Of a DNA stretch of 64,000 nt, positions 1 through 64,000 are shown piece after piece; position 1 is the first letter of the stretch, and the number at the start of each line of letters is the position of its first letter. The stretch is from Flexistipes sinusarabici DSM 4947. GTDB taxonomy: Bacteria > Chrysiogenota > Deferribacteres > Deferribacterales > Flexistipitaceae. Under the pieces are notes generated by a model that did no database searches, was not told the origin of the DNA, and worked only from the letters and a program-made list of their open reading frames with translations. The position numbers were made by a program, and so were the translations under genes. The stretch covers positions 1,647,451-1,711,450 of the forward strand of contig NC_015672.1 in NCBI RefSeq assembly GCF_000218625.1, given 5' to 3'.

Positions 1-420
1 TTTACCCTCTTCAACAGCCAGAATAATCTTATCAAATCTCATCGGGATAAAATCAAAATCCTCCCCGAAAAAATACTTAAATATCATATAAGCGGTGGTA
101 TTTTCTCCGGGAATGGCTATCTTGCCACCCTTAAGTTCATCAACAGTAAAAATGCCTGATGAAACGACAACCGGACCACAGTTGTATCCAAGTGCCCCGC
201 CGGATTTTAATATGTTGTATTTATTCTTGACTTTTGGAACAACGCCGTATGACACCTTTACAACATCCAAAATCCCTTTGACCGCAAACCCGTTAAGCTT
301 TTCAACATCGTCCAGAACCACCCTGAAAGTGAAAGGAGACGTATCCACAAAATTATGAATAATGGGCATAAAAATAAAAGTGTCATTTGGACATGTGGAA
401 ATCCCCAGTCTAAGTTCCAT
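1..420 (-). CDS. Partial (runs off window) MqnA/MqnD-family protein of the futalosine menaquinone pathway (1,4-dihydroxy-6-naphthoate synthase-like)
   Basis: Own translation of the minus strand from ATG at 420-418 gives MELRLGISTCPNDTFIFMPIIHNFVDTSPF...GGALGYNCGPVVVS. The GIS(T/P)CPNDTF motif is characteristic of the MqnA/MqnD periplasmic-binding-fold family. The ORF track misses it because it lacks a stop inside the window. Confidence 0.5.
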   Translation of the reverse strand, partial: MELRLGISTCPNDTFIFMPIIHNFVDTSPFTFRVVLDDVEKLNGFAVKGILDVVKVSYGVVPKVKNKYNILKSGGALGYNCGPVVVSSGIFTVDELKGGKIAIPGENTTAYMIFKYFFGEDFDFIPMRFDKIILAVEEGK

Positions 421-459
421 GAACAGCCTCCTGTAAAACCCAAGCCGAAAGCGGGATTT

Positions 460-2031
460 TTACTGCGTCGGAAACGGAACTTTCCCCAGCAGATATTTCA
501 AATCGTTGTCTGTAAATCTTATCCCCCCGCCGACAAAAAAGGAGCTGGTCTCTTCATTTAGAAAATCATCGTAACCGGCATCAACAAAAAAGTTCTTACC
601 CAGTCTGTATCGCAGCTTTGTTTTCAAATGAGGATCTCTTACCGAATCACTGTTAAAATCATATGCATCCAAATACAGTGTAAAATTATCATCAAAAAAC
701 GAATAATCGGCTCCTATACCGAACTCGGATTCCATAAGACCAAGCCTGAGAAAAAGGTTTTCATAAAACATCTGATGGGCATATTGTGCTATAAATGTCA
801 GTGAGTTCTCTTCTCTGGCAACCTCTGTTTCCGTGTAATCATGACCCACATCATTAGGCGGGTTGTCAAAGGTATGGGAAGTAACGGTGGTTGTGGTGGT
901 GCCCTGCTCACTTGAGGCAAGCCCGAGAAGATAGTATTTTTCCTCATTTGGATCTATTCTAAGTTTAAAATAACCCTTTGTCTCTCCGGTATCAACCATC
1001 TTTTCCCCTGCAAACTCGAGATTGAGCTGAAATTTATCATATTGTGTCACCATATTTTTCAATCCTCTGATTGTTTCTTTTACATCTTCAGCTGTTTCAT
1101 TATCATTTACCAGGGCACCAAACGTACCGGTTCCTTCGTTTATCTTGCTTGTGATTTCATTTACATTGTCCACTGTTTTCTCAAGCCTTGAAGTAACATA
1201 ACGTATACTGTTAATAGTCTCTTTCAGATCCTGTTTTGAGCTGCTCATAACATCATCCACATCACCTGTGATATTATTAAGCCGATCAGCTATACGGTTA
1301 ACTTTTTCTGCAATAACAGGTGTCTGTGTTCTCAACTCAGCCGAAAAGACCTCAAGGTTTTTTATAAGATTGTTAATACTCTTTTCATTCGATACAGCCA
1401 TTTTCTCCATCGTATTTGCCAGTTTCTCAACACTTTTGACGATATTGTTTACCCTTTGCTGATTACTCTGTATCATTTCCCTCATCATTTCTGTAGTGGC
1501 TCTGACATTCTCCAGAGTAGCTTTCATGCTGTTTTTACCTTCTGTTGTTGCAATTACTTCCTTTAGAGCCGAAGTAATTGCTTTCACATCACCGGCAATA
1601 TCTCCCAGCTGTGATGTCAGTTCATCAATATCTGTGCCGGATTTATAGCCCTTTAAAACTTCTCCATCCGCCAGATAGCCTTTTGACGGTTCTTTAGTTG
1701 TCTGAAGTTCAATATATTTTTCTCCCAAAAAGCCGGTTGATCTGACTGCCAGCTGCACATTATCAGGGATTTTGTATTTAGATTCTATACGCAGCTTAAC
1801 ATTAACTTTTCCGTTACTAAGCATGATATCTTCCACCTTTCCGACAGTTACCCCGCGGAACTTCACAGAAGCATCTTTTGTGACACCGGAAGCAGTGGGA
1901 ATTTGATAAGTTACGATATAACCCGATGATTTGTAAAAAGAAAATTCACTCACTTTGGTAGTCATATATCCCAGCATGACAAAAACAGCGATTACAAAAA
2001 CCCCCACCTTCGCTTCCAGACCAAACTTCAT
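460..2031 (-). CDS. MCE/MlaD-family protein with long coiled-coil and C-terminal extension
   Basis: N-terminal TM helix plus MCE domain (VKFRGVTVGKVEDIML). Sits downstream of the MlaF/MlaE genes in the same operon. Confidence 0.7.
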   Translation of the reverse strand: MKFGLEAKVGVFVIAVFVMLGYMTTKVSEFSFYKSSGYIVTYQIPTASGVTKDASVKFRGVTVGKVEDIMLSNGKVNVKLRIESKYKIPDNVQLAVRSTGFLGEKYIELQTTKEPSKGYLADGEVLKGYKSGTDIDELTSQLGDIAGDVKAITSALKEVIATTEGKNSMKATLENVRATTEMMREMIQSNQQRVNNIVKSVEKLANTMEKMAVSNEKSINNLIKNLEVFSAELRTQTPVIAEKVNRIADRLNNITGDVDDVMSSSKQDLKETINSIRYVTSRLEKTVDNVNEITSKINEGTGTFGALVNDNETAEDVKETIRGLKNMVTQYDKFQLNLEFAGEKMVDTGETKGYFKLRIDPNEEKYYLLGLASSEQGTTTTTVTSHTFDNPPNDVGHDYTETEVAREENSLTFIAQYAHQMFYENLFLRLGLMESEFGIGADYSFFDDNFTLYLDAYDFNSDSVRDPHLKTKLRYRLGKNFFVDAGYDDFLNEETSSFFVGGGIRFTDNDLKYLLGKVPFPTQ

Positions 2032-2047
2032 ACAACCCCTCCCGAAG

Positions 2048-2821
2048 TTAATTCACCTTTATAGGACCTTCCATGGACCCTGACAAAAACTGTTTGACAT
2101 AAGAATCGTCAGTTTTCCTGAAGTTATCTATAGTGTCGTTAATTATCGTTTTACCATTATAAATCATCGAAACATAATCGCCAATCTTATTGGTGCTGTC
2201 AATATCGTGGGAAATAACCACAGAGGTCACGTCTAATTCCTTCTGGGTTTCGTAAATAAGATTGTCCACCATATCTCTCATAATAGGATCAAGGCCGGTA
2301 GTTGGCTCATCATATAAAATAATCTGAGGTTCCAGAGCTATAGCTCTTGCAAGACCGACACGTTTGCGCATACCTCCTGAAAGCTCAGACGGCATTTTAT
2401 TTTCCACATTAACAAGTCCCACAAGCCGCAGCTTTTCCATTACAATATTTTTTATCTCATCTTCTTTAAATTTGGTGTGCTCTCTAAGAGGAAAAGCTAC
2501 ATTTTCATAAACGCTCATGGAGTCAAAAAGAGCGGCACTCTGAAAAAGCATGCCGAATTTCTTCCTCACCTTCAAAAGCTGTTTTTTGTCCATTTCAACC
2601 AGATTTTCACCGTCCACAAAAATATTACCCTTATCAGGCATAATAAGCCCCATCATCTGTTTTAACAGAACACTTTTCCCCGTTCCGGATGGCCCCAGAA
2701 TCACGGAAATTTTATTCCTCGGAATAAGAAGATTTATTCCTTCATGCACCTTCTGAGAACCGAAACTCTTATATATGCCGGACATTTCTATTACAATATC
2801 GCTGTCTTTAATACCCATCAA
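2048..2821 (-). CDS. mlaF: ABC transporter ATP-binding protein (MlaF-like)
   Basis: Walker A GPSGTGKS and ABC signature LSGGMRKRVGLARA. Adjacent to the permease and MCE genes. Confidence 0.85.
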   Translation of the reverse strand: MMGIKDSDIVIEMSGIYKSFGSQKVHEGINLLIPRNKISVILGPSGTGKSVLLKQMMGLIMPDKGNIFVDGENLVEMDKKQLLKVRKKFGMLFQSAALFDSMSVYENVAFPLREHTKFKEDEIKNIVMEKLRLVGLVNVENKMPSELSGGMRKRVGLARAIALEPQIILYDEPTTGLDPIMRDMVDNLIYETQKELDVTSVVISHDIDSTNKIGDYVSMIYNGKTIINDTIDNFRKTDDSYVKQFLSGSMEGPIKVN

Positions 2822-2830
2822 TACTCCCGA

Positions 2831-3601
2831 TTAAAACATAAAAGCGGTCAAAATATAGTCAAAAACAAGAATTAAAACGCATGAAAGAACAACAGATTCT
2901 GTCGTAGCCCGCCCTACTCCCTGAGCTCCTCCATGGGTGTAGAAACCTTTGTAGCATCCAACAAGGGTGAGGAGCAGTCCGAAAACCACTGCCTTGATTA
3001 TGCCGTTGTACAAGTCTTCAGCTCCAACATATTTATACATATTTTCCAGGTATAATGTTTTGTTAATCCCAAGAATATTAACACCTACAAAATAGCCGCC
3101 GACTGTACCGCAAAATACTGCTATGATATTCAAAAGAGGCATAACAATCAAGCCTGCAAGAATCCTCGGAACAATAAGATATTGAACGGGCTCCACAGCA
3201 AGTGAATTCAGAGCATCAATCTGCTCACTCACGCGCATAGTTCCTATTTCAGCAGTAATTGCAGAACCGGCTCTTGCCGCAACCATAATAGCACTTAAAA
3301 CCGGTCCCAGCTCCCTTGCCATTCCCAATCCGACTATTGTGCCAACCATGTATTCGGCACCAAACTTATGAAACCCTATATAGCTTTGAAATGCAAAAAC
3401 CATACCGGTAAAAGTTCCCGTAAGAACAATAACTGAGAGAGAGTTCACTCCGATAAATTCAACCTGCTTTAAAAGCTGCCTGAACCTGAAAGGGGGTATA
3501 AAAACCCACTTAAATGCATCTATAAGTAATAAAACCATCCTTCCCGCACCAAAGGATAAATTCAAAAAAGGCTTGCCGATAAAACTGAAAAAGCTGTTCA
3601 T
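2831..3601 (-). CDS. mlaE: ABC transporter permease (MlaE-like)
   Basis: Polytopic membrane protein of about 256 aa. Sits in the conserved operon position. Confidence 0.8.
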   Translation of the reverse strand: MNSFFSFIGKPFLNLSFGAGRMVLLLIDAFKWVFIPPFRFRQLLKQVEFIGVNSLSVIVLTGTFTGMVFAFQSYIGFHKFGAEYMVGTIVGLGMARELGPVLSAIMVAARAGSAITAEIGTMRVSEQIDALNSLAVEPVQYLIVPRILAGLIVMPLLNIIAVFCGTVGGYFVGVNILGINKTLYLENMYKYVGAEDLYNGIIKAVVFGLLLTLVGCYKGFYTHGGAQGVGRATTESVVLSCVLILVFDYILTAFMF

Positions 3602-3623
3602 TTAACCACCGACTTTTGATCAA

Positions 3624-4721
3624 TTAATCTGAATTATAAACTCTCGGAATCCTTTCCGAAATAGCACACAGCATTTCATAAGAGATACTGCCGGCCCACT
3701 CAGCCCACATTTCGGCTGTAACATGCTCGCCCATAAGCTCAACATCGGAAGAATAACTGCTTTCAGGCAATTCCGTTATATCCACCATCATTATATCCAT
3801 GCAGATATTACCAATGACAGGACAACGGTAGCCGTCAATATATACATGCCCTCTATTGGAAAAACATCTGAAATAGCCGTCCGCATAACCTACGGGAATA
3901 ACCCCGATTGTCATATCTCGCAGTGCATAGAAGGTTCTGTTATAACTTACGGATTCTCCCTTTTTTATACACTTGATTTGAACTATCTTCGAATAAATCC
4001 TCATGACAGGTTTTAAATCCACTTCATAATCCGCATATACATAACCGTAAGTCATTATCCCCGGTCTGGTATATGTGTATTTGTTACGGAAATTTACCAC
4101 AGCTGACGAATTAAAAACACTTGTGGGATAATCAAGACGGTTTTTGTGCATAAAATCGTCAAACCTTTTCATCTGCAGATTGGTATACTCAAAATCCGTA
4201 TCGGAACTGGACAGGTGTGTCATAAACATGCTTATTTCAAAACGGTCATATTTTTCCATAAATCCACAAATATCAAAATTATCAGTGTTAAATCCCAATC
4301 TGTTCATGCCTGTTTCCAGTTTTATAACAACATTTGCATTTGTGTCTTTTTCTTGGAGGAATTTGTGATAAGTCTCGGCTATATAATAATCGAAAACAGT
4401 CAGTATAATATTATTTTCATAAACTTCCGGGTAAAAATTTTTATCGATATAACCCATTACGGTGATATTGACATCATTTCCCAAAACTTCCCTGAGTTTG
4501 ACTGCCTCACTTATAGTCGCGACACCAAAATTTTTTATCCCGTTTTTTTTCATTATATACTCAGCCAGCCTGTCAGCTCCATGTCCATAACCGTTAGCCT
4601 TGACTATTGCCATCACCTCACCCCGGCCGGAAAGATGTTGGGCTATACTGATATTATGAGAATAGCTCGGCAGATCAATAACGGCATAAGTAGGTCTTAA
4701 TGTTTTTATTCTAGTCAGCAT
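3624..4721 (-). CDS. alr: Alanine racemase
   Basis: PLP-binding motif AIVKANGYGHG near the N-terminus and a length of 365 aa. Confidence 0.85.
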   Translation of the reverse strand: MLTRIKTLRPTYAVIDLPSYSHNISIAQHLSGRGEVMAIVKANGYGHGADRLAEYIMKKNGIKNFGVATISEAVKLREVLGNDVNITVMGYIDKNFYPEVYENNIILTVFDYYIAETYHKFLQEKDTNANVVIKLETGMNRLGFNTDNFDICGFMEKYDRFEISMFMTHLSSSDTDFEYTNLQMKRFDDFMHKNRLDYPTSVFNSSAVVNFRNKYTYTRPGIMTYGYVYADYEVDLKPVMRIYSKIVQIKCIKKGESVSYNRTFYALRDMTIGVIPVGYADGYFRCFSNRGHVYIDGYRCPVIGNICMDIMMVDITELPESSYSSDVELMGEHVTAEMWAEWAGSISYEMLCAISERIPRVYNSD

Positions 4722-5823
4722 CTGTTATCCCGGCTGTGAATAATAAATAGGATTTGATAAAATCATCTATATCTCCGTCCAAAACTGCATCAACATTGCC
4801 TGTTTCATGTCTTGTTCTGAGGTCTTTCACCATTTTATAAGGGTGCATAACGTAAGAGCGAATCTGATTACCCCAGCCCATCTCTGTTTTGGAGTCCTCC
4901 AGTTCCTGCCGTTCCTCATTTTTCTTTTCAAGCTCACGCTCATATAACCTTGCTTTAAGAATCTTCATAGCATGGGCTTTATTTTTATGCTGACTCCTTT
5001 CATTCTGACAGCTTACCACTATCCCGGTCGGCTCGTGCGTAATTCTCACAGCTGAATCAGTGGTATTAACATGCTGTCCTCCCGCACCACTGGCTCTGTA
5101 TGTGTCAATTCTCAAATCGGATTCATTTAAATCTACTTCAATATCATCATCAATCTCCGGAAGCACAAAAACGGATGCAAAGGAAGTGTGCCTTTTGTTA
5201 TTCGAATCAAAAGGAGATTGCCTCACAAGTCTGTGAATTCCGTTTTCGCCTTTGAGATAACCGTAACTGTAGTCACCTATGACATTAAACGTGACAGACT
5301 TTATACCCGCCTCATCTCCGGGAAGATAGTCCAGAAGCTCCTGTTTGTAATTTTTTCTCTCTATCCACCTGCTGTACATCCTGTACAACATTGCAGCCCA
5401 GTCATTTGCTTCTGTACCCCCGGCACCGGAATGTATTGTAACAATTGCATTGTTGGAATCGTTTTCATCGTTTAAAATCAAAGTCAATTCAAACTCATCA
5501 ACAAGATTTTCCAGATTATGAACACTGGTCTCAATATCCTGCTTAACCTCTTCTGACCCTTCTTCAAAAAGCTCCATGTAAACATCTATATTTTCAAGTG
5601 TTTCCAAAAGTTCATCATAACGGTTTAAAAACTTTTTAAGTTTAGACTGCTCTTTCAGCAGATACTTTGACTCTCTTTTGGACCAGAAATCAGGCTCTTC
5701 CACTGACCTTCTTTCAATTTCTTTTATTCTCTTCTTTTTATCATCAGCTTTTACGGCCTCTGAAAAGGATTCAATACGTTTTTTAAGTTCATCAACTTTA
5801 CTCTGAACTTCATCTATGAACAT
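4711..5823 (-). CDS. prfB: Peptide chain release factor 2
   Basis: GGQ motif (RASGAGGQHVNTT) and the RF2-specific SPF motif (RQSPFDS). Contiguous 370-aa ORF. Confidence 0.9.
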   Translation of the reverse strand: MFIDEVQSKVDELKKRIESFSEAVKADDKKKRIKEIERRSVEEPDFWSKRESKYLLKEQSKLKKFLNRYDELLETLENIDVYMELFEEGSEEVKQDIETSVHNLENLVDEFELTLILNDENDSNNAIVTIHSGAGGTEANDWAAMLYRMYSRWIERKNYKQELLDYLPGDEAGIKSVTFNVIGDYSYGYLKGENGIHRLVRQSPFDSNNKRHTSFASVFVLPEIDDDIEVDLNESDLRIDTYRASGAGGQHVNTTDSAVRITHEPTGIVVSCQNERSQHKNKAHAMKILKARLYERELEKKNEERQELEDSKTEMGWGNQIRSYVMHPYKMVKDLRTRHETGNVDAVLDGDIDDFIKSYLLFTAGITDAD

Positions 5824-5869
5824 ATTTTTCTACCTACCCCGCTTGCTCTTTGAAAATAATATTTTATCT

Positions 5870-6334
5870 TTATTTAGAAGTTTCGTCAAATTTTCTCATC
5901 ATGGCAATTTCATCACAATCCGGGAACATGGGGCACTTAAGACAATCAGACCAAATTTTTTTAGGCAGCAGATCTTTGCTTATTTCATCAAACCCGAGTT
6001 TTTTGAAAAACTCAGGCTTATAAGTAAGAGCAAAAATATTGGTAATTCCGAATTCAAGAGCCCTGTTTAAACAGTATTCCACCAACGCTTTGCCTACGCC
6101 TTTTTTATGTGACCGGCTGTCAACTGCCAAAGATCTGATTTCGGCCAGATCCTCCCACGCCGGGTGTAGTGCACAACAGCCGATTATTCCCTCACCTTCT
6201 TCCCATACAGCAAATTCAAATATCTTTTCATAAATCTCGTTAAGGCTGAGCTGAAGCATTTCACCCTGCCTGGCGTATGAATTAACCAGTTTCTGAATGG
6301 CTTTGGCATCACCCATGTTCGCAAGTCTGATCAT
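5870..6334 (-). CDS. GNAT family N-acetyltransferase
   Basis: Acetyl-CoA binding motif (RSHKKGVGKALVEYCL) and a length of 154 aa. Confidence 0.7.
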   Translation of the reverse strand: MIRLANMGDAKAIQKLVNSYARQGEMLQLSLNEIYEKIFEFAVWEEGEGIIGCCALHPAWEDLAEIRSLAVDSRSHKKGVGKALVEYCLNRALEFGITNIFALTYKPEFFKKLGFDEISKDLLPKKIWSDCLKCPMFPDCDEIAMMRKFDETSK

Positions 6335-6723
6335 TTTAATCTTTGAACAACCTTAGTGTAAAATTCCACCGCTTTATCTCTGGCCGGCAAGAGATTATAT
6401 CCTTTACGTGCTGTGATTGTCAGTCTGGAAGAGTTTTTGGTAAGGGATTTCACATCAAGAGTGTATTTTATTTCATTAACCTCCGCTTTTACTTTACCTT
6501 CTGAAATACTCGCAAACATAACGCTGCCGTTCCTGCTGTTAACCTCGTTAATGAATGCATCAACAATTTCTGAAACCTTTGCATCCACATTATCCGATAC
6601 CGAGTCCGTAGCCAGACTGTAAGTCACACCTGCACCTGCAGCACCTGCTACAATAACGGGAGCAACACACCCACTGATATAAACACTGCAGCAAATCACA
6701 AGAACCAGCAAATATTTTTTCAT
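6331..6723 (-). CDS. Small lipoprotein, function unknown
   Basis: Signal peptide plus lipobox MKKYLLVLVICCSVYISGC. Start placed at the internal Met. Confidence 0.5.
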   Translation of the reverse strand: MKKYLLVLVICCSVYISGCVAPVIVAGAAGAGVTYSLATDSVSDNVDAKVSEIVDAFINEVNSRNGSVMFASISEGKVKAEVNEIKYTLDVKSLTKNSSRLTITARKGYNLLPARDKAVEFYTKVVQRLK

Positions 6724-6924
6724 ACAATCCTCCGTTACTCTTTCAAACAATATAATTTTGTATTTTTTTAATATATTATTATTATTAGAAAAAAACTACT
6801 CAAAATTTTCAGAAAATATACTAATGAATTAATAATAAATCTTCAACCATTTATTTTTCTGGCATCACCCCAAAAATCATATAAAAGTATTGTTTTACAC
6901 ATACTTAGCTAACATGACACTGAT

Positions 6925-7115
6925 TTCAATGTAATTTGCACAAATGAAGCAGCCGATGTCTGAGAAACGTACTGCCGGTTAGCGGTCACACCCTGCGTTG
7001 GAAAGTAAAGTGGATAAATATTTGCAAATAAAAACAATTATGAGGGGAGGGTGTAGACGGTTAGCGGCAGTAGTTTCGAGTTTCGGCTGCGAAATGCGTG
7101 CAAATTACATTGAAA
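6925..7115. ncRNA. Candidate structured ncRNA: about 190-nt long imperfect hairpin with internal bubbles (6S-RNA-like architecture)
   Basis: 6926-6943 (tcaatgtaatttgcac) is perfectly complementary to 7098-7115. Further paired blocks follow inwards (gcagccga, aaac, actgccg), separated by bubbles. Intergenic location. Confidence 0.25.
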
Positions 7116-7321
7116 AATATTTGCACTACTAGCATCGGTCGAAAACCGATAAATTTGTGTACACAATAAAAAATGGGGTGACGTCAGATTTATTTTTGGC
7201 GGCCTCCCAAATTTTTTGTATTTATATGTACTTGATACGTAATGCAAGAATGTTCAACGTTCAAAATTCAGCGTGACTTAGCACTTAACACTTAGCACAA
7301 ATTCCCTATCTCACCATCTCA

Positions 7322-8161
7322 CTACAAATTAGCTCTTATTATCAACACCCCCACTATAATTACAATTGATCCGGCCAGCCTTTTATATGAAAATTTCTCT
7401 TTAAGAAACAAGACGCCGAGAAGTACACCAAACAGAGCATTAACCTGCCTCAGTGTTGTTGCATACGAGACCTGAACAAAAATAAGTCCCAGTCTGTAAA
7501 CAAAAAATGACATAAAAAGAATAATACTCCCGGCAAGCAGATATCTAATATTAGCTTTAAAATGTTCCAGATGATTGGTAAAACGCCTTGCAGAATACAT
7601 ATACATAAAAAATGTCATAAAAAAAGTTAATGAATAAACGTACAGTATAAAATTACTTACATCCACCCCAACCTTGTCCACTATTGCTCCCACAGAATAA
7701 AAAAACGCCGATATAAAAGCAAAAACTATTCCTTTGTCCAATTTTATATCCGATGTTTTTGAACTGTTAATAACCAATACACCTCCCAGTGTTATTACGA
7801 TTCCCAATAAGCCTAATAGAGTAATCTTTTCATGAAGAAATATAGCTGCCCACAATGCAACCCATATCGGCGAGGAGGTTGTTACCGGATAAACCATGGA
7901 AGCATCTGCGTACCTATAGCTTGTTGATAAAAAAAGATGATATCCTGTAAAAAAAAGTGCTGCACAAAAAGCAAGAACCACGGCCCGTAAATCAAAAAAC
8001 ATGTATTCTCTGAAAAAAACGACATAAGCAAACGTCATTATACAGAAGTTTAAAAAATGCATCTGGTAGTTAAAAAGATACTTGTTATTTGATTTTTTAA
8101 GTATGATATTCCAGAGAGAATGCATAAGCGCACTAGAGATTATTAAAAGAAAACCGGTCAT
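7322..8161 (-). CDS. EamA/DMT-family transporter (10 TM)
   Basis: Polytopic hydrophobic 279-aa protein with the duplicated EamA-like topology. Confidence 0.65.
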   Translation of the reverse strand: MTGFLLIISSALMHSLWNIILKKSNNKYLFNYQMHFLNFCIMTFAYVVFFREYMFFDLRAVVLAFCAALFFTGYHLFLSTSYRYADASMVYPVTTSSPIWVALWAAIFLHEKITLLGLLGIVITLGGVLVINSSKTSDIKLDKGIVFAFISAFFYSVGAIVDKVGVDVSNFILYVYSLTFFMTFFMYMYSARRFTNHLEHFKANIRYLLAGSIILFMSFFVYRLGLIFVQVSYATTLRQVNALFGVLLGVLFLKEKFSYKRLAGSIVIIVGVLIIRANL

Positions 8162-8446
8162 AGATAAACTTGATACATATATTCCCCGTGTAAATCAAGT
8201 TTAATTATCAAATAATTTTTTAGTGAATAAAAAAGAAGATTTTTCCCTAACTTACAGAACACAAACATAGCAATCAATTTAAATCATAATCATAACAGAG
8301 ACTTAAAAGAATACAAAATTTCCGGGCTGAGTCAATTGTAAATATTTTGTATATTGTATACAACAAATTTATTGACATTTCCTATAAACACTGATAAAAA
8401 TAAACAGTGGTTTATATTCGGGCAACAATAATAAAAGGAGGTATAT

Positions 8447-9754
8447 ATGTCAACATTGAAAGATGTACTCGCCAAAAAAATTGACGAGCACAGACCCAGA
8501 ACAGTAAAGCTGCTGAAAGAGCACGGTGATGTTAAAATCAGCGACGTTACAATTTCTCAGGCTATAGGCGGGATGCGAGGCGTTAAGTCTCTTGTAACTG
8601 ATATTTCATACCTTGATCCTTATGAAGGTATCAGATTCAGAGGTTACACTATCCCTGAAGTTATGGAAAAACTCCCAAAGCCTGAAGGAAAAGACTATCC
8701 CTATGTGGAAGGTTTCTTTTATCTTCTTTTAACAGGCGATATCCCTACTAAAGAACAGGCTGAAGAAGTAGTGGAAGAGTTCAGAAAAAGATCACAAATT
8801 CCACAGTACGTTATAGACATACTCAGAACAATGCCCAGGGATTCGCACCCCATGACAATGTTTTCCTCTGCTATTCTTGCAATGCAGAGAGAATCGGTAT
8901 TTGCCAGGAATTACAAAGAAGGTAAATTTAACAAATTCACATGTTGGGAAGATATGTATGAAGATGCAATGAACCTGATGGCAAAACTTCCCCATATCGG
9001 TGCTTACATCTACAGGATGAAATATAAAGGTGACACACCTATCGAACCTGATTTCAGCCTTGATTTGGGCGGTAACTTTGCTCATATGATGGGAATAGAG
9101 CCTCCTTATGACGAGGTTGCCAGAATGTATTTCATTCTTCACTCAGATCACGAAAGCGGAAACGTATCTGCTCATACGACACATCTTGTGGCATCTGCAC
9201 TTTCCGATGCCTATTATTCACTTTCAGCAGGTATTGACGGGCTTGCAGGCCCCCTACACGGACTGGCAAACCAGGAAGTTCTCGGATGGATTCAGAATTT
9301 TATGGATCAATTGGGCGGCGAAGTTCCTACAAAAGAACAGCTTCAGAAGGCAGTATGGGATACACTGAACAGCGGTCAGGTAATCCCCGGATATGGACAT
9401 GCTGTGCTCCGTAAGACCGACCCAAGATATACATCCCAAAGAGAATATTGTCAGAAGCATCTGCCTGATTATCCGCTTTTTAAACTTGTTAGTATGCTTT
9501 ATGATGTTGTACCGGATATTCTCAGAGAGCAGGGCAAAGCTAAAAACCCATGGCCGAACGTTGATGCTCACTCCGGTGTTATTCAGTGGTACTACGGTCT
9601 GGTTGAATATGATTTTTATACAGTTCTTTTCGGTATCGGAAGAGCTCTTGGTGTTCTTGCAAACATCACCTGGGACAGAGCACTCGGATATCCGATTGAA
9701 AGACCTAAATCGGTTACAACCGATATGCTGGAAGAGGCTGCAGGCATTAAGTAA
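8447..9754 (+). CDS. gltA: Citrate synthase
   Basis: Signature GYGHAVLRKTDPRY. Length 435 aa. Confidence 0.9.
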   Translation: MSTLKDVLAKKIDEHRPRTVKLLKEHGDVKISDVTISQAIGGMRGVKSLVTDISYLDPYEGIRFRGYTIPEVMEKLPKPEGKDYPYVEGFFYLLLTGDIPTKEQAEEVVEEFRKRSQIPQYVIDILRTMPRDSHPMTMFSSAILAMQRESVFARNYKEGKFNKFTCWEDMYEDAMNLMAKLPHIGAYIYRMKYKGDTPIEPDFSLDLGGNFAHMMGIEPPYDEVARMYFILHSDHESGNVSAHTTHLVASALSDAYYSLSAGIDGLAGPLHGLANQEVLGWIQNFMDQLGGEVPTKEQLQKAVWDTLNSGQVIPGYGHAVLRKTDPRYTSQREYCQKHLPDYPLFKLVSMLYDVVPDILREQGKAKNPWPNVDAHSGVIQWYYGLVEYDFYTVLFGIGRALGVLANITWDRALGYPIERPKSVTTDMLEEAAGIK

Positions 9755-9766
9755 ATCAAAGAAAAC

Positions 9767-9799
9767 CGTTAATATAAAAGGAGCCCGAAATGGGCTCCT
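9767..9799 (+). terminator. Rho-independent terminator after citrate synthase
   Basis: aaaggagccc-gaaa-tgggctcc followed by a T8 run. Confidence 0.7.
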
Positions 9800-9963
9800 T
9801 TTTTTTATAACAAATATATTAAAAACAACCTGGCATATTTTCTGCTTTTCCTTCGCAAAACAATCCACTTCTACGGAGGAATAACCAAAAAAGTGTATCC
9901 CCTATGTATTTTAAATATTTTTCTCGGAAACCGGTGTGACCCCCTGCGACCTATAAAACTCTA

Positions 9964-10770
9964 TCATGATAAAAATTTCCTTATAACAACTTTATTGCCT
10001 TTTTTATTGTACTCAACCGAATCAAAATAAATTTTGGTAAGCATAATGCCTCTGCCGTGAAGTTTCAGCAAATCATCGTCTTTAGCCTGAAGTTCGGCAT
10101 TTTCCACGTCAAATCCCAAACCTTCATCCTCAATGATAAATTCAACAGTTTTTTTATCCATATAAATCTCCAGCCTAACCCTACAGTCACAGCCCTTTGA
10201 ATTTTCAACTCTGCTTTTAAGAAAATCTTCGTAGGTTCCGGCCTCCGTATGTCTAAATTTTTCTTCTGCACTGATCCCGAGATTCCCGTGTTCAACTGCG
10301 TTTGCAAGCATCTCTGATAATCCTATACGTATCTTCTGGATTTCTGAAATACCGGCAAAAAAAATCAGTTCTCTTGTTATAAAGAAAATTATTTTATCAA
10401 GTTTGAAAATATCATTGCCTATCAAATAACTTTTTTTTATAAATTCCGGCCATGAAATCCTGGAATACAAATCATCACTCACTCCGTGCATAAGCTGATC
10501 CAGCAGTGACCTAAACTGTATCTTATCAAAAGGAATTTTCAGATTGAAAACATTTTGAAGTTTTCCTGACTGTGAGACAAAGGCTACCGGAATATCAGAG
10601 AATTTAATTTTTTCGGCGGCAAGGCTGTCATCGGTGACAAAAAGCATATAATCCGATAATTCCTCAAGAGAGGAATCCGTATTCTGAATTTCAAAACCTT
10701 CCTCTTCAGCTGCGGCGGATAAAGAGTGGTAAAAGTTGATATTTTGCATAAAACATGCTATTTTTTTCAT
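9964..10770 (-). CDS. HATPase_c-type regulatory protein (anti-sigma factor / Ser kinase-like)
   Basis: C-terminal GHKL ATPase-like motifs (LANAVEHGN...IEDEGLGFD). Confidence 0.4.
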   Translation of the reverse strand: MKKIACFMQNINFYHSLSAAAEEEGFEIQNTDSSLEELSDYMLFVTDDSLAAEKIKFSDIPVAFVSQSGKLQNVFNLKIPFDKIQFRSLLDQLMHGVSDDLYSRISWPEFIKKSYLIGNDIFKLDKIIFFITRELIFFAGISEIQKIRIGLSEMLANAVEHGNLGISAEEKFRHTEAGTYEDFLKSRVENSKGCDCRVRLEIYMDKKTVEFIIEDEGLGFDVENAELQAKDDDLLKLHGRGIMLTKIYFDSVEYNKKGNKVVIRKFLS

Positions 10771-10827
10771 AAGTTTATTATATCATAAAATACTTTAAAT
10801 TGAACAAAAATCAGGAGGTTTACTCAT

Positions 10828-12258
10828 ATGGTGGATTCAAATATTTTCAGACAATATGATATCCGCGGGGTTGTTCCGGATACATTTAATAAGGATGTTG
10901 CTCAACAGATTGCAAATGCTTTTGCGTTTCAGGTTAAGAGTGAAACGGGCAACAGAGTCCCGGCAATTGCTGTGGGCAGAGATGTAAGATTGTCCTCCAA
11001 AGATATTTTCAATGGAGTGGCTGACGGGATAAAAGATGCCGGCTGTGATGTTGTGGAACTTGGTGTATGCCCGACACCTGCAACTTATTTCAGTTCTTTT
11101 TTTATGGAAGTGGATGCTTTTATAATGATTACCGGCAGTCACAATCCTCCGGAATATAATGGGATAAAACTGGGTATAGGTCATTCCACATATCATTCAG
11201 AAAAAATAACATCCCTTTATGATGATATAACCCGTTACGGTTACATTAATGCCGACATGAGGGGGCAGCACAGAGTGGATACCATTAACAAACATTATAT
11301 AGACTGGAATATAGAGCACTTTTCCCCCCTTAAGGATAAAATCTCTTCGCTGAACCGGAACATCAATGTTGTAATCGATGCCGGTAACGGAGTTGCATCA
11401 CATGTAGCTCCTGAAATATTCGAAGCTCTTGGCGTAAAAGTAACAAAGCTCTACTGTGAGCCTGACGGAAATTTTCCCAACCACCACCCTGATCCCACAG
11501 TGGAAGATAATCTGGAAGATTTAAAAGATAAAATAAAAGAGAACGGGGCTGATTTTGGCGTAGCCTATGACGGAGACGCAGACAGAATAGGAATTATCGA
11601 TGAAAAACAGGATGTCATATGGGGTGATCTTCTCCTGCTCATCTATGCAAAAGAGTTGAAGAAAAAATATGAAAAACCTAAAATCATTGCGGACGTCAAA
11701 GCATCGAAAGTTTTGTTCGACTCTCTTGAAAAGATTGGTGCAGAAAGTATTATGTGGAAGACAGGTCATTCTCTGATAAAAAACAAGCTCCTGGAAACAG
11801 GTGCCGAATTGGCCGGAGAAATGAGCGGACACATATTTTTTAAAGATGACTATTACGGTTATGACGATGCCATTTACGCATCACTGCGGTTTCTGCAGGC
11901 TTATGTCAACAATCTTTGCGAGGAAAATATCGGAAAAGTCTCTGATATGCTCGGAGATATTCCAAAAGTCTATAATACCCCTGAAATCAGATTCGACTGT
12001 CCTGATGATAAAAAGTTTGAGATTGTCAACAAATTAGCAGAAAAATTTAAAAAATATCTAAAAGAAGGTAAGCTGGGAATAAAAGAAATTATCGATATTG
12101 ACGGTATAAGGGTGGTTTTTGAAAACGGCTGGGGGCTTTTAAGGGCAAGTAATACGCAGCCGGTACTTGTTATGAGATTTGAAGCCACCGACAAAGCTGA
12201 AATGGAGCAATACCGCAAAATAATCGAAAAAGAACTGAAAGAGATGATGGATCTATAA
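10828..12258 (+). CDS. Phosphomannomutase/phosphoglucomutase (alpha-D-phosphohexomutase family)
   Basis: Active-site TGSHNPPEYNGIK and metal-binding GVAYDGDADR. Confidence 0.85.
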   Translation: MVDSNIFRQYDIRGVVPDTFNKDVAQQIANAFAFQVKSETGNRVPAIAVGRDVRLSSKDIFNGVADGIKDAGCDVVELGVCPTPATYFSSFFMEVDAFIMITGSHNPPEYNGIKLGIGHSTYHSEKITSLYDDITRYGYINADMRGQHRVDTINKHYIDWNIEHFSPLKDKISSLNRNINVVIDAGNGVASHVAPEIFEALGVKVTKLYCEPDGNFPNHHPDPTVEDNLEDLKDKIKENGADFGVAYDGDADRIGIIDEKQDVIWGDLLLLIYAKELKKKYEKPKIIADVKASKVLFDSLEKIGAESIMWKTGHSLIKNKLLETGAELAGEMSGHIFFKDDYYGYDDAIYASLRFLQAYVNNLCEENIGKVSDMLGDIPKVYNTPEIRFDCPDDKKFEIVNKLAEKFKKYLKEGKLGIKEIIDIDGIRVVFENGWGLLRASNTQPVLVMRFEATDKAEMEQYRKIIEKELKEMMDL

Positions 12259-12300
12259 GTATTAGGGGGGTATTAGAGGTATTAGGGAGTATTAGAGGTT
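12259..12300. repeat. C-free (GTATTAGRGG)n degenerate repeat directly after the phosphohexomutase stop codon
   Basis: gtattaggggggtattagaggtattagggagtattagagg. Confidence 0.65.
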
Positions 12301-12385
12301 CAATACTGTTTCCGCCTACGGGCATGCCTGTTAAGGTACTTAAAACTTAGTACTTAGCTCTTAACACTAATATTTCACTCCCTCT

Positions 12386-13981
12386 CTACCTCACTATATT
12401 AGGCGCACCTTTTATAATGCTTTTATCCACGTGATTTTCATAACGCTTGAAGTTCTCCACAAACTTACCTGCCAGTTGATTCAGTGTTTCATCATACGCA
12501 TTTTTATCATCCCATGCCAAAGCCGGATTAAGCACGTCCTTAGGCACATTTGGAGCTTCCTGTGGAACAAGAAAGCCAAAAACATCATTTGCCGCATACT
12601 CAACATCTTCCAGTTTACCGTCCAGAATTGCATTAATTATTGATCTAGTGTGCTTTATTTTAAATCTTGAACCTACTCCGTACGGGCCTCCCGTCAAACC
12701 GGTGTTAACAAGCCAACACTTAACATCGTGTTTTTCCACTTTTTCACCCAGGAGTTTTGCATAGACCGACGGATGGTGAATCATAAACGGAGCACCGAAA
12801 CAGGCGCTGAAAGTTGCTTTGGGCTCTTTTACCCCTTTTTCCGTTCCTGCAACCTTGGCCGTATACCCGGAAATAAAATGGTACATAGCCTGACTTGTGC
12901 TTAATCTTGCAACAGGCGGCAAAACACCAAAAGCATCATATGTCAGAAAAATTATATTATCCGGAGCAACAGCTTTACCGTCTTCCACAATATTCGGCAG
13001 ATGAGTAATGGGATAAGACGCCCTGGTGTTTTCAGTAAGTGAATCATCATCCAGATCGACATATCTTGTTCTGGAATCTATAGTAACATTTTCAAGTATC
13101 GTTCCGAATTTTCGTGTACATTCATATATATCCGGTTCAGCTTCCGCAGATAAATTTATTACTTTGGCATAACATCCGCCTTCAATGTTAAATATTCCTT
13201 TTTCACTCCATCCGTGCTCATCATCTCCCACCAAAGCCCTTCCGGGATCTGTGGAAAGAGTCGTTTTGCCCGTCCCGGACAATCCGAAAAAAAGTGAAGT
13301 ATCACCATTTTTCCCGACATTTGCAGAACAGTGCATTGAAAGTATCTCCTTTTTAGGCAAAAGGTAGTTCATCACACTGAAAATAGATTTTTTTATTTCA
13401 CCGGCATAGCTGGTACCGCCTATCAGCACCAAACGTTTGTTAAAATTGATTATAATAAAAGTTTCTGAGTTTGTTCCATCCACTTCAGGTATAGCATGGA
13501 AACGGGGAAGATCGATAACTGTAAAATCCGGTTGGAACCCTTTCAGTTTACTTCTGTCCTCTTCCCTGACAAACATATTTCTTGCAAAAAGGTTGTGCCA
13601 CGCCGTTTCAGAAATAACCCTTACTTTTATCCTGCTGCTTTCATCTGTACCTGCATAACATTCCTGAACAAACAAATCTTTTGTCTGTAGATATGATCTC
13701 ATTCTGGTAAAAATTTTTTCAAAATTTTCTTCACTGATCGGTTTGTTATCTTTAGACCAGTTCACATCATCCAGTCCCTTAGATTCAACAATAAATTTAT
13801 CGTTAGGTGACCTGCCGGTGTGATGCCCTGTGCGCACCACAAGCGGCCCCAAGTGTGCCAATATCCCTTCCCTTCTCATAATGGACTGCTCGTATAATTC
13901 CGGTGTGGATAAGTTCCAGTATATCCTGGATAAATTATCGAGTCCCAGCGATTCCAGGCCGGTAATTTCCGTTTTAGCCAT
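12386..13981 (-). CDS. pckA: Phosphoenolpyruvate carboxykinase (ATP)
   Basis: Kinase-1a motif FFGLSGTGKTTLS. Start chosen at MAKTEITG. Confidence 0.9.
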   Translation of the reverse strand: MAKTEITGLESLGLDNLSRIYWNLSTPELYEQSIMRREGILAHLGPLVVRTGHHTGRSPNDKFIVESKGLDDVNWSKDNKPISEENFEKIFTRMRSYLQTKDLFVQECYAGTDESSRIKVRVISETAWHNLFARNMFVREEDRSKLKGFQPDFTVIDLPRFHAIPEVDGTNSETFIIINFNKRLVLIGGTSYAGEIKKSIFSVMNYLLPKKEILSMHCSANVGKNGDTSLFFGLSGTGKTTLSTDPGRALVGDDEHGWSEKGIFNIEGGCYAKVINLSAEAEPDIYECTRKFGTILENVTIDSRTRYVDLDDDSLTENTRASYPITHLPNIVEDGKAVAPDNIIFLTYDAFGVLPPVARLSTSQAMYHFISGYTAKVAGTEKGVKEPKATFSACFGAPFMIHHPSVYAKLLGEKVEKHDVKCWLVNTGLTGGPYGVGSRFKIKHTRSIINAILDGKLEDVEYAANDVFGFLVPQEAPNVPKDVLNPALAWDDKNAYDETLNQLAGKFVENFKRYENHVDKSIIKGAPNIVR

Positions 13982-14043
13982 CTCTAATACCCCTCTGTTT
14001 TTTTTGTTGAAAATATATGACATTTTAAACTATAATTTTCAAC

Positions 14044-14361
14044 ATGAATTGTAAACAGGATTTTATTTTTTTTGAAAAGGCCGATGAAAAGGAAATAAAA
14101 AAGGAAAAAGAGAAAGCAAGGTCTTTGAAAAAAAAGCAATGGTGGAAAAATAAACTGGCTTCTGGTATATGTCACTACTGCGGGAAAAAAGTGGGGCGGG
14201 AAAACCTCACGATGGATCATGTTGTACCGTTAATCAGAGGCGGCAAGTCCACAAAAGGTAATATTGTTGCTGCATGCAAAGAGTGCAACAGCAAAAAGAA
14301 ATACATGACACCTGTTGAGTGGGAAGAGTATATACAAAAATTGAAAGGGGAAGACGGTTAA
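14044..14361 (+). CDS. Stand-alone HNH endonuclease-domain protein
   Basis: HNH motif CHYCGKK...DHVVP...CKECNSKK. Length 105 aa with a basic N-terminal tail. Confidence 0.7.
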   Translation: MNCKQDFIFFEKADEKEIKKEKEKARSLKKKQWWKNKLASGICHYCGKKVGRENLTMDHVVPLIRGGKSTKGNIVAACKECNSKKKYMTPVEWEEYIQKLKGEDG

Positions 14362-16979
14362 TGACGGGAAAAGAAATCAGACAAAAATTTTTGGATTTTT
14401 TTGAACAAAAAGATCATACAATAGTAAAATCTTCATCGCTGGTTCCGGAAAATGACCCCACACTTTTGTTTACAAATGCCGGAATGAATCAGTTCAAGGA
14501 TACCTTTCTGGGTGTGGAAAAACGGAACTATTCCAGAGCCGCAACTTGCCAGAAGGTAGTCAGAGCAGGCGGCAAACACAATGACCTTGAGAATGTTGGC
14601 AGGACAGCACGACATCATACGTTTTTTGAAATGCTCGGAAATTTTTCTTTCGGGGATTATTTCAAAAGAGGTGTTATAAATTATGCATGGGAATTTCTCA
14701 CGGAGGTCTTGGGGCTTGATAAGGAAAAATTATACATCTCCGTTTTTCATAAGGATGATGAAGCTTTTAACATATGGAAAAACGAAATCGGCATACCGGA
14801 GGAAAGAATTTCAAAACTGGGGGAAAAAGAAAATTTCTGGTCTATGGGTGACACTGGGCCATGCGGTCCGTGTTCTGAAATTCATATAGACCAGGGTCCC
14901 AAAATTGGATGCGGCAGGAGTGACTGCGATCCTGAATGTGACTGCGACAGATTTTTGGAACTTTGGAATCTCGTATTTATGCAGTACGACAGAGATGCTG
15001 AAGGAACCCTGCATCCACTGCCCAAACCCAGCATAGACACGGGAATGGGGTTGGAGCGTATAGCAGCAGTTGTCCAGAATGTCACAAGTAACTTTGATAC
15101 AGACCTCATCAGACCAATCATTGAAGAAACGTCATCCATTGCCGGGATCAGGTATAAAGATAATGAAAAATTTGATATCAGTCTCCGTGTGATAGCTGAT
15201 CACGCCAGAGCAACAACATTCTTAATTTCAGACGGCGTTATACCTGCAAATGAGGGGCGCGGATATGTGCTGAAAAGGATTATGCGCAGAGCCATGAGGC
15301 ACGGGAGACTTATCGGTATTAAAGAGAACTTTTTCTATAAAATTTGTGAATTTGTAGTGGATTTTATGAGTGATCATTACCTGGAGCTTGTTGACAAGAA
15401 AAATTATATTTCCAAAATTGTTAAACAGGAAGAAAGCAGGTTTAAAAATACATTGACAACCGGTCTGAAAATTACCGAGTCACTTATAGAAAAATACAAA
15501 TATGACAAATATATACCCGGAAAAGAAATATTCACCCTTTATGATACATACGGATTCCCCGTGGATCTGTTAGAGGATATTGCGGAAGAAAACGGATTCA
15601 GCTTAGATATGGAAGGTTTTAAAAAGGAAATGTCCGCTCAGCAGGAAAAAGCTAAAAGAGCCTGGAGCGGCAGCGGAGATACCGCAGTTGATGAAAGATT
15701 TAAAAAACTTGCATCAAAATTCAGAACTGAATTTGACGGATATGACAAACTTTCCTTAGAAAGTGAGATTCTCGGAATCATTAGCAAAGGAAATAACACA
15801 GAAGAGGCAAAACAGGGAGATAAAATCGAAATAATTCTGTCAAAAACTCCCTTTTACCCGGAAGGTGGAGGAGAGACAGGTGATAAAGGTTATATAAAAA
15901 GTGACAATGCCGTAGCGGAAGTAAAAGATACAAAAAAATATGCCGAATCACTAATAGTTCATGAGGCTGAAATATTAAACGGTACTTTAAAGGTGGGGGA
16001 GATTATAACAGCAGAAGTGAACAGTGAATTTCGTAAAGCGGTTGAAAAAAACCATACTTCCACTCACTTGATTCACAAAGCTCTCAGAGAGGTATTGGGT
16101 GACCACGTGAGGCAGTCAGGTTCACTTGTGGATTCGGAAAAGCTGCGTTTTGATTTCACACACTTTTCCCCATTAAGCAGGGAAGAAATTGTAGAGATAG
16201 AAAATATAGTAAATAAAAAGATTCAGGAGAACCTCCCTGTAAAAAAGGAGATTACGGATATAGATTCTGCAATACAAAAAGGTGCAATGGCAATATTTGG
16301 AGAAAAATACGGTGATACAGTCCGTGTGGTTTCTGTAAATGATTTTTCCAAAGAGCTGTGCGGAGGCTGCCATGTCAATTATACGGGTGAAATCGGCCTG
16401 TTCAAAATTACAACGGAAACCAGTGTGGCATCAGGGATAAGAAGAATAGAGGCACTCACAGGTATCAAAGCATTTGAAGAGCTGTCCAAAATTTACAGAA
16501 TGGCGGAAGATACGGCCGGACTATTAAAAACATCCATTTCAAAATTGTTTGAAAGTGTTGATTCTCAGAATAAAAAGGTAAAAGAACTGGAAAAGCGGCT
16601 GAAAGAACTGAAAGACAAACTTAATTCACGGCAAACGGAGAAACTGCTCGAAAATGTGAAAGAGAAAAACGGAATAAAAATTCTCACATTAAGAGCTGAT
16701 GAACAGGATATAAATTCCCTGCGAAACATGACCGATGTTGCAAAAGCCAAACTAAAATCCGGTATTGTCGTTATAGGCTCAGAAAACAAAGGCAAAGCAG
16801 TTTTCATATGCGGCGTCACAAAAGATCTTACTGACAGATACAAGGCAGGCGATATTGTAAAGAAAGTGGCAGCCGTCTGCGGAGGCAGCGGAGGCGGAAA
16901 GGCTGAAATGGCACAGGCCGGAGCAAAAGACATAAATAAGATTGATGAAGCCCTCGAAACGGTTTATAATATATTATAA
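14361..16979 (+). CDS. alaS: Alanine--tRNA ligase
   Basis: Class II aaRS motifs. C-terminal editing-domain zinc motif HTSTHLIH...CGGCHV. Start at MTGKEIRQKFLDFF. Confidence 0.95.
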   Translation: MTGKEIRQKFLDFFEQKDHTIVKSSSLVPENDPTLLFTNAGMNQFKDTFLGVEKRNYSRAATCQKVVRAGGKHNDLENVGRTARHHTFFEMLGNFSFGDYFKRGVINYAWEFLTEVLGLDKEKLYISVFHKDDEAFNIWKNEIGIPEERISKLGEKENFWSMGDTGPCGPCSEIHIDQGPKIGCGRSDCDPECDCDRFLELWNLVFMQYDRDAEGTLHPLPKPSIDTGMGLERIAAVVQNVTSNFDTDLIRPIIEETSSIAGIRYKDNEKFDISLRVIADHARATTFLISDGVIPANEGRGYVLKRIMRRAMRHGRLIGIKENFFYKICEFVVDFMSDHYLELVDKKNYISKIVKQEESRFKNTLTTGLKITESLIEKYKYDKYIPGKEIFTLYDTYGFPVDLLEDIAEENGFSLDMEGFKKEMSAQQEKAKRAWSGSGDTAVDERFKKLASKFRTEFDGYDKLSLESEILGIISKGNNTEEAKQGDKIEIILSKTPFYPEGGGETGDKGYIKSDNAVAEVKDTKKYAESLIVHEAEILNGTLKVGEIITAEVNSEFRKAVEKNHTSTHLIHKALREVLGDHVRQSGSLVDSEKLRFDFTHFSPLSREEIVEIENIVNKKIQENLPVKKEITDIDSAIQKGAMAIFGEKYGDTVRVVSVNDFSKELCGGCHVNYTGEIGLFKITTETSVASGIRRIEALTGIKAFEELSKIYRMAEDTAGLLKTSISKLFESVDSQNKKVKELEKRLKELKDKLNSRQTEKLLENVKEKNGIKILTLRADEQDINSLRNMTDVAKAKLKSGIVVIGSENKGKAVFICGVTKDLTDRYKAGDIVKKVAAVCGGSGGGKAEMAQAGAKDINKIDEALETVYNIL

Positions 16980-16995
16980 AATTAAGGGGGAAAAA

Positions 16996-17364
16996 ATGAA
17001 CGAGTTTGCCAGAAAATTTTTCCTGGCCGGTTTAGGCCTTGCTGCAACAACAGAAAATAAAGCCAAAAATGCCTTTAATGAGCTGATCCAGAAAGGTGAG
17101 AATTTACAGTCCAAAGAAGCTAAGTTTCTCAAGGAAGTAATGGACTCTACAGAGAAGACAGCTGACGAATTTTCGGATCGTTTTGATGATTTAAAAAACG
17201 AGTTTATGCAAAAAATGGGCGCAGTCTCCAAAAAAGAGTTCGAAGATTTAAAAAACAGTGTGAATAAACTGAAAAAACAAAATGATGAACATAATGAAAA
17301 CTTAGAGAAACTTACCGGAGAGATAAAAAAGCTAAAGAATGAACTTAACAAAAAAACAGGTTAA
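16996..17364 (+). CDS. Phasin-like coiled-coil protein
   Basis: 122-aa alpha-helical protein with a good RBS (ggggg) upstream. Confidence 0.35.
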   Translation: MNEFARKFFLAGLGLAATTENKAKNAFNELIQKGENLQSKEAKFLKEVMDSTEKTADEFSDRFDDLKNEFMQKMGAVSKKEFEDLKNSVNKLKKQNDEHNENLEKLTGEIKKLKNELNKKTG

Positions 17365-17980
17365 GGAAATAAACAAAGTAAGAGCCGGTTGTGAAAAGCT
17401 GGATTACTGCGTTTATACCACTTTTTCCTTATACAACAGATTCAAAATTGATATCCCGAGAAGGCAAGCGGCTATACTAGTGCCGCTTTATTTTTTAAAT
17501 AACGAATGGTACATAATTTTCACCAAAAGAACAAACCACCTCCCCTATCACAGCGGAGAAATCTCTTTTCCCGGCGGCTCAAGGGAAAAACAGGATTCGG
17601 GCAAAAAGGAGACCGCATTAAGGGAAACTGAAGAGGAAATAGGAATTCCCAGAGAAGCCATGACTATATTAGGTAAGCTGGATGACCAGCTTTCAGTAGC
17701 TGATATCAATGTCACACCTTACGTTGCCAAAATAACAGATCTTACCGCTTTAACACATATGAAACCACAGGAAAGTGAGGTTGAAGAAATATTTCAGGTA
17801 CCTCTGCATTTTTTTTACCGTAAAAGCACATTCTGGTATGAAAATTGGATAAGAAACAAACAGCCGCACAAAGTATACTTTTACAATTTCAACGGCCGTA
17901 TCATATGGGGGCTGACAGCAAGGGTGGTTAAGAATCTGATTGAACTCCTTGAATTTTGCAACACCTGCGAAGAAAACTGA
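17339..17980 (+). CDS. Nudix hydrolase (CoA pyrophosphatase-like)
   Basis: Nudix box GGSREKQDSGKKETALRETEEEIG. Confidence 0.75.
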   Translation: MNLTKKQVKEINKVRAGCEKLDYCVYTTFSLYNRFKIDIPRRQAAILVPLYFLNNEWYIIFTKRTNHLPYHSGEISFPGGSREKQDSGKKETALRETEEEIGIPREAMTILGKLDDQLSVADINVTPYVAKITDLTALTHMKPQESEVEEIFQVPLHFFYRKSTFWYENWIRNKQPHKVYFYNFNGRIIWGLTARVVKNLIELLEFCNTCEEN

Positions 17981-18161
17981 TTCCTGTTTATTATTTATGA
18001 ATTTATGCAGTTTTCGTAAACAAAACAAACTATTTCAAAAAATAAAAACTTGTTGTTGTCAAAGGCACTTTTATATAATAAAAGACTTGAATAGAAGTGT
18101 TTAACTTCTGTAAATTTTAAGAGTTCAGAGGCAGAGCTTATAAAATAACAGGGAGTGGTAA

Positions 18162-21100
18162 ATGTTTAATATTTCTTTTTTAACCGGCAGCGAAATCAAA
18201 GAAAGGAAAAATATCGAAACGGTAAAAAAAAGGCATAATGAGGTCTTCGGCAAATTCAGACAAACAAATCCGCCTTTTTATTTTTTCACGGAAATATTCA
18301 TTATGCAGCTCCCCCTGAATTTTCTTGAGATACTAACGGATACGGATCTTCTGGAATTCCTGAAATTTTTGTTTGAAGATTTTAACGAAAGAAAAAAGAA
18401 AAAATACCGGATGAATTATACCACACCTTTCAACTCGTCCTTTTTTATAGGCAATTTCTCACTTATTACTCTTTCCACAGATGACAGGCCGTTTCTCGTA
18501 GACAGTATCAGAGAATATTTCTTCGAGGCTAATATTTCCCAGCAGTTTATACTGCATCCGATATTCAGCGTAAAACGCAACAACAAAGGAGATATTACAG
18601 ATATCAAAGACGCAGATATAGGAACCAAAAATGAATCCTATGTCGTTGTTTTTCTGGAAAACGTTGAAGAACCTGAATTTAAAAAAATCCGTTCGGAAAT
18701 TAAAAAGATATACAATGAAGTAATACTTGCTGTGGACGACTTTCCATCCATGAGTAATCTACTGAAAAACTTATCCGAGTCATACAAAAATATCACTCCT
18801 GAAGTATCAGAATTTATCGATTGGCTGATGAACGAGAATTTTATTTTACAGGGCGTAAGGATTTTAAAAAACGTTAACCTGCAAACGGGCGATTATTCAA
18901 TGGAACAGTTTGGCGTTTATAAACTTAACAGAACACTTTCATTAATCCCCTCAATAATTAAAGCAATACAGTCAAACAGATTAAAATATATAAACAATTA
19001 TCCCATTGTGGTGGATAAAGCCATACATGAATCCAAAGTTAAGAAAAGAATAAAATACGACCGGGTAATGATTACCGATTTTAATGAAAACTCCTGCACA
19101 GTCATAACACTTATCGGTGTCTTTTCCAAAGAAGCAATCAACACTCCGCCTTATAAAATCAGCATTTTAAGAAAAACAATTGCAGAGGTTTTCAATTATT
19201 TCAAATTTGTGCAGGGCTCACACGATTTCAAGTGGATTAGAGACATTATAAATTACTACCCCAAAACAGAAATATTTAATTTTGACAGAGACACGCTAAT
19301 TGATATTCTTGAAACTATTCTTTCCCTGCAGGGGAAAAATCAGATCAGACTGTACTGGAAAGACTTCAGACCGCTGAAGAATTTTTACATACTTCTTGCC
19401 ATCCCTTCCGAAAAATTTTCAAACGAGCTTATCAGAGAACTGAGCGGCAACTTCGCCGAAATACTCAGGGCAAATTTACTGGATTTAACGACCCGCAGCG
19501 ATGAGCACGGTTATCATTTAATACACTTTCACTTTTACCTGAAGGATTTAAACACTTTGGACAAATTGAAAGACAGTGATTTAAAAGAAATGGTGCAGGG
19601 CATCCTGAAAGACTGGGATGACGAACTTTATGAACTGCTTTCCATAAGATATTCCGGTTTAAAAACCGATCAGATTTATCATTCTTTTGTAAATTCGTTC
19701 TCTGAGAATTATAAAACGAGGCTCAGCCCCCGGGAAGGCGCATTTGACATATCATATCTTATAAAATTTAAGGGTCTTAGATCGGCTATTTATCATGAAA
19801 ATGATAAAATAGTATTAAAAATATACTCCGAAGAAAAGATTCTTCTTACTGATATCATGCCTGTTATTAATAACATAGGTTTAAAAGTACACGAGGAGGA
19901 AATATATACACTCTCCACAAAGGGTAAATCGTATTACATAAGCAATATCTATCTCGCCGAAATCGATAATAACAAAAAATTTGCCGACATTTACGGAGAC
20001 AAACTCTCTGAAATCCTGACAGCCGCAATGACAGAAAAGGTTGAAAACGACAGACTGAACAAATTGCTGGTTCTTGCCGAACTGAGCTACAAGGAAATAG
20101 ACGTTTTGCGGGGGCTGAGGAACTATGTTGAACAGATAAATTACACATTCAGCAGACAGTCTATTAATGAAACACTAATTAACAATCCGAAAATTGCAAA
20201 GCTTCTTTTCCAACTTTTCGATGAGAAATTCAATCCTTCCTGCAGCAAAAGGGATACAGAAGCTTTGGAGAAAAAGCTGCTTGAAGAAATTGACAAAGTA
20301 TCTTCTGTTCTTGGGGATTCAATATTAAGGCATCTGCTGAAAACAATAAACGCCGCCAGCAGAACAAATTATTACCAAACACCTGTCAGAAATTATATTT
20401 CATTCAAAATTCGAAGTAGCACATTGGATATTTTACCGGAACCCAAACCGATGTTTGAAATATATGTACACGGACCGCATATGGAAGGGGTTCATCTTAG
20501 AGGAGGAAAAGTAGCCAGAGGCGGCTTACGCTTCAGCGACAGGTTCGACGACTTCAGAACGGAAATTATGGGGCTTTTGAAAACACAGATGGTAAAAAAT
20601 ACAATCATTGTTCCGGTGGGCTCAAAAGGTGGATTTATAGTCAAAAAACGCTTTCAGGACATTGACAAAGACAGAGCTTTTGTAGTGGAGCAATACAAAA
20701 ATTTCATACGTGGTCTTCTCGACTTAACAGACAATTATGCGGGTAAAAAGATTATTCAGCCTGAAAACACAGTAATATATGATGATAAGGACCCTTATCT
20801 TGTTGTTGCCGCAGACAAAGGAACCGCCACATTCAGCGATGTTGCCAACTCCGTTTCCAAGGAATACAATTTTTGGCTTGGGGATGCATTCGCCTCAGGC
20901 GGCAGTGAAGGTTACGATCACAAAAAGGTGGGAATAACAGCCAGAGGCGCCTGGGAATGTGTAAAGAGACACTTCCGGGAGCTTGATAAAAACATTTCAA
21001 AAGAGGACTTCACAGTTGTCGGTATCGGCGACATGAGCGGGGACGTTTTCGGTAACGGCATGCTTTTATCGCGTAAAATAAAACTGCTCGGAGCATTTAA

Positions 21101-22859
21101 TCATATTCATATTTTTGTGGATCCCGACCCTGACCCGGAAACAAGTTTTTTAGAAAGACAGCGTCTTTTTAAATTACCAAAATCCACATGGAAAGATTAT
21201 AATCACGATATCATATCTGAAGGAGGCGGGGTATTTGACAGATCGGCCAAGAAGATAGAAATATCACCGCAAATGAAGGAGATTTTTGGTATCGTAAAAG
21301 ATACACTGACAGGTGAAGAACTGATACAGTATATTTTAAAAGCACCTGCTGAGCTTCTGTGGAGCGGAGGTATCGGAACTTACATAAAAGATGCAAGTGA
21401 AACCCATGAAGATGTCGGAGATAAAGCCAATGATAATGTAAGGGTGGATGCTCAGGAAATTCATGCCCGGGTCATTGGAGAAGGCGCTAATCTGGGACTT
21501 ACGCAAAAAGCAAGAATAAGTTTAGCCAAAAGTGGAGTTTTGATAAACACGGATGCTATAGACAATTCCGGCGGCGTAGATATGTCCGACCATGAAGTAA
21601 ATCTTAAAATCCTGCTGGATATACTTTTGAAAAAGAAGGTGTTAAAAAGCCGCAAAGAAAGGAATTCACTGATACATAAGCTTACAGAAGAAGTTACCGG
21701 CCTGGTGCTGAAGGATAATTATGAGCAGTCGGAAACAATCTCATGTGATATTTTGAGAAATAAGGACAATTCCATCCCTTTTGAAACCACTGCAAAATAC
21801 CTTAAAGAGACCGGGCTTTTAAACTTTAAAATTGAACATATCGATTTTATCAAAGAAAACAGAAATATAACACGGCCGGAACTTACTGTCCTGCTGTCTT
21901 ATGTCAAGATACTGCTTTTTGATGAAATAGTTGATGATGTGAAACTGGATGACGAGCTCATGGTAAATCTATACAAATCTTACTTCCCAAAAACAATTCT
22001 CGGTAAATACGGGGATCATATTTTCGATCATCGTCTGAAAAATCAGATAACGGCAACAATGATTGTTAATAAAGCTGTAAACCAGGCAGGAACAACTATA
22101 TTTCCGATGATTCACAGCAATACAGGTGCAGATTACAAAAAACTGCTGAAAAGATACATTTTTGCCGATAAGCTGATGCAGGCGGAAAATATCAGAACAA
22201 AGATAAGAAACCTTGATTACAAAATACCATCACAAACTCAATATTATATGCTGATTGAACTTGAAAAGACCCTTAAAGTAGCATTGGAGTGGCTTATAAA
22301 CGATAAAAACTTCGATATGATTCAGGAGCATAAAACTTTGTTTGACAAAATAAAGGTCACCGTACCCAAAAATCTTACCGGACATTTAAAAAATAATTTT
22401 AACAGAATTAATGACAAACTGGTTAGCGAAAAATGTACCAAAAGTATTGCAAAAACAATCTGCGAAATTCGTTACACTAAGCCGGCATTCGATATCTTTG
22501 AAATCTGTATAAACAATGAGCTTGATTACAAAGAAACTATTAAGAATTATTTTATTATAGATGACAAGCTGGCTCTCCACAAGATTACCGGCGGTATTAA
22601 GCATATCCCGCTGAAGACATCCTGGGACAGCATAAACAGGGAAAATCTTTTAAAACGTACCAAAAACCTGCAAAAACATTTAGCCAAGAAATCCACAATA
22701 AACTCATTATCCTGGTTTAAAAATCTTATGAAACAAGAGTCGGTATTTTTTATGAACTATGAAAAGTTTTTGTCATCTATTGAAAAGGATGAAATCAAAA
22801 GCTTAGTACCGTTTAATGTGATAATAGACAGCATGTTTGACATAATAAATAAATACTAA
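18162..22859 (+). CDS. gdh: NAD-specific glutamate dehydrogenase, large (~180 kDa) class
   Basis: 1565 aa. Catalytic core has GIGDMSGDVFGNGML and KGGFIVKK motifs typical of giant Bac_GDH enzymes. Confidence 0.85.
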   Translation: MFNISFLTGSEIKERKNIETVKKRHNEVFGKFRQTNPPFYFFTEIFIMQLPLNFLEILTDTDLLEFLKFLFEDFNERKKKKYRMNYTTPFNSSFFIGNFSLITLSTDDRPFLVDSIREYFFEANISQQFILHPIFSVKRNNKGDITDIKDADIGTKNESYVVVFLENVEEPEFKKIRSEIKKIYNEVILAVDDFPSMSNLLKNLSESYKNITPEVSEFIDWLMNENFILQGVRILKNVNLQTGDYSMEQFGVYKLNRTLSLIPSIIKAIQSNRLKYINNYPIVVDKAIHESKVKKRIKYDRVMITDFNENSCTVITLIGVFSKEAINTPPYKISILRKTIAEVFNYFKFVQGSHDFKWIRDIINYYPKTEIFNFDRDTLIDILETILSLQGKNQIRLYWKDFRPLKNFYILLAIPSEKFSNELIRELSGNFAEILRANLLDLTTRSDEHGYHLIHFHFYLKDLNTLDKLKDSDLKEMVQGILKDWDDELYELLSIRYSGLKTDQIYHSFVNSFSENYKTRLSPREGAFDISYLIKFKGLRSAIYHENDKIVLKIYSEEKILLTDIMPVINNIGLKVHEEEIYTLSTKGKSYYISNIYLAEIDNNKKFADIYGDKLSEILTAAMTEKVENDRLNKLLVLAELSYKEIDVLRGLRNYVEQINYTFSRQSINETLINNPKIAKLLFQLFDEKFNPSCSKRDTEALEKKLLEEIDKVSSVLGDSILRHLLKTINAASRTNYYQTPVRNYISFKIRSSTLDILPEPKPMFEIYVHGPHMEGVHLRGGKVARGGLRFSDRFDDFRTEIMGLLKTQMVKNTIIVPVGSKGGFIVKKRFQDIDKDRAFVVEQYKNFIRGLLDLTDNYAGKKIIQPENTVIYDDKDPYLVVAADKGTATFSDVANSVSKEYNFWLGDAFASGGSEGYDHKKVGITARGAWECVKRHFRELDKNISKEDFTVVGIGDMSGDVFGNGMLLSRKIKLLGAFNHIHIFVDPDPDPETSFLERQRLFKLPKSTWKDYNHDIISEGGGVFDRSAKKIEISPQMKEIFGIVKDTLTGEELIQYILKAPAELLWSGGIGTYIKDASETHEDVGDKANDNVRVDAQEIHARVIGEGANLGLTQKARISLAKSGVLINTDAIDNSGGVDMSDHEVNLKILLDILLKKKVLKSRKERNSLIHKLTEEVTGLVLKDNYEQSETISCDILRNKDNSIPFETTAKYLKETGLLNFKIEHIDFIKENRNITRPELTVLLSYVKILLFDEIVDDVKLDDELMVNLYKSYFPKTILGKYGDHIFDHRLKNQITATMIVNKAVNQAGTTIFPMIHSNTGADYKKLLKRYIFADKLMQAENIRTKIRNLDYKIPSQTQYYMLIELEKTLKVALEWLINDKNFDMIQEHKTLFDKIKVTVPKNLTGHLKNNFNRINDKLVSEKCTKSIAKTICEIRYTKPAFDIFEICINNELDYKETIKNYFIIDDKLALHKITGGIKHIPLKTSWDSINRENLLKRTKNLQKHLAKKSTINSLSWFKNLMKQESVFFMNYEKFLSSIEKDEIKSLVPFNVIIDSMFDIINKY

Positions 22860-22871
22860 AAAGGGGAAAGA

Positions 22872-24161
22872 GTGAAAAAACTGATTCTGGCTCTAACATT
22901 CTTTTTTATCCTGGAGGGATTTTCAATGGCGTTACAAACCCATGAGCTGCCAAACGGTGTCCAGCTTGTCTACAAACATGTGCCCGGAAACAAAATAACA
23001 TCCGTACAGCTTTGGATGAAGACGGGTTCCGTTAACGAAACTGCTCAAAACAACGGAATATCTCATTTTCTTGAACATATGGTATTCAAAGGAACGGAAA
23101 AATTTGCACCGGATGAAATCGATACTCTCGTTGAGGCCAAAGGCGGTCAGATGAATGCGGCAACCAGCAAAGATTATACATTTTACTATATCACTATACC
23201 CACTTTCAATGTGGAAACAGCTTTTAATGTAATCAGTCAAATGGTTTTTGAAGCCACATTCCCCAAAGAGGAAATAAAAAAAGAAAAACCCGTTGTCATT
23301 CAGGAAATAATGCGCAAGTACGACAGCCCGACATACGATATGTGGACATATTTATCGGAAACACTTTTCAAAAATACTCCTTATGCAAGAGAGGTCATAG
23401 GAAGCGTTGAAAACATCAAATCTTTTGACAGACAGACACTCTTAAAATATTACAACAGTTTTTATCACCCTGAAAATATGACACTCGTAGTGGTTGGTGA
23501 TTTATCAGAGGATAAAGCAAAAGAATTGGCAATGCAGTATTTTAATAAAACAAAAGATGCCAATCCTATTAACAAAAGCTTTGGGATTCCGGATAAGCTT
23601 AATAAAAATGTAAAAAAAGTTTTTGAAAAAGATATTACACAAAGCTATACCGCTTTGGTTTATAGAGCCCCCTCATTAATGAGTGAGGATAAATACGAGA
23701 TGGAAGTACTAACGGAAATTTTATCGGGTGGAGAGTATTCCCTCCTTAACGAAAAGCTCAAAAATATAGAAAACCCCCTTGTAAATATGGTTTTTGGCGG
23801 TTATCTGGGGCAAAAGTACGGAGGCAGTTTTACCTTCTTCTACACCAAACATCCCTCTACAGACGGTGATCCACTTTCAAAAATACGTGAAATTATAGAT
23901 AATTTGCAGAAAGGAAATTTATCTGAAAAAGATTTGAAAAAAGCAAAAAACAGACTAAAGGCGGAAACAGTTTTTCAGAGAGAAAAAGCGTCTAATGAAG
24001 CCCATGATATCGGGATGGCTTACACGTTGGGGATAACCGACTACTACAAAGATTATGTAGAAAATATAGAAGCTGTTGAATTGGGTGATATAAAGGATGT
24101 TGCACGCAAAATCTTTTCAGATAACTATATCCTTGTAAAAACTGTTCCGAAAAATCATTAA
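22872..24161 (+). CDS. M16 (pitrilysin) family zinc peptidase
   Basis: Signal peptide plus inverted zinc motif HFLEHMVFKGT. Confidence 0.8.
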   Translation: MKKLILALTFFFILEGFSMALQTHELPNGVQLVYKHVPGNKITSVQLWMKTGSVNETAQNNGISHFLEHMVFKGTEKFAPDEIDTLVEAKGGQMNAATSKDYTFYYITIPTFNVETAFNVISQMVFEATFPKEEIKKEKPVVIQEIMRKYDSPTYDMWTYLSETLFKNTPYAREVIGSVENIKSFDRQTLLKYYNSFYHPENMTLVVVGDLSEDKAKELAMQYFNKTKDANPINKSFGIPDKLNKNVKKVFEKDITQSYTALVYRAPSLMSEDKYEMEVLTEILSGGEYSLLNEKLKNIENPLVNMVFGGYLGQKYGGSFTFFYTKHPSTDGDPLSKIREIIDNLQKGNLSEKDLKKAKNRLKAETVFQREKASNEAHDIGMAYTLGITDYYKDYVENIEAVELGDIKDVARKIFSDNYILVKTVPKNH

Positions 24162-24227
24162 TGAAAAACAGCCGATCTTGGCAATCTGCGTTAATATACT
24201 CTCTCAAACATTAATTTACTCGTATAT

Positions 24228-24262
24228 TTAAAGGAATTCAGGGGGCTTAAAGCCCCCTTTGT
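24228..24262. terminator. Bidirectional hairpin terminator between convergent genes
   Basis: agggggcttaaagccccct flanked by T/A runs. Confidence 0.55.
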
Positions 24263-24264
24263 AG

Positions 24265-24927
24265 TTAAAGAAATCTGTATAGGTTTTCAATTGTCTTTTC
24301 AATTCCGGCAGCCACTTCAAGGGTATTTTGAGCCAGCATAAACGCAGGAGTTGTTATAATTTTATTTTCTTCATCAACAACCGCCTCTTTAACCGGACAC
24401 TCAACATGTGTGGCTCCGAAGGATTCTATCGAACCGGCTACATTTTCATCGCTACCGATTGTAATTTTGGATGTTATACCTGTCCCTTCAAGAGCTTTAG
24501 CCACCAGAACAGGAGCTATACATATTGCCGCCATCGGCTTTTTTGAAGTTACAATGGTATTAACCGCCTTTTTCACATCTTCATTGACTTTACAGTCATT
24601 ACCTTCAATAGCATAAGTGGTAAGGTTCTTAGCAGCACCAAAACCGCCGGGGATAACCAGTGCATCAAGCTCATTGATGTCCACCTCGCTGATATCTTTC
24701 ACATTGCCTCTGACAAGCCTGGCTGCTTCTTCCAATACATTCCGTTTTTTACTTTCATCTACATCACCCGTTAGATGGTTAACAACATGATATTGTTCGA
24801 TATTAGGCGCCATACAAACAATGTCAGCTCCTTTCTTCTCAAGAAAATATAATGTCATAACAGCTTCGGTAATCTCCGTTCCGTCGAAAACACCGCACCC
24901 GCTGAAAATCACACCTATTTTTGGCAT
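24265..24927 (-). CDS. elbB: Isoprenoid biosynthesis glyoxalase ElbB (DJ-1/PfpI superfamily)
   Basis: N-terminus MPKIGVIFSGCGVFDGTEITEAV...LDALVIPGGFGAAKNL closely matches ElbB. Confidence 0.8.
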   Translation of the reverse strand: MPKIGVIFSGCGVFDGTEITEAVMTLYFLEKKGADIVCMAPNIEQYHVVNHLTGDVDESKKRNVLEEAARLVRGNVKDISEVDINELDALVIPGGFGAAKNLTTYAIEGNDCKVNEDVKKAVNTIVTSKKPMAAICIAPVLVAKALEGTGITSKITIGSDENVAGSIESFGATHVECPVKEAVVDEENKIITTPAFMLAQNTLEVAAGIEKTIENLYRFL

Positions 24928-25222
24928 ACTGCACCTCCTAATAGCTTTTATTCAGTAGAATTATATCACAGAAAAAAGTTCATTTACAATATAAACCATT
25001 CTTGGCGCCCTCCTAAAAATTCCACATTTAAAATCCGTGATGCGTAATGAGGAGATATTTGATGTTATTGAGGTAATAAGGGTCTTAGGGGTAGTATGGG
25101 TTGTAGATGTATTAAATAAGTTAAGAGGTAATCGTGCAAACAATTATATCAACTCCCTAAATATCTGCCTCAATCTGGACTTTTCTCCTTGGCTCTGTAA
25201 ATTTAACGCTTAGTACTTAGTA

Positions 25223-25310
25223 CTAATAACCAATACACAAATATACCAATTTACCACTCATCCATTACTCCACTATTCCAATATCCTACTCAACCTTTTT
25301 AACTTTATCA
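25223..25310. repeat. G-free block of about 90 nt adjacent to the 25339 minus-strand gene stop
   Basis: ccaatttaccactcatccattactccactattccaatatcctactcaacc... No G. Confidence 0.6.
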
Positions 25311-25338
25311 ACCACTTCAAGTTCAGCAATCTGAATTT

Positions 25339-26448
25339 TCAGTTGCCCCTTAAAACAATCTTGTATTTGTCCAGCTCTTTAATCTCATATTTTATTAAAT
25401 CATTTATAGCTGTTGCAAGATAAATGCTCTTTTCAGGATATTCCACCAACAGTGTGTCTTCTGACTTGGTTTCAACACTGAGTACCCAGCTGATAAAAGA
25501 TAATTCATTTTTTAACTCCATAAGCTTGTCCAAATCATTGTTTCCTGCCAGAACAACTTCTATTCTTTTACTATTTATTCCCTTTATCTTTTCCATAACC
25601 TCAGAGATTAACCGGTTGGAGGCAGCGGTACTTAAATTTTCCATCATTCTGTAAGCAGCATCCTCCACAGTCGGCCCCTGTCCCCTTTCAGAAACGTAGC
25701 CGCTTGCAAGCACAAGTTTCTGACCGTTTTTTTCGCCTATCAGTCTGTAAGTAAGCCTGCCTGTGACTACATTAAAAGGCAGTGTTATTCCATAGCCCAC
25801 ATCCTTGCCGCTTTTGGCAGTAACAGTGGAATCAACTTTACCCACCAGTATCAAGCCGGATAAAAATTTATTGGCAATATTTCTTACTTCCATAAAATTG
25901 CCGCTCTTCATTGCAGACTCAAGCTCTTTAACTGACATCTCTGAGCCTGCTGAAAACAGATCAACTACTTCAAGACTTTGTGATGCCAGCTCATTTATAA
26001 TTTTTTCCGATAAAGGGTTTGTCTCTCTTACCTCATTGTTCGGAAGAACTACAGGGAGCATAACTGCAACCTTTGTATTCTTTGATAAATAACTGAAAGC
26101 CTTTTTGGCTTTTTCCGGTAAAACTTCAGCACTTAACTTAACCCAATATATACCATTATCTTTTCCTTCATCTGTGATTTTATAATCTTCAATAACCCCG
26201 CTCACTTCAGTCTTTATTGCTTCATCCACTAAAACAGCATCCTGCACAATGGTCTCTACTTTCACCTTTATTCCGGCAGCTTTTTCAAGCCCAGCCCATT
26301 TTGCCCTTGCTACAGCCCTGAGTTTTGCAGAAGCAATATCATCATTCTTAATCTGTGCTTCGCCAACTGCAGAAACAATCTTTGCCTGCAAAAAAAATGG
26401 CATTAGTAAAACTGATAAAATTATTAAAAATTTCTTCATAAATCGCAC
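25339..26448 (-). CDS. Secreted protein of unknown function (possible LPP20/FlgT-like partner of the CsgG-like gene)
   Basis: Signal peptide MKKFLIILSVLLMPFFLQA. Sits downstream of the CsgG-like gene. Confidence 0.3.
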   Translation of the reverse strand: MRFMKKFLIILSVLLMPFFLQAKIVSAVGEAQIKNDDIASAKLRAVARAKWAGLEKAAGIKVKVETIVQDAVLVDEAIKTEVSGVIEDYKITDEGKDNGIYWVKLSAEVLPEKAKKAFSYLSKNTKVAVMLPVVLPNNEVRETNPLSEKIINELASQSLEVVDLFSAGSEMSVKELESAMKSGNFMEVRNIANKFLSGLILVGKVDSTVTAKSGKDVGYGITLPFNVVTGRLTYRLIGEKNGQKLVLASGYVSERGQGPTVEDAAYRMMENLSTAASNRLISEVMEKIKGINSKRIEVVLAGNNDLDKLMELKNELSFISWVLSVETKSEDTLLVEYPEKSIYLATAINDLIKYEIKELDKYKIVLRGN

Positions 26449-26469
26449 CTTTATCCGAAAAAAATAACT

Positions 26470-27699
26470 TCAGTAGAGTTTATCCAATAACCCCTGACCT
26501 TCATATGGGGCTTTTTCAACCAATGTCCCTACTTTTAACCTCGATTTAGCTGACTCATTACCCTTAATAATTACCCATGCGCTGTTCTGATTCACTTGGT
26601 TCGTAACTATCATATTTACAGGTATTGTTGACTTATAACACTCAACTTCCCCGGTCATAAAATCTTTTATGGCTGCAAATTGATATGCTTCAACAGTATC
26701 ACCCGGTTTAATACCGTCACTTTTGCCGATAGAAATCAAAGCCACAGATTTCCCGCCCCTGAGCTGGTTGATATAACCGCGAGCATTAAATATCTCTGAA
26801 AAAACAGATTTTATATCTGTGACAGATTCGCCCATGGCTTTCTTAGCTGCAGAAATAATTAATTCAGGATTAAATGCCGGCTGAACACCGCCAAGTTCTC
26901 TTCCTCTGACTTTTTTGGAAACAAGAACCTGCCCTGTGGCAACATCTATCAGTTGAATTGTCATTTCTGTTGTAACATTCCAGCCTTCCGTCATTGATTT
27001 TGCCACTGCTTGGGTGAGGTTTAACCATGCATTGCCCGTGTCTTTAAATTTTGTTTGGGGGATATATCTTGCATTTATATAATCTACGCTTCCGGAAATT
27101 ATATAATCCACTCCTGCCAGTTTGCCAAATTTTACGACAGTATTCTGATCCGCAAGATTCATTTGAAAATTCTGTTCATCAAGGACATTCTGCATCTGTG
27201 ACCTTGTAAACACATCTACGCCGCCGAGATTTACTATTGTATTCTCAACTGCAGACTGGGCAAATTCACCTATCTTAGGAGCTATTTGACGCATAAATGT
27301 ATTAACATTGCCGGAATATTTAATATCTGTTCTGCTGGCTCCGGCATAACCTAAACCGGCAGCCCCCGGCCCGACAATGACTCCCGCCGCTCCTGCCTGT
27401 CTGCGATTGATATCTGCCCGCCCCTCGATCTGTGAGTTCCGGACTGTCATTTCACCATATATTGTATTATTAAGAAATGGAACAACCGCTACTCTGTAGA
27501 TTTTACTTTTATACTGGGATTTACAGGCATCAGGGATTACAACCTGCTCCTGATCTTCCTGTTTAATCTGCATGGACAGCGGATCAAGTTTCGGCGGAGC
27601 GCATGAAATGGTAAAAAAAAATGTTATAACTGTAAGCAGAAAAAACTGAAAGAAATATCTTTTCACCCATTCCCTCTGAACAAAATATCGATTAGACAC
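26470..27699 (-). CDS. CsgG-family lipoprotein
   Basis: Lipobox (FTISC). CsgG-like segments RVAVVPFLNNT and GVDYIISGSV. Confidence 0.55.
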   Translation of the reverse strand: MSNRYFVQREWVKRYFFQFFLLTVITFFFTISCAPPKLDPLSMQIKQEDQEQVVIPDACKSQYKSKIYRVAVVPFLNNTIYGEMTVRNSQIEGRADINRRQAGAAGVIVGPGAAGLGYAGASRTDIKYSGNVNTFMRQIAPKIGEFAQSAVENTIVNLGGVDVFTRSQMQNVLDEQNFQMNLADQNTVVKFGKLAGVDYIISGSVDYINARYIPQTKFKDTGNAWLNLTQAVAKSMTEGWNVTTEMTIQLIDVATGQVLVSKKVRGRELGGVQPAFNPELIISAAKKAMGESVTDIKSVFSEIFNARGYINQLRGGKSVALISIGKSDGIKPGDTVEAYQFAAIKDFMTGEVECYKSTIPVNMIVTNQVNQNSAWVIIKGNESAKSRLKVGTLVEKAPYEGQGLLDKLY

Positions 27700-27738
27700 T
27701 TACTCAATATTACCATGAATAAAAACCAATGAAAAAAC

Positions 27739-28407
27739 TTATTGTTTAAGATTCAGAATTTTCATAACCTCCTGCAAATCCTCCCAGGCAGGTCTTTTCA
27801 TCTTCGGATTTCTTAATAAATAAGCGGGGTGAAATGTGGGCATTAATTTAATACCGTTTAGTTCTGTAAACTTACCCCTTAACCGGGAAATACCTTTTTC
27901 GGTATTCAGCAGTGCCTGCGCCGCAACACCGCCCAAAGAGATAATCACTTCGGGCTTAATTATTTCAATCTGTTTATATAAATAGCCTATACAGGTGGAT
28001 ATTTCATCTTTAAAAGGATTTCTGTTCTGTGGAGGTCTGCATTTTACAATATTTGCTATAAATACATCTTCCCTTTCCAGACCCATAGCATTGATCATTT
28101 TGGTAAGAAGCTGCCCTGCCCTGCCCACAAAAGGGCGCCCCTGTCTGTCCTCTTCAGCACCGGGACCTTCACCGATAAACATAAGACGCGCATCGGTGTT
28201 GCCTTCACCAAACACAACGTTTGACCTTGTTTTGTGCAGGGGGCATTCCACACATACTGAAACTTTATCAAACAAAACCTGCATTTCTCTGTTCATATCT
28301 TCCGCAACATAACCCGTTTCTGATGAATTTTCGCTAACACGGGAATGTCCCTCTTTTTCATCAAAAAGTAAAAATTCCACTCCATATACATCTTTTAGAA
28401 TATCCAT
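27739..28407 (-). CDS. Uracil-DNA glycosylase, family 4
   Basis: GEGPGAEEDRQGRPFVGRAGQLL motif. Confidence 0.85.
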   Translation of the reverse strand: MDILKDVYGVEFLLFDEKEGHSRVSENSSETGYVAEDMNREMQVLFDKVSVCVECPLHKTRSNVVFGEGNTDARLMFIGEGPGAEEDRQGRPFVGRAGQLLTKMINAMGLEREDVFIANIVKCRPPQNRNPFKDEISTCIGYLYKQIEIIKPEVIISLGGVAAQALLNTEKGISRLRGKFTELNGIKLMPTFHPAYLLRNPKMKRPAWEDLQEVMKILNLKQ

Positions 28408-28509
28408 ATTAAACGCCTTTTTATGTTTCTGGAAGTGAGACTTAAGTAATATTTGTTTGAAAAATGATTAAGTAGTTAAGTGGTCAAATTATTACTTAAT
28501 AATTTAACC

Positions 28510-28575
28510 ATCTCTCTGCTTTCTACTTCACCATTTCACCCAAACCCATAACCCATAACCCATCACGATATCACG
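28510..28575. repeat. G-poor block with (CCCATAA)n adjacent to the coaBC stop codon
   Basis: cacccaaacccataacccataacccatcac. Confidence 0.6.
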
Positions 28576-28607
28576 CATCACGGCGTTTTACCGCAGTACT
28601 TCCTGAC

Positions 28608-29852
28608 TTATTTAAAACCTTTTTTATTCTTAAAAATATTTACAGCAAAATTAAGTATATCCTCAGCAATTTCACTTTTTCTCTTTTTACCAATATGTTC
28701 CACCTTTCCGTCTGCAAAAAATACAGTAACTTCATTGTACAAAGAATCAAATCCTATATCTTTTCTGGAAATATCGTTAGCCACTATCATGTCAAGCTTT
28801 TTGTCTTTCAGTTTTTTCAACGCATTTTCCTGTAAATTGTCACTCTCAGCGGCAAATCCCACAAAAACCTGATTTTTACGTTTATATCCAGAAATTTCCT
28901 GAAGGATATCAGGGTTTTTCTCAAGGTCAACACACATATGACCATTATTCTTTTTGATTTTGGAAGAAAAATATTTTTTTGGCTTATAATCCGCAACTGC
29001 GGCAGCCATTATCAAAATATCGCATTCGGAAATAAAATCATTAACCCTTGCAAGCATATCACCAGCTGTATCAGCAAAAACAGCCGGATAATGCGCTTCA
29101 ACGGATGACGGACAGATAAGACGAAAACTGCCCCCTCTTTTCTTTACGCTGTCACAAAAAGCCAGCCCCATTTTCCCACTGGATTTGTTCGATATGAACC
29201 TAACAGGATCAATATACTCTTTTGTCCCTCCAGCCGTTATAAGAAAGTTTATATTTTTATATTCCTCACGGCTTTTCAACCTTGAATCAACCAAATCAGC
29301 CAAATCTTCCGGTTCAGGCATTTTCCCGATTCCCACATCCTTACATGCCAAATTCCCAATAACCGGATCCACAATTTCATATCCTAACTCATAAAGTCCG
29401 GCCAGATTGTTCTGATTCTGACGGCTTTCATACATAACGGTGTTCATGGAAGGTACAACTATCAAAGGTACATCATCAGGTTTTGCCAAAACCGAAGATG
29501 TAAGGAGGTTATCGGCTATTCCATAAGAAATTTTCGCAATCGTATTAGCCGTTGCAGGAGCTATTACAAAAACATCAGCCCACTTCACAAGATCAATATG
29601 ATAAATATTGTCAGGTTCTTCCCCTTCCCTGAAATCATCAATGTATACTCTCTCATGCGTTAGTGATTCAAAAGTCAGCGGAGTAATAAATTTGGTTGCA
29701 GCTTCCGTCATAATAACCCTAACACTATGCCCTTTATCCAAAAGCCTTCTGCACAGTGAAGGAATTTTGTAACAGGCAATACCACCCGTTACACCAATCA
29801 AAACATTACTCATCAGATTCTCCAGTTTCCTTTTTAACAGGCTCAAAAGCAA
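28608..29852 (-). CDS. coaBC: Bifunctional phosphopantothenoylcysteine decarboxylase / phosphopantothenate-cysteine ligase
   Basis: N-terminal flavoprotein domain plus C-terminal DFP domain. Length 414 aa. Confidence 0.9.
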   Translation of the reverse strand: MLLSLLKRKLENLMSNVLIGVTGGIACYKIPSLCRRLLDKGHSVRVIMTEAATKFITPLTFESLTHERVYIDDFREGEEPDNIYHIDLVKWADVFVIAPATANTIAKISYGIADNLLTSSVLAKPDDVPLIVVPSMNTVMYESRQNQNNLAGLYELGYEIVDPVIGNLACKDVGIGKMPEPEDLADLVDSRLKSREEYKNINFLITAGGTKEYIDPVRFISNKSSGKMGLAFCDSVKKRGGSFRLICPSSVEAHYPAVFADTAGDMLARVNDFISECDILIMAAAVADYKPKKYFSSKIKKNNGHMCVDLEKNPDILQEISGYKRKNQVFVGFAAESDNLQENALKKLKDKKLDMIVANDISRKDIGFDSLYNEVTVFFADGKVEHIGKKRKSEIAEDILNFAVNIFKNKKGFK

Positions 29853-30039
29853 TTTTACCGTTTATTATTTCTGAAAGAGCCTTAGTAGTATATTTATCGT
29901 AATTTTCTTCCTGACAGGGGAGCGTATCTTCTTTGGGATTAAGGAGTTCCCTGGAACGTAAGCCGGCCAGACGAACAAGCCTGAATCTACTTTTAATTTC
30001 CTTTTTTCTGACACCTTTTTCAATATCAAGTAATGGCAT
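29806..30039 (-). CDS. rpoZ: DNA-directed RNA polymerase subunit omega
   Basis: SRFRLVRLAGLRSREL motif. Conserved gmk-rpoZ-coaBC order. Confidence 0.7.
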   Translation of the reverse strand: MPLLDIEKGVRKKEIKSRFRLVRLAGLRSRELLNPKEDTLPCQEENYDKYTTKALSEIINGKIAFEPVKKETGESDE

Positions 30040-30723
30040 TTAAACCTCCAGTTTCATAATATCTTCTATATTTTCGATTTCCAACGTCTTTAAATGTTCA
30101 GCAACAAATATACATTCCAACTCATAAAAAGCTTTATTATAATTATCATTCAGAATTAAATAATCGTAATTTTTATAGTATCTTACTTCCTTAATTGCAT
30201 TTTGCAATCTTTTATTAATCTTTTCCTCACTTTCACTGCGCCTTTTCTTAAGCCTGTTTTCCAATTCTTTAAGACTTGATGCAACTATAAAAATATATAC
30301 TCCGTATCCCAGCTTTTTCCTCAGAATCCTTGCTCCCTGAGGGTCGATATCCAGAATAACATCATAACCGTTTTTCAGCTGCTGCTTTATAAAATCGGCC
30401 GATGTGCCGTAATAATTCTCATGAACAACAGCCCACTCGATAAAATCTCCGTTCTCTATCATCTGATTGAACTGATTTTCATCAACAAAAAAGTAATCTT
30501 TTCCATCTTCCTCATTTTTCCTCGGTTTTCTGGTGGTATGTGATATAGAATATTTCAAATCAGGGTATTTTTTAATCAATCTGTTGCACAGACTCGTTTT
30601 CCCGGCACCGCTCGGTGCACTTACAACAAAAAGCTTACCCGGACTTTTAGCAATATCTTGGTTAGACAATATTCTGTACCTGCTCTCTGATCTTATCAAT
30701 TTCACTCTTTGCAGAAACGACAA
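30040..30723 (-). CDS. gmk: Guanylate kinase
   Basis: P-loop SAPSGAGKTSL. The true start may be an internal non-ATG codon. Confidence 0.85.
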   Translation of the reverse strand: MSFLQRVKLIRSESRYRILSNQDIAKSPGKLFVVSAPSGAGKTSLCNRLIKKYPDLKYSISHTTRKPRKNEEDGKDYFFVDENQFNQMIENGDFIEWAVVHENYYGTSADFIKQQLKNGYDVILDIDPQGARILRKKLGYGVYIFIVASSLKELENRLKKRRSESEEKINKRLQNAIKEVRYYKNYDYLILNDNYNKAFYELECIFVAEHLKTLEIENIEDIMKLEV

Positions 30724-31534
30724 TGTTCACCACATCTGCTGAGTTGCTTTTCGAACCAATTGTATTGAATTCTCTGTGAAGCTCCTGCGATATAAAATCA
30801 AGTTTTTTACCGCAGAAATCCTCCTTCTCCAGCGTGCTCATAAATTGATTAAGATGTGAATCAACTCTTACCACTTCTTCGGTAATATCAGCCTTCTCTG
30901 CATAAAAACCTGCTTCCTGGGTAATTCTGTCCTCCTGGGCTTCTATATCCAGCTTCTCCATCCGTTTTTTAAATTTATCAAACCAATAATCAAAAACACT
31001 GTTCTTCAAGTTATCTATCTTTTTTGCCGATTCCTTAAGTCTTTCTATTCTTTCCTTTAAATCATTATAAAGGTTTTCTCCTTCTTTCTGCCTCATACTG
31101 TTAAGCTCCTGGAGCGCCTGGCTGACAGAATCCTTTATGAATGCACCCACCTTCTCTTCAGTCTCTTTGTCTTCATTAAATTCCAATATATCATCGTAAT
31201 GAATCAGATGGTCTATACGGATATCATCCAAAACCTCGCTTTCCATCTGTATTTCCCTGAGAGCATCAAGATAAAGGTTGAGCATGTTGTGGTTTATTTT
31301 CGGTATTTTAACAGGTTTCCTGAACTGCACATCCACACTTATGTCAATTTTACCTCTCAGAGCTTTTTCCCTGAAAATATTCATCAGATCGATTTCAAGA
31401 TAATTGAATAATTTCGGAAGCCTGAATCTTAAATCGAGATATTTGCTGTTTACACTTTTGATTTCAGTTTTCACATAACAGAAATCGTTCGCAAGAAAAT
31501 TCCTCCCAAAACCGGTCATACTTAAAATCATCAA
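30662..31534 (-). CDS. yicC: YicC-family stress-induced protein
   Basis: N-terminus MMILSMTGFGR plus the C-terminal DUF1732 region. Length 290 aa. Confidence 0.8.
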   Translation of the reverse strand: MMILSMTGFGRNFLANDFCYVKTEIKSVNSKYLDLRFRLPKLFNYLEIDLMNIFREKALRGKIDISVDVQFRKPVKIPKINHNMLNLYLDALREIQMESEVLDDIRIDHLIHYDDILEFNEDKETEEKVGAFIKDSVSQALQELNSMRQKEGENLYNDLKERIERLKESAKKIDNLKNSVFDYWFDKFKKRMEKLDIEAQEDRITQEAGFYAEKADITEEVVRVDSHLNQFMSTLEKEDFCGKKLDFISQELHREFNTIGSKSNSADVVNIVVSAKSEIDKIREQVQNIV

Positions 31535-31607
31535 AACACCTTTATTATTTAAATTTAATAAGTTATAATAAACGTTAATAGTACAAAATATTCAACAGGA
31601 GGTCAAT

Positions 31608-32393
31608 ATGTTTAATACCACAACATTGATTGCGATAATTATTTTGCTTGTGTTGTCTTTACTCGTTAATATCCTTAAAATTTTAAGGGAATATGAGCGC
31701 GGAGTAGTTTTCAGACTGGGTAGGTTTGTAGGAGTAAGGGGCCCCGGGTTAATTATTCTGATTCCTTTTATAGAAAAACTTGTAAAAGTTAACCTGAGAA
31801 CCGTTGTTATGGACGTACCCCCTCAGGATGTAATTACCAGAGATAACGTTTCAGTAAAGGTAAATGCGGTGGTCTATTTCAGAGTCGTACACCCTGATAA
31901 AGCAATTCTGGAAGTGGAAAATTATCTGACAGCCACATCCCAGCTCTGTCAGACAACATTGAGAAGTATAATCGGACAATTTGAACTGGATGACATACTC
32001 TCCAACAGAGATAAAATAAACAGTGATCTACAGTCGGTTATCGATTCACAGACCGATCCTTGGGGAGTAAAGGTGAGCGCTGTGGAAATAAAACATATCG
32101 ATTTGCCTAATGAAATGCAGAGAGCAATGTCAAAGCAGGCTGAAACAGAAAGAATAAGGAGATCCAAGGTAATCAATGCTAACGGTGAACTGGAAGCTGC
32201 CGAAAAGCTTTCCCAGGCAAGTGACATAATGTCCACCAATCCGATAACCATTCAGCTGAGATATCTTCAGACTCTCAACGAAATCGGCAACGAGAAAAAT
32301 TCCACCATTGTTTTCCCAATTCCAATAGAAATGTTTAAACTTTTTGAAAAATTTATGAAGGATGATAACAAAGACGAGAAAACAAGAGAGTGA
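31608..32393 (+). CDS. SPFH/band-7 (stomatin/slipin-like) membrane protein
   Basis: N-terminal TM helix plus band-7 domain (VVFRLGRF...VITRDNV). Confidence 0.8.
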
Positions 32394-32510
32394 GAGAGTG
32401 AGATAGTGAGGTAGGGAAATAGTGAGATATTGAGGTAGGGAAATAGTGAAATAGGGAGATAGGGAGATAGGGAATTAGGGAATTAGGGAGATAGGGAATT
32501 AGAGATGAGT
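32394..32510. repeat. C-free degenerate minisatellite with G3 tracts ((A)TAGGGA(R)T / TAGTGAG units)
   Basis: About 115 nt immediately after the SPFH gene stop with no C. gggagatagggagatagggaattagggaattagggagatagggaa. Confidence 0.7.
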
Positions 32511-32804
32511 TTTAAATACCTTATTTCACAAACAGACAGAGCAGGACAGGTTTTTACCAATTAATAACTATGAATAAATCAAGTTTCGCACTTGCACATA
32601 TTACGCGTCTTTGTTCACCCTGTTAAATATCAGCTTCGCTGATTGCCTGTGGCATTTAACAGAGCAAGGGGTGATGACGACGAAGCAATCTCTCTTTTTA
32701 TATTATTTTGAGATTTCGAAACTTAAATAAATAACGATAAATAACTATATTTTACTAACATTGAACTTAAAATGTTGAACGTTGAACCTTGAACTTAGAA
32801 TATA

Positions 32805-32875
32805 TCCCTTAACCCATAACCCATAACCCATCACCCATCACCCATTACCCATTACCCATCACGGCATCACGGCAT
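32805..32875. repeat. G-free telomere-like minisatellite (CCCATAA/CCCATCA)n; complement is (TTATGGG)n
   Basis: aacccataacccataacccatcacccatcacccattacccattacccatcac. Confidence 0.7.
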
Positions 32876-32994
32876 CTTTAGATAAGATTCTTAAAAAAAC
32901 TCTTGATTTCAGCCATTTTTGTAATTATACATACCATTCGGGAGAATTTGGCAGAATGCCATTTTTTTCGTTATCTTGGGAATATAGTGGCCCG

Positions 32995-33098
<104 letters not shown>

Positions 33099-33130
33099 TT
33101 ATCAATTTATTATTTACTAAGAGGTAGACG

Positions 33131-35032
33131 ATGCTGAAACAATTCAGAAATCAAAAAAGACTTCTCAGTGTTTTCTTATGGCTGGTCATTGCTGCATTTA
33201 TAGGCACAATCTTTCTGGTCTGGGGTGTGGGGAGCAGAAATCAAAGCAGCAACAACTATGCACTGAAAGTTAATGAATATAAAGTTTCTTATGAAGAGTA
33301 TCAAAACTCATATCAAAATACAGTTGATACACTAAGGCAGCTATTCGGGAATCAGTCCAAACAAATGCCTTCTAATGAGGAAATACAAAAGCAGGATATA
33401 ACAGAATTAAAAAACAAATATCTTTTGCTGGGACAAGCAAATAAGCTCAATATCCCGGTCTCAGACACCGAAGTAATGAATGAGCTCACCAATATCTCAT
33501 CTTTTCTGCAAAACGGACAATTCAGTCCGGAAAGGTACACCAATATTTTACGGGCAAACGGTTTAACACCTGCAGCTTTTGAGCAGAGTTTAAAAGAAGA
33601 TATAAAAATTTCCAAACTGAGAAATATGATTAGAAACTCAACACGGGTTACCCCTTCAGAAATAAAAAAAGAATATACTTACCGTAACACCGAAGCTAAA
33701 ATAAGATATATTCCATTCTCCCCTTCATCTTTCAAAGATAATGTAAATATCAAAGATGAAGACCTGAGGGCATATTTTGTTGAGAACAAGGAAAACTACA
33801 GAATTCCTGAGGAAATCAAATTAAAATACATAGAATTCAACCCCCGGGACTTTGACTTTAAAACCAACATTACTCAGCAGGAAATGGAAAGTTATTACTT
33901 TCAAAATAAATCTGAATTCAGTCAGCCGGAAAAAGTCAGGGCCAGCCATATCCTTATAAGAGTAAAAGACTTTGATAATGAAACCGAAGTAAAAAATGCC
34001 AGAAATAAAATTGAAAATATCCTGGCACAGTTAAAAAAGGGAAAAGACTTTTCAGAAATGGCAAAAAAATATTCTGAAGATGCCAGTGCACAAAACGGCG
34101 GTGACTTAGGATATTTCAAAAAGGGAGAGATGATAAAAGAATTCGAAAATACCGCCTTTTCTCTGGAGACCGGGAAAATAAGCGGTATTGTAAAAACTCC
34201 TTTTGGTTTTCATATAATTAAAGTTACAGACCACCGGAAAGCTAAAGAACTTACATTCCAGGAGGCCAAAGACTCCATAGCTGAAAAGCTGAAGAAGCGT
34301 AATAAAGAACAGTATTTCAATGACAAGGTTTTTAATATTTACAGTAAAATTTTAAAAGCTTCAAATATTTCAGCATACCAATCTAAAAATGAAAATATTA
34401 CTGTTCATACAACAAAATACTTCAACACTTACGAGAATGTTTACCCCTTGGAAGGTAAGCCGGATGTGAAGAGACAATTGTTTAACCTTCCTGAAGCTGA
34501 GGTCAGTAACGTTATCGATATAGGCGATAAAAAATATGTTTTTGAAGTTGCTGACAGAAAGGATTCATATGTACCGGAATTCAGCAAAATAGAAGAAAAA
34601 GTCAGACAGGATTATATTCAGGAACAAAGCATACAAAAGGCCCGGAATTATGCCGAGAAGCTTCTAAAGGAAAATAAAAATATCGAAAGCATATCAGACA
34701 GTGTCAATAAAAATTATACAACAACACCTTTTTTTAAAAGGGCTGAGAGCATTCCTGGAATCGGTATCAACAGCAAGTTGACTGACAATATCTTCGCTGC
34801 TGAAATGGGAAGTACACTCGATAAACCATACACAGTAAATTCAAGGGTGTATCTTGTCGAGTTGGCAGATATAAAAACTCCGGATTTTCCGGCAGAAAAA
34901 GATCATCCGGATATCAGAAACTTCATAGCCAATATAAAAAGCGAAGCAGCATTGAATTCCTATATCAGCAAACTCGAGTCAAAAGCTGAAATATGGGTAG
35001 CACCATCCCTTAGAGATTATATCGGTAACTAA
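33131..35032 (+). CDS. ppiD: Periplasmic chaperone PpiD / SurA-like peptidyl-prolyl isomerase
   Basis: N-terminal TM anchor. Parvulin domain (ASHILI...FGFHIIKV). Length 633 aa. Confidence 0.7.
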   Translation: MLKQFRNQKRLLSVFLWLVIAAFIGTIFLVWGVGSRNQSSNNYALKVNEYKVSYEEYQNSYQNTVDTLRQLFGNQSKQMPSNEEIQKQDITELKNKYLLLGQANKLNIPVSDTEVMNELTNISSFLQNGQFSPERYTNILRANGLTPAAFEQSLKEDIKISKLRNMIRNSTRVTPSEIKKEYTYRNTEAKIRYIPFSPSSFKDNVNIKDEDLRAYFVENKENYRIPEEIKLKYIEFNPRDFDFKTNITQQEMESYYFQNKSEFSQPEKVRASHILIRVKDFDNETEVKNARNKIENILAQLKKGKDFSEMAKKYSEDASAQNGGDLGYFKKGEMIKEFENTAFSLETGKISGIVKTPFGFHIIKVTDHRKAKELTFQEAKDSIAEKLKKRNKEQYFNDKVFNIYSKILKASNISAYQSKNENITVHTTKYFNTYENVYPLEGKPDVKRQLFNLPEAEVSNVIDIGDKKYVFEVADRKDSYVPEFSKIEEKVRQDYIQEQSIQKARNYAEKLLKENKNIESISDSVNKNYTTTPFFKRAESIPGIGINSKLTDNIFAAEMGSTLDKPYTVNSRVYLVELADIKTPDFPAEKDHPDIRNFIANIKSEAALNSYISKLESKAEIWVAPSLRDYIGN

Positions 35033-35265
35033 AAATCGGGCAAATAAAATCTTGCTCTTCGTTCTGCCACTGCGGGGCTTCGCCTCCGCCCGTCGGCGGA
35101 CGGAGACAAGACGTGACTGGAAACTTCGTAATCTCTCAAAACATCTACCTCTATACCTCACTAACATCCCGCATTATACATTACGCGTAACGGTTATAAT
35201 CCAATCAACTTGACTATACCGCTATTTTTCTTTATATCTAAGTAAATAAGCGGGTCAGGTTAGAT

Positions 35266-35613
35266 ATGATTTCCGGTCTTTTTATACTTTTTCTATTCCT
35301 TTTTCTCGGCAACACCACTTCAGAGATCCTTAATATCCCTATTCCGGGCAGCGTCATAGGGATGTTATACCTGACAGGTGCACTTCGATTTAATATTGTA
35401 AAACTCGATTTGGTAAAAGATGCAGCAGAAGTTTTGGTGAAAAATATGGCTTTTCTTTTCATTCCTCCAGGCGTCGGAGTCATGCTTTACTTCAAATTGA
35501 TTGGAAATTCTTTTTTATCTATTGTCGTATCATTTTTTTTGAGCGCAATTTTGGTTTTAATTGTGGTTGGGGTTTCACAACAGATACTCGATCGGGGAAA
35601 ACAGAATGATTGA
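35266..35613 (+). CDS. lrgA: CidA/LrgA holin-like protein
   Basis: 115-aa protein with 4 TM helices. Followed by the LrgB gene. Confidence 0.7.
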   Translation: MISGLFILFLFLFLGNTTSEILNIPIPGSVIGMLYLTGALRFNIVKLDLVKDAAEVLVKNMAFLFIPPGVGVMLYFKLIGNSFLSIVVSFFLSAILVLIVVGVSQQILDRGKQND

Positions 35614-36298
35614 ATCTCCTGTATTTGCCGTAATGTTCACTTTCGGGGTTTATTTTTTATCTTCAAAATTATATTCAAAATTTAATTTTTTTCTTTTTAA
35701 TCCTATCCTGTTGTCAATTGTTTCCATTATTGTTTTCCTTAAAATTTTTAACATAGACTATAATACTTATTTTGCAGGAGCTAAAATAATAAGTTTTTTT
35801 CTGCCGGTATCTGTGGTAGCCCTGGGTGTCCCTCTTTACCTACAGCTGGGTGAAATAAAAAAGCGCGGTTTCTCGATAATACTGTCCACCATAATCGGAA
35901 GTATTGTAGGCATACTATCAGCGGCGCTTACCGCAAAATATATGGGTGCATCCAGGGAAATAGTTGCAAGTATAGCCCCCAAGTCCGTCACCACACCGAT
36001 AGCCATGTCGATTTCTGATAAAATTGGGGGAATACCGCCGTTGACGGCAGCTTTAGTCATTTGTACAGGAATTTTCGGTGCAATACTGGGGCCTGCAATT
36101 TTAAATCTGTTCAAAATAAAAGACAAAGTTGCATTCGGGCTGGCAATGGGGTCCGCTTCCCATGGGATAGGAACGGCAAGAGCAGCAGAAGAAGGTCAGC
36201 TTGAAGGTGCTGTGTCAGGTCTGGCTATATCCCTCAACGGAGTAGCTACTGCAATTCTTACGCCAATCTTGTTTAAACTGATCTATCTGATCCTATGA
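35606..36298 (+). CDS. lrgB: CidB/LrgB family membrane protein
   Basis: Polytopic protein of about 230 aa. Start at MIESPVFAVMF. Confidence 0.75.
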   Translation: MIESPVFAVMFTFGVYFLSSKLYSKFNFFLFNPILLSIVSIIVFLKIFNIDYNTYFAGAKIISFFLPVSVVALGVPLYLQLGEIKKRGFSIILSTIIGSIVGILSAALTAKYMGASREIVASIAPKSVTTPIAMSISDKIGGIPPLTAALVICTGIFGAILGPAILNLFKIKDKVAFGLAMGSASHGIGTARAAEEGQLEGAVSGLAISLNGVATAILTPILFKLIYLIL

Positions 36299-37080
36299 TT
36301 GATATAGTAGATATTCTCATAAAAAAATATGATTTGAGCGGCAGACAGGCCAAAAAACTTATAAAAAAAGGATGTGTGCTGCTTAATGATAAGCCTGTAA
36401 ACTCAAGATATATAGAAAAAAGCGGAACGGATAAAATTACAGTCAACCTAAAAAGACCGGAAATCATATACGATACCCATGATTTCTTTATTAAACAAAC
36501 CCCGCATGTCCTTTTCCTCTACAAACCTCCGTTTATGCATACAGAAAGGATAACCCCTTTTGACCCTTTAACACTGCAGGATATTGTACAAAACGAATTT
36601 CCAGGTTACAAGCTGATTTCAAGACTGGATTTTGAGACAGACGGAGTTGTTGCAGCAATCAGGGATTTACCGGAATATTCTACAAAAAAACAGTATCTCG
36701 CTTTCATTTGCGGAAAACTTAGGGAAAACATAAAGCTTTCAAATGAAATAGACGCATCTCATCGAAAAAAGGTAAAAGTTTTAAACAAGCAGGGAAATAA
36801 TACAACAATTTTAAGCCCGATAAAGCAGTTCAAGGATAATTCCGGAGATGAGGTCACACTGATCGGCGTTTCACTAAATTATGCTGTAAGACATCAAATC
36901 AGAGCCCTTTGCGCCCATATCGGCATGCCTATTGTAGGTGATACTTTATACGGTTTCAAAGATTACAAACGAATGCTTCTTCACTGCAAATACACGAAAA
37001 TTGTCTCCCCACTGCTTAATGAAAAGGAAATTCAGACTTTCAGCCCCAAGTGGCAGAGTTTTGTAAAATCTTTCGATTAA
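36295..37080 (+). CDS. RluA-family RNA pseudouridine synthase
   Basis: S4-like N-terminus plus the catalytic motif SRLDFETDG. Confidence 0.7.
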   Translation: MIDIVDILIKKYDLSGRQAKKLIKKGCVLLNDKPVNSRYIEKSGTDKITVNLKRPEIIYDTHDFFIKQTPHVLFLYKPPFMHTERITPFDPLTLQDIVQNEFPGYKLISRLDFETDGVVAAIRDLPEYSTKKQYLAFICGKLRENIKLSNEIDASHRKKVKVLNKQGNNTTILSPIKQFKDNSGDEVTLIGVSLNYAVRHQIRALCAHIGMPIVGDTLYGFKDYKRMLLHCKYTKIVSPLLNEKEIQTFSPKWQSFVKSFD

Positions 37081-37118
37081 AGATTTTTTATGTTATAATT
37101 CATTCAAAAGGAGGAAAT

Positions 37119-38450
37119 ATGAAAGTTGCTGTTATCGGAGGAATTGCCGCCGGATTGTCCGCTGCAAGCAGGGTAAAAAAAGAGAACAAAAACGCCGAAG
37201 TTGTTGTGTTTGAAAAAAGAGGTGACCTCTCCTATGGGGCATGTGGTATGCCCTATAATCTAACAATGGAAAATAGCCCTCCGGAAAGTCTTTACGCTCT
37301 TGATTATCAAACCATAACCCAAAAAAGGGGTATTGATTACAGACTGTATACCCAGGTTAATGAAATACTGCCTGAGAAAAACAAGCTTAAAGTATATGAT
37401 TTCAACAATAACGAAAGATACGATTACCATTACGATTATCTCGTTTGTGCAACCGGTGCAATATACAACAGGCTTGATTTCGAAGGATTTGACGAAAGGG
37501 TTTTCTATTTTAAAAATCTTAATCATCTGCGAAATCTGAAAAACTTTCTCTATAAAAATAAACCGAAAAAGGCATGTTTGGTTGGTGCCGGCTATATTAA
37601 TCTGGAACTGGCTGAAAACCTTGTTAACCTCGGTATTGATGTTACTATAATCGAAAAGTCAGACAGGCTGCTGCCTTTTTTACCCGTGGAACAGCAGCAA
37701 TTTGCTCTCTCACACCTTGAGTCAAAAGGGGTAAAAGTGTTTCTAAACACAGATATAATTTCAAAACAGGGCAATCTGTTTAACACTTCCAAAGGAACTT
37801 TTGAATGTGACTTTGTTGTTGTGGCAATAGGAGTAAAACCTAATACCGAAATTTTTCATGGCTCGGGCATTACCCTTGGTATAAAAAATGCTGTAAAAGT
37901 AAACCACAATCTGCAGACTAACATCGAAAACATCTTTGCAGCAGGCGATTGCGCAGAACATTATGTTCCGCTTTTGAAAGACTGGACATATATGCCTCTG
38001 GGAACAACAGCGAATAAAATGGGAAGAATTTCAGGTTACAATATTGCCAACATAAATAATATGGAAACCTTTTACGGAATAAACCAGTCAGCGGCATTCA
38101 GGATATTTGATATTTCCGTAGCAACAACCGGCCTGAACGAAAAGCAATTAAGTGATTACAAGTTCAACTATAAAAAAACCGAAATAAGTATCCCGGACAG
38201 ACCTGAATATATAGGGGGCGATACACAGAAAATATGTTTACTGTACGACAGCAAAACGGGACAAATATACGGCGCTCAGATAACGGGACACGGAACGGTT
38301 GCAAAAAGAATTGATATTTTATCAACAGCCATACATGCAGGAATGACTGTTGAAGATTTTTCCCATACAGATCTTACATATGCTCCGCCTTTTGCAAATG
38401 TATGGGACAGTCTTCTGGTGGCAGCAAATGTAGCATTAAAAAATTTATAA
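37119..38450 (+). CDS. Pyridine nucleotide-disulfide oxidoreductase (CoA-disulfide reductase / NADH oxidase type)
   Basis: FAD fold VAVIGGIAAG plus the redox Cys in SYGACGMPY. Confidence 0.75.
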   Translation: MKVAVIGGIAAGLSAASRVKKENKNAEVVVFEKRGDLSYGACGMPYNLTMENSPPESLYALDYQTITQKRGIDYRLYTQVNEILPEKNKLKVYDFNNNERYDYHYDYLVCATGAIYNRLDFEGFDERVFYFKNLNHLRNLKNFLYKNKPKKACLVGAGYINLELAENLVNLGIDVTIIEKSDRLLPFLPVEQQQFALSHLESKGVKVFLNTDIISKQGNLFNTSKGTFECDFVVVAIGVKPNTEIFHGSGITLGIKNAVKVNHNLQTNIENIFAAGDCAEHYVPLLKDWTYMPLGTTANKMGRISGYNIANINNMETFYGINQSAAFRIFDISVATTGLNEKQLSDYKFNYKKTEISIPDRPEYIGGDTQKICLLYDSKTGQIYGAQITGHGTVAKRIDILSTAIHAGMTVEDFSHTDLTYAPPFANVWDSLLVAANVALKNL

Positions 38451-38465
38451 TAAAAGGAGGATAAA

Positions 38466-38909
38466 ATGTACAAAACAGAAAAAATATTGGTTCCCACTGA
38501 TTTTTCAGAGTTCTCCGATAAAGCTTTGAAGAAGGCTGTCGATATCGCTGAAACGTTTAATTCCGAAATTTTTCTTCTTCATGTAATCCCCGATGAAGTG
38601 GGAATATCCATGGCTTATTTGGATAACGAAACCCAAAAAGAACTTAATGAAAGAATGAAAAAAGAAAGTATGAATGAGATGAAAAAGCAGGCAGAAAAAA
38701 TTCTTAAAGGAAAGAACTTAAAAATAAATTATACCGTTAAAAAAGGTGTACCATATCATGAAATTTTAAACTATGAAACCGAAGCCGGAACCGACCTTCT
38801 GGTCATTGCATCACACAGCAAATCTTTTATCGAGGAAGCTTTCTTCGGAAGTACAACTGAAAAAGTTGTAAGAAGATCAAAGTGTTCTGTATTTGTTGTA
38901 AGAGATTAA
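38466..38909 (+). CDS. uspA: Universal stress protein
   Basis: 147-aa UspA fold ending GSTTEKVVRRSKCSVFVV. Confidence 0.8.
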   Translation: MYKTEKILVPTDFSEFSDKALKKAVDIAETFNSEIFLLHVIPDEVGISMAYLDNETQKELNERMKKESMNEMKKQAEKILKGKNLKINYTVKKGVPYHEILNYETEAGTDLLVIASHSKSFIEEAFFGSTTEKVVRRSKCSVFVVRD

Positions 38910-38982
38910 TTGCAACATATGTAAGTTGCCTTACCTACATTTTTTAAGTGTAGGTAAGGTTTCATTTGATTTAGGCTGCCTG

Positions 38983-40236
38983 TTACAAATCTGAAAAATC
39001 CAGCGTTGCAAAATAATCTTCAATTGTTTCCGCTCTCCTTATCTGCTTTACGCTGCCGTCAGGCCTAATGAGGAGTTCGGCAGATCTGAGTTTACCGTTA
39101 TAATTAAATCCCATTGCATGACCATGCGCACCTGCGTCATGGATTACAATGATATCGCCGATATCAATTTTAGGCAGTTTACGGTCTATGGCAAACTTAT
39201 CGTTATTTTCACACAAAGACCCCACTATATCGTATGTATGATCATGAGGTTTATTTTCTTTGCCCAAGACGGTTACATGATGATATGCCTGATACATGCC
39301 GGGCCTCATCAGATTAGCCATACTTGCATCAAGTCCTATGTAATTTTTATAGATTTCTTTTTTATGAATAGCTCTCGCTACAAGATATCCATACGGACCG
39401 GTTATCATTCTGCCGTTTTCCATATAAAGTTTCAACGGATCCAGTTCAGAACCTTTTATCTTTTTATCAAATATTTTCTTCACTTCACCAGCAACATATT
39501 CGAGATCAACCGGCTCTTGATCAGGCTGATACGGAATACCTATTCCGCCTCCCATATTGATAAATTCAAAATTTATTCCCAGCTTACTGTGGATTTCGAT
39601 AACCAAGTCCACCAGCATATTAACGGTCTCAACAAAGTAATCGGCATTAAGTTCATTTGAAGCCACCATTGTATGAATACCAAAACGTTTCACTCCTTTC
39701 TCTTTTATCATACGGTATCCTTCAAATAGCTGCTCTTTGGTAAAACCGTATTTAGCCTCCTCGGGATTGCCTATTATGGCATTCCCCTCTCTCAAAGGCC
39801 CTGGATTATATCTGAAACTCAGCAATTCCGGCAACCCCACCTGCTCTTCCAAATAATTGATGTGAGTTATATCATCAAGATTAATGATAGCGCCCAGCTC
39901 TTTGGCTTTACTGTATTCTTTTGCAGGTGTTTCATTTGAGGTAAACATAATATTTTCGCCGGTTATACCGGTTTTTTCAGATAAGATGAGCTCCGGAAGG
40001 GAGCTGCAGTCCGTGCCGAATCCTTCATCCTTCATTATTTTTAATATATGAGGATTGGGGGTGGCTTTTACGGCAAAATACTCCTTAAAATCGTCACCAA
40101 GCCAGCTGAAAGCTTTCTTCAGCCTGCGGGCATTTTCTCTGATTGCCTTCTCGTCATAAATATGAAACGGTGTGGGGTACTTTTCAGCAATCTTCTCTAT
40201 TTTTTCTTTATTAAAAGGAACTTTCTTCTCAGACAT
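38983..40236 (-). CDS. Orn/DAP/Arg decarboxylase family 2 enzyme (diaminopimelate decarboxylase-like)
   Basis: PLP site YFAVKATPNP. Length 417 aa. Confidence 0.65.
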   Translation of the reverse strand: MSEKKVPFNKEKIEKIAEKYPTPFHIYDEKAIRENARRLKKAFSWLGDDFKEYFAVKATPNPHILKIMKDEGFGTDCSSLPELILSEKTGITGENIMFTSNETPAKEYSKAKELGAIINLDDITHINYLEEQVGLPELLSFRYNPGPLREGNAIIGNPEEAKYGFTKEQLFEGYRMIKEKGVKRFGIHTMVASNELNADYFVETVNMLVDLVIEIHSKLGINFEFINMGGGIGIPYQPDQEPVDLEYVAGEVKKIFDKKIKGSELDPLKLYMENGRMITGPYGYLVARAIHKKEIYKNYIGLDASMANLMRPGMYQAYHHVTVLGKENKPHDHTYDIVGSLCENNDKFAIDRKLPKIDIGDIIVIHDAGAHGHAMGFNYNGKLRSAELLIRPDGSVKQIRRAETIEDYFATLDFSDL

Positions 40237-40436
40237 AATTTTCCTCCAGATTATTTCAAATTGAAATCATTTTATAAATGCAAATACGCACATTTTCAAC
40301 CAAAAATTAGGATATTGTATAATCGGCAATAAAAATCAGTGATAAAATATTGTTGAATTTACATGGAAAGAGATTTTTACTAATCAATACAAAAAAATAT
40401 ACTTTTAACTTACTGGGAATTATAACTTTTTAAAAC

Positions 40437-40462
40437 AAAAAAGGCCCTTTCAAGGGCCCAAT
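40437..40462 (-). terminator. Rho-independent terminator of the HU gene
   Basis: aaaaggccctttcaagggccc hairpin followed by a T run on the minus strand. Confidence 0.6.
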
Positions 40463-40465
40463 AAT

Positions 40466-40738
40466 TTACTTAACTGCTTCTTTAAAATTCTTGCCGGGCG
40501 TAAACTTAGGAGTCTTTCCGGCTGGTATTTTTATTTCAGCACCTGTTTGAGGATTGCGTCCTTTCCTTGCCTGACGCTGTTTCTGTTCAAAGCTTCCGAA
40601 ACCTACCAAAGTAACCTTGTCGTTTTTCTTTACTGCTTCCATCACACTGTCCTGAAATGCATTCAGAGCCTTTTCAGCGTCTGTTTTTGTCAAACCGCTT
40701 TTCATTGCAATTTTTGCTACAAGTTCTGACTTTGTCAT
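40466..40738 (-). CDS. hup: DNA-binding protein HU
   Basis: 90 aa. GFGSFEQKQRQARKGRNPQTGAEIKIPA beta-arm. Confidence 0.9.
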   Translation of the reverse strand: MTKSELVAKIAMKSGLTKTDAEKALNAFQDSVMEAVKKNDKVTLVGFGSFEQKQRQARKGRNPQTGAEIKIPAGKTPKFTPGKNFKEAVK

Positions 40739-40937
40739 AATTACCTCCTTTTATTAAAGACAACATAATGTAGTCTTTTAACTACACAAAATTACTTGGA
40801 ATTAATCAAACATCTTTAAAGTCTAAATTAGCGTCCGGATAGACTAACTCACTGAAAATATTTTACGCTTAGAAATTATATACATAACTCACTCAAGTTT
40901 GCAAATAAAATTATTACTTTTTTAAAAATTATTATGA

Positions 40938-42512
<1,575 letters not shown>

Positions 42513-42748
42513 TTTGAAGGGGCGTGGACATAATTATGGTAATTTATTACACTTATGTAACGACTTATCCGGGTAAGATTAGTAAGAGCTTTTATTTATA
42601 ATTCAAGTTTCGCACTTAGGTCGGTCATTGCGAAACCGAGCACTTAAATTCTTAAGTGCTCGGTTAGTTGGGGTACTTATTCAAAGCTTTTTTAGTATTA
42701 TTCATTGATAATAAATTAATGTAACGTTATAGATGATAAGGAGTTTTT

Positions 42749-43021
42749 ATGAGAAAAACGGATGACAGGGACATCACCATCACGTTGGGAAAAGACAGAC
42801 TTGTAATACAGAAACGCTATAAATTTGCCAGTATATTAAACGATTTTTTGATAGCTGTATGGTTTCTCATGGGAAGCATTATGTTTTTATATCCCGACTG
42901 GGTCAAAGCCGGGACATGGCTCTTTATTCTGGGAAGTGCCCAGCTCTTAATAAGACCGTGCATACGCTTAGCCCATCATATTCATTTGAAAAAACTTCCG
43001 GAATCTCACTGGGAAATGTGA
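42749..43021 (+). CDS. Small membrane protein (YrhK-like)
   Basis: 90 aa with 2 TM helices. Confidence 0.35.
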   Translation: MRKTDDRDITITLGKDRLVIQKRYKFASILNDFLIAVWFLMGSIMFLYPDWVKAGTWLFILGSAQLLIRPCIRLAHHIHLKKLPESHWEM

Positions 43022-43055
43022 TTAAACTACAAAAAACACAATAACGGGGCATGGC

Positions 43056-44684
43056 TTGTCAATACATCCTGTAATACATAAAATACTTACTGGCAGAGGA
43101 GTGTTGAATAAACAGAAATTTTTACAACCGAGTCTGAAAGATTTATCCGATCCTTTAAATATAGTCCCTCAAGGTGCCGGCGAATTGGTTGCAGACACTA
43201 TCAGGCAAAACAATAAGATTTATATTTACGGAGACTATGATGTAGACGGTGTTTGCTCCGCGGCACTCCTAGTTAATTTTTTTAAAGAATTAGGTTTTGA
43301 AAATTATCAAACACTTATACCCAGCAGATATGAAAACGGTTATGGATTAACACCTGATACAGCACGACAGATGGCTGAAGACGGGGCAGATATGGTTATT
43401 ACTGTTGACTGCGGTATAACCTCTGTTAAAGAAGTAGAATATTTAAAAAATCATAACCTAAAAGTAATTGTCACAGACCACCATCTGCCAAAGTATGGAC
43501 AGCCTGAAGCTGATTTTATTATAAACCCGAAAATAAACCCCAAAAAAAGGAATGAGCCGGATTACAGTTTATGCGGATGTGGAGTTGTCTTTAAACTGCT
43601 CCAGATAATCAGGCGAATTTTAAACAGAAAAGATATAAATTTAAAAAAATACCTGGATCTTGTAGGGATGGCCACCGTGGCGGATATTGTACCACTGACA
43701 GGAGACAACAGGATTCTTGTAAAATACGGCCTTGACGTAATAAACAGCACCCCCTCACCCGGTATAAAAGCATTGGTTGAAATAAGCAAATTAAAAGATA
43801 AAAAAATCAAATCTTATCACCACGGCTTTGTTCTGGGACCAAGAATTAATGCAAGCGGTCGTATGGACATTGCTGATACTGCATTGAAACTACTTACAGG
43901 TGATGATTATGCAAAAAATCTGAAGCTGGCTGAAGAACTTGATAATAAAAATAAGGACAGACAGGACTTATGCGAAATCACTTTTAACGAAGCTGTAAAT
44001 ATTACTGAAAGAGATAAATACGGAAAAAACAGGGTAATCGTTGTATATCAGCCGCACTGGGTAAAAGGGATAATCGGAATAGTAGCTTCCAGAATAATGG
44101 AGAAATACTATCGTCCCGTTATTATTTTTGGCGGCGAAGACAGGCTGCAAGAAGGAGTAACAGGTTCAGCACGCTCAATTGACGGAATTGATATGTTTGA
44201 AATACTTTCAAAAATTGATAGAGACAGCCCCGGCTTACTTAAAAAATTCGGCGGACACGCTAAAGCTGCCGGTTTGTCTGTAACAAGGGAAAATATAGAT
44301 AAATTCAGAAATAAAATTAATGAAATTGTATGCTCAGAATGCAAAGAAGAAGTTTTTATAAAAAAGAACGACTACGATTTAGACATCACTGTTGATGATA
44401 TCGATGTTAATTTAGCAAAAGCTCTGGAATTGCTCGAACCATTCGGCGAAGGCAACAGAAAGCCGTTATTTCGTATAAAAAACCCCGTAATCGAAAATCA
44501 GCGCATAATTGGCAAAAACGGTGAGCATCTGATGTTTGAGCTCGGTAATGTTAATGGTAAAAAAGTGCGGGGTATACAGTTTAATACAGCAAAATCTGAA
44601 ATTAATCCGGAGCAGTTATTTGGATATGTTGAATGTAACAGATACAATGGTGGTGAATACTGTCAGGTGAAAATAATATCATAA
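43056..44684 (+). CDS. recJ: Single-stranded-DNA-specific exonuclease RecJ
   Basis: DHH motifs (YGDYDVDGV, DHH). DHHA1 domain. Confidence 0.9.
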   Translation: MSIHPVIHKILTGRGVLNKQKFLQPSLKDLSDPLNIVPQGAGELVADTIRQNNKIYIYGDYDVDGVCSAALLVNFFKELGFENYQTLIPSRYENGYGLTPDTARQMAEDGADMVITVDCGITSVKEVEYLKNHNLKVIVTDHHLPKYGQPEADFIINPKINPKKRNEPDYSLCGCGVVFKLLQIIRRILNRKDINLKKYLDLVGMATVADIVPLTGDNRILVKYGLDVINSTPSPGIKALVEISKLKDKKIKSYHHGFVLGPRINASGRMDIADTALKLLTGDDYAKNLKLAEELDNKNKDRQDLCEITFNEAVNITERDKYGKNRVIVVYQPHWVKGIIGIVASRIMEKYYRPVIIFGGEDRLQEGVTGSARSIDGIDMFEILSKIDRDSPGLLKKFGGHAKAAGLSVTRENIDKFRNKINEIVCSECKEEVFIKKNDYDLDITVDDIDVNLAKALELLEPFGEGNRKPLFRIKNPVIENQRIIGKNGEHLMFELGNVNGKKVRGIQFNTAKSEINPEQLFGYVECNRYNGGEYCQVKIIS

Positions 44685-44726
44685 AATAGTACAAAAATTA
44701 AATAATTGATCATAAAAAATAATGGT

Positions 44727-44750
44727 GCCTGAGGGGGGACTCGAAGGCTA
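44727..44750 (-). other. tRNA 3'-end fragment (T-loop to CCA) with no 5' half. Putative attachment-site remnant marking the island boundary
   Basis: Minus strand reads TTCGAGTCCCCCCTCAGGCACCA: T-loop TTCGAGT, T-stem 3' strand, acceptor 3' strand, discriminator, CCA. No complementary 5' partners upstream. Confidence 0.4.
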
Positions 44751-44911
44751 AATTGCATATTTTATTAAGTTACAGAAAATGATACAAAGTGAAGTAAAAT
44801 GTTTATATAACAATAAGTTACAAAGTATTGCTGTTTCATTCTATATAATTCCTGATAACGTTTTTTAACAATTTTTGTCAACTTATTGTCCACCTTTTTT
44901 GGCATATATAT

Positions 44912-45460
44912 TTAATCTTTTCCCCCCTTTTTCTCTTTAATTATTCCGCGCGTTTTCATGTAATTATACAAAATCGGATATTTAATATTTAATTCTTTTG
45001 CAATATCAGCCACCCTTTTATCATCTTCCAGATACTTTTTTCTTATATACTCAATTTGTTTATCTAACGGGGATCTTTTAGTGCCAAAAGGTCTTCCTTT
45101 TTTTTCCGCTTGTTTTGAACGTATTTTTAATAACTCATTATTTAGAGTTTTGACTAAATCAAAGTATTTTGCAATTTCTGGAAAATTAATATGATCAATT
45201 TGAATGCCTTCTTCACAAAAATATATATCTGTGTCTTGCGATACAATGTCAGAGATTTCAGTCAAAATGTCTCTTAAACTCGTATTCCCGACTAAATATT
45301 GAACATTTTTCGAAAAAAGCCTCGAATTATTATCGAGAAACGGTTTGATAATTTTTACATTATCGCACGGTACAGTAGTACCCTTAATTTTATGCTTTTT
45401 AAAATAGCTATCATAAAAATTCTTCTCTTCAGGGTCTTTAAGAATTATATAATTTAACAT
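44912..45460 (-). CDS. Small DNA-binding protein with C-terminal resolvase/Hin-type HTH; no recombinase catalytic domain recognised
   Basis: C-terminal KKGRPFGTKRSPLDKQIEYIRKKYLEDDKRVADIAKELNIKYPILYNYMK. First gene inside the AT-rich island. Confidence 0.45.
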   Translation of the reverse strand: MLNYIILKDPEEKNFYDSYFKKHKIKGTTVPCDNVKIIKPFLDNNSRLFSKNVQYLVGNTSLRDILTEISDIVSQDTDIYFCEEGIQIDHINFPEIAKYFDLVKTLNNELLKIRSKQAEKKGRPFGTKRSPLDKQIEYIRKKYLEDDKRVADIAKELNIKYPILYNYMKTRGIIKEKKGGKD

Positions 45461-45617
45461 TTTACCCTCTTTTTACGTCTATTAAAATTTAGTAATTTTC
45501 TTAATAAAAAGTCAAGATTAAAAATAACAAAATATGGTAAAAATAATATTTTATTAATCAACAATAAGTCGAGCAATTATTCTTAGATTTATAAGCTTTT
45601 TTATAAATTTAAAAATT

Positions 45618-45965
45618 GGCTGCCACATTACCATTTAGCAATTTAGTGGAGCTAAGCGTTTACCTGGACGCTACGGAACTGGTTTTTACGGTAAGCGTTC
45701 ACATAATTCTAAGCGGAACTATTACATGATTCATGCATAGCAGCCAAAGGGCGGAAAACTGCGGGAAAATCCAAGAGGACTTATACTAAGGCAAGACAGA
45801 GTGTTAAGTGACAAGGGAACACTTAGAATAAAGATTTACGTGGGCTGGTTATATTAAGTGAAGTCGGTGTATTAAGGGAGAATAATGTGGCACGGCGGGT
45901 TTAACTCTATGTGCGGAACTGATATTACGCATAGTATCGCCCGCCCTGATGGGGATTAGTTTTTT
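45618..45965 (+). ncRNA. Candidate structured ncRNA (GC-rich block in an AT-rich intergenic region)
   Basis: Long-range helix tgccacatt (45621-45629) with aatgtggca (45877-45885). 3' hairpin ggcggg...ctatgtgcg...cgcatag...cccgcc (about 45892-45945) followed by a T run. Internal repeat gcggaact (twice). No ORF. Confidence 0.25.
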
Positions 45966-46369
45966 CCTGTTTGTTTTCAATCTTGCTGATGAATTTTATC
46001 CTATCCATGCCTGCGAGAAGTGACAATATCACGGAATGTCCAAACTTGCTGTTTGCTGCCTTTTAATATCGATTTATATAGAAATAATAAACTTACTCTT
46101 ATTGCTAAATCAATTATTAAAAAGTATTTTCCAGAGTAAAATAGGCAATAAATTAAGGTTTATTGCTTTGGCTTTTTCGGCTTTCTTTATTATCAGATAT
46201 TTACAAAAAGCCAAATAAGCAATAAAATGCAATAAACATACGATAAACTAAAGAATACTTTCATGTTATCAATAGTTTACTAAAGCAATAAAATTAGATT
46301 TCATATAATTTGATATTATCTGCCGCGGGGAACGAATAAGTCTGATAAAGAATTTATCAAACTATTTTA

Positions 46370-47050
46370 TTAATTTGTTTTTTTATTTTCGATTTTTGAT
46401 GCAATTTTCAGTCTTTCCAGTGATCCTAAAATCGGCAAAACCACATAATGTCCGAACTTACTGTCTACTACTTTCGTTAGGTGGTGCATTCTTCTGAGAA
46501 AGGCTATGAGCTGTATGCCCTCATAAGCACGTAAACCAGCCTGCTTAATTGCCTCTCTGATTTCTTGCTCTTTCCCGCTGGTCAAATATCCCACAAGACG
46601 CAAGTAATAAACGATAGTGTCAATTTGTTTGTTTGTTATTTCCCGAGAAGCATCTGGCGACTCAAAAAACATCTCTTTATAAACTTGGCCTGTATATATA
46701 TTCAGACTGGTTCTGGATAAATATTTTGAATATTTAATGCGAATATTCTTATACTCTGAGCTATCTGTAAACTTTTCCCACGTTAATTCATCTTTCGACC
46801 TCTTATACAAATAACTGTAAGTGTCAGCAATTTCTTTACGGAAGGGTTCCCCCATACCGTTAAGTTTTACAGTTCTTTTTTTCCCGCTCTTTTCCGCCTC
46901 TTGCTCCCGAAATACTTTACGCACATACTTATCGCTTGCACCGACCTGAGACTGGATGTTAAGCACATCCTCACGAGTAAGTATATTCTTATTCTTAATC
47001 AGACTGAGGATGTGTTCCTTTTTGGACACATATTGTTTCTGGTCTGACAC
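46370..47050 (-). CDS. Hypothetical protein, 226 aa (island)
   Basis: ORF with basic N-terminal region. Lies downstream of the 20-bp iterons. Confidence 0.4.
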   Translation of the reverse strand: MSDQKQYVSKKEHILSLIKNKNILTREDVLNIQSQVGASDKYVRKVFREQEAEKSGKKRTVKLNGMGEPFRKEIADTYSYLYKRSKDELTWEKFTDSSEYKNIRIKYSKYLSRTSLNIYTGQVYKEMFFESPDASREITNKQIDTIVYYLRLVGYLTSGKEQEIREAIKQAGLRAYEGIQLIAFLRRMHHLTKVVDSKFGHYVVLPILGSLERLKIASKIENKKTN

Positions 47051-47337
47051 ATGACACCCCTCTAAGCGGTTCTGGTAATTTACTTCGCACTATTTTTTTT
47101 ATTGGTTACTTATATGTTCAATGAGCGTAACTTTTCACGAAAGTATAAATAAATTATTTATAAAAAACTTATTAAGTTTTTATTTAAAACTGTTTCTTTT
47201 GTTTCCCCCTGGAAACAACTTTATTTTAAACTTGTTTCCAATGCTGTTTAATTTACGTTTTAAATATAAAAAAACAAGAAAAAATATCTGGAATATTTTG
47301 ATGCTGTAAAAACCATTTAGAGTATATGTAAAATTGC

Positions 47338-47427
47338 GTCAAAATAAGTTACAGTTGTCCAAATTGTGTCAAATTGCGTAACATAGTGTCAAATTGAGTT
47401 ACAAAGAGTCAAATTAAGTAACAGGTA
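47338..47427. repeat. Four to five tandem 20-bp iterons GTCAAATTnnGTTACAnnnn
   Basis: Units start at 47338, 47368, 47388 and 47408, plus a partial unit at 47357. Confidence 0.6.
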
Positions 47428-47510
47428 TACTTATTTCTGATCCGTTAACATCAATACGTCGGATTTTAGGATAAATATTTATAATATCTTTTGCAGAGTT
47501 CCTTATGATC

Positions 47511-48425
47511 TCATCTTTCTTCCATTTTTTCCAGACTGTCCTGAAGATATTTTTTTAGTGTTTGCTTATAATAATCGGGATTTTTTATTTTAATAAACGG
47601 CGCCCAACGCAGTATTTGCAACAGAAAATCCATTTCGTTATAAACTTCAAAAGTTACTTCGATACTGCTTTCGCCTTCACCTGTTATTTTTTGGTTCGTC
47701 AAACAGGATTTCCTTTTAAAATAATCAGCTACTGAATTATCAATTTCCATAGTAATTTTATCTTTGTCATGCTCATTAAACCAAATATTATTAGCATCTT
47801 TTATTATTTCGTCTATATCATCCCTATGACTAAACACATTACCTGTGGTTTTTATTTCTGAGATTTGATCCACAACAAATTTCTTCAGGCAATCTTCATG
47901 ATCACCCAGTAAGTACCAAAAGCCGTCAGATAAGATTATTCTATATGGTTTTACCGTATAATTACGGCTATATCTTTCATAAAAGAAAGTGATTTCGTTT
48001 TGTTCCTTTATTGCAATTTCTAAATCATTTAATACTGAGGATATGTTTTCAAAACCAATCATATTTTCTTTAACAAAATCGTATGAGAAAGTGATACCGT
48101 TTAGGTGAAATATTTTACTTTTTAATTTATCCAGGTATTTCGCGGAATCATTGTTAACATCCCTTTTCAAAAAATCAAACAAAGCACCTACGTAAGACAA
48201 CTCAGTTTGTGATAAAAAAGTTCCTTCAAAAGAATAACTATCTATCAAAGAATAGCTGTTGTCTTTTTCATTATGTACTACTCCAGGAATAATGGACAAT
48301 TCGAGTAAATATCTTTGAGCCGTTCTGATGCTTACTCCAAGTTCTTCAGAAACTTTTTTTGAATCAATCTTCTTGTTTTCATTTAAAAGTTTTATCAAAC
48401 CCAGTGCTGTATATAGTTTATTCAT
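47511..48425 (-). CDS. wHTH-WYL domain transcriptional regulator (BrxR/CapW-like)
   Basis: N-terminal HTH_11 (VSIRTAQRYLLEL). Central WYL motif (FWYLLGDHED). Length 304 aa. Confidence 0.7.
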   Translation of the reverse strand: MNKLYTALGLIKLLNENKKIDSKKVSEELGVSIRTAQRYLLELSIIPGVVHNEKDNSYSLIDSYSFEGTFLSQTELSYVGALFDFLKRDVNNDSAKYLDKLKSKIFHLNGITFSYDFVKENMIGFENISSVLNDLEIAIKEQNEITFFYERYSRNYTVKPYRIILSDGFWYLLGDHEDCLKKFVVDQISEIKTTGNVFSHRDDIDEIIKDANNIWFNEHDKDKITMEIDNSVADYFKRKSCLTNQKITGEGESSIEVTFEVYNEMDFLLQILRWAPFIKIKNPDYYKQTLKKYLQDSLEKMEER

Positions 48426-48442
48426 AAAACTCCTTTAGCAAA

Positions 48443-48790
48443 TTATTCACTCAGCCCTACAATAACAGTAATTTCACTTTCATTGCCTATTTTAACTGCT
48501 TTAAGATATTTGTTAAAGGAAATCTCATTATCTTCCAAAAAATCGACAAACTCATTAATTTTGTTGAACCCATCATTTGATAGAATTGAATAAAGAATTA
48601 TTGCATTACCATTTTTTCTTTTTCTTAAATTTGTTATTTGATTAAACTTTGAGATATCATTGAAAAAAAAGAAACTAAATTTCCTAAAACCCGAAAGATG
48701 TTTTTCAATATCTTCCGGGCTTATAGAAACGTAACAATCACAAAAACCATTATTACATACATAATCTTTAATACGCTCAACCATGCACAC
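48443..48790 (-). CDS. Hypothetical protein, 115 aa; 17 bp upstream of the WYL regulator
   Basis: ORF apparently co-transcribed with the regulator. Confidence 0.4.
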   Translation of the reverse strand: MCMVERIKDYVCNNGFCDCYVSISPEDIEKHLSGFRKFSFFFFNDISKFNQITNLRKRKNGNAIILYSILSNDGFNKINEFVDFLEDNEISFNKYLKAVKIGNESEITVIVGLSE

Positions 48791-48819
48791 CTCCTTTTTA
48801 ATATACTCACACGGCTGAG

Positions 48820-48834
48820 CGTCGAAATCTGACG
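48820..48834. promoter_or_regulatory. CGTC-N7-GACG palindrome (cgtcgaaatctgacg) in the divergent promoter region
   Basis: Seen in sequence. Lies between the 48443(-) and 48878(+) genes. Confidence 0.45.
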
Positions 48835-48877
48835 TATATTTCTTTTAAATTAAAGATGATTTATTTAGGAGGTTTTT

Positions 48878-49510
48878 ATGAAATCAGTATCTTATGCTAT
48901 CAACAACATTCTGGACGCTTGTAATAAAGAAGACGGTCTATGGATTGGAAATACCCGAAAAGGCATCGAAGTAAGCGAAAAGAAAGAAATCGAAAATTTG
49001 TTTGACCTTATAATTTCAGGTAACACAATACTGGACAACATTTTAATTCTCGAAATCGAGGAGCCTTGCTTTTCAAGAAAATTCATAGCTAACTATTGGT
49101 CTGACCTTAATTTGAAAAAATTTTTCCAAAAGAGAAACTCTCAAAAGACTTTACTTTTGTGCAATGGACAGAGCTTGCAGGATATTTATATCGGGTTAAA
49201 GGGAAGCTATGACAAGCAAGAATTGTATTTCAACGTGATAAGCAGCAGTAGCCAAAATTCAAAAACCACGAATAAATTTAAGTTCTTACCCTACCCTTAT
49301 ATTGAAAAGACCGGAGTCTGGATTAAAGCAAAAGACCTGATTAATTCAGAAGTAAATCCTGACAAAATAATCAAAAAAATTGGAAACAAAATACCTGAAA
49401 ATGTTATAAGCAAAAAATATGATTTGATAAAAGCAAATATTCAAAGTTTTATCAATGAGTTTTCAATCAAAAAGAATGCTCATATAAAAATCATTAACGT
49501 TAACAATTAA
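48878..49510 (+). CDS. Hypothetical protein, 210 aa (island)
   Basis: RBS aggagg upstream. Divergent from the 48443 gene. Confidence 0.45.
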   Translation: MKSVSYAINNILDACNKEDGLWIGNTRKGIEVSEKKEIENLFDLIISGNTILDNILILEIEEPCFSRKFIANYWSDLNLKKFFQKRNSQKTLLLCNGQSLQDIYIGLKGSYDKQELYFNVISSSSQNSKTTNKFKFLPYPYIEKTGVWIKAKDLINSEVNPDKIIKKIGNKIPENVISKKYDLIKANIQSFINEFSIKKNAHIKIINVNN

Positions 49511-49570
49511 ACACTGCAATTCCATTTTCTATTGAGCTTCTTGAAATCCATATAAAATTATTTCACAAAA

Positions 49571-50068
49571 CTATTCCACTTCAATAACATTTGTTTTCTC
49601 AATACTAAATACTTCTTTTAATTCAGCTAATGTGCGTAATTTCACATCATTAACTTTTAAATATTTCATATAATTCTTGAATCCAGAGTCAGTTTTAAAT
49701 TCTTTCAAAATTTCCAGGTAGAATTCAGGAAAATATTCTGATTCATAGAAAAATTCACACTCTTTCAAGTGCCCTTTATTATCCGTATGAAAAATGAATA
49801 TCCCGATATTTGAGAAAAACAAGAAATAATCATCTGCTGAAAAAATACCTTCCTTTTCTGACATTGTATTGAGGTAAAAAGTGCCGCAACATTTTCCATA
49901 AAATTCATCATTTTTATCAGATATGCATTCACATATTCCGGTAATAAAAGAATTTCTAAGTTCGTTATTTAATTTTTCCTGAGAAATTTCATTGCAGGTT
50001 TTGGATAACAAGAAAATTATAAAATCATACATCTGCTTAAATTTAACTATTTCTACAGACTTCTTCAC
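49571..50068 (-). CDS. Hypothetical protein, 165 aa, Cys-rich (CECISDKNDEFYGKCCG)
   Basis: ORF with RBS. Confidence 0.45.
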   Translation of the reverse strand: MKKSVEIVKFKQMYDFIIFLLSKTCNEISQEKLNNELRNSFITGICECISDKNDEFYGKCCGTFYLNTMSEKEGIFSADDYFLFFSNIGIFIFHTDNKGHLKECEFFYESEYFPEFYLEILKEFKTDSGFKNYMKYLKVNDVKLRTLAELKEVFSIEKTNVIEVE

Positions 50069-50105
50069 AAAAACCTCCTAATAAATGATTAAGCTTGAAT
50101 TTAAA

Positions 50106-50603
50106 TTAGTCATCATCCCACTCACTTACCCCAGCTTTCTTGCCGGTTTCTCCAGTATCCCATAGCAAAACCATGTTTTCTACTCCGCCTTTCTTCACAT
50201 CTGTCCCTATTTGAATATTACCCAGTTTCTTTGATTTGATATAAAGAGTAATTCCAAGCATACTATCATAATCCAGTATACCATCGTATTCCTCAACTTT
50301 GACAGCTTCATTTGTCTCCACATTTTCATAGACAAACCTACTGCCGCTGATAAGATTTACCTGCTCTTCGTCGTCAATAGACTGAAATCCGGTGTTCCCC
50401 GCAGCTACCATATCCAGTACTTCTCCAGTAAGATTTACTAAAAACACATCATCTACCATATTTTTTTCACTATTAGTCCTTACAAGCCAAAGCAAAGGTT
50501 TTCTTTCCTCTACCTTATCAGACAACGGAAAAACAAATCTACCCTTTTGTTCGTGTGGCGGAGTCCAGTTAAACTGGTCTTTTACTCGTTTTTGTTTACT
50601 CAT
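50106..50603 (-). CDS. Hypothetical protein, 165 aa, acidic C-terminus (WDDD)
   Basis: ORF with RBS ggagga. CGTC-N7-GACG palindrome in its upstream region. Confidence 0.45.
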   Translation of the reverse strand: MSKQKRVKDQFNWTPPHEQKGRFVFPLSDKVEERKPLLWLVRTNSEKNMVDDVFLVNLTGEVLDMVAAGNTGFQSIDDEEQVNLISGSRFVYENVETNEAVKVEEYDGILDYDSMLGITLYIKSKKLGNIQIGTDVKKGGVENMVLLWDTGETGKKAGVSEWDDD

Positions 50604-50702
50604 ACTTCCTCCTTTTAAGTTTTTTGGGTTTATTGATAAATAATGAAATCGTTAGGATTTTGAAAAAGAATTATCTTTTCAAATGTAAAATAGTTCTTTA
50701 AT

Positions 50703-50719
50703 ACGTCAGAATCCGACGT
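50703..50719. promoter_or_regulatory. ACGTC-N7-GACGT palindrome (acgtcagaatccgacgt) upstream of the 50106..50603 gene
   Basis: Seen in sequence. Confidence 0.45.
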
Positions 50720-50972
50720 TAGAAATTAAAATTACAGAAAAAAACAAGGTGTCTTTATGCAGATTCATGCAAAAATCGTCAAGCTCTTCTTCTGTCATAT
50801 CAAGGATTTCTCTCTTTTTAGCTATATCTTGGGCATAAGAATAAAAAAATTCTCTGTATTTTTTATCTTTTGTAATATCAGAAATGAGACTCAGTTTTTG
50901 TTCCAGATCAAGCTGTGAAACAAGCTCTTTTATCTGGTCATACTTAATTTCAATTTCTTTTAGTTTGGGCAT
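50706..50972 (-). CDS. Hypothetical small protein, 88 aa
   Basis: ORF, probably a helical protein. Confidence 0.35.
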   Translation of the reverse strand: MPKLKEIEIKYDQIKELVSQLDLEQKLSLISDITKDKKYREFFYSYAQDIAKKREILDMTEEELDDFCMNLHKDTLFFSVILISNVGF

Positions 50973-51174
50973 AATTTACTCTCGAATAACAACATGTATT
51001 TATTATAATAAATTTAAATTTACAAAACCATTATTTCAATATTAATAATACACTCACACTTTATTTACTACATTACAAAAAAAACAAATTATTTATTTTT
51101 TCGTATTTGGATAATTATTATTGAAATACGAAAAATAGTTGCATTGTTCATTCTTATGAATTAAAATAAGTATT

Positions 51175-52578
51175 ATGAATACACCAGACTTTCTGAACAG
51201 AGAAAAAGAGCTGAATTTTCTACATTCACAATTTGCAAGAAAAGAAGCATCGTTTATCGTTATTTACGGAAGAAGAAGGGTTGGCAAAACATCCCTTATC
51301 AAGGAGTTTATAAAGGATAAGTCTTCACTGTTTTTTATGGCGGACAAACAGTCAGAAAAAGGCATTCTTGACAGATTTGCAAAAACAGCATCAACCTTTT
51401 TAGAAGATGAGTTTTTAGAAAAATTGACATTTAATTCCTGGGAAGATTTTTTTGGTTATATAACTCAGAAACTCGATGAATCAAAAAAATATGTTCTTGT
51501 AATAGATGAGTTTCAATACCTGCCGGATATAAACCATGCTTTTCCTTCTATATTACAAAGGATATGGGATGAAAAGCTAAAAGACAAAAATATAATGCTG
51601 ATATTGTGCGGATCTTTGATAAACATGATGTATTCTACTACATTAAGCTACCAGAGTCCGCTTTATGGCAGAAGGACCGGGCAGATAAAGTTAGATCCAA
51701 TCTCATTTGATTATTGTCATAATTTTTTCCCCAACATTGATGAGCGAAAACTTATTGAATATTATTCAGTAACAGGAGGAATTCCGAAATACATGGAGAT
51801 GTTTGATGCAACCAATGATATTCTTTATGATATAAAAACAAATGTTCTCTCAAAAAACAGTTATCTTTACAACGAACCACGGTTTATCTTAAACGAAGAG
51901 GTTACTGAAACAGCAACATATTTTTCTATACTTAAAGCGATAGCAGCAGGGGAACATAAAATTGGAAAAATTGCATCCATAGTGGGCGTTAAAACGAATG
52001 TGCTGGCAAAATATTTTAATGTACTGGCAGATTTGCAGATAATAGAAAGACAGGTGCCTGTAACAGAAGAAAATCCTGAAAAAAGCAAAAAGGGCTTATA
52101 TTTTATCAAAGATAATTTTTTCAGATTCTGGTTCCGCTACATATTCCCCTACCAAAGTTTTTTAGAAATTGAAAGAGATGACGTAGTGTTAAAAGAGATA
52201 CAAAAAAGTTTCAATATTTTTGTTAGTTTTGTTTATGAAAACTTGTGTCTGCAAAAGATTCCCGATCTTACCCAGAATGGTGTTATTAATTTCAAAATTG
52301 AAAAATGGGGTAGATGGTGGAGCAAGGATGAGGAAATTGATATAGTAGCTACAAGCAAAAAAGATAAAAATATCTTGTTTGGTGAATGCAAATGGAGCGA
52401 CACACCCATAGGAGTGAGCGTTTATGCTGATTTAAAGGCTAAAGCAAAAAATGTAAAATGGCACACAGATGAAAGGAACGAGTATTATATTCTTTTTTCA
52501 AAGTCAGGCTTTACAGAAGATTTAATGGATATAAATGAAAAAACAAGCAGTCTCATCTTAATCGACAGCATCGTATAA
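51175..52578 (+). CDS. AAA+ ATPase (archaeal-ATPase/DUF234 family) with C-terminal PD-(D/E)XK-like region
   Basis: Walker A GRRRVGKTS. Walker B VLVIDEFQYL. C-terminal EEIDIVA...GECKW. Confidence 0.7.
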   Translation: MNTPDFLNREKELNFLHSQFARKEASFIVIYGRRRVGKTSLIKEFIKDKSSLFFMADKQSEKGILDRFAKTASTFLEDEFLEKLTFNSWEDFFGYITQKLDESKKYVLVIDEFQYLPDINHAFPSILQRIWDEKLKDKNIMLILCGSLINMMYSTTLSYQSPLYGRRTGQIKLDPISFDYCHNFFPNIDERKLIEYYSVTGGIPKYMEMFDATNDILYDIKTNVLSKNSYLYNEPRFILNEEVTETATYFSILKAIAAGEHKIGKIASIVGVKTNVLAKYFNVLADLQIIERQVPVTEENPEKSKKGLYFIKDNFFRFWFRYIFPYQSFLEIERDDVVLKEIQKSFNIFVSFVYENLCLQKIPDLTQNGVINFKIEKWGRWWSKDEEIDIVATSKKDKNILFGECKWSDTPIGVSVYADLKAKAKNVKWHTDERNEYYILFSKSGFTEDLMDINEKTSSLILIDSIV

Positions 52579-52677
52579 AAATATTTAAGGCTTAAAAATT
52601 AACGGGTTCTCAAGCTCAGCATTTTGGTCTGTAATTACAAAAATTCAAAGATAAGATAATTATATCTTAAACTGCAA

Positions 52678-52692
52678 CGTCAGGTATTGACG
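52678..52692. promoter_or_regulatory. CGTC-N7-GACG palindrome (cgtcaggtattgacg) upstream of the AddB-like gene
   Basis: Exact reverse complement of 59053-59067. Same motif class as 48820 and 50703. Confidence 0.5.
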
Positions 52693-52779
52693 CATCTTTG
52701 TGCCAATAAAAAACCAAGAAAGATTTTCGTTTAGATGTAATAAATGCTATAATTTGCAATTATTTATTGTGGGTGAATC

Positions 52780-55700
52780 ATGAAATCAGTCTTAAAGTCT
52801 TTGGAAAACATCTGTTCTAAAAATATTACAAAGCGAAAAATACTTGTGATGCCGAGTTACACAGAAGGCTTAAGCCTATTGAATGCTCTTGCTCTTAACA
52901 ATGTAAATATCGCCAATATAAAAGTAGAAACACCCTTAAGTCTCGCAAAAGATATTTCAAAAATGAGCCTATATAAATCCGGCAAAGATTTTTTAGACAG
53001 ATCAAGTGCAAGATATGTTGTTTTAAACTTATTTAACCAGCTTCTGACAGAGAATAAGCTTAAATATTTTCAACAATTATCACCATCTGTAGGGGTAATC
53101 AGTGAATTGGAAAACGTTTTATATGAACTCAGAATTACAGATTACACCCATATAAATTTTCCTGTAAATTCTTTTATAGATCCTGAAAAAGAACACGACA
53201 TTAAAACATTACTGCAAAAATACGAAAACTATCTTGAAAATAATAACCGCATCGATGAGCCAGGTTTGTATAAACATAGCATACAAATGTTGCAAAAAGA
53301 CAGCTTTCATAAAGACAAGCTTTTTCTGATACCGGCTAATCTGGAACTGCCTTTACTCTCCAAAAGTTTTATCTCAATGCTTACGAAAAATAATCATGAA
53401 ATTATAAAATTCGCACAATTAAAAAGCTTAAATGTCCCTGAAAATTATTACTCAAATAATCCATATTCGGATACAATAGATAACTGCTTCAGCTGGCTTT
53501 ATGAGCTTAATAATTCCGAAAATTTGGACAAAAACCCCGGTTTTGAAATATACAGAGCATACGGCGAGTCAAATGAAGCCAAAAAAGTGATAAGAGTACT
53601 CAAGAGAGATGCAATAAATCTTGATGATGCTGTTATTTATACGACCTCTTCCCAACTGTATAATCAAATTCTCTATGATTTATCATGCACATACAATATT
53701 CCCATGACTTTTGAGGAAGGGATAAGTGTATCAAATACTTCTCCCGGTAAGCTTTTATTATCAGTTCTGGAATGGATTTCAGAGAAATACAGTGTTCCAA
53801 AATTTTGTACAATGTCCACAGGGGGATTTTTCAAATTTAGCAACAATGAAATCTCACCATTAAAAATAAGTAAAATACTTAAAGAAAGCAAGATTGCCTG
53901 GGGCAAAAAACGGTATAAAAAAATATTGGAGAATGAGTTAACGAACACTACAAATGATTATAAAATAGAAATTTTAAATGTCGTTCTTTCAGAGCTTAAT
54001 AGTATTTTTGACGAAATACCCGATACAGAAAACACTTCATCTATATCTTTATCTGAGTTTTCGAAAGGCTTAGTAAACATACTAAACAAACATACCCGAA
54101 TAAGAAATGAGACAGACGCATCAGCTTTAACCACACTTACCGAAAATCTTTCAAACTTGGCAGATTATTCAACACAGGAATTTCAGGAAAAAGAAATAAT
54201 AAAGATGCTTAAAAAACTTGTATATGGCATTAATATTAATGCCTCCTCAGCCAAGCCCGGTCATATTCATGTCACTAATTTTCAAAACGGAATCTGGCAT
54301 AACAGAAAGCACAATTTCATTTTAGGTCTTGATGCTGAAAAATTCCCCGGTAAAGGTGGTGAAAGCCCGTTTTTGCTTGATATGGAAAAGGAGCGTATTG
54401 GAAAAATTCAGACAAGTATTCAAAGGAAAAGCAGAAATATTTATAAAATGACAGAACTTCTTGCTAACACAAATGGCAAAATATATGCAATGTTCACCAA
54501 TTACGATACTGAGGCGGCGAGGCTCCAATCCCCATCCTCTTTACTACTGCAAATTTACAGACTACAGGAAAAGCTTGATAAAAGCACACCGGATAAAGAG
54601 CACATCGAAAGCTATCTGCCTTTTAAAAATAGTGAGAAAGAGATTCTTGATGAGACAGAATTATGGTTGCACAAAGCTTTTTATTCCGGTGGTATCAAAA
54701 ACAATGAAGAAATATTCCCTTCTGTTTACCCTGTATTTAATAAAGGTCTTTTTGCATTAAGTGAAAGGCAAAGCAGCATAAATGAGTATAACGGCTGTGA
54801 GTTAAACATAAGTGATGAAATTGTTAATAAATTACTTTATGAAAAGACCTTCTCAAACTCAAAACTTGAAACAATGGGCAGTTGTCCCCTCCGATTTTTC
54901 TTTCAACATATACTCTATCTAAAACCTCTTGAGGAATATGAGTATGACCCGTGGAGGTGGCTGGATCCTTTGGAAAGAGGAACGTTATTACACAGGATTT
55001 TTGAGCTGTTTTATAAAGAATTAATAAATAAAAAAGAAATGCCGGAATTAGATAAGCATATGGGTTTGTTAGAAAATATAGCAAAAACGGAAACTGAAGA
55101 ATTAAAAGATTTATTACAGCCTCCAAGTGAAACTGTATATGAAAGTGAATTTAATGAAATTTTAGATTCCTGCCGTATATTTCTCCAGAAAGAATCCACC
55201 AAATTATCCAAAGAAGGTCATCCTCTATATTTAGAGCTTTATTTCGGTAATTACCCCGAAAGTGAAGGTTCCAGTTTCCCGACGGCTGTGTTTACATTGC
55301 CATCAGGCAGAAAAATACAGCTTAGCGGTAGAATCGACAGGATTGATCAGTTAAATAACGGAAGCTATAAAATAATTGACTATAAGACAGGAAGTACCAG
55401 AGATTACAGCAGTAATGAATATTTCAAAAAGGGTAAACAGCTTCAACACGCTTTATATTCTTTGGCTTTCGAAAAGCTCATGGGGAATAAATACAAAATT
55501 TCACAATCCGGATACTATTTTCCAACAACCAAAGGCGAAGGCTCAGAATACATGTATCCACCAAGTGACGGAAAACATAAAAGAGAAGAAGTATTGGAAA
55601 TCGTTGACATTCTTCTTGATAATATTGAGAACCGTTTCTTCCCGCCCGTTAAGTATGATAACAAAAATGATTCATGTAGATTCTGCGACTATAAAGAGAT

Positions 55701-55797
55701 ATGCGATAGAGAAAAAAATGATTCATTAACAAAGATGCTGGAATATGAGGAAAACAAATACCTTCAAAATTACAGGAGGATTGAAAGCTATGAGTGA
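52780..55797 (+). CDS. addB: AddB/RexB-like helicase-nuclease subunit (no Walker A; RecB nuclease plus Fe-S cysteines)
   Basis: C-terminal PD-(D/E)XK (GRIDRIDQL...YKIIDYKTGS). Cysteines GSCPLRF...CRFCDYKEIC. Confidence 0.65.
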   Translation: MKSVLKSLENICSKNITKRKILVMPSYTEGLSLLNALALNNVNIANIKVETPLSLAKDISKMSLYKSGKDFLDRSSARYVVLNLFNQLLTENKLKYFQQLSPSVGVISELENVLYELRITDYTHINFPVNSFIDPEKEHDIKTLLQKYENYLENNNRIDEPGLYKHSIQMLQKDSFHKDKLFLIPANLELPLLSKSFISMLTKNNHEIIKFAQLKSLNVPENYYSNNPYSDTIDNCFSWLYELNNSENLDKNPGFEIYRAYGESNEAKKVIRVLKRDAINLDDAVIYTTSSQLYNQILYDLSCTYNIPMTFEEGISVSNTSPGKLLLSVLEWISEKYSVPKFCTMSTGGFFKFSNNEISPLKISKILKESKIAWGKKRYKKILENELTNTTNDYKIEILNVVLSELNSIFDEIPDTENTSSISLSEFSKGLVNILNKHTRIRNETDASALTTLTENLSNLADYSTQEFQEKEIIKMLKKLVYGININASSAKPGHIHVTNFQNGIWHNRKHNFILGLDAEKFPGKGGESPFLLDMEKERIGKIQTSIQRKSRNIYKMTELLANTNGKIYAMFTNYDTEAARLQSPSSLLLQIYRLQEKLDKSTPDKEHIESYLPFKNSEKEILDETELWLHKAFYSGGIKNNEEIFPSVYPVFNKGLFALSERQSSINEYNGCELNISDEIVNKLLYEKTFSNSKLETMGSCPLRFFFQHILYLKPLEEYEYDPWRWLDPLERGTLLHRIFELFYKELINKKEMPELDKHMGLLENIAKTETEELKDLLQPPSETVYESEFNEILDSCRIFLQKESTKLSKEGHPLYLELYFGNYPESEGSSFPTAVFTLPSGRKIQLSGRIDRIDQLNNGSYKIIDYKTGSTRDYSSNEYFKKGKQLQHALYSLAFEKLMGNKYKISQSGYYFPTTKGEGSEYMYPPSDGKHKREEVLEIVDILLDNIENRFFPPVKYDNKNDSCRFCDYKEICDREKNDSLTKMLEYEENKYLQNYRRIESYE

Positions 55798-58700
55798 TCA
55801 AGCTCTAAAGGACAGTCACGCAAGAAAGAAAATAATAAATGATCTTGATACAAATTTTTTAGTGGAAGCCGGTGCAGGTTCCGGTAAGACTTCAAGCCTT
55901 GTTAAAAGGATTACGTCTTTAATCACTAACGGAAAAAATAAAATCTCAGAAATAGCCGCTATTACTTTTACCAAGAAGGCTGCTTCTGAGCTTATGGAAA
56001 GACTTTTAAATGAATTGGAAGACCGACATAATTCAGAAACAGACCCTACCATAAAAGAGAACCTATATGATGCGATAAACAACTTTGACCAGTGTTTTAC
56101 CGGTACAATACACTCATTTTGCTCCGGCATATTGAGGGAAAGACCTGTGGAGGCTGGAGTTGACCCGGATTTTGATGAAATAGATGATTCAGACGAGTTT
56201 GGTTTGATTACTGAAGTCTGGAACGAGTTTATCAAGTCCACAAGAGCTGAGAATCCTGATATGCTAAAATTGACGGAGAAAATTGGGGTATCGCCTGAAG
56301 AGCTTCAGGATAGTTTTGTTATGCTGAATAAATATCCGGAAATCAAAATACACGCTGAAAAATCTGAAAAACCGGATTTAAAGCCTGCGGTTAAAAAAGT
56401 ATTAGAAATCTGTAAAGAGGCTTCAAAATACATTCCTGATGAAGAACCGGATAAAGGGTACGATGCTTTTCAGAAAAATGTGCAATCAACGCTCAGACTT
56501 TTAGAATATAGAAATCTCTATGAAGATAAGTATGCAATAGAAATATTAACAAAATTTGAGAAAACACCCAAAATAACACAAAACAGATGGCTTGATAAAA
56601 AAACTGCAAAAAATTTCCAGGATGTAATACTGCCGGATTTGGTTGAAAACACTGTTTATCCGGTATTAAGAAAACACAGGGAACATATTTATACTTATTT
56701 TATAGATTTTTTTCAAGATGCACTAACATATTATGAAAACAAGAGGAATCAGGAATCAATTCTGAATTATAACGATCTTCTGACACTTACCTCAAAGATG
56801 CTAAGAAATAATTCAAAAGTAAGAGAATATTTTCAAAATAAATACAAGACAACTCTGGTGGATGAGTTCCAGGATACCGATCCCATACAAGCTGAAATTA
56901 TCATGTATTTGACCGGAGAAGATTTAAAGGAAACCGATTGGAGTAAACTGAGACCCAAAAAAGGCTCACTTTTTGTAGTTGGTGATCCAAAACAGTCAAT
57001 ATACAGATTCAGAAGAGCTGATATAGATATTTATAACTTTGTAAAAGAAATTATTTCACAAACAGGCGGTGAAATACTCGAATTAACTTCCAATTTCAGA
57101 TCATTAAACAGCATAGCTGATTATCTCAATCCTGTTTTTGAAGAAAGGTTTCCTGAGAGTGGTGACAGGTATCAGGCACCTATGGCAAAGATCCGTGCAA
57201 TCCGTGAAAACAATTATGAACACGGTGTAAAAAAGATATTAGTCCAATGTGACTCCAGAAAAAAAGAAGATGTTGTTGAAATTGACGCTGAAAATATAGC
57301 AAGATATATAAAATATGCTGTAGACGGTGGAATAAAATTAGCCCGAAATGAGGAAGAAAAATCTAAAGGACTTAATGAGAAGCCTGTATATTCAGATTTT
57401 TTGATAATAACCAAACATAAAGATTTGCTGGAACAATATGCAAACACACTGGAAAAATACGGAATTCCTTCAACTGTAACCGGTGATGATTTTTTCAGCC
57501 AGTCAGAAGAGATAAACCATATTTATAAGCTCCTTAAATTTCTCAGTAAACCGGATGATGAGATACTCTTAGTATCAGTACTAAGAGGTATGTTTTTCGG
57601 TTTGAGTGATAATGACTTGTACCAGTTTAAAGCATCAAATGGGTATCTCAATATCTTTAGCAGTATACCGGAATCGCTGGATGAAAACATCAAAAATCTT
57701 TTTAATAACTGTTTTTCAACACTTCGCAAATATAAAAAGATTATCAATGAGTTGCCACCATCGTCAGCTTTGGAAACAATCTTTCAGGACTTAGGGATTT
57801 TACCCTATACATCACTGAAGAACTTATCAAAAAGCCGGGCTGCAAACATTTATTTTTTAATAGAACAAGTCAAACAGAAGGAAACTACCGAATTTTACTC
57901 ATTTGGAAATGTAGTCAACCATATAGGCAGATTGTTAGAGTCAAAATTTGAACAGAGAAACAGCCTCGAAGTTGAAAGCAATTGCGTGAGAATAATGAAT
58001 TTGCATAAAGCAAAAGGTTTGGAAGCACCTGTTGTTTTTCTTGCCCACCCTCACAAAAATACTAAACACGACCCAACTCAGCATATTAACAGACGAGAGG
58101 GCGAACCTATAGGTTATTTTGCACTAACTAAAAAGAAAGGGATACACCATAAAAAAATTTTTGCTCAACCTAAAAATTGGGAAGAATTCCAGGAAGAGGA
58201 ACAAAAATTTTTAGATGCTGAATTTGAAAGACTTGTCTATGTGGCAGCAACGAGGGCTAAAAATCTCCTTATAATAAGCTGTAAAGAAAAAGGCAATGGG
58301 AGTCAGAACCCCTGGCTGAGCCTGCTGGGTAATTTAAAAGATGACGATGTAATAGATGTACCTGATGTCAGTATAGAGCATGATTCAGGTGTAAATGAAT
58401 TATCCGTAAAAGATATAAATGATAAAAAAGCTGAGATCAGTCATTGGAGGCATTCTGTGTCAGAAGAGAATTATTCAAACATGACCCCCACAGAAGTAAA
58501 AGATTTGGAAAAAATATTTGCCGGTGAAAGGCTCGAAGGCGGCGGTCAGGACTGGGGTACCGCTGTGCATAATTTTTTAGAGTTTGCTGTAATGACCAAA
58601 GATACCGGATATGAGGATTTGGATACTTATATAAAATTTACTTTTGAAGAGCTGGATATAAGCTCTGACAGAACAGAGGAAGCTAAAAAAATAATAGAAG

Positions 58701-59038
58701 ATTTTAAACAAACAGACTTATTTAACCGAATAAAAAATGCCGAACAAGTGGAGACGGAAGCCCCCATTTCTATGAAAATTAATCCGGAATCCGAAATCAT
58801 GAATTTGTTTAATACTAAAACGAGTAACAAGCCTATAATCCTGGCAGGCGTAATTGACCTTGTGTTTAAAGAAAAGGACGGCTGGGTAATTATAGATTAC
58901 AAAACCGACAGAGTTAATTCCGAAGAAGAATATGAAAAACTCAGGCAGGCCTATTTAAATCAAGTGGAAATTTATGCAAAAGCATGGGAAGAGATAACCG
59001 GTGAAAAAGTAAAAGAGAAAAATATATACTTTGTATGA
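55790..59038 (+). CDS. addA: AddA/RexA-like UvrD-family helicase with C-terminal RecB nuclease
   Basis: Walker A AGAGSGKTS. Motif II LVDEFQDTD. Motif III GDPKQSIYRFRRAD. Motif VI VYVAATRAK. Nuclease GVIDLVF...IIDYKTD. Overlaps the addB stop by 8 nt. Confidence 0.8.
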   Translation: MSDQALKDSHARKKIINDLDTNFLVEAGAGSGKTSSLVKRITSLITNGKNKISEIAAITFTKKAASELMERLLNELEDRHNSETDPTIKENLYDAINNFDQCFTGTIHSFCSGILRERPVEAGVDPDFDEIDDSDEFGLITEVWNEFIKSTRAENPDMLKLTEKIGVSPEELQDSFVMLNKYPEIKIHAEKSEKPDLKPAVKKVLEICKEASKYIPDEEPDKGYDAFQKNVQSTLRLLEYRNLYEDKYAIEILTKFEKTPKITQNRWLDKKTAKNFQDVILPDLVENTVYPVLRKHREHIYTYFIDFFQDALTYYENKRNQESILNYNDLLTLTSKMLRNNSKVREYFQNKYKTTLVDEFQDTDPIQAEIIMYLTGEDLKETDWSKLRPKKGSLFVVGDPKQSIYRFRRADIDIYNFVKEIISQTGGEILELTSNFRSLNSIADYLNPVFEERFPESGDRYQAPMAKIRAIRENNYEHGVKKILVQCDSRKKEDVVEIDAENIARYIKYAVDGGIKLARNEEEKSKGLNEKPVYSDFLIITKHKDLLEQYANTLEKYGIPSTVTGDDFFSQSEEINHIYKLLKFLSKPDDEILLVSVLRGMFFGLSDNDLYQFKASNGYLNIFSSIPESLDENIKNLFNNCFSTLRKYKKIINELPPSSALETIFQDLGILPYTSLKNLSKSRAANIYFLIEQVKQKETTEFYSFGNVVNHIGRLLESKFEQRNSLEVESNCVRIMNLHKAKGLEAPVVFLAHPHKNTKHDPTQHINRREGEPIGYFALTKKKGIHHKKIFAQPKNWEEFQEEEQKFLDAEFERLVYVAATRAKNLLIISCKEKGNGSQNPWLSLLGNLKDDDVIDVPDVSIEHDSGVNELSVKDINDKKAEISHWRHSVSEENYSNMTPTEVKDLEKIFAGERLEGGGQDWGTAVHNFLEFAVMTKDTGYEDLDTYIKFTFEELDISSDRTEEAKKIIEDFKQTDLFNRIKNAEQVETEAPISMKINPESEIMNLFNTKTSNKPIILAGVIDLVFKEKDGWVIIDYKTDRVNSEEEYEKLRQAYLNQVEIYAKAWEEITGEKVKEKNIYFV

Positions 59039-59052
59039 GTTTTAAGAATTAA

Positions 59053-59067
59053 CGTCAATACCTGACG
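59053..59067. promoter_or_regulatory. CGTC-N7-GACG palindrome (cgtcaatacctgacg) after the AddA-like gene and upstream of vapBC
   Basis: Reverse complement of 52678-52692. Confidence 0.5.
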
Positions 59068-59163
59068 CAATCCTCTTTAATAATAATTTTCACTTGAAGA
59101 TTGCATAATAAGCTTAAAAAGTATATATTGAAGTATATACTTTTCAAAAAGGAGTTATTAATA

Positions 59164-59391
59164 ATGGATACTGCAAAAATATTTGAAAACGGAAAAAGTC
59201 AGGCTGTCAGGTTACCCAAAAAATACAGGTTTGACAGCGATGATGTGTTTATAAAAAAAATTGATGACATCGTTGTATTAATTCCTAAAGATAAAGTCTG
59301 GCAAATTTTTAGTTCATCTTTGGACAAATTTTCGGAAGATGTAGATTTTCAAAAAGACAATTCTATACCACAGGAAAGAGAAGAAATATAA
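59164..59391 (+). CDS. vapB: VapB-type antitoxin (AbrB/SpoVT-like)
   Basis: MDTAKIFENGKSQAVRLPKKYRF. Stop overlaps the PIN toxin start. Confidence 0.65.
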   Translation: MDTAKIFENGKSQAVRLPKKYRFDSDDVFIKKIDDIVVLIPKDKVWQIFSSSLDKFSEDVDFQKDNSIPQEREEI

Positions 59392-59793
59392 ATGTCTTAC
59401 CTTTTTGATACAAACATATGTATTTACATCATAAAAAATAAGTACAAACAAATTGCAAAAAAAATGCAGGAAGCTGGATTAGAAAAAATTTGTATCTCTG
59501 CTATTACCGTTGCAGAGTTAGAATACGGTATATCAAAAAGCTCCAAAAAGGACGAAAACAGGATTGCGTTGCTGGAATTCCTTATTCCGTTTACAGTATT
59601 AAATTTTGATCAAAATGATGCCAGAAAATACGGTCAAATCAGGTACAATTTGCAAAAAGCAGGCACACCTATTGGTAACATGGATTTGCTTATTGGATCC
59701 CAGGCTTTGGCAAGAGATATGACTCTGATAACAAATAACGAAAAAGAATTCAGCCGGATACAAGGGTTAAAAATAGAAAACTGGATTAAATAG
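59392..59793 (+). CDS. vapC: VapC PIN-domain toxin
   Basis: PIN motifs LFDTNICIY, ...TNNEKEF. Confidence 0.8.
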   Translation: MSYLFDTNICIYIIKNKYKQIAKKMQEAGLEKICISAITVAELEYGISKSSKKDENRIALLEFLIPFTVLNFDQNDARKYGQIRYNLQKAGTPIGNMDLLIGSQALARDMTLITNNEKEFSRIQGLKIENWIK

Positions 59794-59814
59794 AAATTTT
59801 ATACGGAGAATCTC

Positions 59815-60261
59815 ATGTCTGACATATGTTTTTTAAGACCAACAGCAGCAAAGCGTATTGAAAACTGGCTTAACAGCAACAATTACTCATTACATAACGG
59901 TTATTTTACGCTGGAGTACAATTTTTCTCCGATTGTAGATGATGGAATTATTCTGAGTTTTATTGATAACAAAACGGGCGATATTCACAAATTAGTTGTA
60001 CAGGATGATATTGAAGGTATTATTGAACCTGATGAAGAATGTTCAGTATCACAAATAAGTATTGATTACATCCCCCTATCCCTTGAGCTTACTCCGGAAA
60101 CTTTGGAAAAATTTTCAGAAATAGAATCAAGAAAATTTGAGGCGGAAGTTGAAGAGTTAGTAGAACCTGTAGGTTGCGGAATAAAATTTGAAATCTATTC
60201 AGACAGCTATGCAATTTTCGCCTGCAAAAAGGAATTGCAACGCACTCAAATCGGAGAATAA
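59815..60261 (+). CDS. Hypothetical protein, 148 aa
   Basis: ORF only. Confidence 0.4.
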   Translation: MSDICFLRPTAAKRIENWLNSNNYSLHNGYFTLEYNFSPIVDDGIILSFIDNKTGDIHKLVVQDDIEGIIEPDEECSVSQISIDYIPLSLELTPETLEKFSEIESRKFEAEVEELVEPVGCGIKFEIYSDSYAIFACKKELQRTQIGE

Positions 60262-60271
60262 TCCTTTATTC

Positions 60272-61819
60272 TAGTTAACCCTGAAAAAGGTATATTTTCT
60301 TAAAATTTGCCAATATTTTTGTTTATTAAATGTAAACTATACATATATTTTGGCATACTTTTTATCCAGAAACACTTCGTTTGCAAAATTTGCTAATTTT
60401 TTTGCAATATTATCCATAAATTTTTTGAGAAAAAATAAAAGAAAGGCCAGTATCAGCCTTAGGTTATGACCACTTGCCGCCAAAATTGCATTAGCTTTAT
60501 CTCCCTCTTTGCCTTTCAGATAATTTCTGTCCATCCGGTTATCTCGCTTAGTATGACCTATCGTCGCCTCAACACAACTTCGTCTTTTCAATAACCTCTT
60601 AAAATTAACTTTGAATTTCTTCATACTGCGTGGAACTACATGGACTTTTGCATCCCCTCTATAATTGTGCTTCCTGTAACCCAAATCTACCAATATCGTA
60701 TCTATTGTACCGTTACTACCCAAAAGGGTTTTTGCTTCACATAAATTCTCTTCTAATGTATGACCGTCATAAGGATTGCCGTGAAATGATTTGCAACTCA
60801 GTATAAAATTCTTCTTCAATGTACCAACAAAACCTACTTTGTTACCAAACTCATACCTCTTATGGCTCTTGCCCTTGCTAATGCACTCAACCTCTGGACT
60901 GTGAAGACTGTAAAGTTTGTTCTTGCTCTTTTTACTCCGATTCCACAAACTCTCGTAAAATAACTTTAGCTGTTGAAACTCATCCGAATTCCTCAATTCC
61001 TCAGGTAAAACCCTTTCTATAGAACGATATAATTTGCCCATCTTTGTCTTCATCTTTTTTACTGCCTTACCCGCTCTCTTGTACTGTTTCGCATGAACAT
61101 AGCCACTATATTTCATCAATAGCTTCTTGCCGGAATATTCATGTGTCTCCTTTAACCTTATCTCATGCTTCTTTGAAAATTTCACAAGATATTTGATCAT
61201 TGTATAAAAAAGTTTTATGTCCGTTGGAAACGTTATGTTCTTTTCCTGCACCGTCGTATCTGCAGCTACTTTCTTTACGTCATTCTTATTAAGATAACCA
61301 CTACGAAAAGCAGTGTTAATTGTCTCCTCTAAAAACTTCAACAAATCTTCTTCTTTTAAACGATTCCGAAATCTTGTCATGCTGGTTGGATTTATCGGCA
61401 CCTTTGTCTGGAATACCTTTTCTCCAGTGAAGTACTGCCAGTAAGGGTTTTCTTTCCAGCCATGCACCACGTCTTCATCACTCAAATTGTACGTGTATTT
61501 CAAATAATGAAACCCAACCATCATACGCATTGGAATTCCTGGGCGACCATCGTTACGGTGATAAAGACTGCCAAATTCTTTCTCAAAATATTCCCAGTCT
61601 ATTTTATCTGCTAATTGTATTAATGGATGTTTCATATCTATAATGTTAACAAGCAGTGGTTCTAAAAGCTCTTGTGTCGTCGAATCTTGCTTCTTAGGAC
61701 GCATATAATCCCCCGGGTTTTTTGCTTATTCCTTTACTTTTCTGTGGGATTACTTTAGCATATTTCCTTGGTTAACTCAAGTATTATCAAATAGTTATCT
61801 AGTTTCTCAGGGCTAACTA
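60272..61819 (-). mobile_element. IS5-family (IS1182-like) insertion sequence
   Basis: Terminal inverted repeats tagttaaccctgaaaaa (60272-60288) and tttctcagggctaacta (61803-61819). Single DDE transposase gene. Confidence 0.65.
60337..61704 (-). CDS. IS5-family DDE transposase
   Basis: InsH-N-like region (GRPGIPMRMMVGFHYLKYTYNLSDEDVV). DDE region (DLGY...NLRLIL). Confidence 0.8.
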   Translation of the reverse strand: MRPKKQDSTTQELLEPLLVNIIDMKHPLIQLADKIDWEYFEKEFGSLYHRNDGRPGIPMRMMVGFHYLKYTYNLSDEDVVHGWKENPYWQYFTGEKVFQTKVPINPTSMTRFRNRLKEEDLLKFLEETINTAFRSGYLNKNDVKKVAADTTVQEKNITFPTDIKLFYTMIKYLVKFSKKHEIRLKETHEYSGKKLLMKYSGYVHAKQYKRAGKAVKKMKTKMGKLYRSIERVLPEELRNSDEFQQLKLFYESLWNRSKKSKNKLYSLHSPEVECISKGKSHKRYEFGNKVGFVGTLKKNFILSCKSFHGNPYDGHTLEENLCEAKTLLGSNGTIDTILVDLGYRKHNYRGDAKVHVVPRSMKKFKVNFKRLLKRRSCVEATIGHTKRDNRMDRNYLKGKEGDKANAILAASGHNLRLILAFLLFFLKKFMDNIAKKLANFANEVFLDKKYAKIYV

Positions 61820-61885
61820 ACTAAATAAGCACTGTTTTTGAAAACTGCCGTCTGTCTTTAACTTCTGTTTGCTGTACTCTGTTAT

Positions 61886-62121
61886 GTCGTAATCCCTTCA
61901 AAACATTTGCGCAATATCTCATCGCAAATGTTTCTGTTCAGAGCTTGCTGGAAATCAGGTCATTAATTCCAATAGTATATCTTAACTTAACAAATGGATT
62001 AGAAGACTTTTGTCGTAATCCCTTCAAATCAGGTCATTAATTCCAATTCGGGTGCTGCGTATTATGCAACTGCTCCCACGGAAGGGGTCGTAATCCCTTC
62101 TAATCAGGTCAATTCCGAAAA
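61886..62121 (+). CRISPR. CRISPR mini-array A: interrupted first repeat, one canonical repeat, degenerate terminal repeat
   Basis: 36-nt repeat GTCGTAATCCCTTC(T/A)A(A/G)TCAGGTCAT(GG/TA/GA)ATTCCAAT. Spacers of 38-39 nt. Terminal repeat degenerate (gtcgtaatcccttctaatcaggtcaattccgaaaat). Confidence 0.8.
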
Positions 62122-62318
62122 TAGGTTTTAGGTTTTAGGTTTTGGGTTTTAGGGAAAGCAGGGTTGCAAATCTTTCGAGCAGGGAATTGGCTTCGCCAAC
62201 GTATCTCGTCTCACGCAAAAAACAACTAAAGCTGAAAACAAATAATCTTTGAAATCTACGTGAACATTAAAAACGTTGAACATTGAACGTGGAACGCTGG
62301 CACGACAGTGCCAGATCT

Positions 62319-62774
62319 GTTGTAATCCCTTCAAAACCCAGCCATCATATAATCGGCTGGGTTTCTGGTCCGAGCTTGCTGGAAATCAGGTCATGGATTC
62401 CAATGGTATAGATAATAAAAAAATTGTCCATGTATTTGATATAGTCGTAATCCCTTCTAATCAGGTCATTAATTCCAATAATAAACTATCCAAGAACTTT
62501 TGGAATTGAGATAGAAGTCGTAATCCCTTCAAGTCAGGTCATGAATTCCAATTGGTTCAGTACAAAAATAGCCATAAAAAAGCCATTAAAAGTCGTAATC
62601 CCTTCAAGTCAGGTCATGAATTCCAATATCCGACCAAATTCCATGGTCGGAGCTCTCTTCAGCTATGTCGTAATCCCTTCAAGTCAGGTCATGAATTCCA
62701 ATAAATTTCCGGACTGAGGCAATTAGGATGGCAAAAAAAGTCGTAATCCCTTCTAATCAGGTCAATTCCGAAAA
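62319..62774 (+). CRISPR. CRISPR mini-array B: leader copy 1 (62110-62318), interrupted first repeat, 4 repeats, degenerate terminal repeat
   Basis: Repeats at 62319-62404 (86 nt, interrupted), 62444, 62517, 62592, 62667, 62740 (degenerate). Spacers of 37-39 nt. Confidence 0.85.
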
Positions 62775-62971
62775 TAGGTTTTAGGTTTTAGGTTTTGGGT
62801 TTTAGGGAAAGCAGGGTTGCAAATCTTTCGAGCAGGGAATTGGCTTCGCCAACGTATCTCGTCTCACGCAAAAAACAACTAAAGCTGAAAACAAATAATC
62901 TTTGAAATCTACGTGAACATTAAAAACGTTGAACATTGAACGTGGAACGCTGGCACGACAGTGCCAGATCT

Positions 62972-63433
62972 GTTGTAATCCCTTCAAAACCCAGCCATCA
63001 TATAATCGGCTGGGTTTCTGGTCCGAGCTTGCTGGAAATCAGGTCATGGATTCCAATGTTGAAGCACTCGGCGCAGTTCTATCTTTTGAGCAGAGTCGTA
63101 ATCCCTTCTAATCAGGTCATGGATTCCAATAGAGAGATTTCTCCATTTCCTAAATTTAATACAGTTGATGTCGTAATCCCTTCTAATCAGGTCATGGATT
63201 CCAATCTTCCGGAGGGTTTTAGATTTAAGTACCTCAAAGTCGAGGTGTCGTAATCCCTTCTAATCAGGTCATGGATTCCAATATATGTCGCCCAGCTCAT
63301 GGGCGGCAGGTTGCCGGAAGGGTCGTAATCCCTTCTAATCAGGTCATGGATTCCAATTACACAACTAAAACAGATACTTTGATTATTGTCTTTTCCTAGT
63401 CGTAATCCCTTCTAATCAGGTCAATTCCGAAAA
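62972..63433 (+). CRISPR. CRISPR mini-array C: leader copy 2, interrupted first repeat, 4 repeats, degenerate terminal repeat
   Basis: Repeats at 62972-63057 (interrupted), 63095, 63170, 63247, 63322, 63399 (degenerate). Spacers of 37-41 nt. Confidence 0.85.
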
Positions 63434-63630
63434 TAGGTTTTAGGTTTTAGGTTTTGGGTTTTAGGGAAAGCAGGGTTGCAAATCTTTCGAGCAGGGAATT
63501 GGCTTCGCCAACGTATCTCGTCTCACGCAAAAAACAACTAAAGCTGAAAACAAATAATCTTTGAAATCTACGTGAACATTAAAAACGTTGAACATTGAAC
63601 GTGGAACGCTGGCACGACAGTGCCAGATCT

Positions 63631-64000
63631 GTTGTAATCCCTTCAAAACCCAGCCATCATATAATCGGCTGGGTTTCTGGTCCGAGCTTGCTGGAAATCA
63701 GGTCATGGATTCCAATCTGAAGCGAATCAATTATATAAAAATTCTTTCTCTTCTGTCGTAATCCCTTCTAATCAGGTCATGGATTCCAATAGTGATGCGG
63801 GGTGGGTACGTCGGTTTGCATATCGAAAGTCGTAATCCCTTCTAATCAGGTCATGGATTCCAATACATCAAGAACAGAAAGCGCTGTTTGAAATGGCAGC
63901 TCGTCGTAATCCCTTCTAATCAGGTCATGAATTCCAATCAGGTTGCCGGAAGGGGCAACAACCCTTCCGGAGGGTTTGTCGTAATCCCTTCAAGTCAGGT
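63631..64000 (+). CRISPR. CRISPR mini-array D: leader copy 3, interrupted first repeat, at least 4 repeats; truncated by window end
   Basis: Repeats at 63631-63716 (interrupted), 63755, 63829, 63903, 63978 (truncated). Confidence 0.85.

Follow-up and report, generated by a model that had tools for sequence, protein, structure and literature searches.

Tandem-array mosaics at gene boundaries of Flexistipes sinusarabici: variable sequence and copy number, probably conserved position and strand polarity

Here we report that the three-letter (C-free or G-free) blocks dispersed through intergenic DNA of Flexistipes sinusarabici DSM 4947 are, very probably, mosaics of short tandem arrays with 7-, 8- and 9-nt units, which slippage or unequal recombination makes and constantly reshapes, the degenerate arrays being length-stable relics. 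The window, by which we mean the whole 64-kb stretch of this member of the Deferribacterota (host GC 37%), has ∼11% of its intergenic DNA in such mosaics. Comparison of sequences among strains and species suggests that what is kept is probably the position at a gene boundary together with a strand-asymmetric, structure-free, three-letter-like composition, whereas neither the sequence nor the G-quadruplex (G4) motifs are kept.

Results

Abundance and unit types of the arrays

The window contains 32 C-free or G-free runs that are 40 nt or longer, as against 12–18 in shuffles that kept composition in blocks of 200–2000 nt (0 of 300 shuffles reached 32), and runs of at least 80 nt number three, with 0.01–0.09 expected from the same shuffles. 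Such runs are thus far more frequent than local composition would give. Every block listed by an earlier, sequence-only reading was recovered, at its own position or close by. The principal runs are as follows:

12254–12300, C-free
12358–12401, G-free
25044–25083 and 25085–25132, C-free, with a single C between them
25221–25320, G-free, 100 nt
28519–28566, G-free
32384–32518, C-free, 135 nt
32799–32862, G-free
62117, 62770 and 63429 (starts), C-free GGTTTTA arrays of 42 nt each

Among the runs of ≥40 nt, 13 have a retained G or C of at least 30%, and 12 of these are intergenic, although intergenic DNA makes up ∼14% of the window. Both TRF and our own scan identified the three-letter runs as tandem arrays, with period 7 the commonest (193 nt at ≥90% self-match, all intergenic) and period 8 second. 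Copy numbers range from 3 to ∼15 units, and a scan of the window found array units in intergenic DNA only. There are five unit types, and units are shared among at least six intergenic loci:

Type A, C-free 8–9-mers, e.g. GAGATAGG
Type B, ACTTAGY
Type C, GTTGAAC
Type D, ACCCATA
Type E, CATCACGG

Three of the six unit types are three-letter ones, and B, C and E contain all four bases. In a perfect array, a three-letter composition follows in part trivially from the repetition of a short unit; the long degenerate A arrays are the only ones in which it carries meaning.

The proposal that the blocks form a dispersed composite family is borne out by units that recur at separate loci, identical or 83–100% similar: the sequence at 28543–28566 is the same as that at 32811–32834, 7300–7324 resembles 32452–32476, and 12340–12372 resembles 25203–25235, while 12369–12397 and 32403–32431 are 83% complementary. 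Module order is repeated as well, with A beside B' at four loci and D followed by E at four loci. The ACTTAG-type companion repeats, also noticed by the sequence-only reading, are real, and lie at 7276–7296, 12338–12365 and 25208–25221 and at no other place in the window.

Placement and strand polarity

The arrays of the window are listed here with the strand on which they are read:

7240–7321, − strand: composite directly after the stop of an EamA-family gene, the stop TAG lying inside the first unit; order on the − strand A (tgagatggtgagataggg, C-free), B' (GCTAAGT x3, 7276–7296), C (TTGAACGTTGAAC, 7252–7265)
12259–12300, + strand: A-type array (GTATTAGGG / GTATTAGAG, x4), sense strand C-free; its first base is the base right after the PGM/PMM stop TAA
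12336–12388, − strand: A-type array (aatatagtgaggTAGagagggagtgaaata) overlapping the last codons and TAG stop of the PEPCK gene, then B' heptamers GCTAAGT ACTAAGT TTTAAGT
25030–25132, − strand: degenerate D-E block (...acccatactacccctaag...cattacgcatcacgg), sense strand C-rich and nearly G-free, ∼40 nt upstream of the −35 of a promoter-like site (24989–24960) of a DJ-1/PfpI gene
25205–25320, − strand: degenerate A-type array of period 8 (TAnTGGnn), its sense strand free of C for 100 nt, beginning 18 nt past the stop of a FlgT_N-like lipoprotein gene and followed by B' (GTACTAA x2)
28440–28585, − strand: composite 3' of the coaBC stop; order on the − strand E' (CCGTGATG CGTGATA TCGTGATG), D' (GGGTTAT x3), A (GGTGAAATGGTGAAGTAGAAAGCAGAGAGATGG), B-like TTAAGT motifs (28440–28500)
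32384–32518, + strand: A-type period-8 array (GAGAGTGA ... GAGATAGG ... AATTAGGG), ∼15 units, 135 nt, no C; the Band7/QmcA stop TGA sits within its first units
32770–32876, + strand: C-D-E composite, the C-rich strand being the sense strand; order (GTTGAAC)x3, (ACCCATA / ACCCATC / ACCCATT)x8, (CATCACGG)x2.5; the SRP RNA gene (32993–33091) follows 117 nt downstream
35129–35195, + strand: A'-E-like block (aatctctcaaaacatctacctctatacctcactaacatccc gcattatacattacgcgtaacgg), the C-rich strand being the sense strand, ∼20 nt upstream of the TTGACT −35 that precedes lrgA; an additional member, absent from the earlier list
62117–62158, 62770–62811 and 63429–63470, + strand: (GGTTTTA)x4 arrays, CRISPR locus
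62275–62295, 62928–62948 and 63587–63607, + strand: (GTTGAAC-like)x3 arrays, CRISPR locus

Both kinds of CRISPR-locus array fall entirely within three identical leader-like segments, the C unit of which is shared with 7252–7265 and 32774–32794.

Placement relative to gene ends is non-random, as had been proposed. All six A arrays lie at, over or near a stop codon with a G-rich, C-free sense strand, four blocks start at or overlap the stop, and the stop codons of the EamA, PEPCK and Band7 genes are themselves array units. The D-E blocks have a C-rich sense strand and are found 5' of promoters; those at 25060–25130, 32805–32875 and 35129–35195 are 100–410 nt from the stop and just upstream of the promoter of the next gene. 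The claim that the G-rich version would form the mRNA 3' end in every gene-adjacent case therefore holds for the A arrays (6/6) but not for these three blocks, whose sense strand is C-rich. A single rule covers both classes: the G-rich strand points 5' to 3' away from the nearest gene boundary in nine of nine non-CRISPR blocks (binomial 0.002), a statistic that comes from one 64-kb window and to which the cross-species sites, being orthologous and hence not independent, cannot be added. Co-directional genes flank four of the six after-stop arrays, a setting that offers no evident source of antisense transcription. The adjacent genes have no functional theme, and PGM, PEPCK, coaBC and SRP RNA are housekeeping genes.

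The same polarity is apparent in composition and predicted structure. When all 78-nt windows of both strands are ranked by their excess of C over G, the C-rich strands of the arrays take ranks 1–6 and 8, with C−G of 25 to 33 in the top six compared with a mean of 1.2 (sd 7.2) over all 78-nt windows. Few RNAs of the window are predicted to be as unstructured as the long arrays, which have minimum free energies (MFE) of −0.5 to −3.2 kcal/mol per 67–135 nt, whereas genome windows of the same length give −8 to −21 kcal/mol; the value is −1.6 kcal/mol over 135 nt for 32384–32518 and −0.5 kcal/mol over 103 nt for 25030–25132, the least structured among the genome windows sampled. Convincing hairpin terminators were found at 9776, 24240, 38928 and 40459, all in array-free spacers, and none was found in the array spacers of the window; at gene ends the comparison is 0/6 with arrays versus ∼7/26, which with so few sites is not significant.

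Comparison among strains and species

Six assemblies of F. sinusarabici, near-identical in the flanks of the arrays, were compared. Perfect arrays differ among strains by whole units and by the exchange of unit variants. The region containing the 28440–28585 D array measures 47, 61, 103 or 110 nt, in steps of 7, and the array itself has 3 to ∼12 units with ACCTATA and ACGCATA variants, while the 32770–32876 composite has a different unit number and different variants in each strain; blocks of the variant units ACGCATA, ACCTATA and AACCATC have been amplified in some strains. The 32384–32518 A array measures 57, 81 or 121 nt depending on the strain, in steps of 8, and contains zero C in each strain even though its units are ∼20% divergent. 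The degenerate array at 25205–25320 is constant in length in five strains. The ACGCATA units that have spread add a G to the C-rich strand, and the D arrays of some strains tolerate them.

Three other Flexistipes species carry, at the same sites, arrays of the same polarity and of other sequence. A G-rich sense strand is kept at the ends of the PGM, PEPCK, EamA, Band7, coaBC and FlgT-like genes, and the D-E blocks lie upstream of the same promoters in other Flexistipes species. The 7240–7321 composite is found again in species A (L088); the C-free array of species B (L090) at this site is another one. The orthologue of the 12259–12300 site is (GTAGTAGGG)x5 in species A and a degenerate G-rich tract in species B, and that of 12336–12388 is a G-free run on the + strand of 80 nt in species A and 77 nt in species B. 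The site of 25205–25320 is near-identical in species A and holds a (GTTGAGnnn)x6 array instead in species B. In species B and C the 28440–28585 site has E and A with D missing, and the 35129–35195 site has an A'-D-E version with (CATCACGG)-like units at its end; species A has a shorter 32770–32876 composite, which species B and C have in degenerate form. Species D (L219) has a GC hairpin and a mere 24-nt G-rich stub in the PGM/PEPCK spacer. In 21-kb samples of Deferribacter and Calditerrivibrio we found no comparable arrays, so whatever role the arrays have is dispensable. Further afield, ACCCATA arrays are present in at least 120 unrelated metagenome contigs of 25–66% GC, often mixed with TAAC-NNN heptamers including ATAACTG.

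G-quadruplex motifs

It had been suggested that the arrays are G4/i-motif elements, whose phased GGG tracts would fold in 3' UTR RNA or non-template DNA and steer termination or transcript stability. We consider this improbable. The canonical motif (G3+N1-7 x4, that is, at least four G3 tracts with loops of ≤7 nt) occurs at 32454–32496 (+), 32806–32857 (−) and 28539–28561 (−), which is three per 64 kb against 0.18 expected, all three in arrays, and G4 folding has been shown in vitro for related GGGNATC repeats, which occupy the same kind of position in Xanthomonas and Nostoc (PMC4692102). However, the motif is missing from seven of the ten blocks, two of its three occurrences are antisense to the flanking genes, and the 100-nt A array at 25221–25320 has zero GGG. 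Other strains lose the motif through fewer copies or through ACCTATA and AACCATC unit variants: that of the 32384–32518 A array is confined to the DSM 4947 type, the four other strain types having three GGG tracts, and those of the D arrays (28440–28585 and 32770–32876) are lost in strains L086 and L084 and in species A. G4 capability does not survive as a conserved property, and the likeness to telomeric repeats is a surface resemblance only.

Discussion

The Flexistipes arrays resemble repeats already known from other bacteria, Xanthomonas and Nostoc among them, the GGGNATC class being the closest precedent. Rehm et al. (2015, PLoS One) described G-rich heptameric GGGNATC / GGGGA(C/T)T repeats in Xanthomonas and Nostoc that are in excess in non-coding DNA and lie near the ORF neighbouring the 5' side of their G-rich strand, either 3' of a stop on the coding strand or 5' of a start on the non-coding strand, with a preference for four units and with G4 formation (PMC4692102). 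Shared with the Flexistipes arrays are a strongly intergenic location, the placement rule, neighbours without a functional theme, and recurrence at common intergenic positions in related species, where length and sequence vary. The Flexistipes D' units GGGTTAT, GGGTGAT and GGGTAAT are, like the units of that class, tandem 7-mers with one G-tract, but they do not match GGGNATC, of which the window has no tandem copies, and the A units are of 8–9 nt; there is no four-unit preference, the G4 motif is often missing, and the arrays are modular mosaics with the four-letter companions ACTTAGY, GTTGAAC and CATCACGG. The hosts differ too, a 37% GC member of the Deferribacterota here as opposed to high-GC Xanthomonas and a cyanobacterium.

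The cyanobacterial STRR, short tandemly repeated repetitive heptanucleotide sequences, were reportedly described by Mazel et al. in 1990. Mixed heptamer assemblages with TAACTGA repeats have been reported by MacGregor (2015) in Beggiatoaceae, Cyanobacteria and Bacteroidetes (PMC4679880). Like these, the Flexistipes arrays are dispersed intergenic direct repeats of heptamers with several kinds per spacer, assemblies break inside them, and relatives have shorter or repeat-free spacers. Tandem TAACTGA, CCCCAGT, TTGGTCA or CAACAGT (the STRR1-3/TAACTGA units) were not found in the window, and TAACTGA sets lie just upstream of start codons, whereas the main Flexistipes class, from a different phylum, is at stop codons. 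With REP/BIME elements the arrays share a 3' extragenic location and a mosaic make-up from several short motifs. The BIMEs of enterobacteria are reported to influence mRNA 3' ends and Rho-dependent attenuation. REPs are, however, hairpin-forming imperfect palindromes, and the arrays are direct repeats without self-complementarity; three-letter arrays cannot make G-C pairs and so lack the REP/BIME stem-loop. We also rejected phase-variable contingency repeats, which would sit in a 5' coding region or between −35 and −10, switch expression by copy number and be linked to surface or virulence genes, as the arrays lie after stops or at least 20 nt upstream of a −35 and their neighbours are housekeeping genes. 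A MITE or other transposable element was rejected too, as conserved flanks and inverted repeats were not found and every species examined has arrays at the orthologous sites.

The related idea that the arrays are relics of MITE- or BIME-like elements inserted intergenically with internal tandem repeats is very improbable. The repeated juxtapositions (A beside B', D then E, four loci each) and a true MITE-like insertion at 6860–7190 that shares its spacer with one array would fit it, but terminal inverted repeats and target duplications are as lacking around the arrays as conserved flanks, the sequences that separate the modules are unrelated, A-B' and D-E modules are both found in either relative orientation, no presence/absence polymorphism was seen at the orthologous sites of the four species, and the self-complementarity of REP/BIME is absent. 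Only a little more can be said for a 3'-UTR RNA platform, in which C-free repeats would bind S1, Csp, CsrA or an Hfq-like protein, or the 16S anti-Shine-Dalgarno tail, and so make the mRNA 3' end more stable or retain ribosomes that have terminated; this is a doubtful proposition. Array starts exactly at stop codons, multivalency and a lack of structure that leaves the arrays accessible would all suit it, and binding of Csp, S1 or CsrA has been suggested by MacGregor for TAACTGA repeats (PMC4679880). Against it, predicted anti-Shine-Dalgarno pairing (0.349) is not higher than in composition-matched shuffles (0.336) and is almost nil in the 25221–25320 array, the (GTAGTAGGG)n allele of species A has no GGA (CsrA) motifs, no sequence motif is kept across loci and species, and the D-E blocks are oriented the other way.

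A purely (near-)neutral origin is a possibility to which we give limited credence. Seven-nucleotide units slip easily, and their by-products would last only where harmless, in 3' spacers and upstream of promoters; polarity would then be a tolerance filter, since sense-strand units with TAG or TGA keep the protein end at any copy number. The EamA, PEPCK and Band7 stops, formed by actual array units, agree with this, as do the hypervariability of the arrays, the loss of specific motifs between strains, the hairpin in place of an array in species D, the lack of arrays in the Deferribacter and Calditerrivibrio samples, the unrelated metagenome contigs and the functionally unrelated neighbours. An excess of heptamers is, moreover, a known general trait of bacterial genomes (Mrazek et al., summarised in PMC4679880). 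Neutrality leaves unexplained the C-free state of degenerate A arrays of 100–135 nt, which holds across species despite sequence turnover, the polarity rule in D-E blocks distant from stop codons, and the recurrence of unit families at many loci.

Slippage-made arrays whose position and polarity are kept, and whose most likely role would be directional insulation, may be the best explanation overall, and we put this forward tentatively, at slightly under even confidence. The role itself, insulation of transcription in one direction through Rho loading, is possible, but we suggest it with distinctly less assurance. A polymerase coming from outside, either an antisense one entering the 3' end or a read-through one nearing the next promoter, would transcribe the C-rich, G-free, unstructured strand, which has the properties of a rut site, while an outgoing polymerase would make C-free RNA that Rho could not use, and the arrays would stand in for hairpin terminators at these sites. 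One strand of each array is C-rich, G-free or G-poor and essentially unstructured over 45–135 nt, and rut sites are likewise C-rich, G-poor and unstructured over ∼70–80 nt; unlike the arrays, natural rut sites are neither tandem repeats nor hypervariable. Rho is found in >90% of bacteria (PMC11347177), and suppressing antisense transcription is a common role of the protein (PMC12360218). Nostoc, however, has the closest-precedent repeats and cyanobacteria lack Rho, and therefore Rho can be no universal explanation for this repeat class. In favour of insulation are the polarity rule, the unstructured C-rich strands, the location of the hairpin terminators in array-free spacers and the hairpin of species D; against it are the co-directional setting of four after-stop arrays, the small number of sites behind the terminator comparison, the G-containing D units of some strains and the lack of comparable arrays in the Deferribacter and Calditerrivibrio samples.

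Heptamer-class tandem repeats (STRR, TAACTGA, GGGNATC) are among the commonest unexplained intergenic features of bacteria, to which Flexistipes adds a new phylum. On a practical level, the arrays are useful as strain-typing markers for Flexistipes and cause contig breaks in metagenome assemblies. The multi-strain, four-species comparison separates the traits that change (sequence, copy number and G4 motif) from those that appear to be kept (gene-boundary position and strand-polar, structure-free composition), and the question moves from whether quadruplexes form to what senses strand composition directionally, for which Rho loading on incoming transcripts is a concrete hypothesis open to test. 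Taken to its limit, and unlikely as we think it, the arrays would be genus-wide selected, self-renewing repeat pads acting as one-way transcription valves, with strand-polar, structure-free three-letter composition as their only conserved property; they would load Rho on polymerases entering a gene from outside, be Rho-proof for those leaving, and take the place of hairpin terminators at no less than a fifth of gene boundaries. If true, such valve logic could account for the placement rule reported for the G-rich heptamers of Xanthomonas.

Three-letter runs in the window

At 37% GC, the window is a piece of ordinary bacterial chromosome and carries citrate synthase, PGM/PMM, PEPCK, alaS, large GDH, coaBC, UDG, Band7, SurA and AddAB genes together with a CRISPR locus; proteins AEI15201 to AEI15217 of DSM 4947 (Deferribacterota; genome 2,526,590 bp) fall within it. 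Each of the three-nucleotide blocks listed in the sequence-only reading was found in the sequence:

12254-12300, C-free run
12358-12401, G-free run
25044-25083 and 25085-25132, C-free runs
25221-25320, G-free run
28519-28566, G-free run
32384-32518, C-free run
32799-32862, G-free run
CRISPR region, three C-free GGTTTTA arrays of 42 nt

Comparison with shuffled expectation, which that reading had proposed as a check and which we ran on the window, revealed an excess. When composition is kept within 200-, 500- or 2000-nt blocks, 12-18 runs of ≥40 nt that lack C or lack G are expected and 32 were observed, a number reached in none of 300 shuffles; for runs of at least 80 nt, the same shuffles predict 0.01-0.09 and three were observed. 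Thirteen runs of ≥40 nt contain 30% or more of the base they retain (G or C); 12 of these are intergenic, and intergenic DNA makes up ~14% of the window. One G-free run of 106 nt (50997-51102, 13% C) is AT-rich promoter-type DNA outside the repeat family, and the length of a three-letter run alone is thus not diagnostic.

Tandem units and mosaic architecture

The blocks are tandem arrays, as identified with TRF and a self-match scan of the window, in which the commonest period is 7 (193 nt at ≥90% self-match, all intergenic), followed by period 8. They are built from the following units:

Unit A, C-free 8-9-mers such as GAGATAGG, TAGTGAGG and GTATTAGGG
Unit B, ACTTAGY
Unit C, GTTGAAC
Unit D, ACCCATA, with variants ACCCATC and ACCCATT
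Unit E, CATCACGG
Unit GGTTTTA, found in the CRISPR leader-like segments

Unit pairs with up to two mismatches are confined to intergenic DNA in the window, except for a few chance matches, and arrays account for ~11.5% of its intergenic sequence. Combined, the units form mosaics in the CRISPR leaders and in six spacers, the latter with these modules:

7240-7321, C' B A'
12259-12388, A, spacer, B, A'
25030-25320, E' D', spacer, B, A'
28440-28585, B-like, A', D, E
32384-32876, A, 250-nt spacer, C, D, E
35129-35195, A', E-like

Units common to different loci are 83-100% identical over 24-29 nt, which bears out the earlier description of a dispersed composite family. The three-letter property itself is less telling. 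A random heptamer in the F. sinusarabici genome lacks C or lacks G ~40% of the time, and only three of the six unit types have three-letter composition, so that repetition by itself largely accounts for the property in perfect arrays. Only in the long degenerate A arrays does it carry information: these are C-free across 100-135 nt although their units diverge by 20-25%.

The only Rfam match in the window is the SRP RNA (32993-33091), with no known RNA family over the arrays, and a tRNA search of the window found none. The 250-nt segment at 32520-32770, between the A array after Band7 and the C-D-E block, has 25 nt (…TCAAGTTTCGCACTT) in common with the spacer at 42593-42617 and may represent either a second dispersed element of small size or the gene of a small RNA; among the other Flexistipes species described below it is present in species A and missing from species B and C.

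Other repeats lie nearby. In the CRISPR locus (61886-64000; 36-nt repeat GTCGTAATCCCTTCTAATCAGGTCATGGATTCCAAT), three leader-like segments of identical sequence, each ~294 nt long (62111-62404, 62764-63057 and 63423-63716; period 653/659) and each with (GGTTTTA)x4 and (GTTGAAC)x3 heptamer arrays, interrupt the repeats and leave four or more short CRISPR arrays. The locus looks like a serial duplication of leader plus array, and adjoins an IS transposase gene (DUF772/DDE, 60337-61704, - strand). The DUF3568/EamA spacer contains a MITE-like insertion of ~330 nt (~6860-7190) with inverted repeats both at its ends (ggcatcacccc... / ...ggggtgacgtc) and internally (6924-6956 / 7083-7115); in two other Flexistipes species (L088, L090) the orthologous spacer lacks it. 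Three 20-nt direct repeats (GTGTCAAATTGAGTAACAAA) at 47360-47423, in a 460-nt spacer by a WYL-domain regulator gene (47511-48425, - strand), look operator- or iteron-like.

Placement and strand polarity

The blocks had been described as lying directly after stop codons, with the G-rich version in the mRNA in every gene-adjacent case. This holds for the A-type arrays, whose sense strand is the G-rich, C-free strand in six of six cases. Four of them begin at or over the stop codon, namely those of EamA (TAG/tgagatgg), PGM (TAA/gtattaggg), PEPCK (aatatagtgaggTAGagaggg) and Band7 (agagagTGAgagagtgag), and those of the FlgT-like gene and coaBC begin 18-30 nt from it. The three D-E blocks (25030-25132, 32799-32876 and 35129-35195), in contrast, are separated from the preceding stop codon by 100-410 nt and precede the -35 of the next promoter by 20-40 nt. 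In these the C-rich strand is the sense strand, and the generalisation to every case is therefore wrong. A different rule covers both kinds of array: in nine of nine blocks the G-rich strand points away from whichever gene boundary is nearest (binomial p ~0.002). A replication-linked, KOPS-like polarity was rejected because polarity tracks genes, both orientations adjoining at 12259-12388.

Variation within the species and conservation within the genus

In six other assemblies of F. sinusarabici the flanks are almost identical and the arrays differ. The region with the D array in the spacer after coaBC measures 47, 61, 103 or 110 nt, in 7-nt steps, with blocks of ACCTATA or ACGCATA units amplified, and the A array after Band7 measures 57, 81 or 121 nt, in 8-nt steps. 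The D array before the SRP RNA is different in each strain, for example (AACCATC)x4, and the degenerate arrays at 25030-25320 are of constant length. These dynamics are those of classic slippage or unequal exchange, with birth, expansion and decay of arrays. Several metagenome contigs end within array interiors.

A genome-contig search with PEPCK returned relatives at ≤65% identity only and hence no orthologous spacers. Three further Flexistipes species were retrieved (species A, L088/L212; species B, L090/L214; species C, L216; PGM within 90% identity for the first two), and these have arrays at the same sites with unchanged polarity and largely different sequence. After PGM, species A has (GTAGTAGGG)x5 where DSM 4947 has (GTATTAGGG)x4; the PEPCK end is covered by G-free + strand runs of 80 nt (species A) and 77 nt (species B); species B has (GTTGAGnnn)x6 after the FlgT-like gene; and A'-D-E blocks lie upstream of lrgA and the SRP RNA. 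In L212 (species A), from ~13325 onward, the degenerate D-E block after the FlgT-like gene is truncated by unrelated sequence, starting with a new ORF (…atgaagaaacgaagagtttac…), which suggests an insertion or rearrangement exactly at the array.

In a fourth, more distant species (L219, PGM 80% identical), the convergent PGM/PEPCK spacer orthologous to 12259-12385 is 58 nt long (3289-3346). Instead of arrays it has a GC-rich hairpin of the classical kind (cccgccc…gggcggg), with a G-rich stub of just 24 nt. At this one site, arrays and a hairpin terminator represent alternative states. Samples of 21 kb from Deferribacter desulfuricans and Calditerrivibrio nitroreducens contained no such arrays. 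Within the window, the convincing hairpin terminators (9776, 24240, 38928 and 40459) all lie in spacers without arrays, a link that the small numbers allow us to call only a trend.

RNA-level properties and possible function

The blocks had been proposed to be G-quadruplex (G4) capable. The window has three canonical G4 motifs against 0.18 expected, all of them inside arrays, but the motif is missing from seven of ten blocks, and the 100-nt A array at 25221-25320 lacks GGG altogether. The motif of the A array after Band7 is confined to the DSM 4947 type and those of the D arrays are lost in two other strains (L084, L086) and in species A; G4 potential therefore appears incidental and polymorphic. 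The C-freeness of the A arrays, in contrast, is invariant. As RNA, the long arrays are predicted to be almost structure-free: the minimum free energy is -1.6 kcal/mol for the 135-nt array (genome mean -21.5) and -0.5 kcal/mol for a 103-nt block. When 78-nt windows on both strands of the 64 kb are ranked by C>G, the C-rich strands of the arrays take the six most extreme places (3.5-4.5 sd); this is the textbook composition for Rho loading.

Several specific readings were discarded. Anti-Shine-Dalgarno pairing scored no better in arrays than in composition-matched shuffles, and no CsrA/GGA, TRAP-like (G/U)AG or KOPS-like motif persists across alleles. Pairing between G-rich and C-rich halves of a spacer seems unlikely: the units are out of register (8 vs 7 nt), and at 28510-28585 all modules are G-rich on one strand.

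The arrays are mosaics of tandem repeats driven by slippage. From strain to strain of the species they are hypervariable, and their position and composition are conserved within the genus. We infer that selection, or a strongly directional process, maintains a strand-polar, unstructured composition beside gene boundaries. As a mechanism we tentatively prefer a one-way transcription insulator acting via Rho: a polymerase heading into the adjacent gene would transcribe RNA resembling a Rho utilisation site and be removed by Rho, and one leaving the gene would make C-free, Rho-refractory RNA. Against this, Nostoc, which bears analogous repeats, has no Rho, and most after-stop arrays sit between co-directional genes. 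The main rival, also only a possibility, is that the arrays are a neutral by-product filtered by tolerance. Readings as G4 elements, RNA platforms or MITEs are less likely.

Membership of a known repeat class

The GGGNATC / GGGGAYT heptamer repeats of Xanthomonas and Nostoc are placed exactly as the Flexistipes arrays are; some overlap the stop codon, and they are conserved in position between given genes, with lengths that vary (Rehm et al. 2015, PMC4692102). An exact scan of metagenomes for CCCATAACCCATAACCC gave at least 120 stretches; among the matches listed, the loci range from 25% to 66% GC, are mostly gene-dense (median ORF coverage 0.89, loci ≥4 kb) and usually set the ACCCATA unit in mosaics with other heptamers (TAAC-NNN types, ATAACTG, CCCTAAA). 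The D unit is therefore one instance of the cosmopolitan heptamer repeats to which Mrazek et al. and MacGregor drew attention (PMC4679880). Array orientation across 80 of these loci was ~21:21 with a crude ORF caller, for which the TAA in every C-rich-strand unit artificially ends ORFs. Contigs from several metagenomes (L095, L100, L102, L114, L135, L143, L165, L170) are mostly long mixed heptamer arrays, with ACCCATA alternating with CCCTAAA / CCCTGAA, the plant-type telomere unit.

Our literature search found no paper tying Flexistipes to such repeats. The Flexistipes arrays belong to a class that has already been described, the bacterial intergenic heptamer-type repeats; what is new for that class is the phylum, the units and the modular A-E architecture.

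What the first reader, a model, noticed from the sequence alone, without database searches (positions are those of the whole stretch)
44700..60270. Integrated island bounded by a tRNA 3'-fragment att remnant directly after recJ
Just after recJ, the minus strand carries a tRNA 3' end (TTCGAGTCCCCCCTCAGGCACCA) with no 5' half. This is the classic direct-repeat remnant left by integrase-mediated insertion into a tRNA gene. From this point GC content drops. Gene content switches to an HTH/recombinase-like DNA binder, unknown ORFs, toxin-antitoxin, an IS element and CRISPR arrays. Two aagttaca(g/a)a motifs near the fragment resemble the 20-bp iterons at 47338.
Basis: partly seen in the sequence, partly recalled or inferred. 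Interest (0 to 1): 0.6.

Follow-up and report, generated by a model that had tools for sequence, protein, structure and literature searches.

The report
tRNA-Leu genomic island beside recJ
The short tRNA piece after recJ is the scar of a large, defence-gene-rich island that a tyrosine integrase inserted into a tRNA-Leu gene of Flexistipes sinusarabici; this is a textbook kind of island, and here its integrase is broken.

Summary
A 23-nt tRNA 3' end lies at 44723-44745 on the minus strand, 38 bp after recJ, and the window holds no tRNA gene. GC falls from 0.382 to 0.325 beyond it.

The window is Flexistipes sinusarabici DSM 4947. The cognate intact tRNA-Leu(AAG) sits 39 loci further on, outside the window. 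A tyrosine integrase gene precedes it and yjbQ follows it. The intact tRNA and the fragment share an exact 24-bp direct repeat.

Three Flexistipes lineages carry three different islands at this same recJ/tRNA-Leu/yjbQ site. One strain is 99% identical in the flank up to exactly base 44745 and then diverges.

The stated end, 60270, is not a boundary. It is only the edge of an IS5-family insertion. The island continues through the CRISPR arrays and beyond base 64000.

The DSM 4947 integrase is frameshifted to 349 aa, against 410 aa in sister strains, and lacks the catalytic C-terminus. The island is probably locked in place.

Cargo is defence-like: WYL regulator, DUF234 ATPase, AddAB-like nuclease, VapBC, CRISPR.

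Verdict: correct but ordinary, a new member of a known kind.

The parts
43056..44684 (+). recJ (Flexsi_1578). This is the conserved chromosomal flank on the attR side.
   Evidence: DHH, DHHA1 and RecJ_OB domains. Named RecJ of F. sinusarabici DSM 4947. The flank is 93-99% identical in relatives up to base 44745-44762.
44722..44745 (-). attR core: the displaced 3' end of tRNA-Leu(AAG). It comprises T-loop, 3' T-stem, 3' acceptor strand, discriminator A, CCA and one flanking base. It forms a 24-bp direct repeat with the 3' end of the intact tRNA.
   Evidence: Unique in the window. Exact 24-bp match to L011 2860-2883, which lies inside the intact tRNA-Leu at L011 2861-2949. Identity with strain L004 stops at 44745.
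44766..44822 (+). Two direct TAAGTTACA copies (44766-44774 and 44814-44822). The second overlaps ACAATAAGTT (44810-44819), an inverted copy of the centre of the 18-mer. Candidate protein-binding sites in the P' arm.
44876..44893 (+). 18-mer TGTCAACTTATTGTCCAC, a candidate integrase arm-type site 131 bp inside attR. An identical copy lies 45 bp inside attL, within the 3' end of int.
   Evidence: 0 of 2000 shuffles give a shared word this long. It is conserved at both ends in all F. sinusarabici strains retrieved. The L003 island has the same geometry with a different 17-mer. The integrase has an Arm-DNA-bind_2 domain.
44912..45460 (-). Flexsi_1579, 182 aa. C-terminal invertase/resolvase-type HTH only; the N-terminal domain has no detectable family.
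   Evidence: No Pfam hit. PHROG DNA-invertase model matches residues 116-178 only. The PDB sequence search gave only spurious hits.
45600..46030 (.). Noncoding stretch richer in GC (about 0.44, against about 0.22 in its flanks). Its length varies between strains. It holds copies of a CGCTTAG-type motif.
   Evidence: No Rfam match. Folding z-score is about 0 on both strands.
46370..47050 (-). Flexsi_1580, 226 aa. An all-helical orphan protein found only in Flexistipes-type sequences.
   Evidence: Only one homologue outside its own cluster, at 72% identity. No Pfam, PHROG, PADLOC or NCBIfam family. The AF2 model has low confidence, pLDDT 53.
47338..47423 (+). Four copies of GTCAAATTRAGTWAC, mostly 20 bp apart (starts 47338, 47368, 47388, 47408). 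They lie upstream of the 226-aa gene, beside a very AT-rich stretch (47075-47300), and overlap a promoter-like site on the minus strand.
   Evidence: Repeats of the same kind lie upstream of the 72%-identical homologue in L027.
47511..48425 (-). Flexsi_1581, a WYL-domain transcriptional regulator (HTH-WYL-WCX).
   Evidence: Pfam WYL, WCX and HTH_11. PADLOC CRISPR-associated WYL models, E = 9e-25.
48443..50972 (.). Five small genes with no assignable function: 115/113, 210, 165, 165 and 88 aa (Flexsi_1582-1586). They form part of a backbone shared with a Flexistipes-like metagenome lineage whose AddB is 64% identical.
   Evidence: L020 is 88.6% identical over 48643-50742.
51175..52578 (+). Flexsi_1587, an ATPase_2/DUF234 ATPase. 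It is a candidate defence gene (PADLOC PDC-S27) and a variable cassette.
   Evidence: Replaced by a RelE-type TA pair in L020-L024.
52780..59038 (+). AddB-like (1005 aa) and AddA-like (UvrD helicase plus PD-(D/E)XK nuclease) gene pair, Flexsi_1588 and Flexsi_1589.
   Evidence: Pfam. NCBIfam addA/addB hits fall far below the equivalog cut-offs. The nearest non-Flexistipes AddB is 32% identical, from Desulfosporosinus.
59164..59793 (+). VapBC-type toxin-antitoxin pair: MazE/AbrB-fold antitoxin and PIN toxin.
   Evidence: Pfam. Called genes of 75 and 133 aa. Named a VapC family toxin.
59815..60261 (+). Flexsi_1592, 148 aa, function unknown. It is the last gene before the IS.
   Evidence: Synteny with strain L007 ends at 60262.
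60271..61779 (-). IS5/IS4-family insertion sequence (455-aa transposase at 60337-61704). It is one of many copies in this genome, with imperfect terminal inverted repeats at 60273-60287 and 61763-61777. It marks a strain-specific synteny break, not an island end.
   Evidence: Pfam DUF772 and DDE_Tnp_1. Many identical or near-identical copies in DSM 4947. Inverted repeat pair I10. Break relative to L007.
61886..64000 (-). CRISPR mini-arrays with a 36-nt repeat and 4-5 unique spacers each. They are separated by three identical 300-nt units and lie inside the recJ to tRNA-Leu interval. They are probably transcribed on the minus strand.
   Evidence: In other genomes the same repeat lies next to type III-A or III-B cas genes and a CARF-deaminase.

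Best explanation
The sequence at 44722-44745 is the attR scar of a genomic island that integrated by site-specific recombination into the 3' end of the tRNA-Leu(AAG) gene. In the ancestral arrangement that gene lay between recJ and yjbQ, convergent with recJ.

How the integration worked:
- A circular element carried an attP that mimics the T-loop-to-CCA part of the tRNA.
- Its own tyrosine integrase (an arm-binding N-terminal domain plus a Phage_integrase catalytic domain) recombined attP with the tRNA gene.
- The element supplied a new 3' end, so an intact tRNA-Leu remains next to int (attL, outside the window).
- The original 3' end was displaced and stayed next to recJ (attR, in the window).

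The 18-mer TGTCAACTTATTGTCCAC lies 45 bp inside attL and 131 bp inside attR. Together these are most likely the arm-type sites at which the integrase, and possibly an accessory DNA-bending or directionality protein, assemble the intasome.

The island spans Flexsi_1579 to Flexsi_1617. The window shows only its recJ-proximal 19 kb. Its visible cargo is mostly defence or addiction functions: a WYL regulator, a DUF234 ATPase, an AddAB-like helicase-nuclease, VapBC and type III-type CRISPR arrays. These are shuffled between strains as cassettes and by IS activity.

In DSM 4947 the integrase is frameshifted just before the RHTYAT...LGH...Y catalytic motifs. The island is therefore probably fixed in this strain.

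Shown: the repeat, the intact tRNA, the integrase, the alternative occupancy of the site in relatives, the GC shift and the frameshift.
Inferred: the recombination event itself, the arm-site function, and that the whole interval was once a single element.
For: - Fragment unique in the window; no tRNA gene in the window.
- Organism and locus tags.
- Intact tRNA-Leu(AAG) with an adjacent integrase and yjbQ on the strain's own assembly. The accession order is recJ AEI15228 ... int AEI15266, yjbQ AEI15267.
- Exact 24-bp direct repeat.
- L003 has recJ, a remnant, a 6.5-kb island with a 39%-identical integrase, intact tRNA-Leu, then yjbQ.
- L004 and L005 have 99%-identical flanks up to 44745, then a 62-nt tRNA-Leu fragment and an unrelated (22% identical) integrase.
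- GC and per-gene GC drop.
- The 18-mer lies at both inner ends, is conserved in all strains, and was not reached by 2000 shuffles. The L003 island has the same geometry with a different 17-mer.
- Arm-DNA-bind_2 plus Phage_integrase domains; PHROG integrase, E = 4e-51.
- Frameshift: 349 aa against 410 aa, with the loss starting at the RHTYAT motif.
- No further att copy in any visible part of the interval, allowing up to 6 mismatches in the window and up to 5 in the loci.
- Cassette-like variation between strains.
Against: - The DNA between window base 64000 and the HD-domain gene upstream of int (about 22 loci) could not be read. I therefore could not exclude internal att remnants there, which would indicate tandem accretion of several elements.
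- No relative with an empty recJ/tRNA-Leu/yjbQ site was found, and no excised circle is documented.
- Identity between DSM 4947 and sister strains is about the same inside the island (96-98% to L012, 92% to L018) as in the flank. The island is therefore an old resident of the species, not a recent arrival.
- Part of the backbone, including the AddAB-like genes, is shared with a lineage whose AddB is only 64% identical. That could mean some of it is long-standing chromosomal content.
- The 18-mer at attL lies inside the int coding sequence, so its conservation there may partly reflect coding constraint.
- The frameshift rests on assemblies of what appears to be the same strain's reads.
Confidence: 0.85

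Rival explanations
1. The interval between recJ and tRNA-Leu is not one island. It is a tandem accretion of several independent insertions at the same tRNA hotspot, plus IS-mediated additions. Only the outermost att pair survives, and the recJ-proximal module (44746 to about 48400) and the int module need not have arrived together.
For: - The site is demonstrably a hotspot with at least three different occupants.
- Content is mosaic between strains. There is a PLD/SNF2 insertion in L007, RelE TA and type I R-M in L020, and dynamin-like GTPases, NOV_C and McrBC in L025/L028.
- An IS-associated synteny break lies at 60262.
- The HD gene next to int is truncated in DSM 4947, 176 aa against 289 aa.
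Against: - No second tRNA-Leu fragment occurs in any visible part of the interval, allowing up to 6 mismatches in the window and up to 5 in L007, L012, L020, L025 and L028.
- The same 18-mer lies inside both ends with arm-site geometry, which ties the two ends to one attP.
- Both end modules are conserved together in all F. sinusarabici strains retrieved.
Confidence: 0.3
2. The region 44700-60270 is a discrete island in its own right, ending at the IS element, as the coordinates of the finding imply.
For: GC is low through 60270 and rises in the IS and CRISPR region: 0.367 and 0.41. Synteny with strain L007 breaks at 60262.
Against: - There is no att repeat, tRNA or recombinase at or near 60270.
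- The break coincides with the terminal inverted repeat of an IS5-family copy.
- In L007 the island simply continues with other genes.
- The cognate tRNA and integrase are 24 loci further on.
Confidence: 0.03
3. The fragment is unrelated to integration. It would be a decayed tRNA pseudogene or a chance tRNA-like 3' end serving, for example, as a transcript terminator or processing signal for the convergent genes.
For: The fragment lies between two convergent genes (recJ and the 182-aa gene), where terminators are expected.
Against: - It is exactly identical over 24 bp to the 3' end of a tRNA gene that sits next to an integrase.
- Relatives keep fragments of different lengths (about 20, 23 and 62 nt), each paired with its own integrase.
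- Flank identity ends at the fragment edge.
Confidence: 0.02

Closest known systems
tRNA-gene-targeting genomic islands and prophages mobilised by lambda/P4-type tyrosine integrases. On my own recollection, in K. P. Williams' classification of tRNA integration sites this falls in the class where the identity block runs from the T-loop to the 3' end.
   Same: - A direct repeat made of the tRNA 3' end.
- An intact tRNA regenerated next to int, with the displaced fragment at the far end.
- An integrase with an arm-binding N-terminal domain, and repeated arm-type sites on both sides of the core.
- Lower GC than the host.
- Accessory and defence cargo.
- Alternative occupants of the same tRNA in close relatives.
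   Different: - The integrase is frameshifted in this strain.
- No phage structural genes and no conjugation genes appear in the visible parts.
- Identity to sister strains is equal inside and outside the island, so it is an old, vertically inherited resident.
- The host is a member of Deferribacterota. I found no description of islands in this host in the searchable literature.
The 6.5-kb island at the same tRNA-Leu in Flexistipes sp. GCA_036172515.1 (locus L003)
   Same: - Same attB (3' end of tRNA-Leu(AAG)) and same orientation.
- The integrase is 39% identical and is adjacent to the intact tRNA.
- A 17-mer is repeated about 55 bp inside attL and about 105 bp inside attR. About 17 nt of island sequence next to the core are similar.
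   Different: It is much smaller and carries different cargo: an NmeDI-like, Dcm and Vsr restriction-modification module. Its arm-site sequence differs, and its integrase is full-length.
Defence islands: clusters of anti-phage systems in variable genomic hotspots
   Same: A WYL regulator, a PDC-S27-type ATPase, a helicase-nuclease pair, TA modules and CRISPR arrays. In sister strains the same interval holds type I R-M, PLD/SNF2, McrBC, NOV_C and dynamin-like GTPases. These genes are exchanged as cassettes.
   Different: Defence activity has not been tested for any gene here, and several backbone genes have no recognisable family.
Iteron-regulated plasmid replicons (Rep gene, iterons and an AT-rich region)
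   Same: Four phased 20-bp repeats lie next to a stretch of 19-23% GC, upstream of a small helical DNA-binding-like protein. The cassette (repeats, gene and downstream motif) recurs in another context in L027.
   Different: The 226-aa protein matches no Rep family or any other family. The repeats overlap a promoter-like site, which fits an operator equally well.

Membership tests
tRNA-integrated genomic island (tyrosine-integrase type) | Direct repeat formed by a tRNA 3' segment at both ends of the inserted DNA | tested here: met
   24-bp exact repeat: window 44722-44745 equals L011 2860-2883.
tRNA-integrated genomic island (tyrosine-integrase type) | Intact cognate tRNA gene at one end, in the orientation predicted from the fragment | tested here: met
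   tRNA-Leu(AAG), on the minus strand at L011 2861-2949, on the yjbQ side as predicted. Accession order recJ ... int, yjbQ.
tRNA-integrated genomic island (tyrosine-integrase type) | Element-encoded tyrosine recombinase adjacent to an att site | tested here: met
   Arm-DNA-bind_2 plus Phage_integrase domains. In sister strains the gene ends at the core repeat.
tRNA-integrated genomic island (tyrosine-integrase type) | Integrase catalytically complete (second Arg, His/Trp and the Tyr nucleophile), meaning the element is still mobile | tested here: not met
   The DSM 4947 protein is 349 aa and is frameshifted just before RHTYAT...LGHSS...RKY. Sister strains have 410 aa. This bears on present mobility, not on origin.
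tRNA-integrated genomic island (tyrosine-integrase type) | Absent from, or replaced in, closely related genomes with conserved flanks | tested here: met
   L003, L004 and L005 carry other islands. L004 flanks are 99% identical up to base 44745. An empty site was not found.
tRNA-integrated genomic island (tyrosine-integrase type) | Compositional deviation from the host | tested here: met
   GC 0.325 against 0.382, outside the range of equal-size upstream windows.
tRNA-integrated genomic island (tyrosine-integrase type) | Excision to a circle, with restoration of attB | not testable with these tools
   This needs PCR or read-level evidence from strains with the intact integrase.
Prophage | Phage structural, packaging or lysis genes | tested here: not met
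   No such PHROG or Pfam hits among the visible genes. No DNA match in the phage collection for 44690-48450. The 22 loci beyond the window were not seen.
Integrative conjugative or mobilisable element | Relaxase, coupling protein or type IV secretion genes | tested here: not met
   None among the window genes or the int-proximal 20 kb of sister strains. The unseen loci were not tested.
Serine recombinase (resolvase/invertase), considered for the 182-aa protein | N-terminal catalytic domain with the Ser nucleophile | tested here: not met
   No Pfam Resolvase hit. The PHROG invertase model aligns only to residues 116-178, the HTH. No PDB resolvase match.
Iteron-type replicon | Recognisable Rep initiator next to iterons and an AT-rich region | tested here: inconclusive
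   Iterons and an AT-rich region are present. The 226-aa protein is an orphan with a low-confidence model.
AddAB helicase-nuclease | Scores above the NCBIfam equivalog cut-offs for AddA and AddB | tested here: not met
   AddB scores 83 bits against a cut-off of 904; AddA scores 359 against 708. The domain architecture (UvrD plus two PD-(D/E)XK nucleases) is AddAB-like.

The most novel reading that the evidence does not exclude
The attR-proximal module may be a previously undescribed maintenance or excision-control unit of a Deferribacterota integrative element. The module comprises the phased 20-bp repeats, the orphan 226-aa protein, the conserved CGCTTAG-motif noncoding stretch and the 182-aa HTH protein. 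It could be an iteron-controlled replicon that lets the excised island persist as a plasmid, or a new recombination-directionality system whose protein also binds the AATAAGTTACA sites next to attR.
Probability: 0.12. Interest if true: 0.4.

Novelty: new member of a known kind. Interest (0 to 1): 0.25.

Why it matters
The result documents a tRNA-Leu integration hotspot in Flexistipes with exact junctions, candidate arm sites and at least three competing occupants. It shows that the CRISPR arrays and several defence-like genes of the type strain lie on an integrase-delimited island, not in the core chromosome. This helps annotation and studies of defence-island turnover in a poorly studied phylum. 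It does not change how such islands are understood.

Tried and rejected
- A genome-contig search with RecJ found no relative. The source genome appears not to be available in the searchable collections. I therefore worked through exact-protein look-ups and the assembly of SRR072740, whose contigs carry proteins identical to those of DSM 4947.
- DNA of 44690-48450 has no match in the plasmid or phage collections.
- I suspected that the GC-rich noncoding stretch 45600-46030 was a structured RNA. There is no Rfam hit even at E up to 10. Folding z-scores are +0.02 and -0.35. Its length varies between strains. Its conserved parts look like repeated short DNA motifs shared with L027. I dropped the RNA idea and leave the stretch as an unexplained protein-binding-like region.
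- The 226-aa protein returned nothing useful. The word-indexed search found 2 hits. The exhaustive HMMER search found 1 full-length homologue plus two giant repeat proteins matching residues 119-175. The AF2 single-sequence model has pLDDT 53, so no fold search was run.
- The PDB sequence search for the 182-aa protein gave only spurious antibody hits.
- I considered that the 18-mer near attR was a relic of a second int 3' end from a tandem element. I rejected this because no core-like sequence follows it, and because the L003 island shows the same two-sided geometry with its own motif.
- I could not obtain the DSM 4947 sequence between base 64000 and the HD gene upstream of int. The exact island length is therefore unknown.

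Full report
**1. What is there**

The 23-mer TTCGAGTCCCCCCTCAGGCACCA occurs once in the window, at 44723-44745 on the minus strand, with none expected by chance. It begins 38 bp after the stop codon of recJ (43056-44684; DHH, DHHA1 and RecJ_OB domains).

The 23-mer reads as T-loop, 3' T-stem, 3' acceptor strand, discriminator A and CCA. ARAGORN finds no tRNA gene anywhere in the 64 kb. The sequence upstream of the fragment on the minus strand is unrelated to the rest of the tRNA.

GC falls from 0.382 (1-44721) to 0.325 (44746-60270). That is outside the 0.373-0.390 range of equal-size upstream windows. Per-gene GC differs with p = 2e-5.

**2. Identity of the window**

Exact-sequence look-ups place the window in Flexistipes sinusarabici DSM 4947, whose chromosome is 2,526,590 bp. 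recJ is Flexsi_1578 (AEI15228), and the genes that follow are Flexsi_1579 onward. The genome paper (PMC3236037) gives a genome GC of 38.3%, reports 86 transposase genes and lists 'CRISPR repeats 0'.

**3. The cognate tRNA and integrase**

In Flexistipes sp. GCA_036172515.1 (L003) the order is as follows:
- recJ;
- a roughly 20-nt remnant;
- a 6.5-kb island holding a restriction-modification module, an HTH_17 protein and a tyrosine integrase;
- intact tRNA-Leu(AAG) on the minus strand;
- yjbQ, then tRNA-Pro, then pdxA, then rsmA.

I used yjbQ to find the DSM 4947 counterpart, AEI15267. It lies on a 3.7-kb contig (L011) assembled from SRR072740, which carries proteins identical to those of DSM 4947. 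L011 holds, in order:
- a truncated HD-domain gene;
- a 48-aa gene (Flexsi_1616, AEI15265);
- an integrase with Arm-DNA-bind_2 and Phage_integrase domains (AEI15266);
- tRNA-Leu(AAG) at 2861-2949 on the minus strand;
- yjbQ.

The last 24 bp at the tRNA 3' end (23 tRNA bases plus one flanking base) are identical to window 44722-44745. The orientation is the one predicted for integration into a minus-strand tRNA. The intact gene with int lies on the high-coordinate side, and the displaced 3' end lies next to the original downstream flank, recJ.

The accession and locus-tag numbering (AEI15228 to AEI15266; Flexsi_1578 to Flexsi_1617) puts 39 loci between recJ and the tRNA. Of these, 38 have GenBank protein records. 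The window contains the first 15 plus the CRISPR arrays.

**4. The site is a hotspot with alternative occupants**

Metagenomic contigs L004 and L005 are 99% identical to the window across 11 kb of left flank, and the identity ends exactly at 44745. Beyond that point they carry a longer, 62-nt 3' fragment of the same tRNA-Leu, starting in the anticodon stem. A different integrase (22% identical) and other cargo (HEPN/AbiU2, an SNF2-type helicase) follow directly.

L003 is 93-96% identical in the flank. It has its own island and an integrase 39% identical to the DSM 4947 one.

In contrast, several F. sinusarabici MAGs and metagenome contigs (L012-L019) have the same island end as DSM 4947. Their identity inside the island (96-98% for L012, 92% for L018) is about the same as in the flank. 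The island was therefore already present in the ancestor of these strains.

No genome with an empty site was retrieved.

**5.

The 18-mer TGTCAACTTATTGTCCAC occurs 131 bp inside attR (44876-44893). It also occurs 45 bp inside attL (L011 2797-2814, within the 3' end of int), in the same orientation. It is kept in every strain examined at both ends. None of 2000 shuffles gave a shared word of that length.

The unrelated-cargo island of L003 shows the same geometry with a different 17-mer, about 105 bp inside attR and about 55 bp inside attL. This is what is expected of arm-type sites for an integrase with an arm-binding domain.

An inverted copy of the centre of the 18-mer (ACAATAAGTT, 44810-44819) overlaps one of two direct TAAGTTACA repeats (44766-44774 and 44814-44822).

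The first of the four 20-bp iterons at 47338-47423 shares AATAAGTTACA with the second motif. AAGTTACAR is only modestly enriched: 5 copies against 1.6 expected, reached by 3 of 100 shuffles. The link between the iterons and the att-proximal motifs therefore remains a lead, not a result.

**6. The integrase is broken in this strain**

AEI15266 is 349 aa. Sister strains have a 410-aa protein that matches it up to about residue 334. The DSM 4947 reading frame then shifts immediately before YNMRHTYAT...QLGHSSFEMIFRKYG, which removes the second catalytic Arg, the His and the Tyr nucleophile.

Both the deposited genome and the independent reassembly give the same product. Unless this is a shared read error, the island cannot excise by itself in the type strain.

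**7. Extent and content**

The finding's right limit (60270) is the left end of an IS5/IS4-family copy. The transposase lies at 60337-61704 and the imperfect terminal repeats at 60273-60287 and 61763-61777. Strain L007 is collinear up to 60262 and then continues with other genes. No att copy lies there.

Visible cargo:
- an HTH-only 182-aa protein;
- an orphan 226-aa protein preceded by iterons and an AT-rich stretch;
- a WYL regulator;
- five small unknown genes;
- a DUF234 ATPase (PADLOC PDC-S27);
- an AddAB-like pair, well below the NCBIfam cut-offs, whose nearest non-Flexistipes relative is 32% identical;
- VapBC;
- a 148-aa unknown gene;
- the IS;
- CRISPR mini-arrays.

Sister strains swap cassettes at the same positions. 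These include RelE TA, type I R-M, PLD/SNF2, dynamin-like GTPases, McrBC and NOV_C. No phage structural genes or conjugation genes were seen.

No second tRNA-Leu fragment exists in any visible part of the interval, allowing up to 6 mismatches in the window and up to 5 in the loci.

**8. Verdict**

What had to be corrected:
- the island's extent;
- the identity of the recombinase;
- its present state, which is probably immobile.

The mechanism is the classical one for tRNA-targeting tyrosine-integrase elements. The case is a new member of a known kind, of modest interest.

What remains open:
- whether the 39-locus interval was one element or an accretion;
- what the iteron, 226-aa and 182-aa module does.

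Noticed in passing
window 61886-64000; also L031 495-860, L034 12440-13618, L032, L033, L035, L036: The CRISPR region is built of mini-arrays (4-5 unique spacers each) separated by three 100% identical 300-nt units at 62087, 62740 and 63399. Each unit ends in a 'split repeat': repeat nt 1-14, a 51-53-nt insertion, then repeat nt 16-36. The insertion holds a hairpin that, on the minus strand, is followed by TTTT, which looks like an intrinsic terminator inside a repeat. Two different hairpin sequences (CCCAGCC/GGCTGGG and CATTTGCG/CGCAAATG) occupy the same position. The same split repeat and about 215 nt beside it recur in other genomes at the leader-distal end of arrays. They lie next to type III-A (Csm) or III-B (Cmr) operons, and in L034 they form a tandem series of units about 190 nt long. 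There is no Rfam match.
   Followed up: partly
window 61886-64000: The genome paper for this strain lists 'CRISPR repeats 0' (PMC3236037), yet at least 15 copies of a 36-nt repeat with unique spacers are present here. In a Deferribacteraceae MAG (L030) the same repeat forms a 43-repeat array next to a CARF-adenosine-deaminase gene.
   Followed up: partly
window 45600-46030; L018 9664-10001; L027 1860-2012: A noncoding stretch richer in GC lies between the 226-aa and 182-aa genes. It is about 570 bp shorter in one MAG. It shares a 29-nt motif (AGTTCCGCTTAGAATTATGTGAACGCTTA) with the region downstream of a 72%-identical copy of the 226-aa gene in a different context. CGCTTAG also sits just upstream of the 226-aa start codon. 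There is no RNA-structure signal, so it may be a set of protein-binding sites.
   Followed up: partly
L011 2861-2949; L003 18132-18218: ARAGORN calls the target tRNA-Leu with anticodon AAG, meaning A at position 34. On my own recollection this is unusual for bacterial leucine tRNAs.
   Followed up: no
window 32574-32715 and 42594-42665; L011 21-115; L012 15949-16090; L004 9396-9602: A short repeated element of about 60-140 nt recurs at several intergenic places and at contig ends of short-read assemblies. It looks like a MITE/REP-type repeat.
   Followed up: no
window 32392-32497 and 32802-32859: Tandem 8-nt (GAGATAGG, about 13 copies) and 7-nt (ATAACCC, about 8 copies) repeats lie just upstream of the SRP RNA gene (32993-33091).
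   Followed up: no
window 46370-47050 (residues 119-175 of the product): A roughly 57-residue segment of the orphan 226-aa protein matches 28 repeated stretches in a 5,535-aa protein (P0107) and 16 in a 3,875-aa protein (P0108) from metagenomes.
   Followed up: no
L012 15096 onward, compared with window 40376: One F. sinusarabici-like strain loses synteny with the window to the left of the HU gene. It has ABC2-membrane and DUF4214 genes in place of the Orn/DAP decarboxylase, which indicates a rearrangement about 4 kb upstream of recJ.
   Followed up: no

What the first reader, a model, noticed from the sequence alone, without database searches (positions are those of the whole stretch)
47511..52578. 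Candidate novel defence module: WYL (BrxR/CapW-like) regulator embedded in a cluster of seven uncharacterised genes plus a DUF234 ATPase-nuclease
A wHTH-WYL regulator (47511-48425) is co-transcribed with a 115-aa ORF. It is surrounded by five further ORFs of 88-210 aa and a 226-aa ORF, none of which I can assign to any family. Next to them is an AAA+ ATPase with a PD-(D/E)XK-like tail (51175-52578). BrxR/CapW-type regulators are established markers of phage-defence operons (BREX, CBASS and others). The genes here resemble none of the known effectors, so this may be an undescribed WYL-controlled defence or abortive-infection system. It sits in an AT-rich island bounded by a tRNA-fragment att remnant and CRISPR arrays.
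Basis: partly seen in the sequence, partly recalled or inferred. Interest (0 to 1): 0.8.

Follow-up and report, generated by a model that had tools for sequence, protein, structure and literature searches.

The report
WYL-controlled helicase-nuclease island with conserved partner
The flagged cluster in Flexistipes sinusarabici is real, but it is a patchwork island whose conserved core is a WYL regulator, an uncharacterised 165-residue beta-sandwich protein and an AddAB-like helicase-nuclease lying just outside the flagged coordinates, and this trio recurs in unrelated bacteria as a candidate, untested defence or DNA-damage module.

Summary
The ORFs, the WYL regulator, the DUF234 ATPase, the AT-rich composition, the tRNA fragment and the CRISPR arrays are all present as described. 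The organism is Flexistipes sinusarabici DSM 4947.

The "seven unknown genes plus DUF234" are not one system.
- g210 is a truncated GmrSD_N (DUF262) domain with degenerate motifs.
- g182 and g226 have only close relatives and are missing from the related loci I recovered.
- The DUF234 ATPase matches PADLOC candidate PDC-S27 and comes and goes independently.
- g165a, g113 and g88 are confined to a few lineages, though they are under purifying selection.

The conserved part is WYL plus g165b. g165b belongs to a large family with no Pfam model. Its AlphaFold model is an all-beta sandwich (pLDDT 95).

A 17-bp palindrome, ACGTCA-N5-TGACGY, occurs four times in the 64 kb, always in this island. The sites are the g113-WYL/g210 promoter region and about 90-100 nt upstream of g165b, of the AddB-like gene and of vapBC. 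Related loci keep the first three positions.

Across 33 g165b lineages, 12 have a WYL-type regulator within 5 kb and 6 have an AddAB-like pair within 8 kb.

Best reading: a WYL-controlled island regulon centred on an AddAB-like enzyme and g165b. Whether it serves phage defence or DNA-damage repair is unresolved.

The parts
44723..44745 (-). 23-nt tRNA 3' end fragment (T-arm, acceptor stem, CCA) just downstream of recJ. It marks the left edge of the AT-rich island.
   Evidence: Read directly from the sequence. ARAGORN finds no complete tRNA in the window. The fragment is absent from the related loci.
44912..45460 (-). g182: strain-restricted ORF. Only its C-terminus resembles a resolvase/invertase HTH.
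   Evidence: PHROG DNA invertase match at E 7.5e-5, residues 116-178 only. Only 2 representatives in 1.84 billion proteins. Absent from L009-L012.
46370..47050 (-). g226 (Flexsi_1580): orphan ORF, cargo of F. sinusarabici strains only.
   Evidence: No family hits. One representative at 72% identity. No significant PDB match and no plasmid match. Absent from L009-L012.
47366..47423 (.). 20-nt tandem repeat, 2.9 copies (GTGTCAAATTGAGTAACAAA), between the WYL 3' end and g226. Unexplained.
   Evidence: Tandem Repeats Finder and the sequence itself.
47511..48425 (-). wHTH-WYL-WCX transcription factor (Flexsi_1581). Proposed binder of the 17-bp boxes.
   Evidence: Pfam WYL passes its cut-off; WCX is borderline; HTH is weak. 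PADLOC 'WYL' E 9e-25. dN/dS 0.05-0.08. It is the only DNA-binding protein that co-occurs with the boxes in every related locus long enough to show it.
48443..48784 (-). g113: small ORF immediately upstream of WYL, probably in the same transcript. Dispensable in relatives.
   Evidence: 17-nt gap to the WYL start. dN/dS 0.20. Split over two frames in L009 and absent from L012. Only 2 representatives.
48819..48835 (.). Box 1 (GCGTCGAAATCTGACGT), in the 93-bp divergent g113-WYL / g210 promoter region.
   Evidence: Conserved at the same position in L009, L010 and L011.
48878..49510 (+). g210 (Flexsi_1583): truncated, motif-degenerate GmrSD_N (DUF262) domain with no HNH/DUF1524 half.
   Evidence: 17 of 20 homologues hit PF03235. 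DGQQR reads NGQS-L and QRxFVW reads TRKGIEV. dN/dS 0.29-0.32. Replaced by other genes in L010 and absent from L012.
49571..50068 (-). g165a (Flexsi_1584): narrowly distributed ORF downstream of g165b, with an orphan fold.
50106..50603 (-). g165b (Flexsi_1585): member of a large uncharacterised beta-sandwich family. It is the conserved partner of WYL regulators and of nuclease effectors.
50703..50719 (.). Box 2 (ACGTCAGAATCCGACGT), 100 nt upstream of the g165b start.
   Evidence: Same position in L003, L009 and L010; degenerate copies in L011 and L012.
50706..50972 (-). g88: member of a family of about 72-aa proteins. In this strain a frame change near codon 67 extends the tail.
   Evidence: 5 representatives of 70-85 aa. 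Present in L003, L010, L011 and L012 but absent from L009. Weak match to the VapB15 N-terminus (E 5e-5, below cut-off).
51175..52578 (+). ATPase_2 + DUF234 ATPase: an independently variable single-gene defence candidate.
   Evidence: Pfam. PADLOC PDC-S27 at E 3e-51. Present in L003 and L010; absent from L009, L011 and L012. No box in its own upstream region.
52677..52693 (.). Box 3 (ACGTCAGGTATTGACGC), 88 nt upstream of the AddB-like start codon.
   Evidence: It stays conserved amid diverged flanks in L011 and L012. L010 retains it even though its AddAB pair is gone.
52780..55797 (+). AddB-like PD-(D/E)XK nuclease subunit (1005 aa).
   Evidence: PDDEXK_1 at E 3e-36. addB models match but score below their cut-offs. 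In PADLOC only a Cas4-type nuclease domain hit.
55745..59038 (+). AddA-like UvrD-family helicase with a C-terminal PD-(D/E)XK nuclease (1097 aa).
   Evidence: Pfam. addA_Gpos 359 bits against a cut-off of 708. Absent from this locus in L010 and only 65% identical in L011 and L012.
59052..59068 (.). Box 4 (ACGTCAATACCTGACGC), 14 nt after the AddA-like stop codon and 96 nt upstream of vapB. Its central 15 nt are the exact reverse complement of box 3.
59164..59391 (+). VapB antitoxin.
   Evidence: NCBIfam VapBLeptosp 101 bits against a cut-off of 100.
59392..59793 (+). VapC PIN-domain toxin (tRNA-fMet endonuclease type).
   Evidence: Pfam PIN. NCBIfam VapCLeptosp 188 bits against a cut-off of 140.
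59815..60261 (+). g148: uncharacterised ORF at the right edge of the island.
   Evidence: No family hits. Conserved in L009 and L010. A homologue lies immediately downstream of the g165b homologue in the unrelated locus L018 (E 1e-16).

Best explanation
The region is a variable, AT-rich genomic island of Flexistipes sinusarabici lying between recJ and the CRISPR arrays. It holds several independent cargo genes.

Its functional core is a local regulon of the wHTH-WYL-WCX regulator Flexsi_1581. I propose that a dimer of this regulator binds a 17-bp palindrome, ACGTCA-N5-TGACGY. The palindrome lies in its own divergent promoter (g113-WYL / g210). It also lies about 90-100 nt upstream of three other units: g165b-g165a, the AddB/AddA-like helicase-nuclease pair, and vapBC.

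In the WYL regulators studied so far (DriD, CapW, SiwR, PafBC), the WYL domain senses single-stranded DNA. By analogy, such DNA made when linear phage DNA or broken chromosomal DNA is resected would switch the regulator and raise expression of the AddAB-like enzyme, g165b and the toxin-antitoxin pair. The AddAB-like enzyme itself produces single-stranded DNA, so the circuit would reinforce itself.

g165b is a non-enzymatic-looking beta-sandwich protein. It is the conserved companion of the regulator and of nuclease effectors, so it is most likely an accessory subunit, either a sensor or a restraint on the nuclease.

Shown here: gene content, selection on the ORFs, motif statistics and positional conservation, and co-occurrence across lineages.
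Inferred: who binds the motif, the inducing signal, the direction of regulation, and the role of g165b.
For: Motif:
- CGTC-N7-GACG occurs 4 times in 64 kb where 0.15 are expected, and no shuffle out of 100 reaches 4. All four lie within 10.3 kb of the island.
- Allowing 2 mismatches to the 17-mer adds only one extra site, inside a coding region.
- Gaps from box to start codon are 100, 88 and 96 nt for g165b, addB and vapB.
- Boxes 1-3 keep their positions in L003, L009, L010, L011 and L012. This holds upstream of an AddB that is only 64% identical, where the flanking DNA has diverged.
- WYL is the only DNA-binding protein present wherever the boxes are. VapBC is absent from L010 and L012, g88 from L009, g113 from L012, and g182/g226 from all of them.
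- The 6-5-6 architecture resembles the BrxR R-box, which also has a 5-bp spacer (PMC9122601). In L062 the WYL-proximal palindrome is GCGACA-N5-TGTCGC.

Co-occurrence of g165b:
- In L012 the layout reduces to addA<-addB | g88->g165b->WYL.
- Independent lineages repeat the trio. L055 reads WYL->g165b->137 aa->AddB-like->AddA-like. L057/L025 reads BrxR-type WYL | g165b->75 aa->AddB-like->AddA-like. Thiomicrorhabdus L062 has all three within 14 kb.
- Census of 33 g165b lineages: 12 have a WYL-type regulator within 5 kb and 6 have an AddAB-like pair within 8 kb, although many contigs are short.
- Other direct neighbours of g165b are GmrSD, AbiU/AIPR, PDC-S26, McrBC, type I restriction-modification, and a BrxR-controlled Metallophos/ADP-ribosylglycohydrolase gene on a P4-like element.

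Island behaviour:
- Mosaic presence and absence of genes, and 65% versus 90% identity blocks within one contig (L011).

Literature:
- WYL regulators sense single-stranded DNA (PMC9186387, PMC11662680, PMC10693628).
- One WYL activator controls both the DNA-damage response and defence genes (PMC12392091).
Against: - No binding or expression data exist. The boxes could be sites for a global factor, for example an uncharacterised LexA-type box, or short stem-loops. Two of them were flagged as terminator-like by the pattern scan.
- Box 4 was not assessed in the related loci.
- Only this 64-kb window and the 20-kb L009 locus could be checked beyond the island for boxes, not the whole genome.
- The WYL regulators next to g165b elsewhere are only 15-18% identical to the Flexistipes protein. 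The gammaproteobacterial AddA-likes are only 21-25% identical to Flexistipes AddA. The trio may therefore be convergent rather than inherited as a unit.
- Most g165b lineages show no WYL or AddAB-like neighbour on the DNA available, and one sits among housekeeping genes (L063).
- I could not test whether this AddAB pair is the organism's only one, which would favour plain repair.
- g165b gives no functional clue beyond a generic beta-sandwich fold.
Confidence: 0.55

Rival explanations
1. Ordinary DNA-damage regulon. The AddAB-like pair is the cell's housekeeping double-strand-break resection enzyme, placed next to recJ. The WYL protein is a DriD/PafBC/DdaA-like damage-responsive regulator of it. 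The small genes are incidental island cargo with no defence role.
For: - recJ borders the island.
- AddA and AddB resemble the canonical AddAB models more than any defence profile.
- Boxes 3 and 4 sit about 74-76 nt upstream of transcription starts that I inferred from consensus-like -10 elements. That position suits an activator, as with DriD, whose site lies upstream of the -35 box (PMC9186387).
- A mixed WYL profile hits DriD and PafBC far better than BrxR or CapW.
- WYL-controlled damage regulons are well documented (PMC9186387, PMC10693628, PMC12392091).
Against: - The AddAB-VapBC segment is missing from this locus in the closely related L010. In L011 it is only 65% identical while the adjacent genes are about 90% identical. 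A core repair gene would not be expected to behave this way.
- The same trio occurs in marine gammaproteobacteria, inside islands with IS elements, a GIY-YIG nuclease and AAA ATPases. From general knowledge, not tested here, that group normally carries RecBCD.
- The remaining neighbours of g165b are overwhelmingly defence genes.
- The mixed profile is dominated by the non-Flexistipes sequences. The Flexistipes-only profile hits nothing significantly.
Confidence: 0.25
2. One reading: the WYL gene, the seven small ORFs and the DUF234 ATPase together form one new multi-gene WYL-controlled defence or abortive-infection system.
For: - The genes are adjacent, AT-rich and under purifying selection.
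- A WYL regulator is present.
- DUF234 matches a PADLOC candidate.
Against: - The genes are not co-inherited. DUF234 and g88 are absent from L009. g210 is replaced in L010. g165a, g210 and g113 are absent from L012. g182 and g226 are absent from all related loci.
- g210 is a degenerate domain fragment.
- g113 is disrupted in L009.
- No box lies upstream of DUF234, g226 or g182.
Confidence: 0.05
3. There is no coordinated system. The island is a recombination hotspot collecting unrelated cargo, and the palindromes are short repeated stem-loops (REP-like elements or terminators) or sites for a factor encoded elsewhere.
For: - Gene content is highly mosaic.
- Two boxes are followed by T-rich tracts and were flagged as terminator-like.
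- Boxes 3 and 4 flank the AddAB pair as exact inverse copies.
- L012 has a box just after the WYL stop codon.
Against: - Box 1 lies between two diverging start codons, where there is nothing to terminate.
- All sites share the same arm sequence, whereas unrelated terminators would each have their own stem sequence.
- Distances to three start codons are nearly constant.
- No copies occur in the other 54 kb of the window or outside the island in L009.
- The association of g165b with WYL and AddAB-like genes is seen in unrelated lineages that have different operator sequences.
Confidence: 0.15

Closest known systems
BrxR / CapW-type WYL repressors of defence islands (BREX-BrxU island of pEFER; CBASS)
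   Same: - The domain order is wHTH-WYL-WCX.
- The gene sits in a mosaic island.
- The predicted operator is an inverted repeat with a 5-bp spacer in the regulator's own promoter plus further copies in front of downstream units. BrxR likewise has R-BOX1 and R-BOX2 (PMC9122601).
- A GmrSD-type gene remnant is transcribed divergently, echoing BrxR with BrxU.
- BrxR-type proteins proper sit next to g165b homologues in L051 and L057.
   Different: - The Flexistipes protein has no WHD_BrxR or BrxR_CTD Pfam hits and no significant sequence match to solved BrxR or CapW structures.
- Arms are 6 bp rather than 11 bp.
- Three of the four boxes lie about 90-100 nt upstream of start codons, which suggests activation as much as repression.
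- The controlled genes (AddAB-like pair, g165b, VapBC) are not a known BrxR or CapW cargo.
DriD / PafBC / DdaA / SiwR: WYL activators of DNA-damage responses
   Same: - They are WYL transcription factors with palindromic sites upstream of core promoters.
- They are switched by single-stranded DNA, and AddAB is the presumed source of that DNA in Caulobacter (PMC9186387).
- DdaA controls both repair and defence genes (PMC12392091).
- Here the predicted regulon contains a resection enzyme.
   Different: - Those are chromosome-wide regulators of core genes such as recA and didA. Here every detected site lies in one variable island, and the AddAB-like genes themselves are variable between strains.
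- Sequence similarity of the Flexistipes protein to DriD or PafBC is not significant on its own.
AddAB / AdnAB / RecBCD helicase-nucleases
   Same: - AddA-like: UvrD-type motor plus a C-terminal RecB-type nuclease.
- AddB-like: a PD-(D/E)XK nuclease domain with a cysteine cluster (CxxCxxxxxC plus an upstream Cys), read directly from the sequence.
- The two genes are adjacent and overlap.
   Different: - Scores are well below the NCBIfam equivalog cut-offs (359 against 708; 83 against 904).
- No Walker A motif is evident at the AddB N-terminus, read by eye.
- The pair is preceded by a WYL-type operator, accompanied by g165b, and variably present.
GmrSD / BrxU type IV restriction enzymes (relevant to g210)
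   Same: g210 aligns with the first half of GmrSD_N in 17 of 20 homologues. Full-length GmrSD genes lie directly upstream of g165b homologues in L004 and L034.
   Different: - g210 has no direct Pfam hit.
- The DGQQR and QRxFVW motifs are lost.
- The second half of the N-domain and the whole HNH/DUF1524 domain are missing.
PADLOC candidate PDC-S27 (ATPase_2 + DUF234 proteins)
   Same: 51175-52578 matches over its full length (E 3e-51, residues 6-439 of 467) and has both Pfam domains.
   Different: Nothing notable. It behaves as an independent insertion, absent from L009, L011 and L012, so it is not part of the WYL core.

Membership tests
wHTH-WYL-WCX transcription factors (general) | WYL domain | tested here: met
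   PF13280, 41.5 bits against a cut-off of 21.8, residues 131-192.
wHTH-WYL-WCX transcription factors (general) | N-terminal winged HTH and C-terminal WCX extension | tested here: inconclusive
   WCX 22.9 bits against a cut-off of 23.9. HTH_11 18.3 against 25. HTH_24 15.2 against 21.9. PADLOC WYL profiles cover residues 8-296.
BrxR family | WHD_BrxR (PF26109) and BrxR_CTD (PF26107) domains | tested here: not met
   Neither appears among the Pfam hits at E <= 0.1. They are detected in the regulators of L051 and L057. BrxR structure 7qfz is not matched by the Flexistipes profile.
BrxR family | Binds an inverted repeat in its own promoter and represses downstream defence genes | not testable with these tools
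   Only a conserved palindrome in the autoregulatory position is shown. Binding and the direction of regulation are unknown.
CapW | Encoded next to, and controlling, a CBASS operon | tested here: not met
   No CBASS component was found among the island genes by PADLOC or Pfam.
DriD/PafBC-type damage-response activators | Single-stranded DNA binding by the WYL domain switches DNA binding or activation | not testable with these tools
   Inferred by analogy only (PMC9186387, PMC11662680).
DriD/PafBC-type damage-response activators | Sites at core repair genes across the chromosome | tested here: inconclusive
   Within 64 kb all sites are in the island and none lies at recJ. The rest of the genome could not be scanned.
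AddAB helicase-nuclease | AddA: UvrD/Rep motor plus C-terminal RecB-type nuclease | tested here: met
   UvrD-helicase, UvrD_C and PDDEXK_1 (residues 935-1087).
AddAB helicase-nuclease | Scores above the curated AddA/AddB equivalog thresholds | tested here: not met
   addA_Gpos 359 against 708, addA_alphas 249 against 861, addB_Gpos 83 against 904, addB_alphas 60 against 487.
GmrSD / DUF262 type IV restriction (g210) | Intact GmrSD_N with the DGQQR motif plus the GmrSD_C (DUF1524, HNH) nuclease | tested here: not met
   No direct Pfam hit. Motifs are degenerate and the protein ends after about half of the N-domain.
PADLOC PDC-S27 (DUF234 ATPase) | Full-length match to the PDC-S27 profile, with ATPase_2 + DUF234 | tested here: met
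   E 2.9e-51, residues 6-439. Both Pfam domains score above their cut-offs.
VapBC type II toxin-antitoxin | VapB and PIN-domain VapC above the NCBIfam cut-offs, adjacent and overlapping | tested here: met
   101 against 100 and 188 against 140 bits. The vapB stop codon is followed directly by the vapC ATG.
Any known or candidate defence system in PADLOC-DB v2 (g113, g165a, g165b, g226, g182, g148) | Match to any of the 5027 profiles | tested here: not met
   No hits at E <= 0.1 for five of the six genes. g148 was scanned only at E <= 1e-5, also with no hit.

The most novel reading that the evidence does not exclude
The g165b family would be the constant, non-catalytic subunit (a sensor or a restraint) of an undescribed modular defence family. 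It is paired in small operons with interchangeable nuclease or phosphoesterase effectors and is usually placed under a WYL/BrxR-type single-stranded-DNA-sensing regulator. The effectors seen are AddAB-like helicase-nucleases, GmrSD, DUF2779 and PDDEXK_4 (PDC-S26) proteins, AbiU/AIPR, and Metallophos/ADP-ribosylglycohydrolase proteins. In the AddAB-like version, a second, inducible resection enzyme would be dedicated to destroying invading linear DNA.
Probability: 0.2. Interest if true: 0.75.

Novelty: new variant of a known kind. Interest (0 to 1): 0.55.

Why it matters
WYL regulators are emerging as the switches that link single-stranded DNA, a universal sign of damage or infection, to repair and immunity genes. 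What they control outside BREX, CBASS and a few damage regulons is largely unmapped.

Here a WYL regulator appears to control an AddAB-like enzyme, which is itself a producer of single-stranded DNA. With it comes a widespread protein family of more than 270 clusters at 50% identity that has no Pfam model, no solved relative and no annotation.

If the trio is a defence system, it would add an inducible RecBCD/AddAB-type nuclease to the known anti-phage repertoire and give the g165b family a role. If it is a repair regulon, it would be a mobile, strain-variable one, which is also unusual.

The predicted operator and the compact gammaproteobacterial operons (BrxR | g165b-small-AddB-AddA) make both ideas directly testable in E. 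coli.

Tried and rejected
- Concatenating the small proteins into one query worked for the exhaustive representative search. It failed in the search for homologous proteins, which returned nothing, not even self-hits, and cost one capped search.
- The 67-sequence alignment was too diverse for the search for related loci. A 10-sequence subset worked.
- g165b has no relatives in IMG/VR viral contigs, GenBank phages or PLSDB plasmids. g226 has none in plasmids. The island DNA has no plasmid match. I therefore dropped the idea of a phage- or plasmid-borne origin or an anti-defence role.
- The GC-richer non-coding stretch 45600-46040 gave no Rfam hit and no folding signal on either strand.
- VapB, g88, g113, g182 and g226 were each considered as the box-binding protein. 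All were rejected because each is missing from at least one related locus that keeps the boxes.
- I looked for att-type direct repeats of the tRNA fragment at the far end of the island and found none.
- The afdb50 fold library was unavailable.
- Sequence searches of PDB with g226, g148 and the g165b profile gave nothing significant.
- A literature search found no description of a WYL/AddAB-like/g165b system.

Full report
**Source and layout**

The window comes from Flexistipes sinusarabici DSM 4947 (Deferribacterota). Exact look-ups return Flexsi_1580-1585 and neighbouring genes.

The gene order around the finding is as follows:
- glpK, yrhK and recJ (43056-44684)
- a 23-nt tRNA 3' fragment (44723-44745, minus strand)
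- g182, then a 900-bp non-coding gap, then g226, then a 20-nt tandem repeat
- the WYL gene (47511-48425, minus) preceded by g113
- g210, transcribed divergently
- g165a, g165b and g88, all on the minus strand
- the DUF234 ATPase, transcribed divergently
- an AddB-like gene (52780-55797) and an AddA-like gene (55745-59038)
- vapBC, g148, an IS transposase, and CRISPR arrays from about 61.87 kb

GC content drops to 29-35% from about 44.7 kb to 60 kb.

**Are the small ORFs genes?**

Yes. A GTDB genome contig (L003, 93% nucleotide identity, collinear with 49142-56765) and metagenome contigs (L009-L012) carry orthologues. Nei-Gojobori dN/dS values are:

| Gene | dN/dS |
|---|---|
| g165b | 0.10-0.13 |
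| g165a | 0.12-0.26 |
| g113 | 0.20 |
| g210 | 0.29-0.32 |
| WYL | 0.05-0.08 |
| DUF234 ATPase | 0.10-0.12 |
| AddAB-like pair | 0.12-0.16 |

**What the small genes are**

I ran an exhaustive HMMER search of 1.84 billion cluster representatives with the seven small proteins concatenated. It gave 273 hits at E <= 0.001.

- **g165b** accounts for 117 of the best 150 hits. It belongs to a large family of proteins of about 155 aa. The family has no Pfam, PHROG, NCBIfam, PADLOC or PDB sequence match.
- **g210** matches the N-terminal domain of proteins of 200-740 aa, and 17 of 20 of those carry GmrSD_N. In g210 itself the DGQQR and QRxFVW motifs are degenerate, and the protein stops half-way through the domain. 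It is a relic or a non-catalytic derivative of a type IV restriction enzyme.
- **g88** belongs to a small family of proteins of about 72 aa. In this strain a frame change lengthens it.
- **g165a** has 4 representatives, **g113** 2, **g226** 1 and **g182** 2, so these are narrowly distributed.

**The cluster is not one unit**

The related loci differ in content:
- L009 lacks DUF234 and g88, has g113 split over two frames, and carries a ZorD/DpdE-like SNF2 helicase between WYL and recJ.
- L010 lacks g210 (two other unknown genes take its place). It has a YhgA-type transposase between g88 and g165b, and it lacks AddAB and VapBC altogether.
- L011 combines g165b, g165a and g210 at about 90% identity with AddAB and g88 at only about 64%.
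- L012 reduces everything to addA<-addB | g88->g165b->WYL.

g182 and g226 occur in none of these loci. The DUF234 ATPase is a full-length match to PADLOC candidate PDC-S27, and its presence varies independently of the other genes.

**A shared regulatory element**

Reading the intergenic regions showed similar palindromes. The pattern CGTC-N7-GACG occurs exactly four times in the 64 kb, where 0.15 are expected, and none of 100 shuffles reaches four. The sites are:

| Box | Coordinates | Position |
|---|---|---|
| 1 | 48819-48835 | between the diverging g113-WYL and g210 start codons |
| 2 | 50703-50719 | 100 nt upstream of g165b |
| 3 | 52677-52693 | 88 nt upstream of addB |
| 4 | 59052-59068 | 96 nt upstream of vapB |

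The consensus is ACGTCA-N5-TGACGY. Relaxing to two mismatches adds only one site, inside a coding region.

The boxes upstream of addB, upstream of g165b and in the g113-WYL promoter region recur at the same places in L003 and L009-L012. This includes the position upstream of the 64%-identical AddB, where the surrounding DNA has diverged.

Of all DNA-binding candidates in the island, only the WYL protein is present wherever the boxes are. Arms of 6 bp with a 5-bp spacer parallel the BrxR R-boxes, which have 11-bp arms and a 5-bp spacer (PMC9122601). I therefore assign the box to the WYL regulator. This is an inference.

Consensus-like -10 elements place boxes 3 and 4 about 74-76 nt upstream of probable transcription starts. 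That position fits activation as in DriD (PMC9186387) as well as repression. This step is also inferred.

**The trio recurs elsewhere**

Fifty-five further g165b loci were recovered, 5 from GTDB, 38 from metagenomes and 12 by exact-protein look-up.
- L055 reads WYL->g165b->137 aa->AddB-like (904 aa)->AddA-like, all in one direction.
- L057 and L025 are the same system. Together they read BrxR-type WYL | g165b->75 aa->AddB-like (876 aa)->AddA-like (1052 aa).
- In Thiomicrorhabdus sp. Milos-T2 all three lie within 14 kb, together with an AAA ATPase, a GIY-YIG nuclease and an IS fragment.
- In Psychromonas ingrahamii a BrxR gene faces a Metallophos/ADP-ribosylglycohydrolase gene that is followed by g165b, on a P4-like element.
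- Other genes directly upstream of g165b homologues are full-length GmrSD (L004, L034), AbiU/AIPR (L019), DUF2779 proteins (several lineages) and Metallophos (L005, L006). PDC-S26, McrBC and type I restriction-modification genes lie close by.

A profile-based census over 62 loci, grouped into 33 lineages at 70% identity, finds a WYL-type regulator within 5 kb in 12 lineages. It finds an AddAB-like pair within 8 kb in 6 lineages, although many contigs are short.

Two caveats apply. These regulators are only 15-18% identical to the Flexistipes one. The gammaproteobacterial AddA-likes are only 21-25% identical to the Flexistipes AddA. The association therefore holds at the level of protein families, not of an inherited cassette. 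One lineage sits among housekeeping genes.

**Classifying the regulator**

The Flexistipes protein lacks BrxR-specific domains. On its own it has no significant match to any solved WYL regulator. Its best PADLOC match is the CRISPR-associated WYL profile, but no box lies near the CRISPR arrays. It should be called a wHTH-WYL-WCX regulator of undetermined subtype.

**Interpretation**

The best-supported reading is a WYL-controlled island regulon whose conserved members are the regulator, g165b and an AddAB-like helicase-nuclease. VapBC is co-regulated in this strain. Around them sits unrelated cargo: the DUF234/PDC-S27 ATPase, the GmrSD relic, g165a, g113, g182 and g226.

Characterised WYL regulators sense single-stranded DNA (PMC9186387, PMC11662680, PMC10693628), and one of them controls both repair and defence genes (PMC12392091). 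The likely trigger here is therefore resection products from damaged or invading DNA, and the AddAB-like enzyme would feed the signal back into the circuit.

Whether the output is immunity or repair cannot be settled with these data.
- For immunity: the strain-level variability of the AddAB segment, and the defence-rich neighbourhoods of g165b.
- For repair: the recJ adjacency, the canonical AddAB-like architecture, and the lack of any test for a second AddAB in the genome.

**Verdict**

The finding is a new variant of a known kind, namely a WYL-regulated island. Its composition and its uncharacterised conserved partner family have not been described in the literature I could search. Interest is moderate to good at 0.55, because the predicted operator and the compact operons in other bacteria make it directly testable.

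Noticed in passing
window 61870-64000: The CRISPR region is split into mini-arrays of 4-5 repeat-spacer units by three 100%-identical 300-nt inserts (62087-62386, 62740-63039, 63399-63698). Each insert starts with a truncated repeat and carries TAGGTTT heptad runs. This may be repeated leader duplication.
   Followed up: no
window 45600-46040: A GC-richer non-coding stretch sits inside a 900-bp gene-free gap between g182 and g226. It has no ORF, no Rfam match and no folding signal on either strand.
   Followed up: partly
window 47366-47423: An iteron-like 20-nt tandem repeat (GTGTCAAATTGAGTAACAAA, 2.9 copies, with further degenerate copies just upstream) lies between the WYL 3' end and g226. 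It is unexplained.
   Followed up: no
window 51032-51052 and 51108-51128: A 21-nt inverted repeat, 86% complementary, lies in the divergent g88 / DUF234-ATPase intergenic region. It may be a separate operator for the ATPase.
   Followed up: no
window 52678-52692 and 59053-59067: Boxes 3 and 4 are exact reverse complements over 15 nt and bracket the AddAB-like pair. The related locus L010 lacks AddAB and VapBC but keeps one box of the box-3 type.
   Followed up: partly
window 50706-50972: g88 is 88 aa here but about 72 aa in relatives and in the wider family. A frame change near codon 67 extends it across box 2 in this strain only.
   Followed up: partly
window 59815-60261 and L018 4555-4983: The uncharacterised g148 has a homologue (E 1e-16) immediately downstream of the g165b homologue in an unrelated metagenome contig that also carries a large serine recombinase. 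It may be another loosely linked partner.
   Followed up: partly
L011 (Ga0079288_100098) 1857-11756: One contig joins AddAB and g88 at about 64% identity to g165b, g165a and g210 at about 88-90% identity to the window. This points to recombination between lineages, or a chimeric assembly, with the breakpoint between g88 and g165b.
   Followed up: no
L060 (Ga0073581_110290) 2862-4778: Two g165b paralogues (174 and 167 aa), separated by a 214-aa gene, follow a McrBC pair.
   Followed up: no
window 32392-32859 and 28543-28566: Runs of short tandem repeats (GAGATAGG octamers and ATAACCC/AACCCAT heptamers) lie just upstream of the SRP RNA gene (32993-33091). One 24-nt copy is repeated 4.3 kb away.
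   Followed up: no
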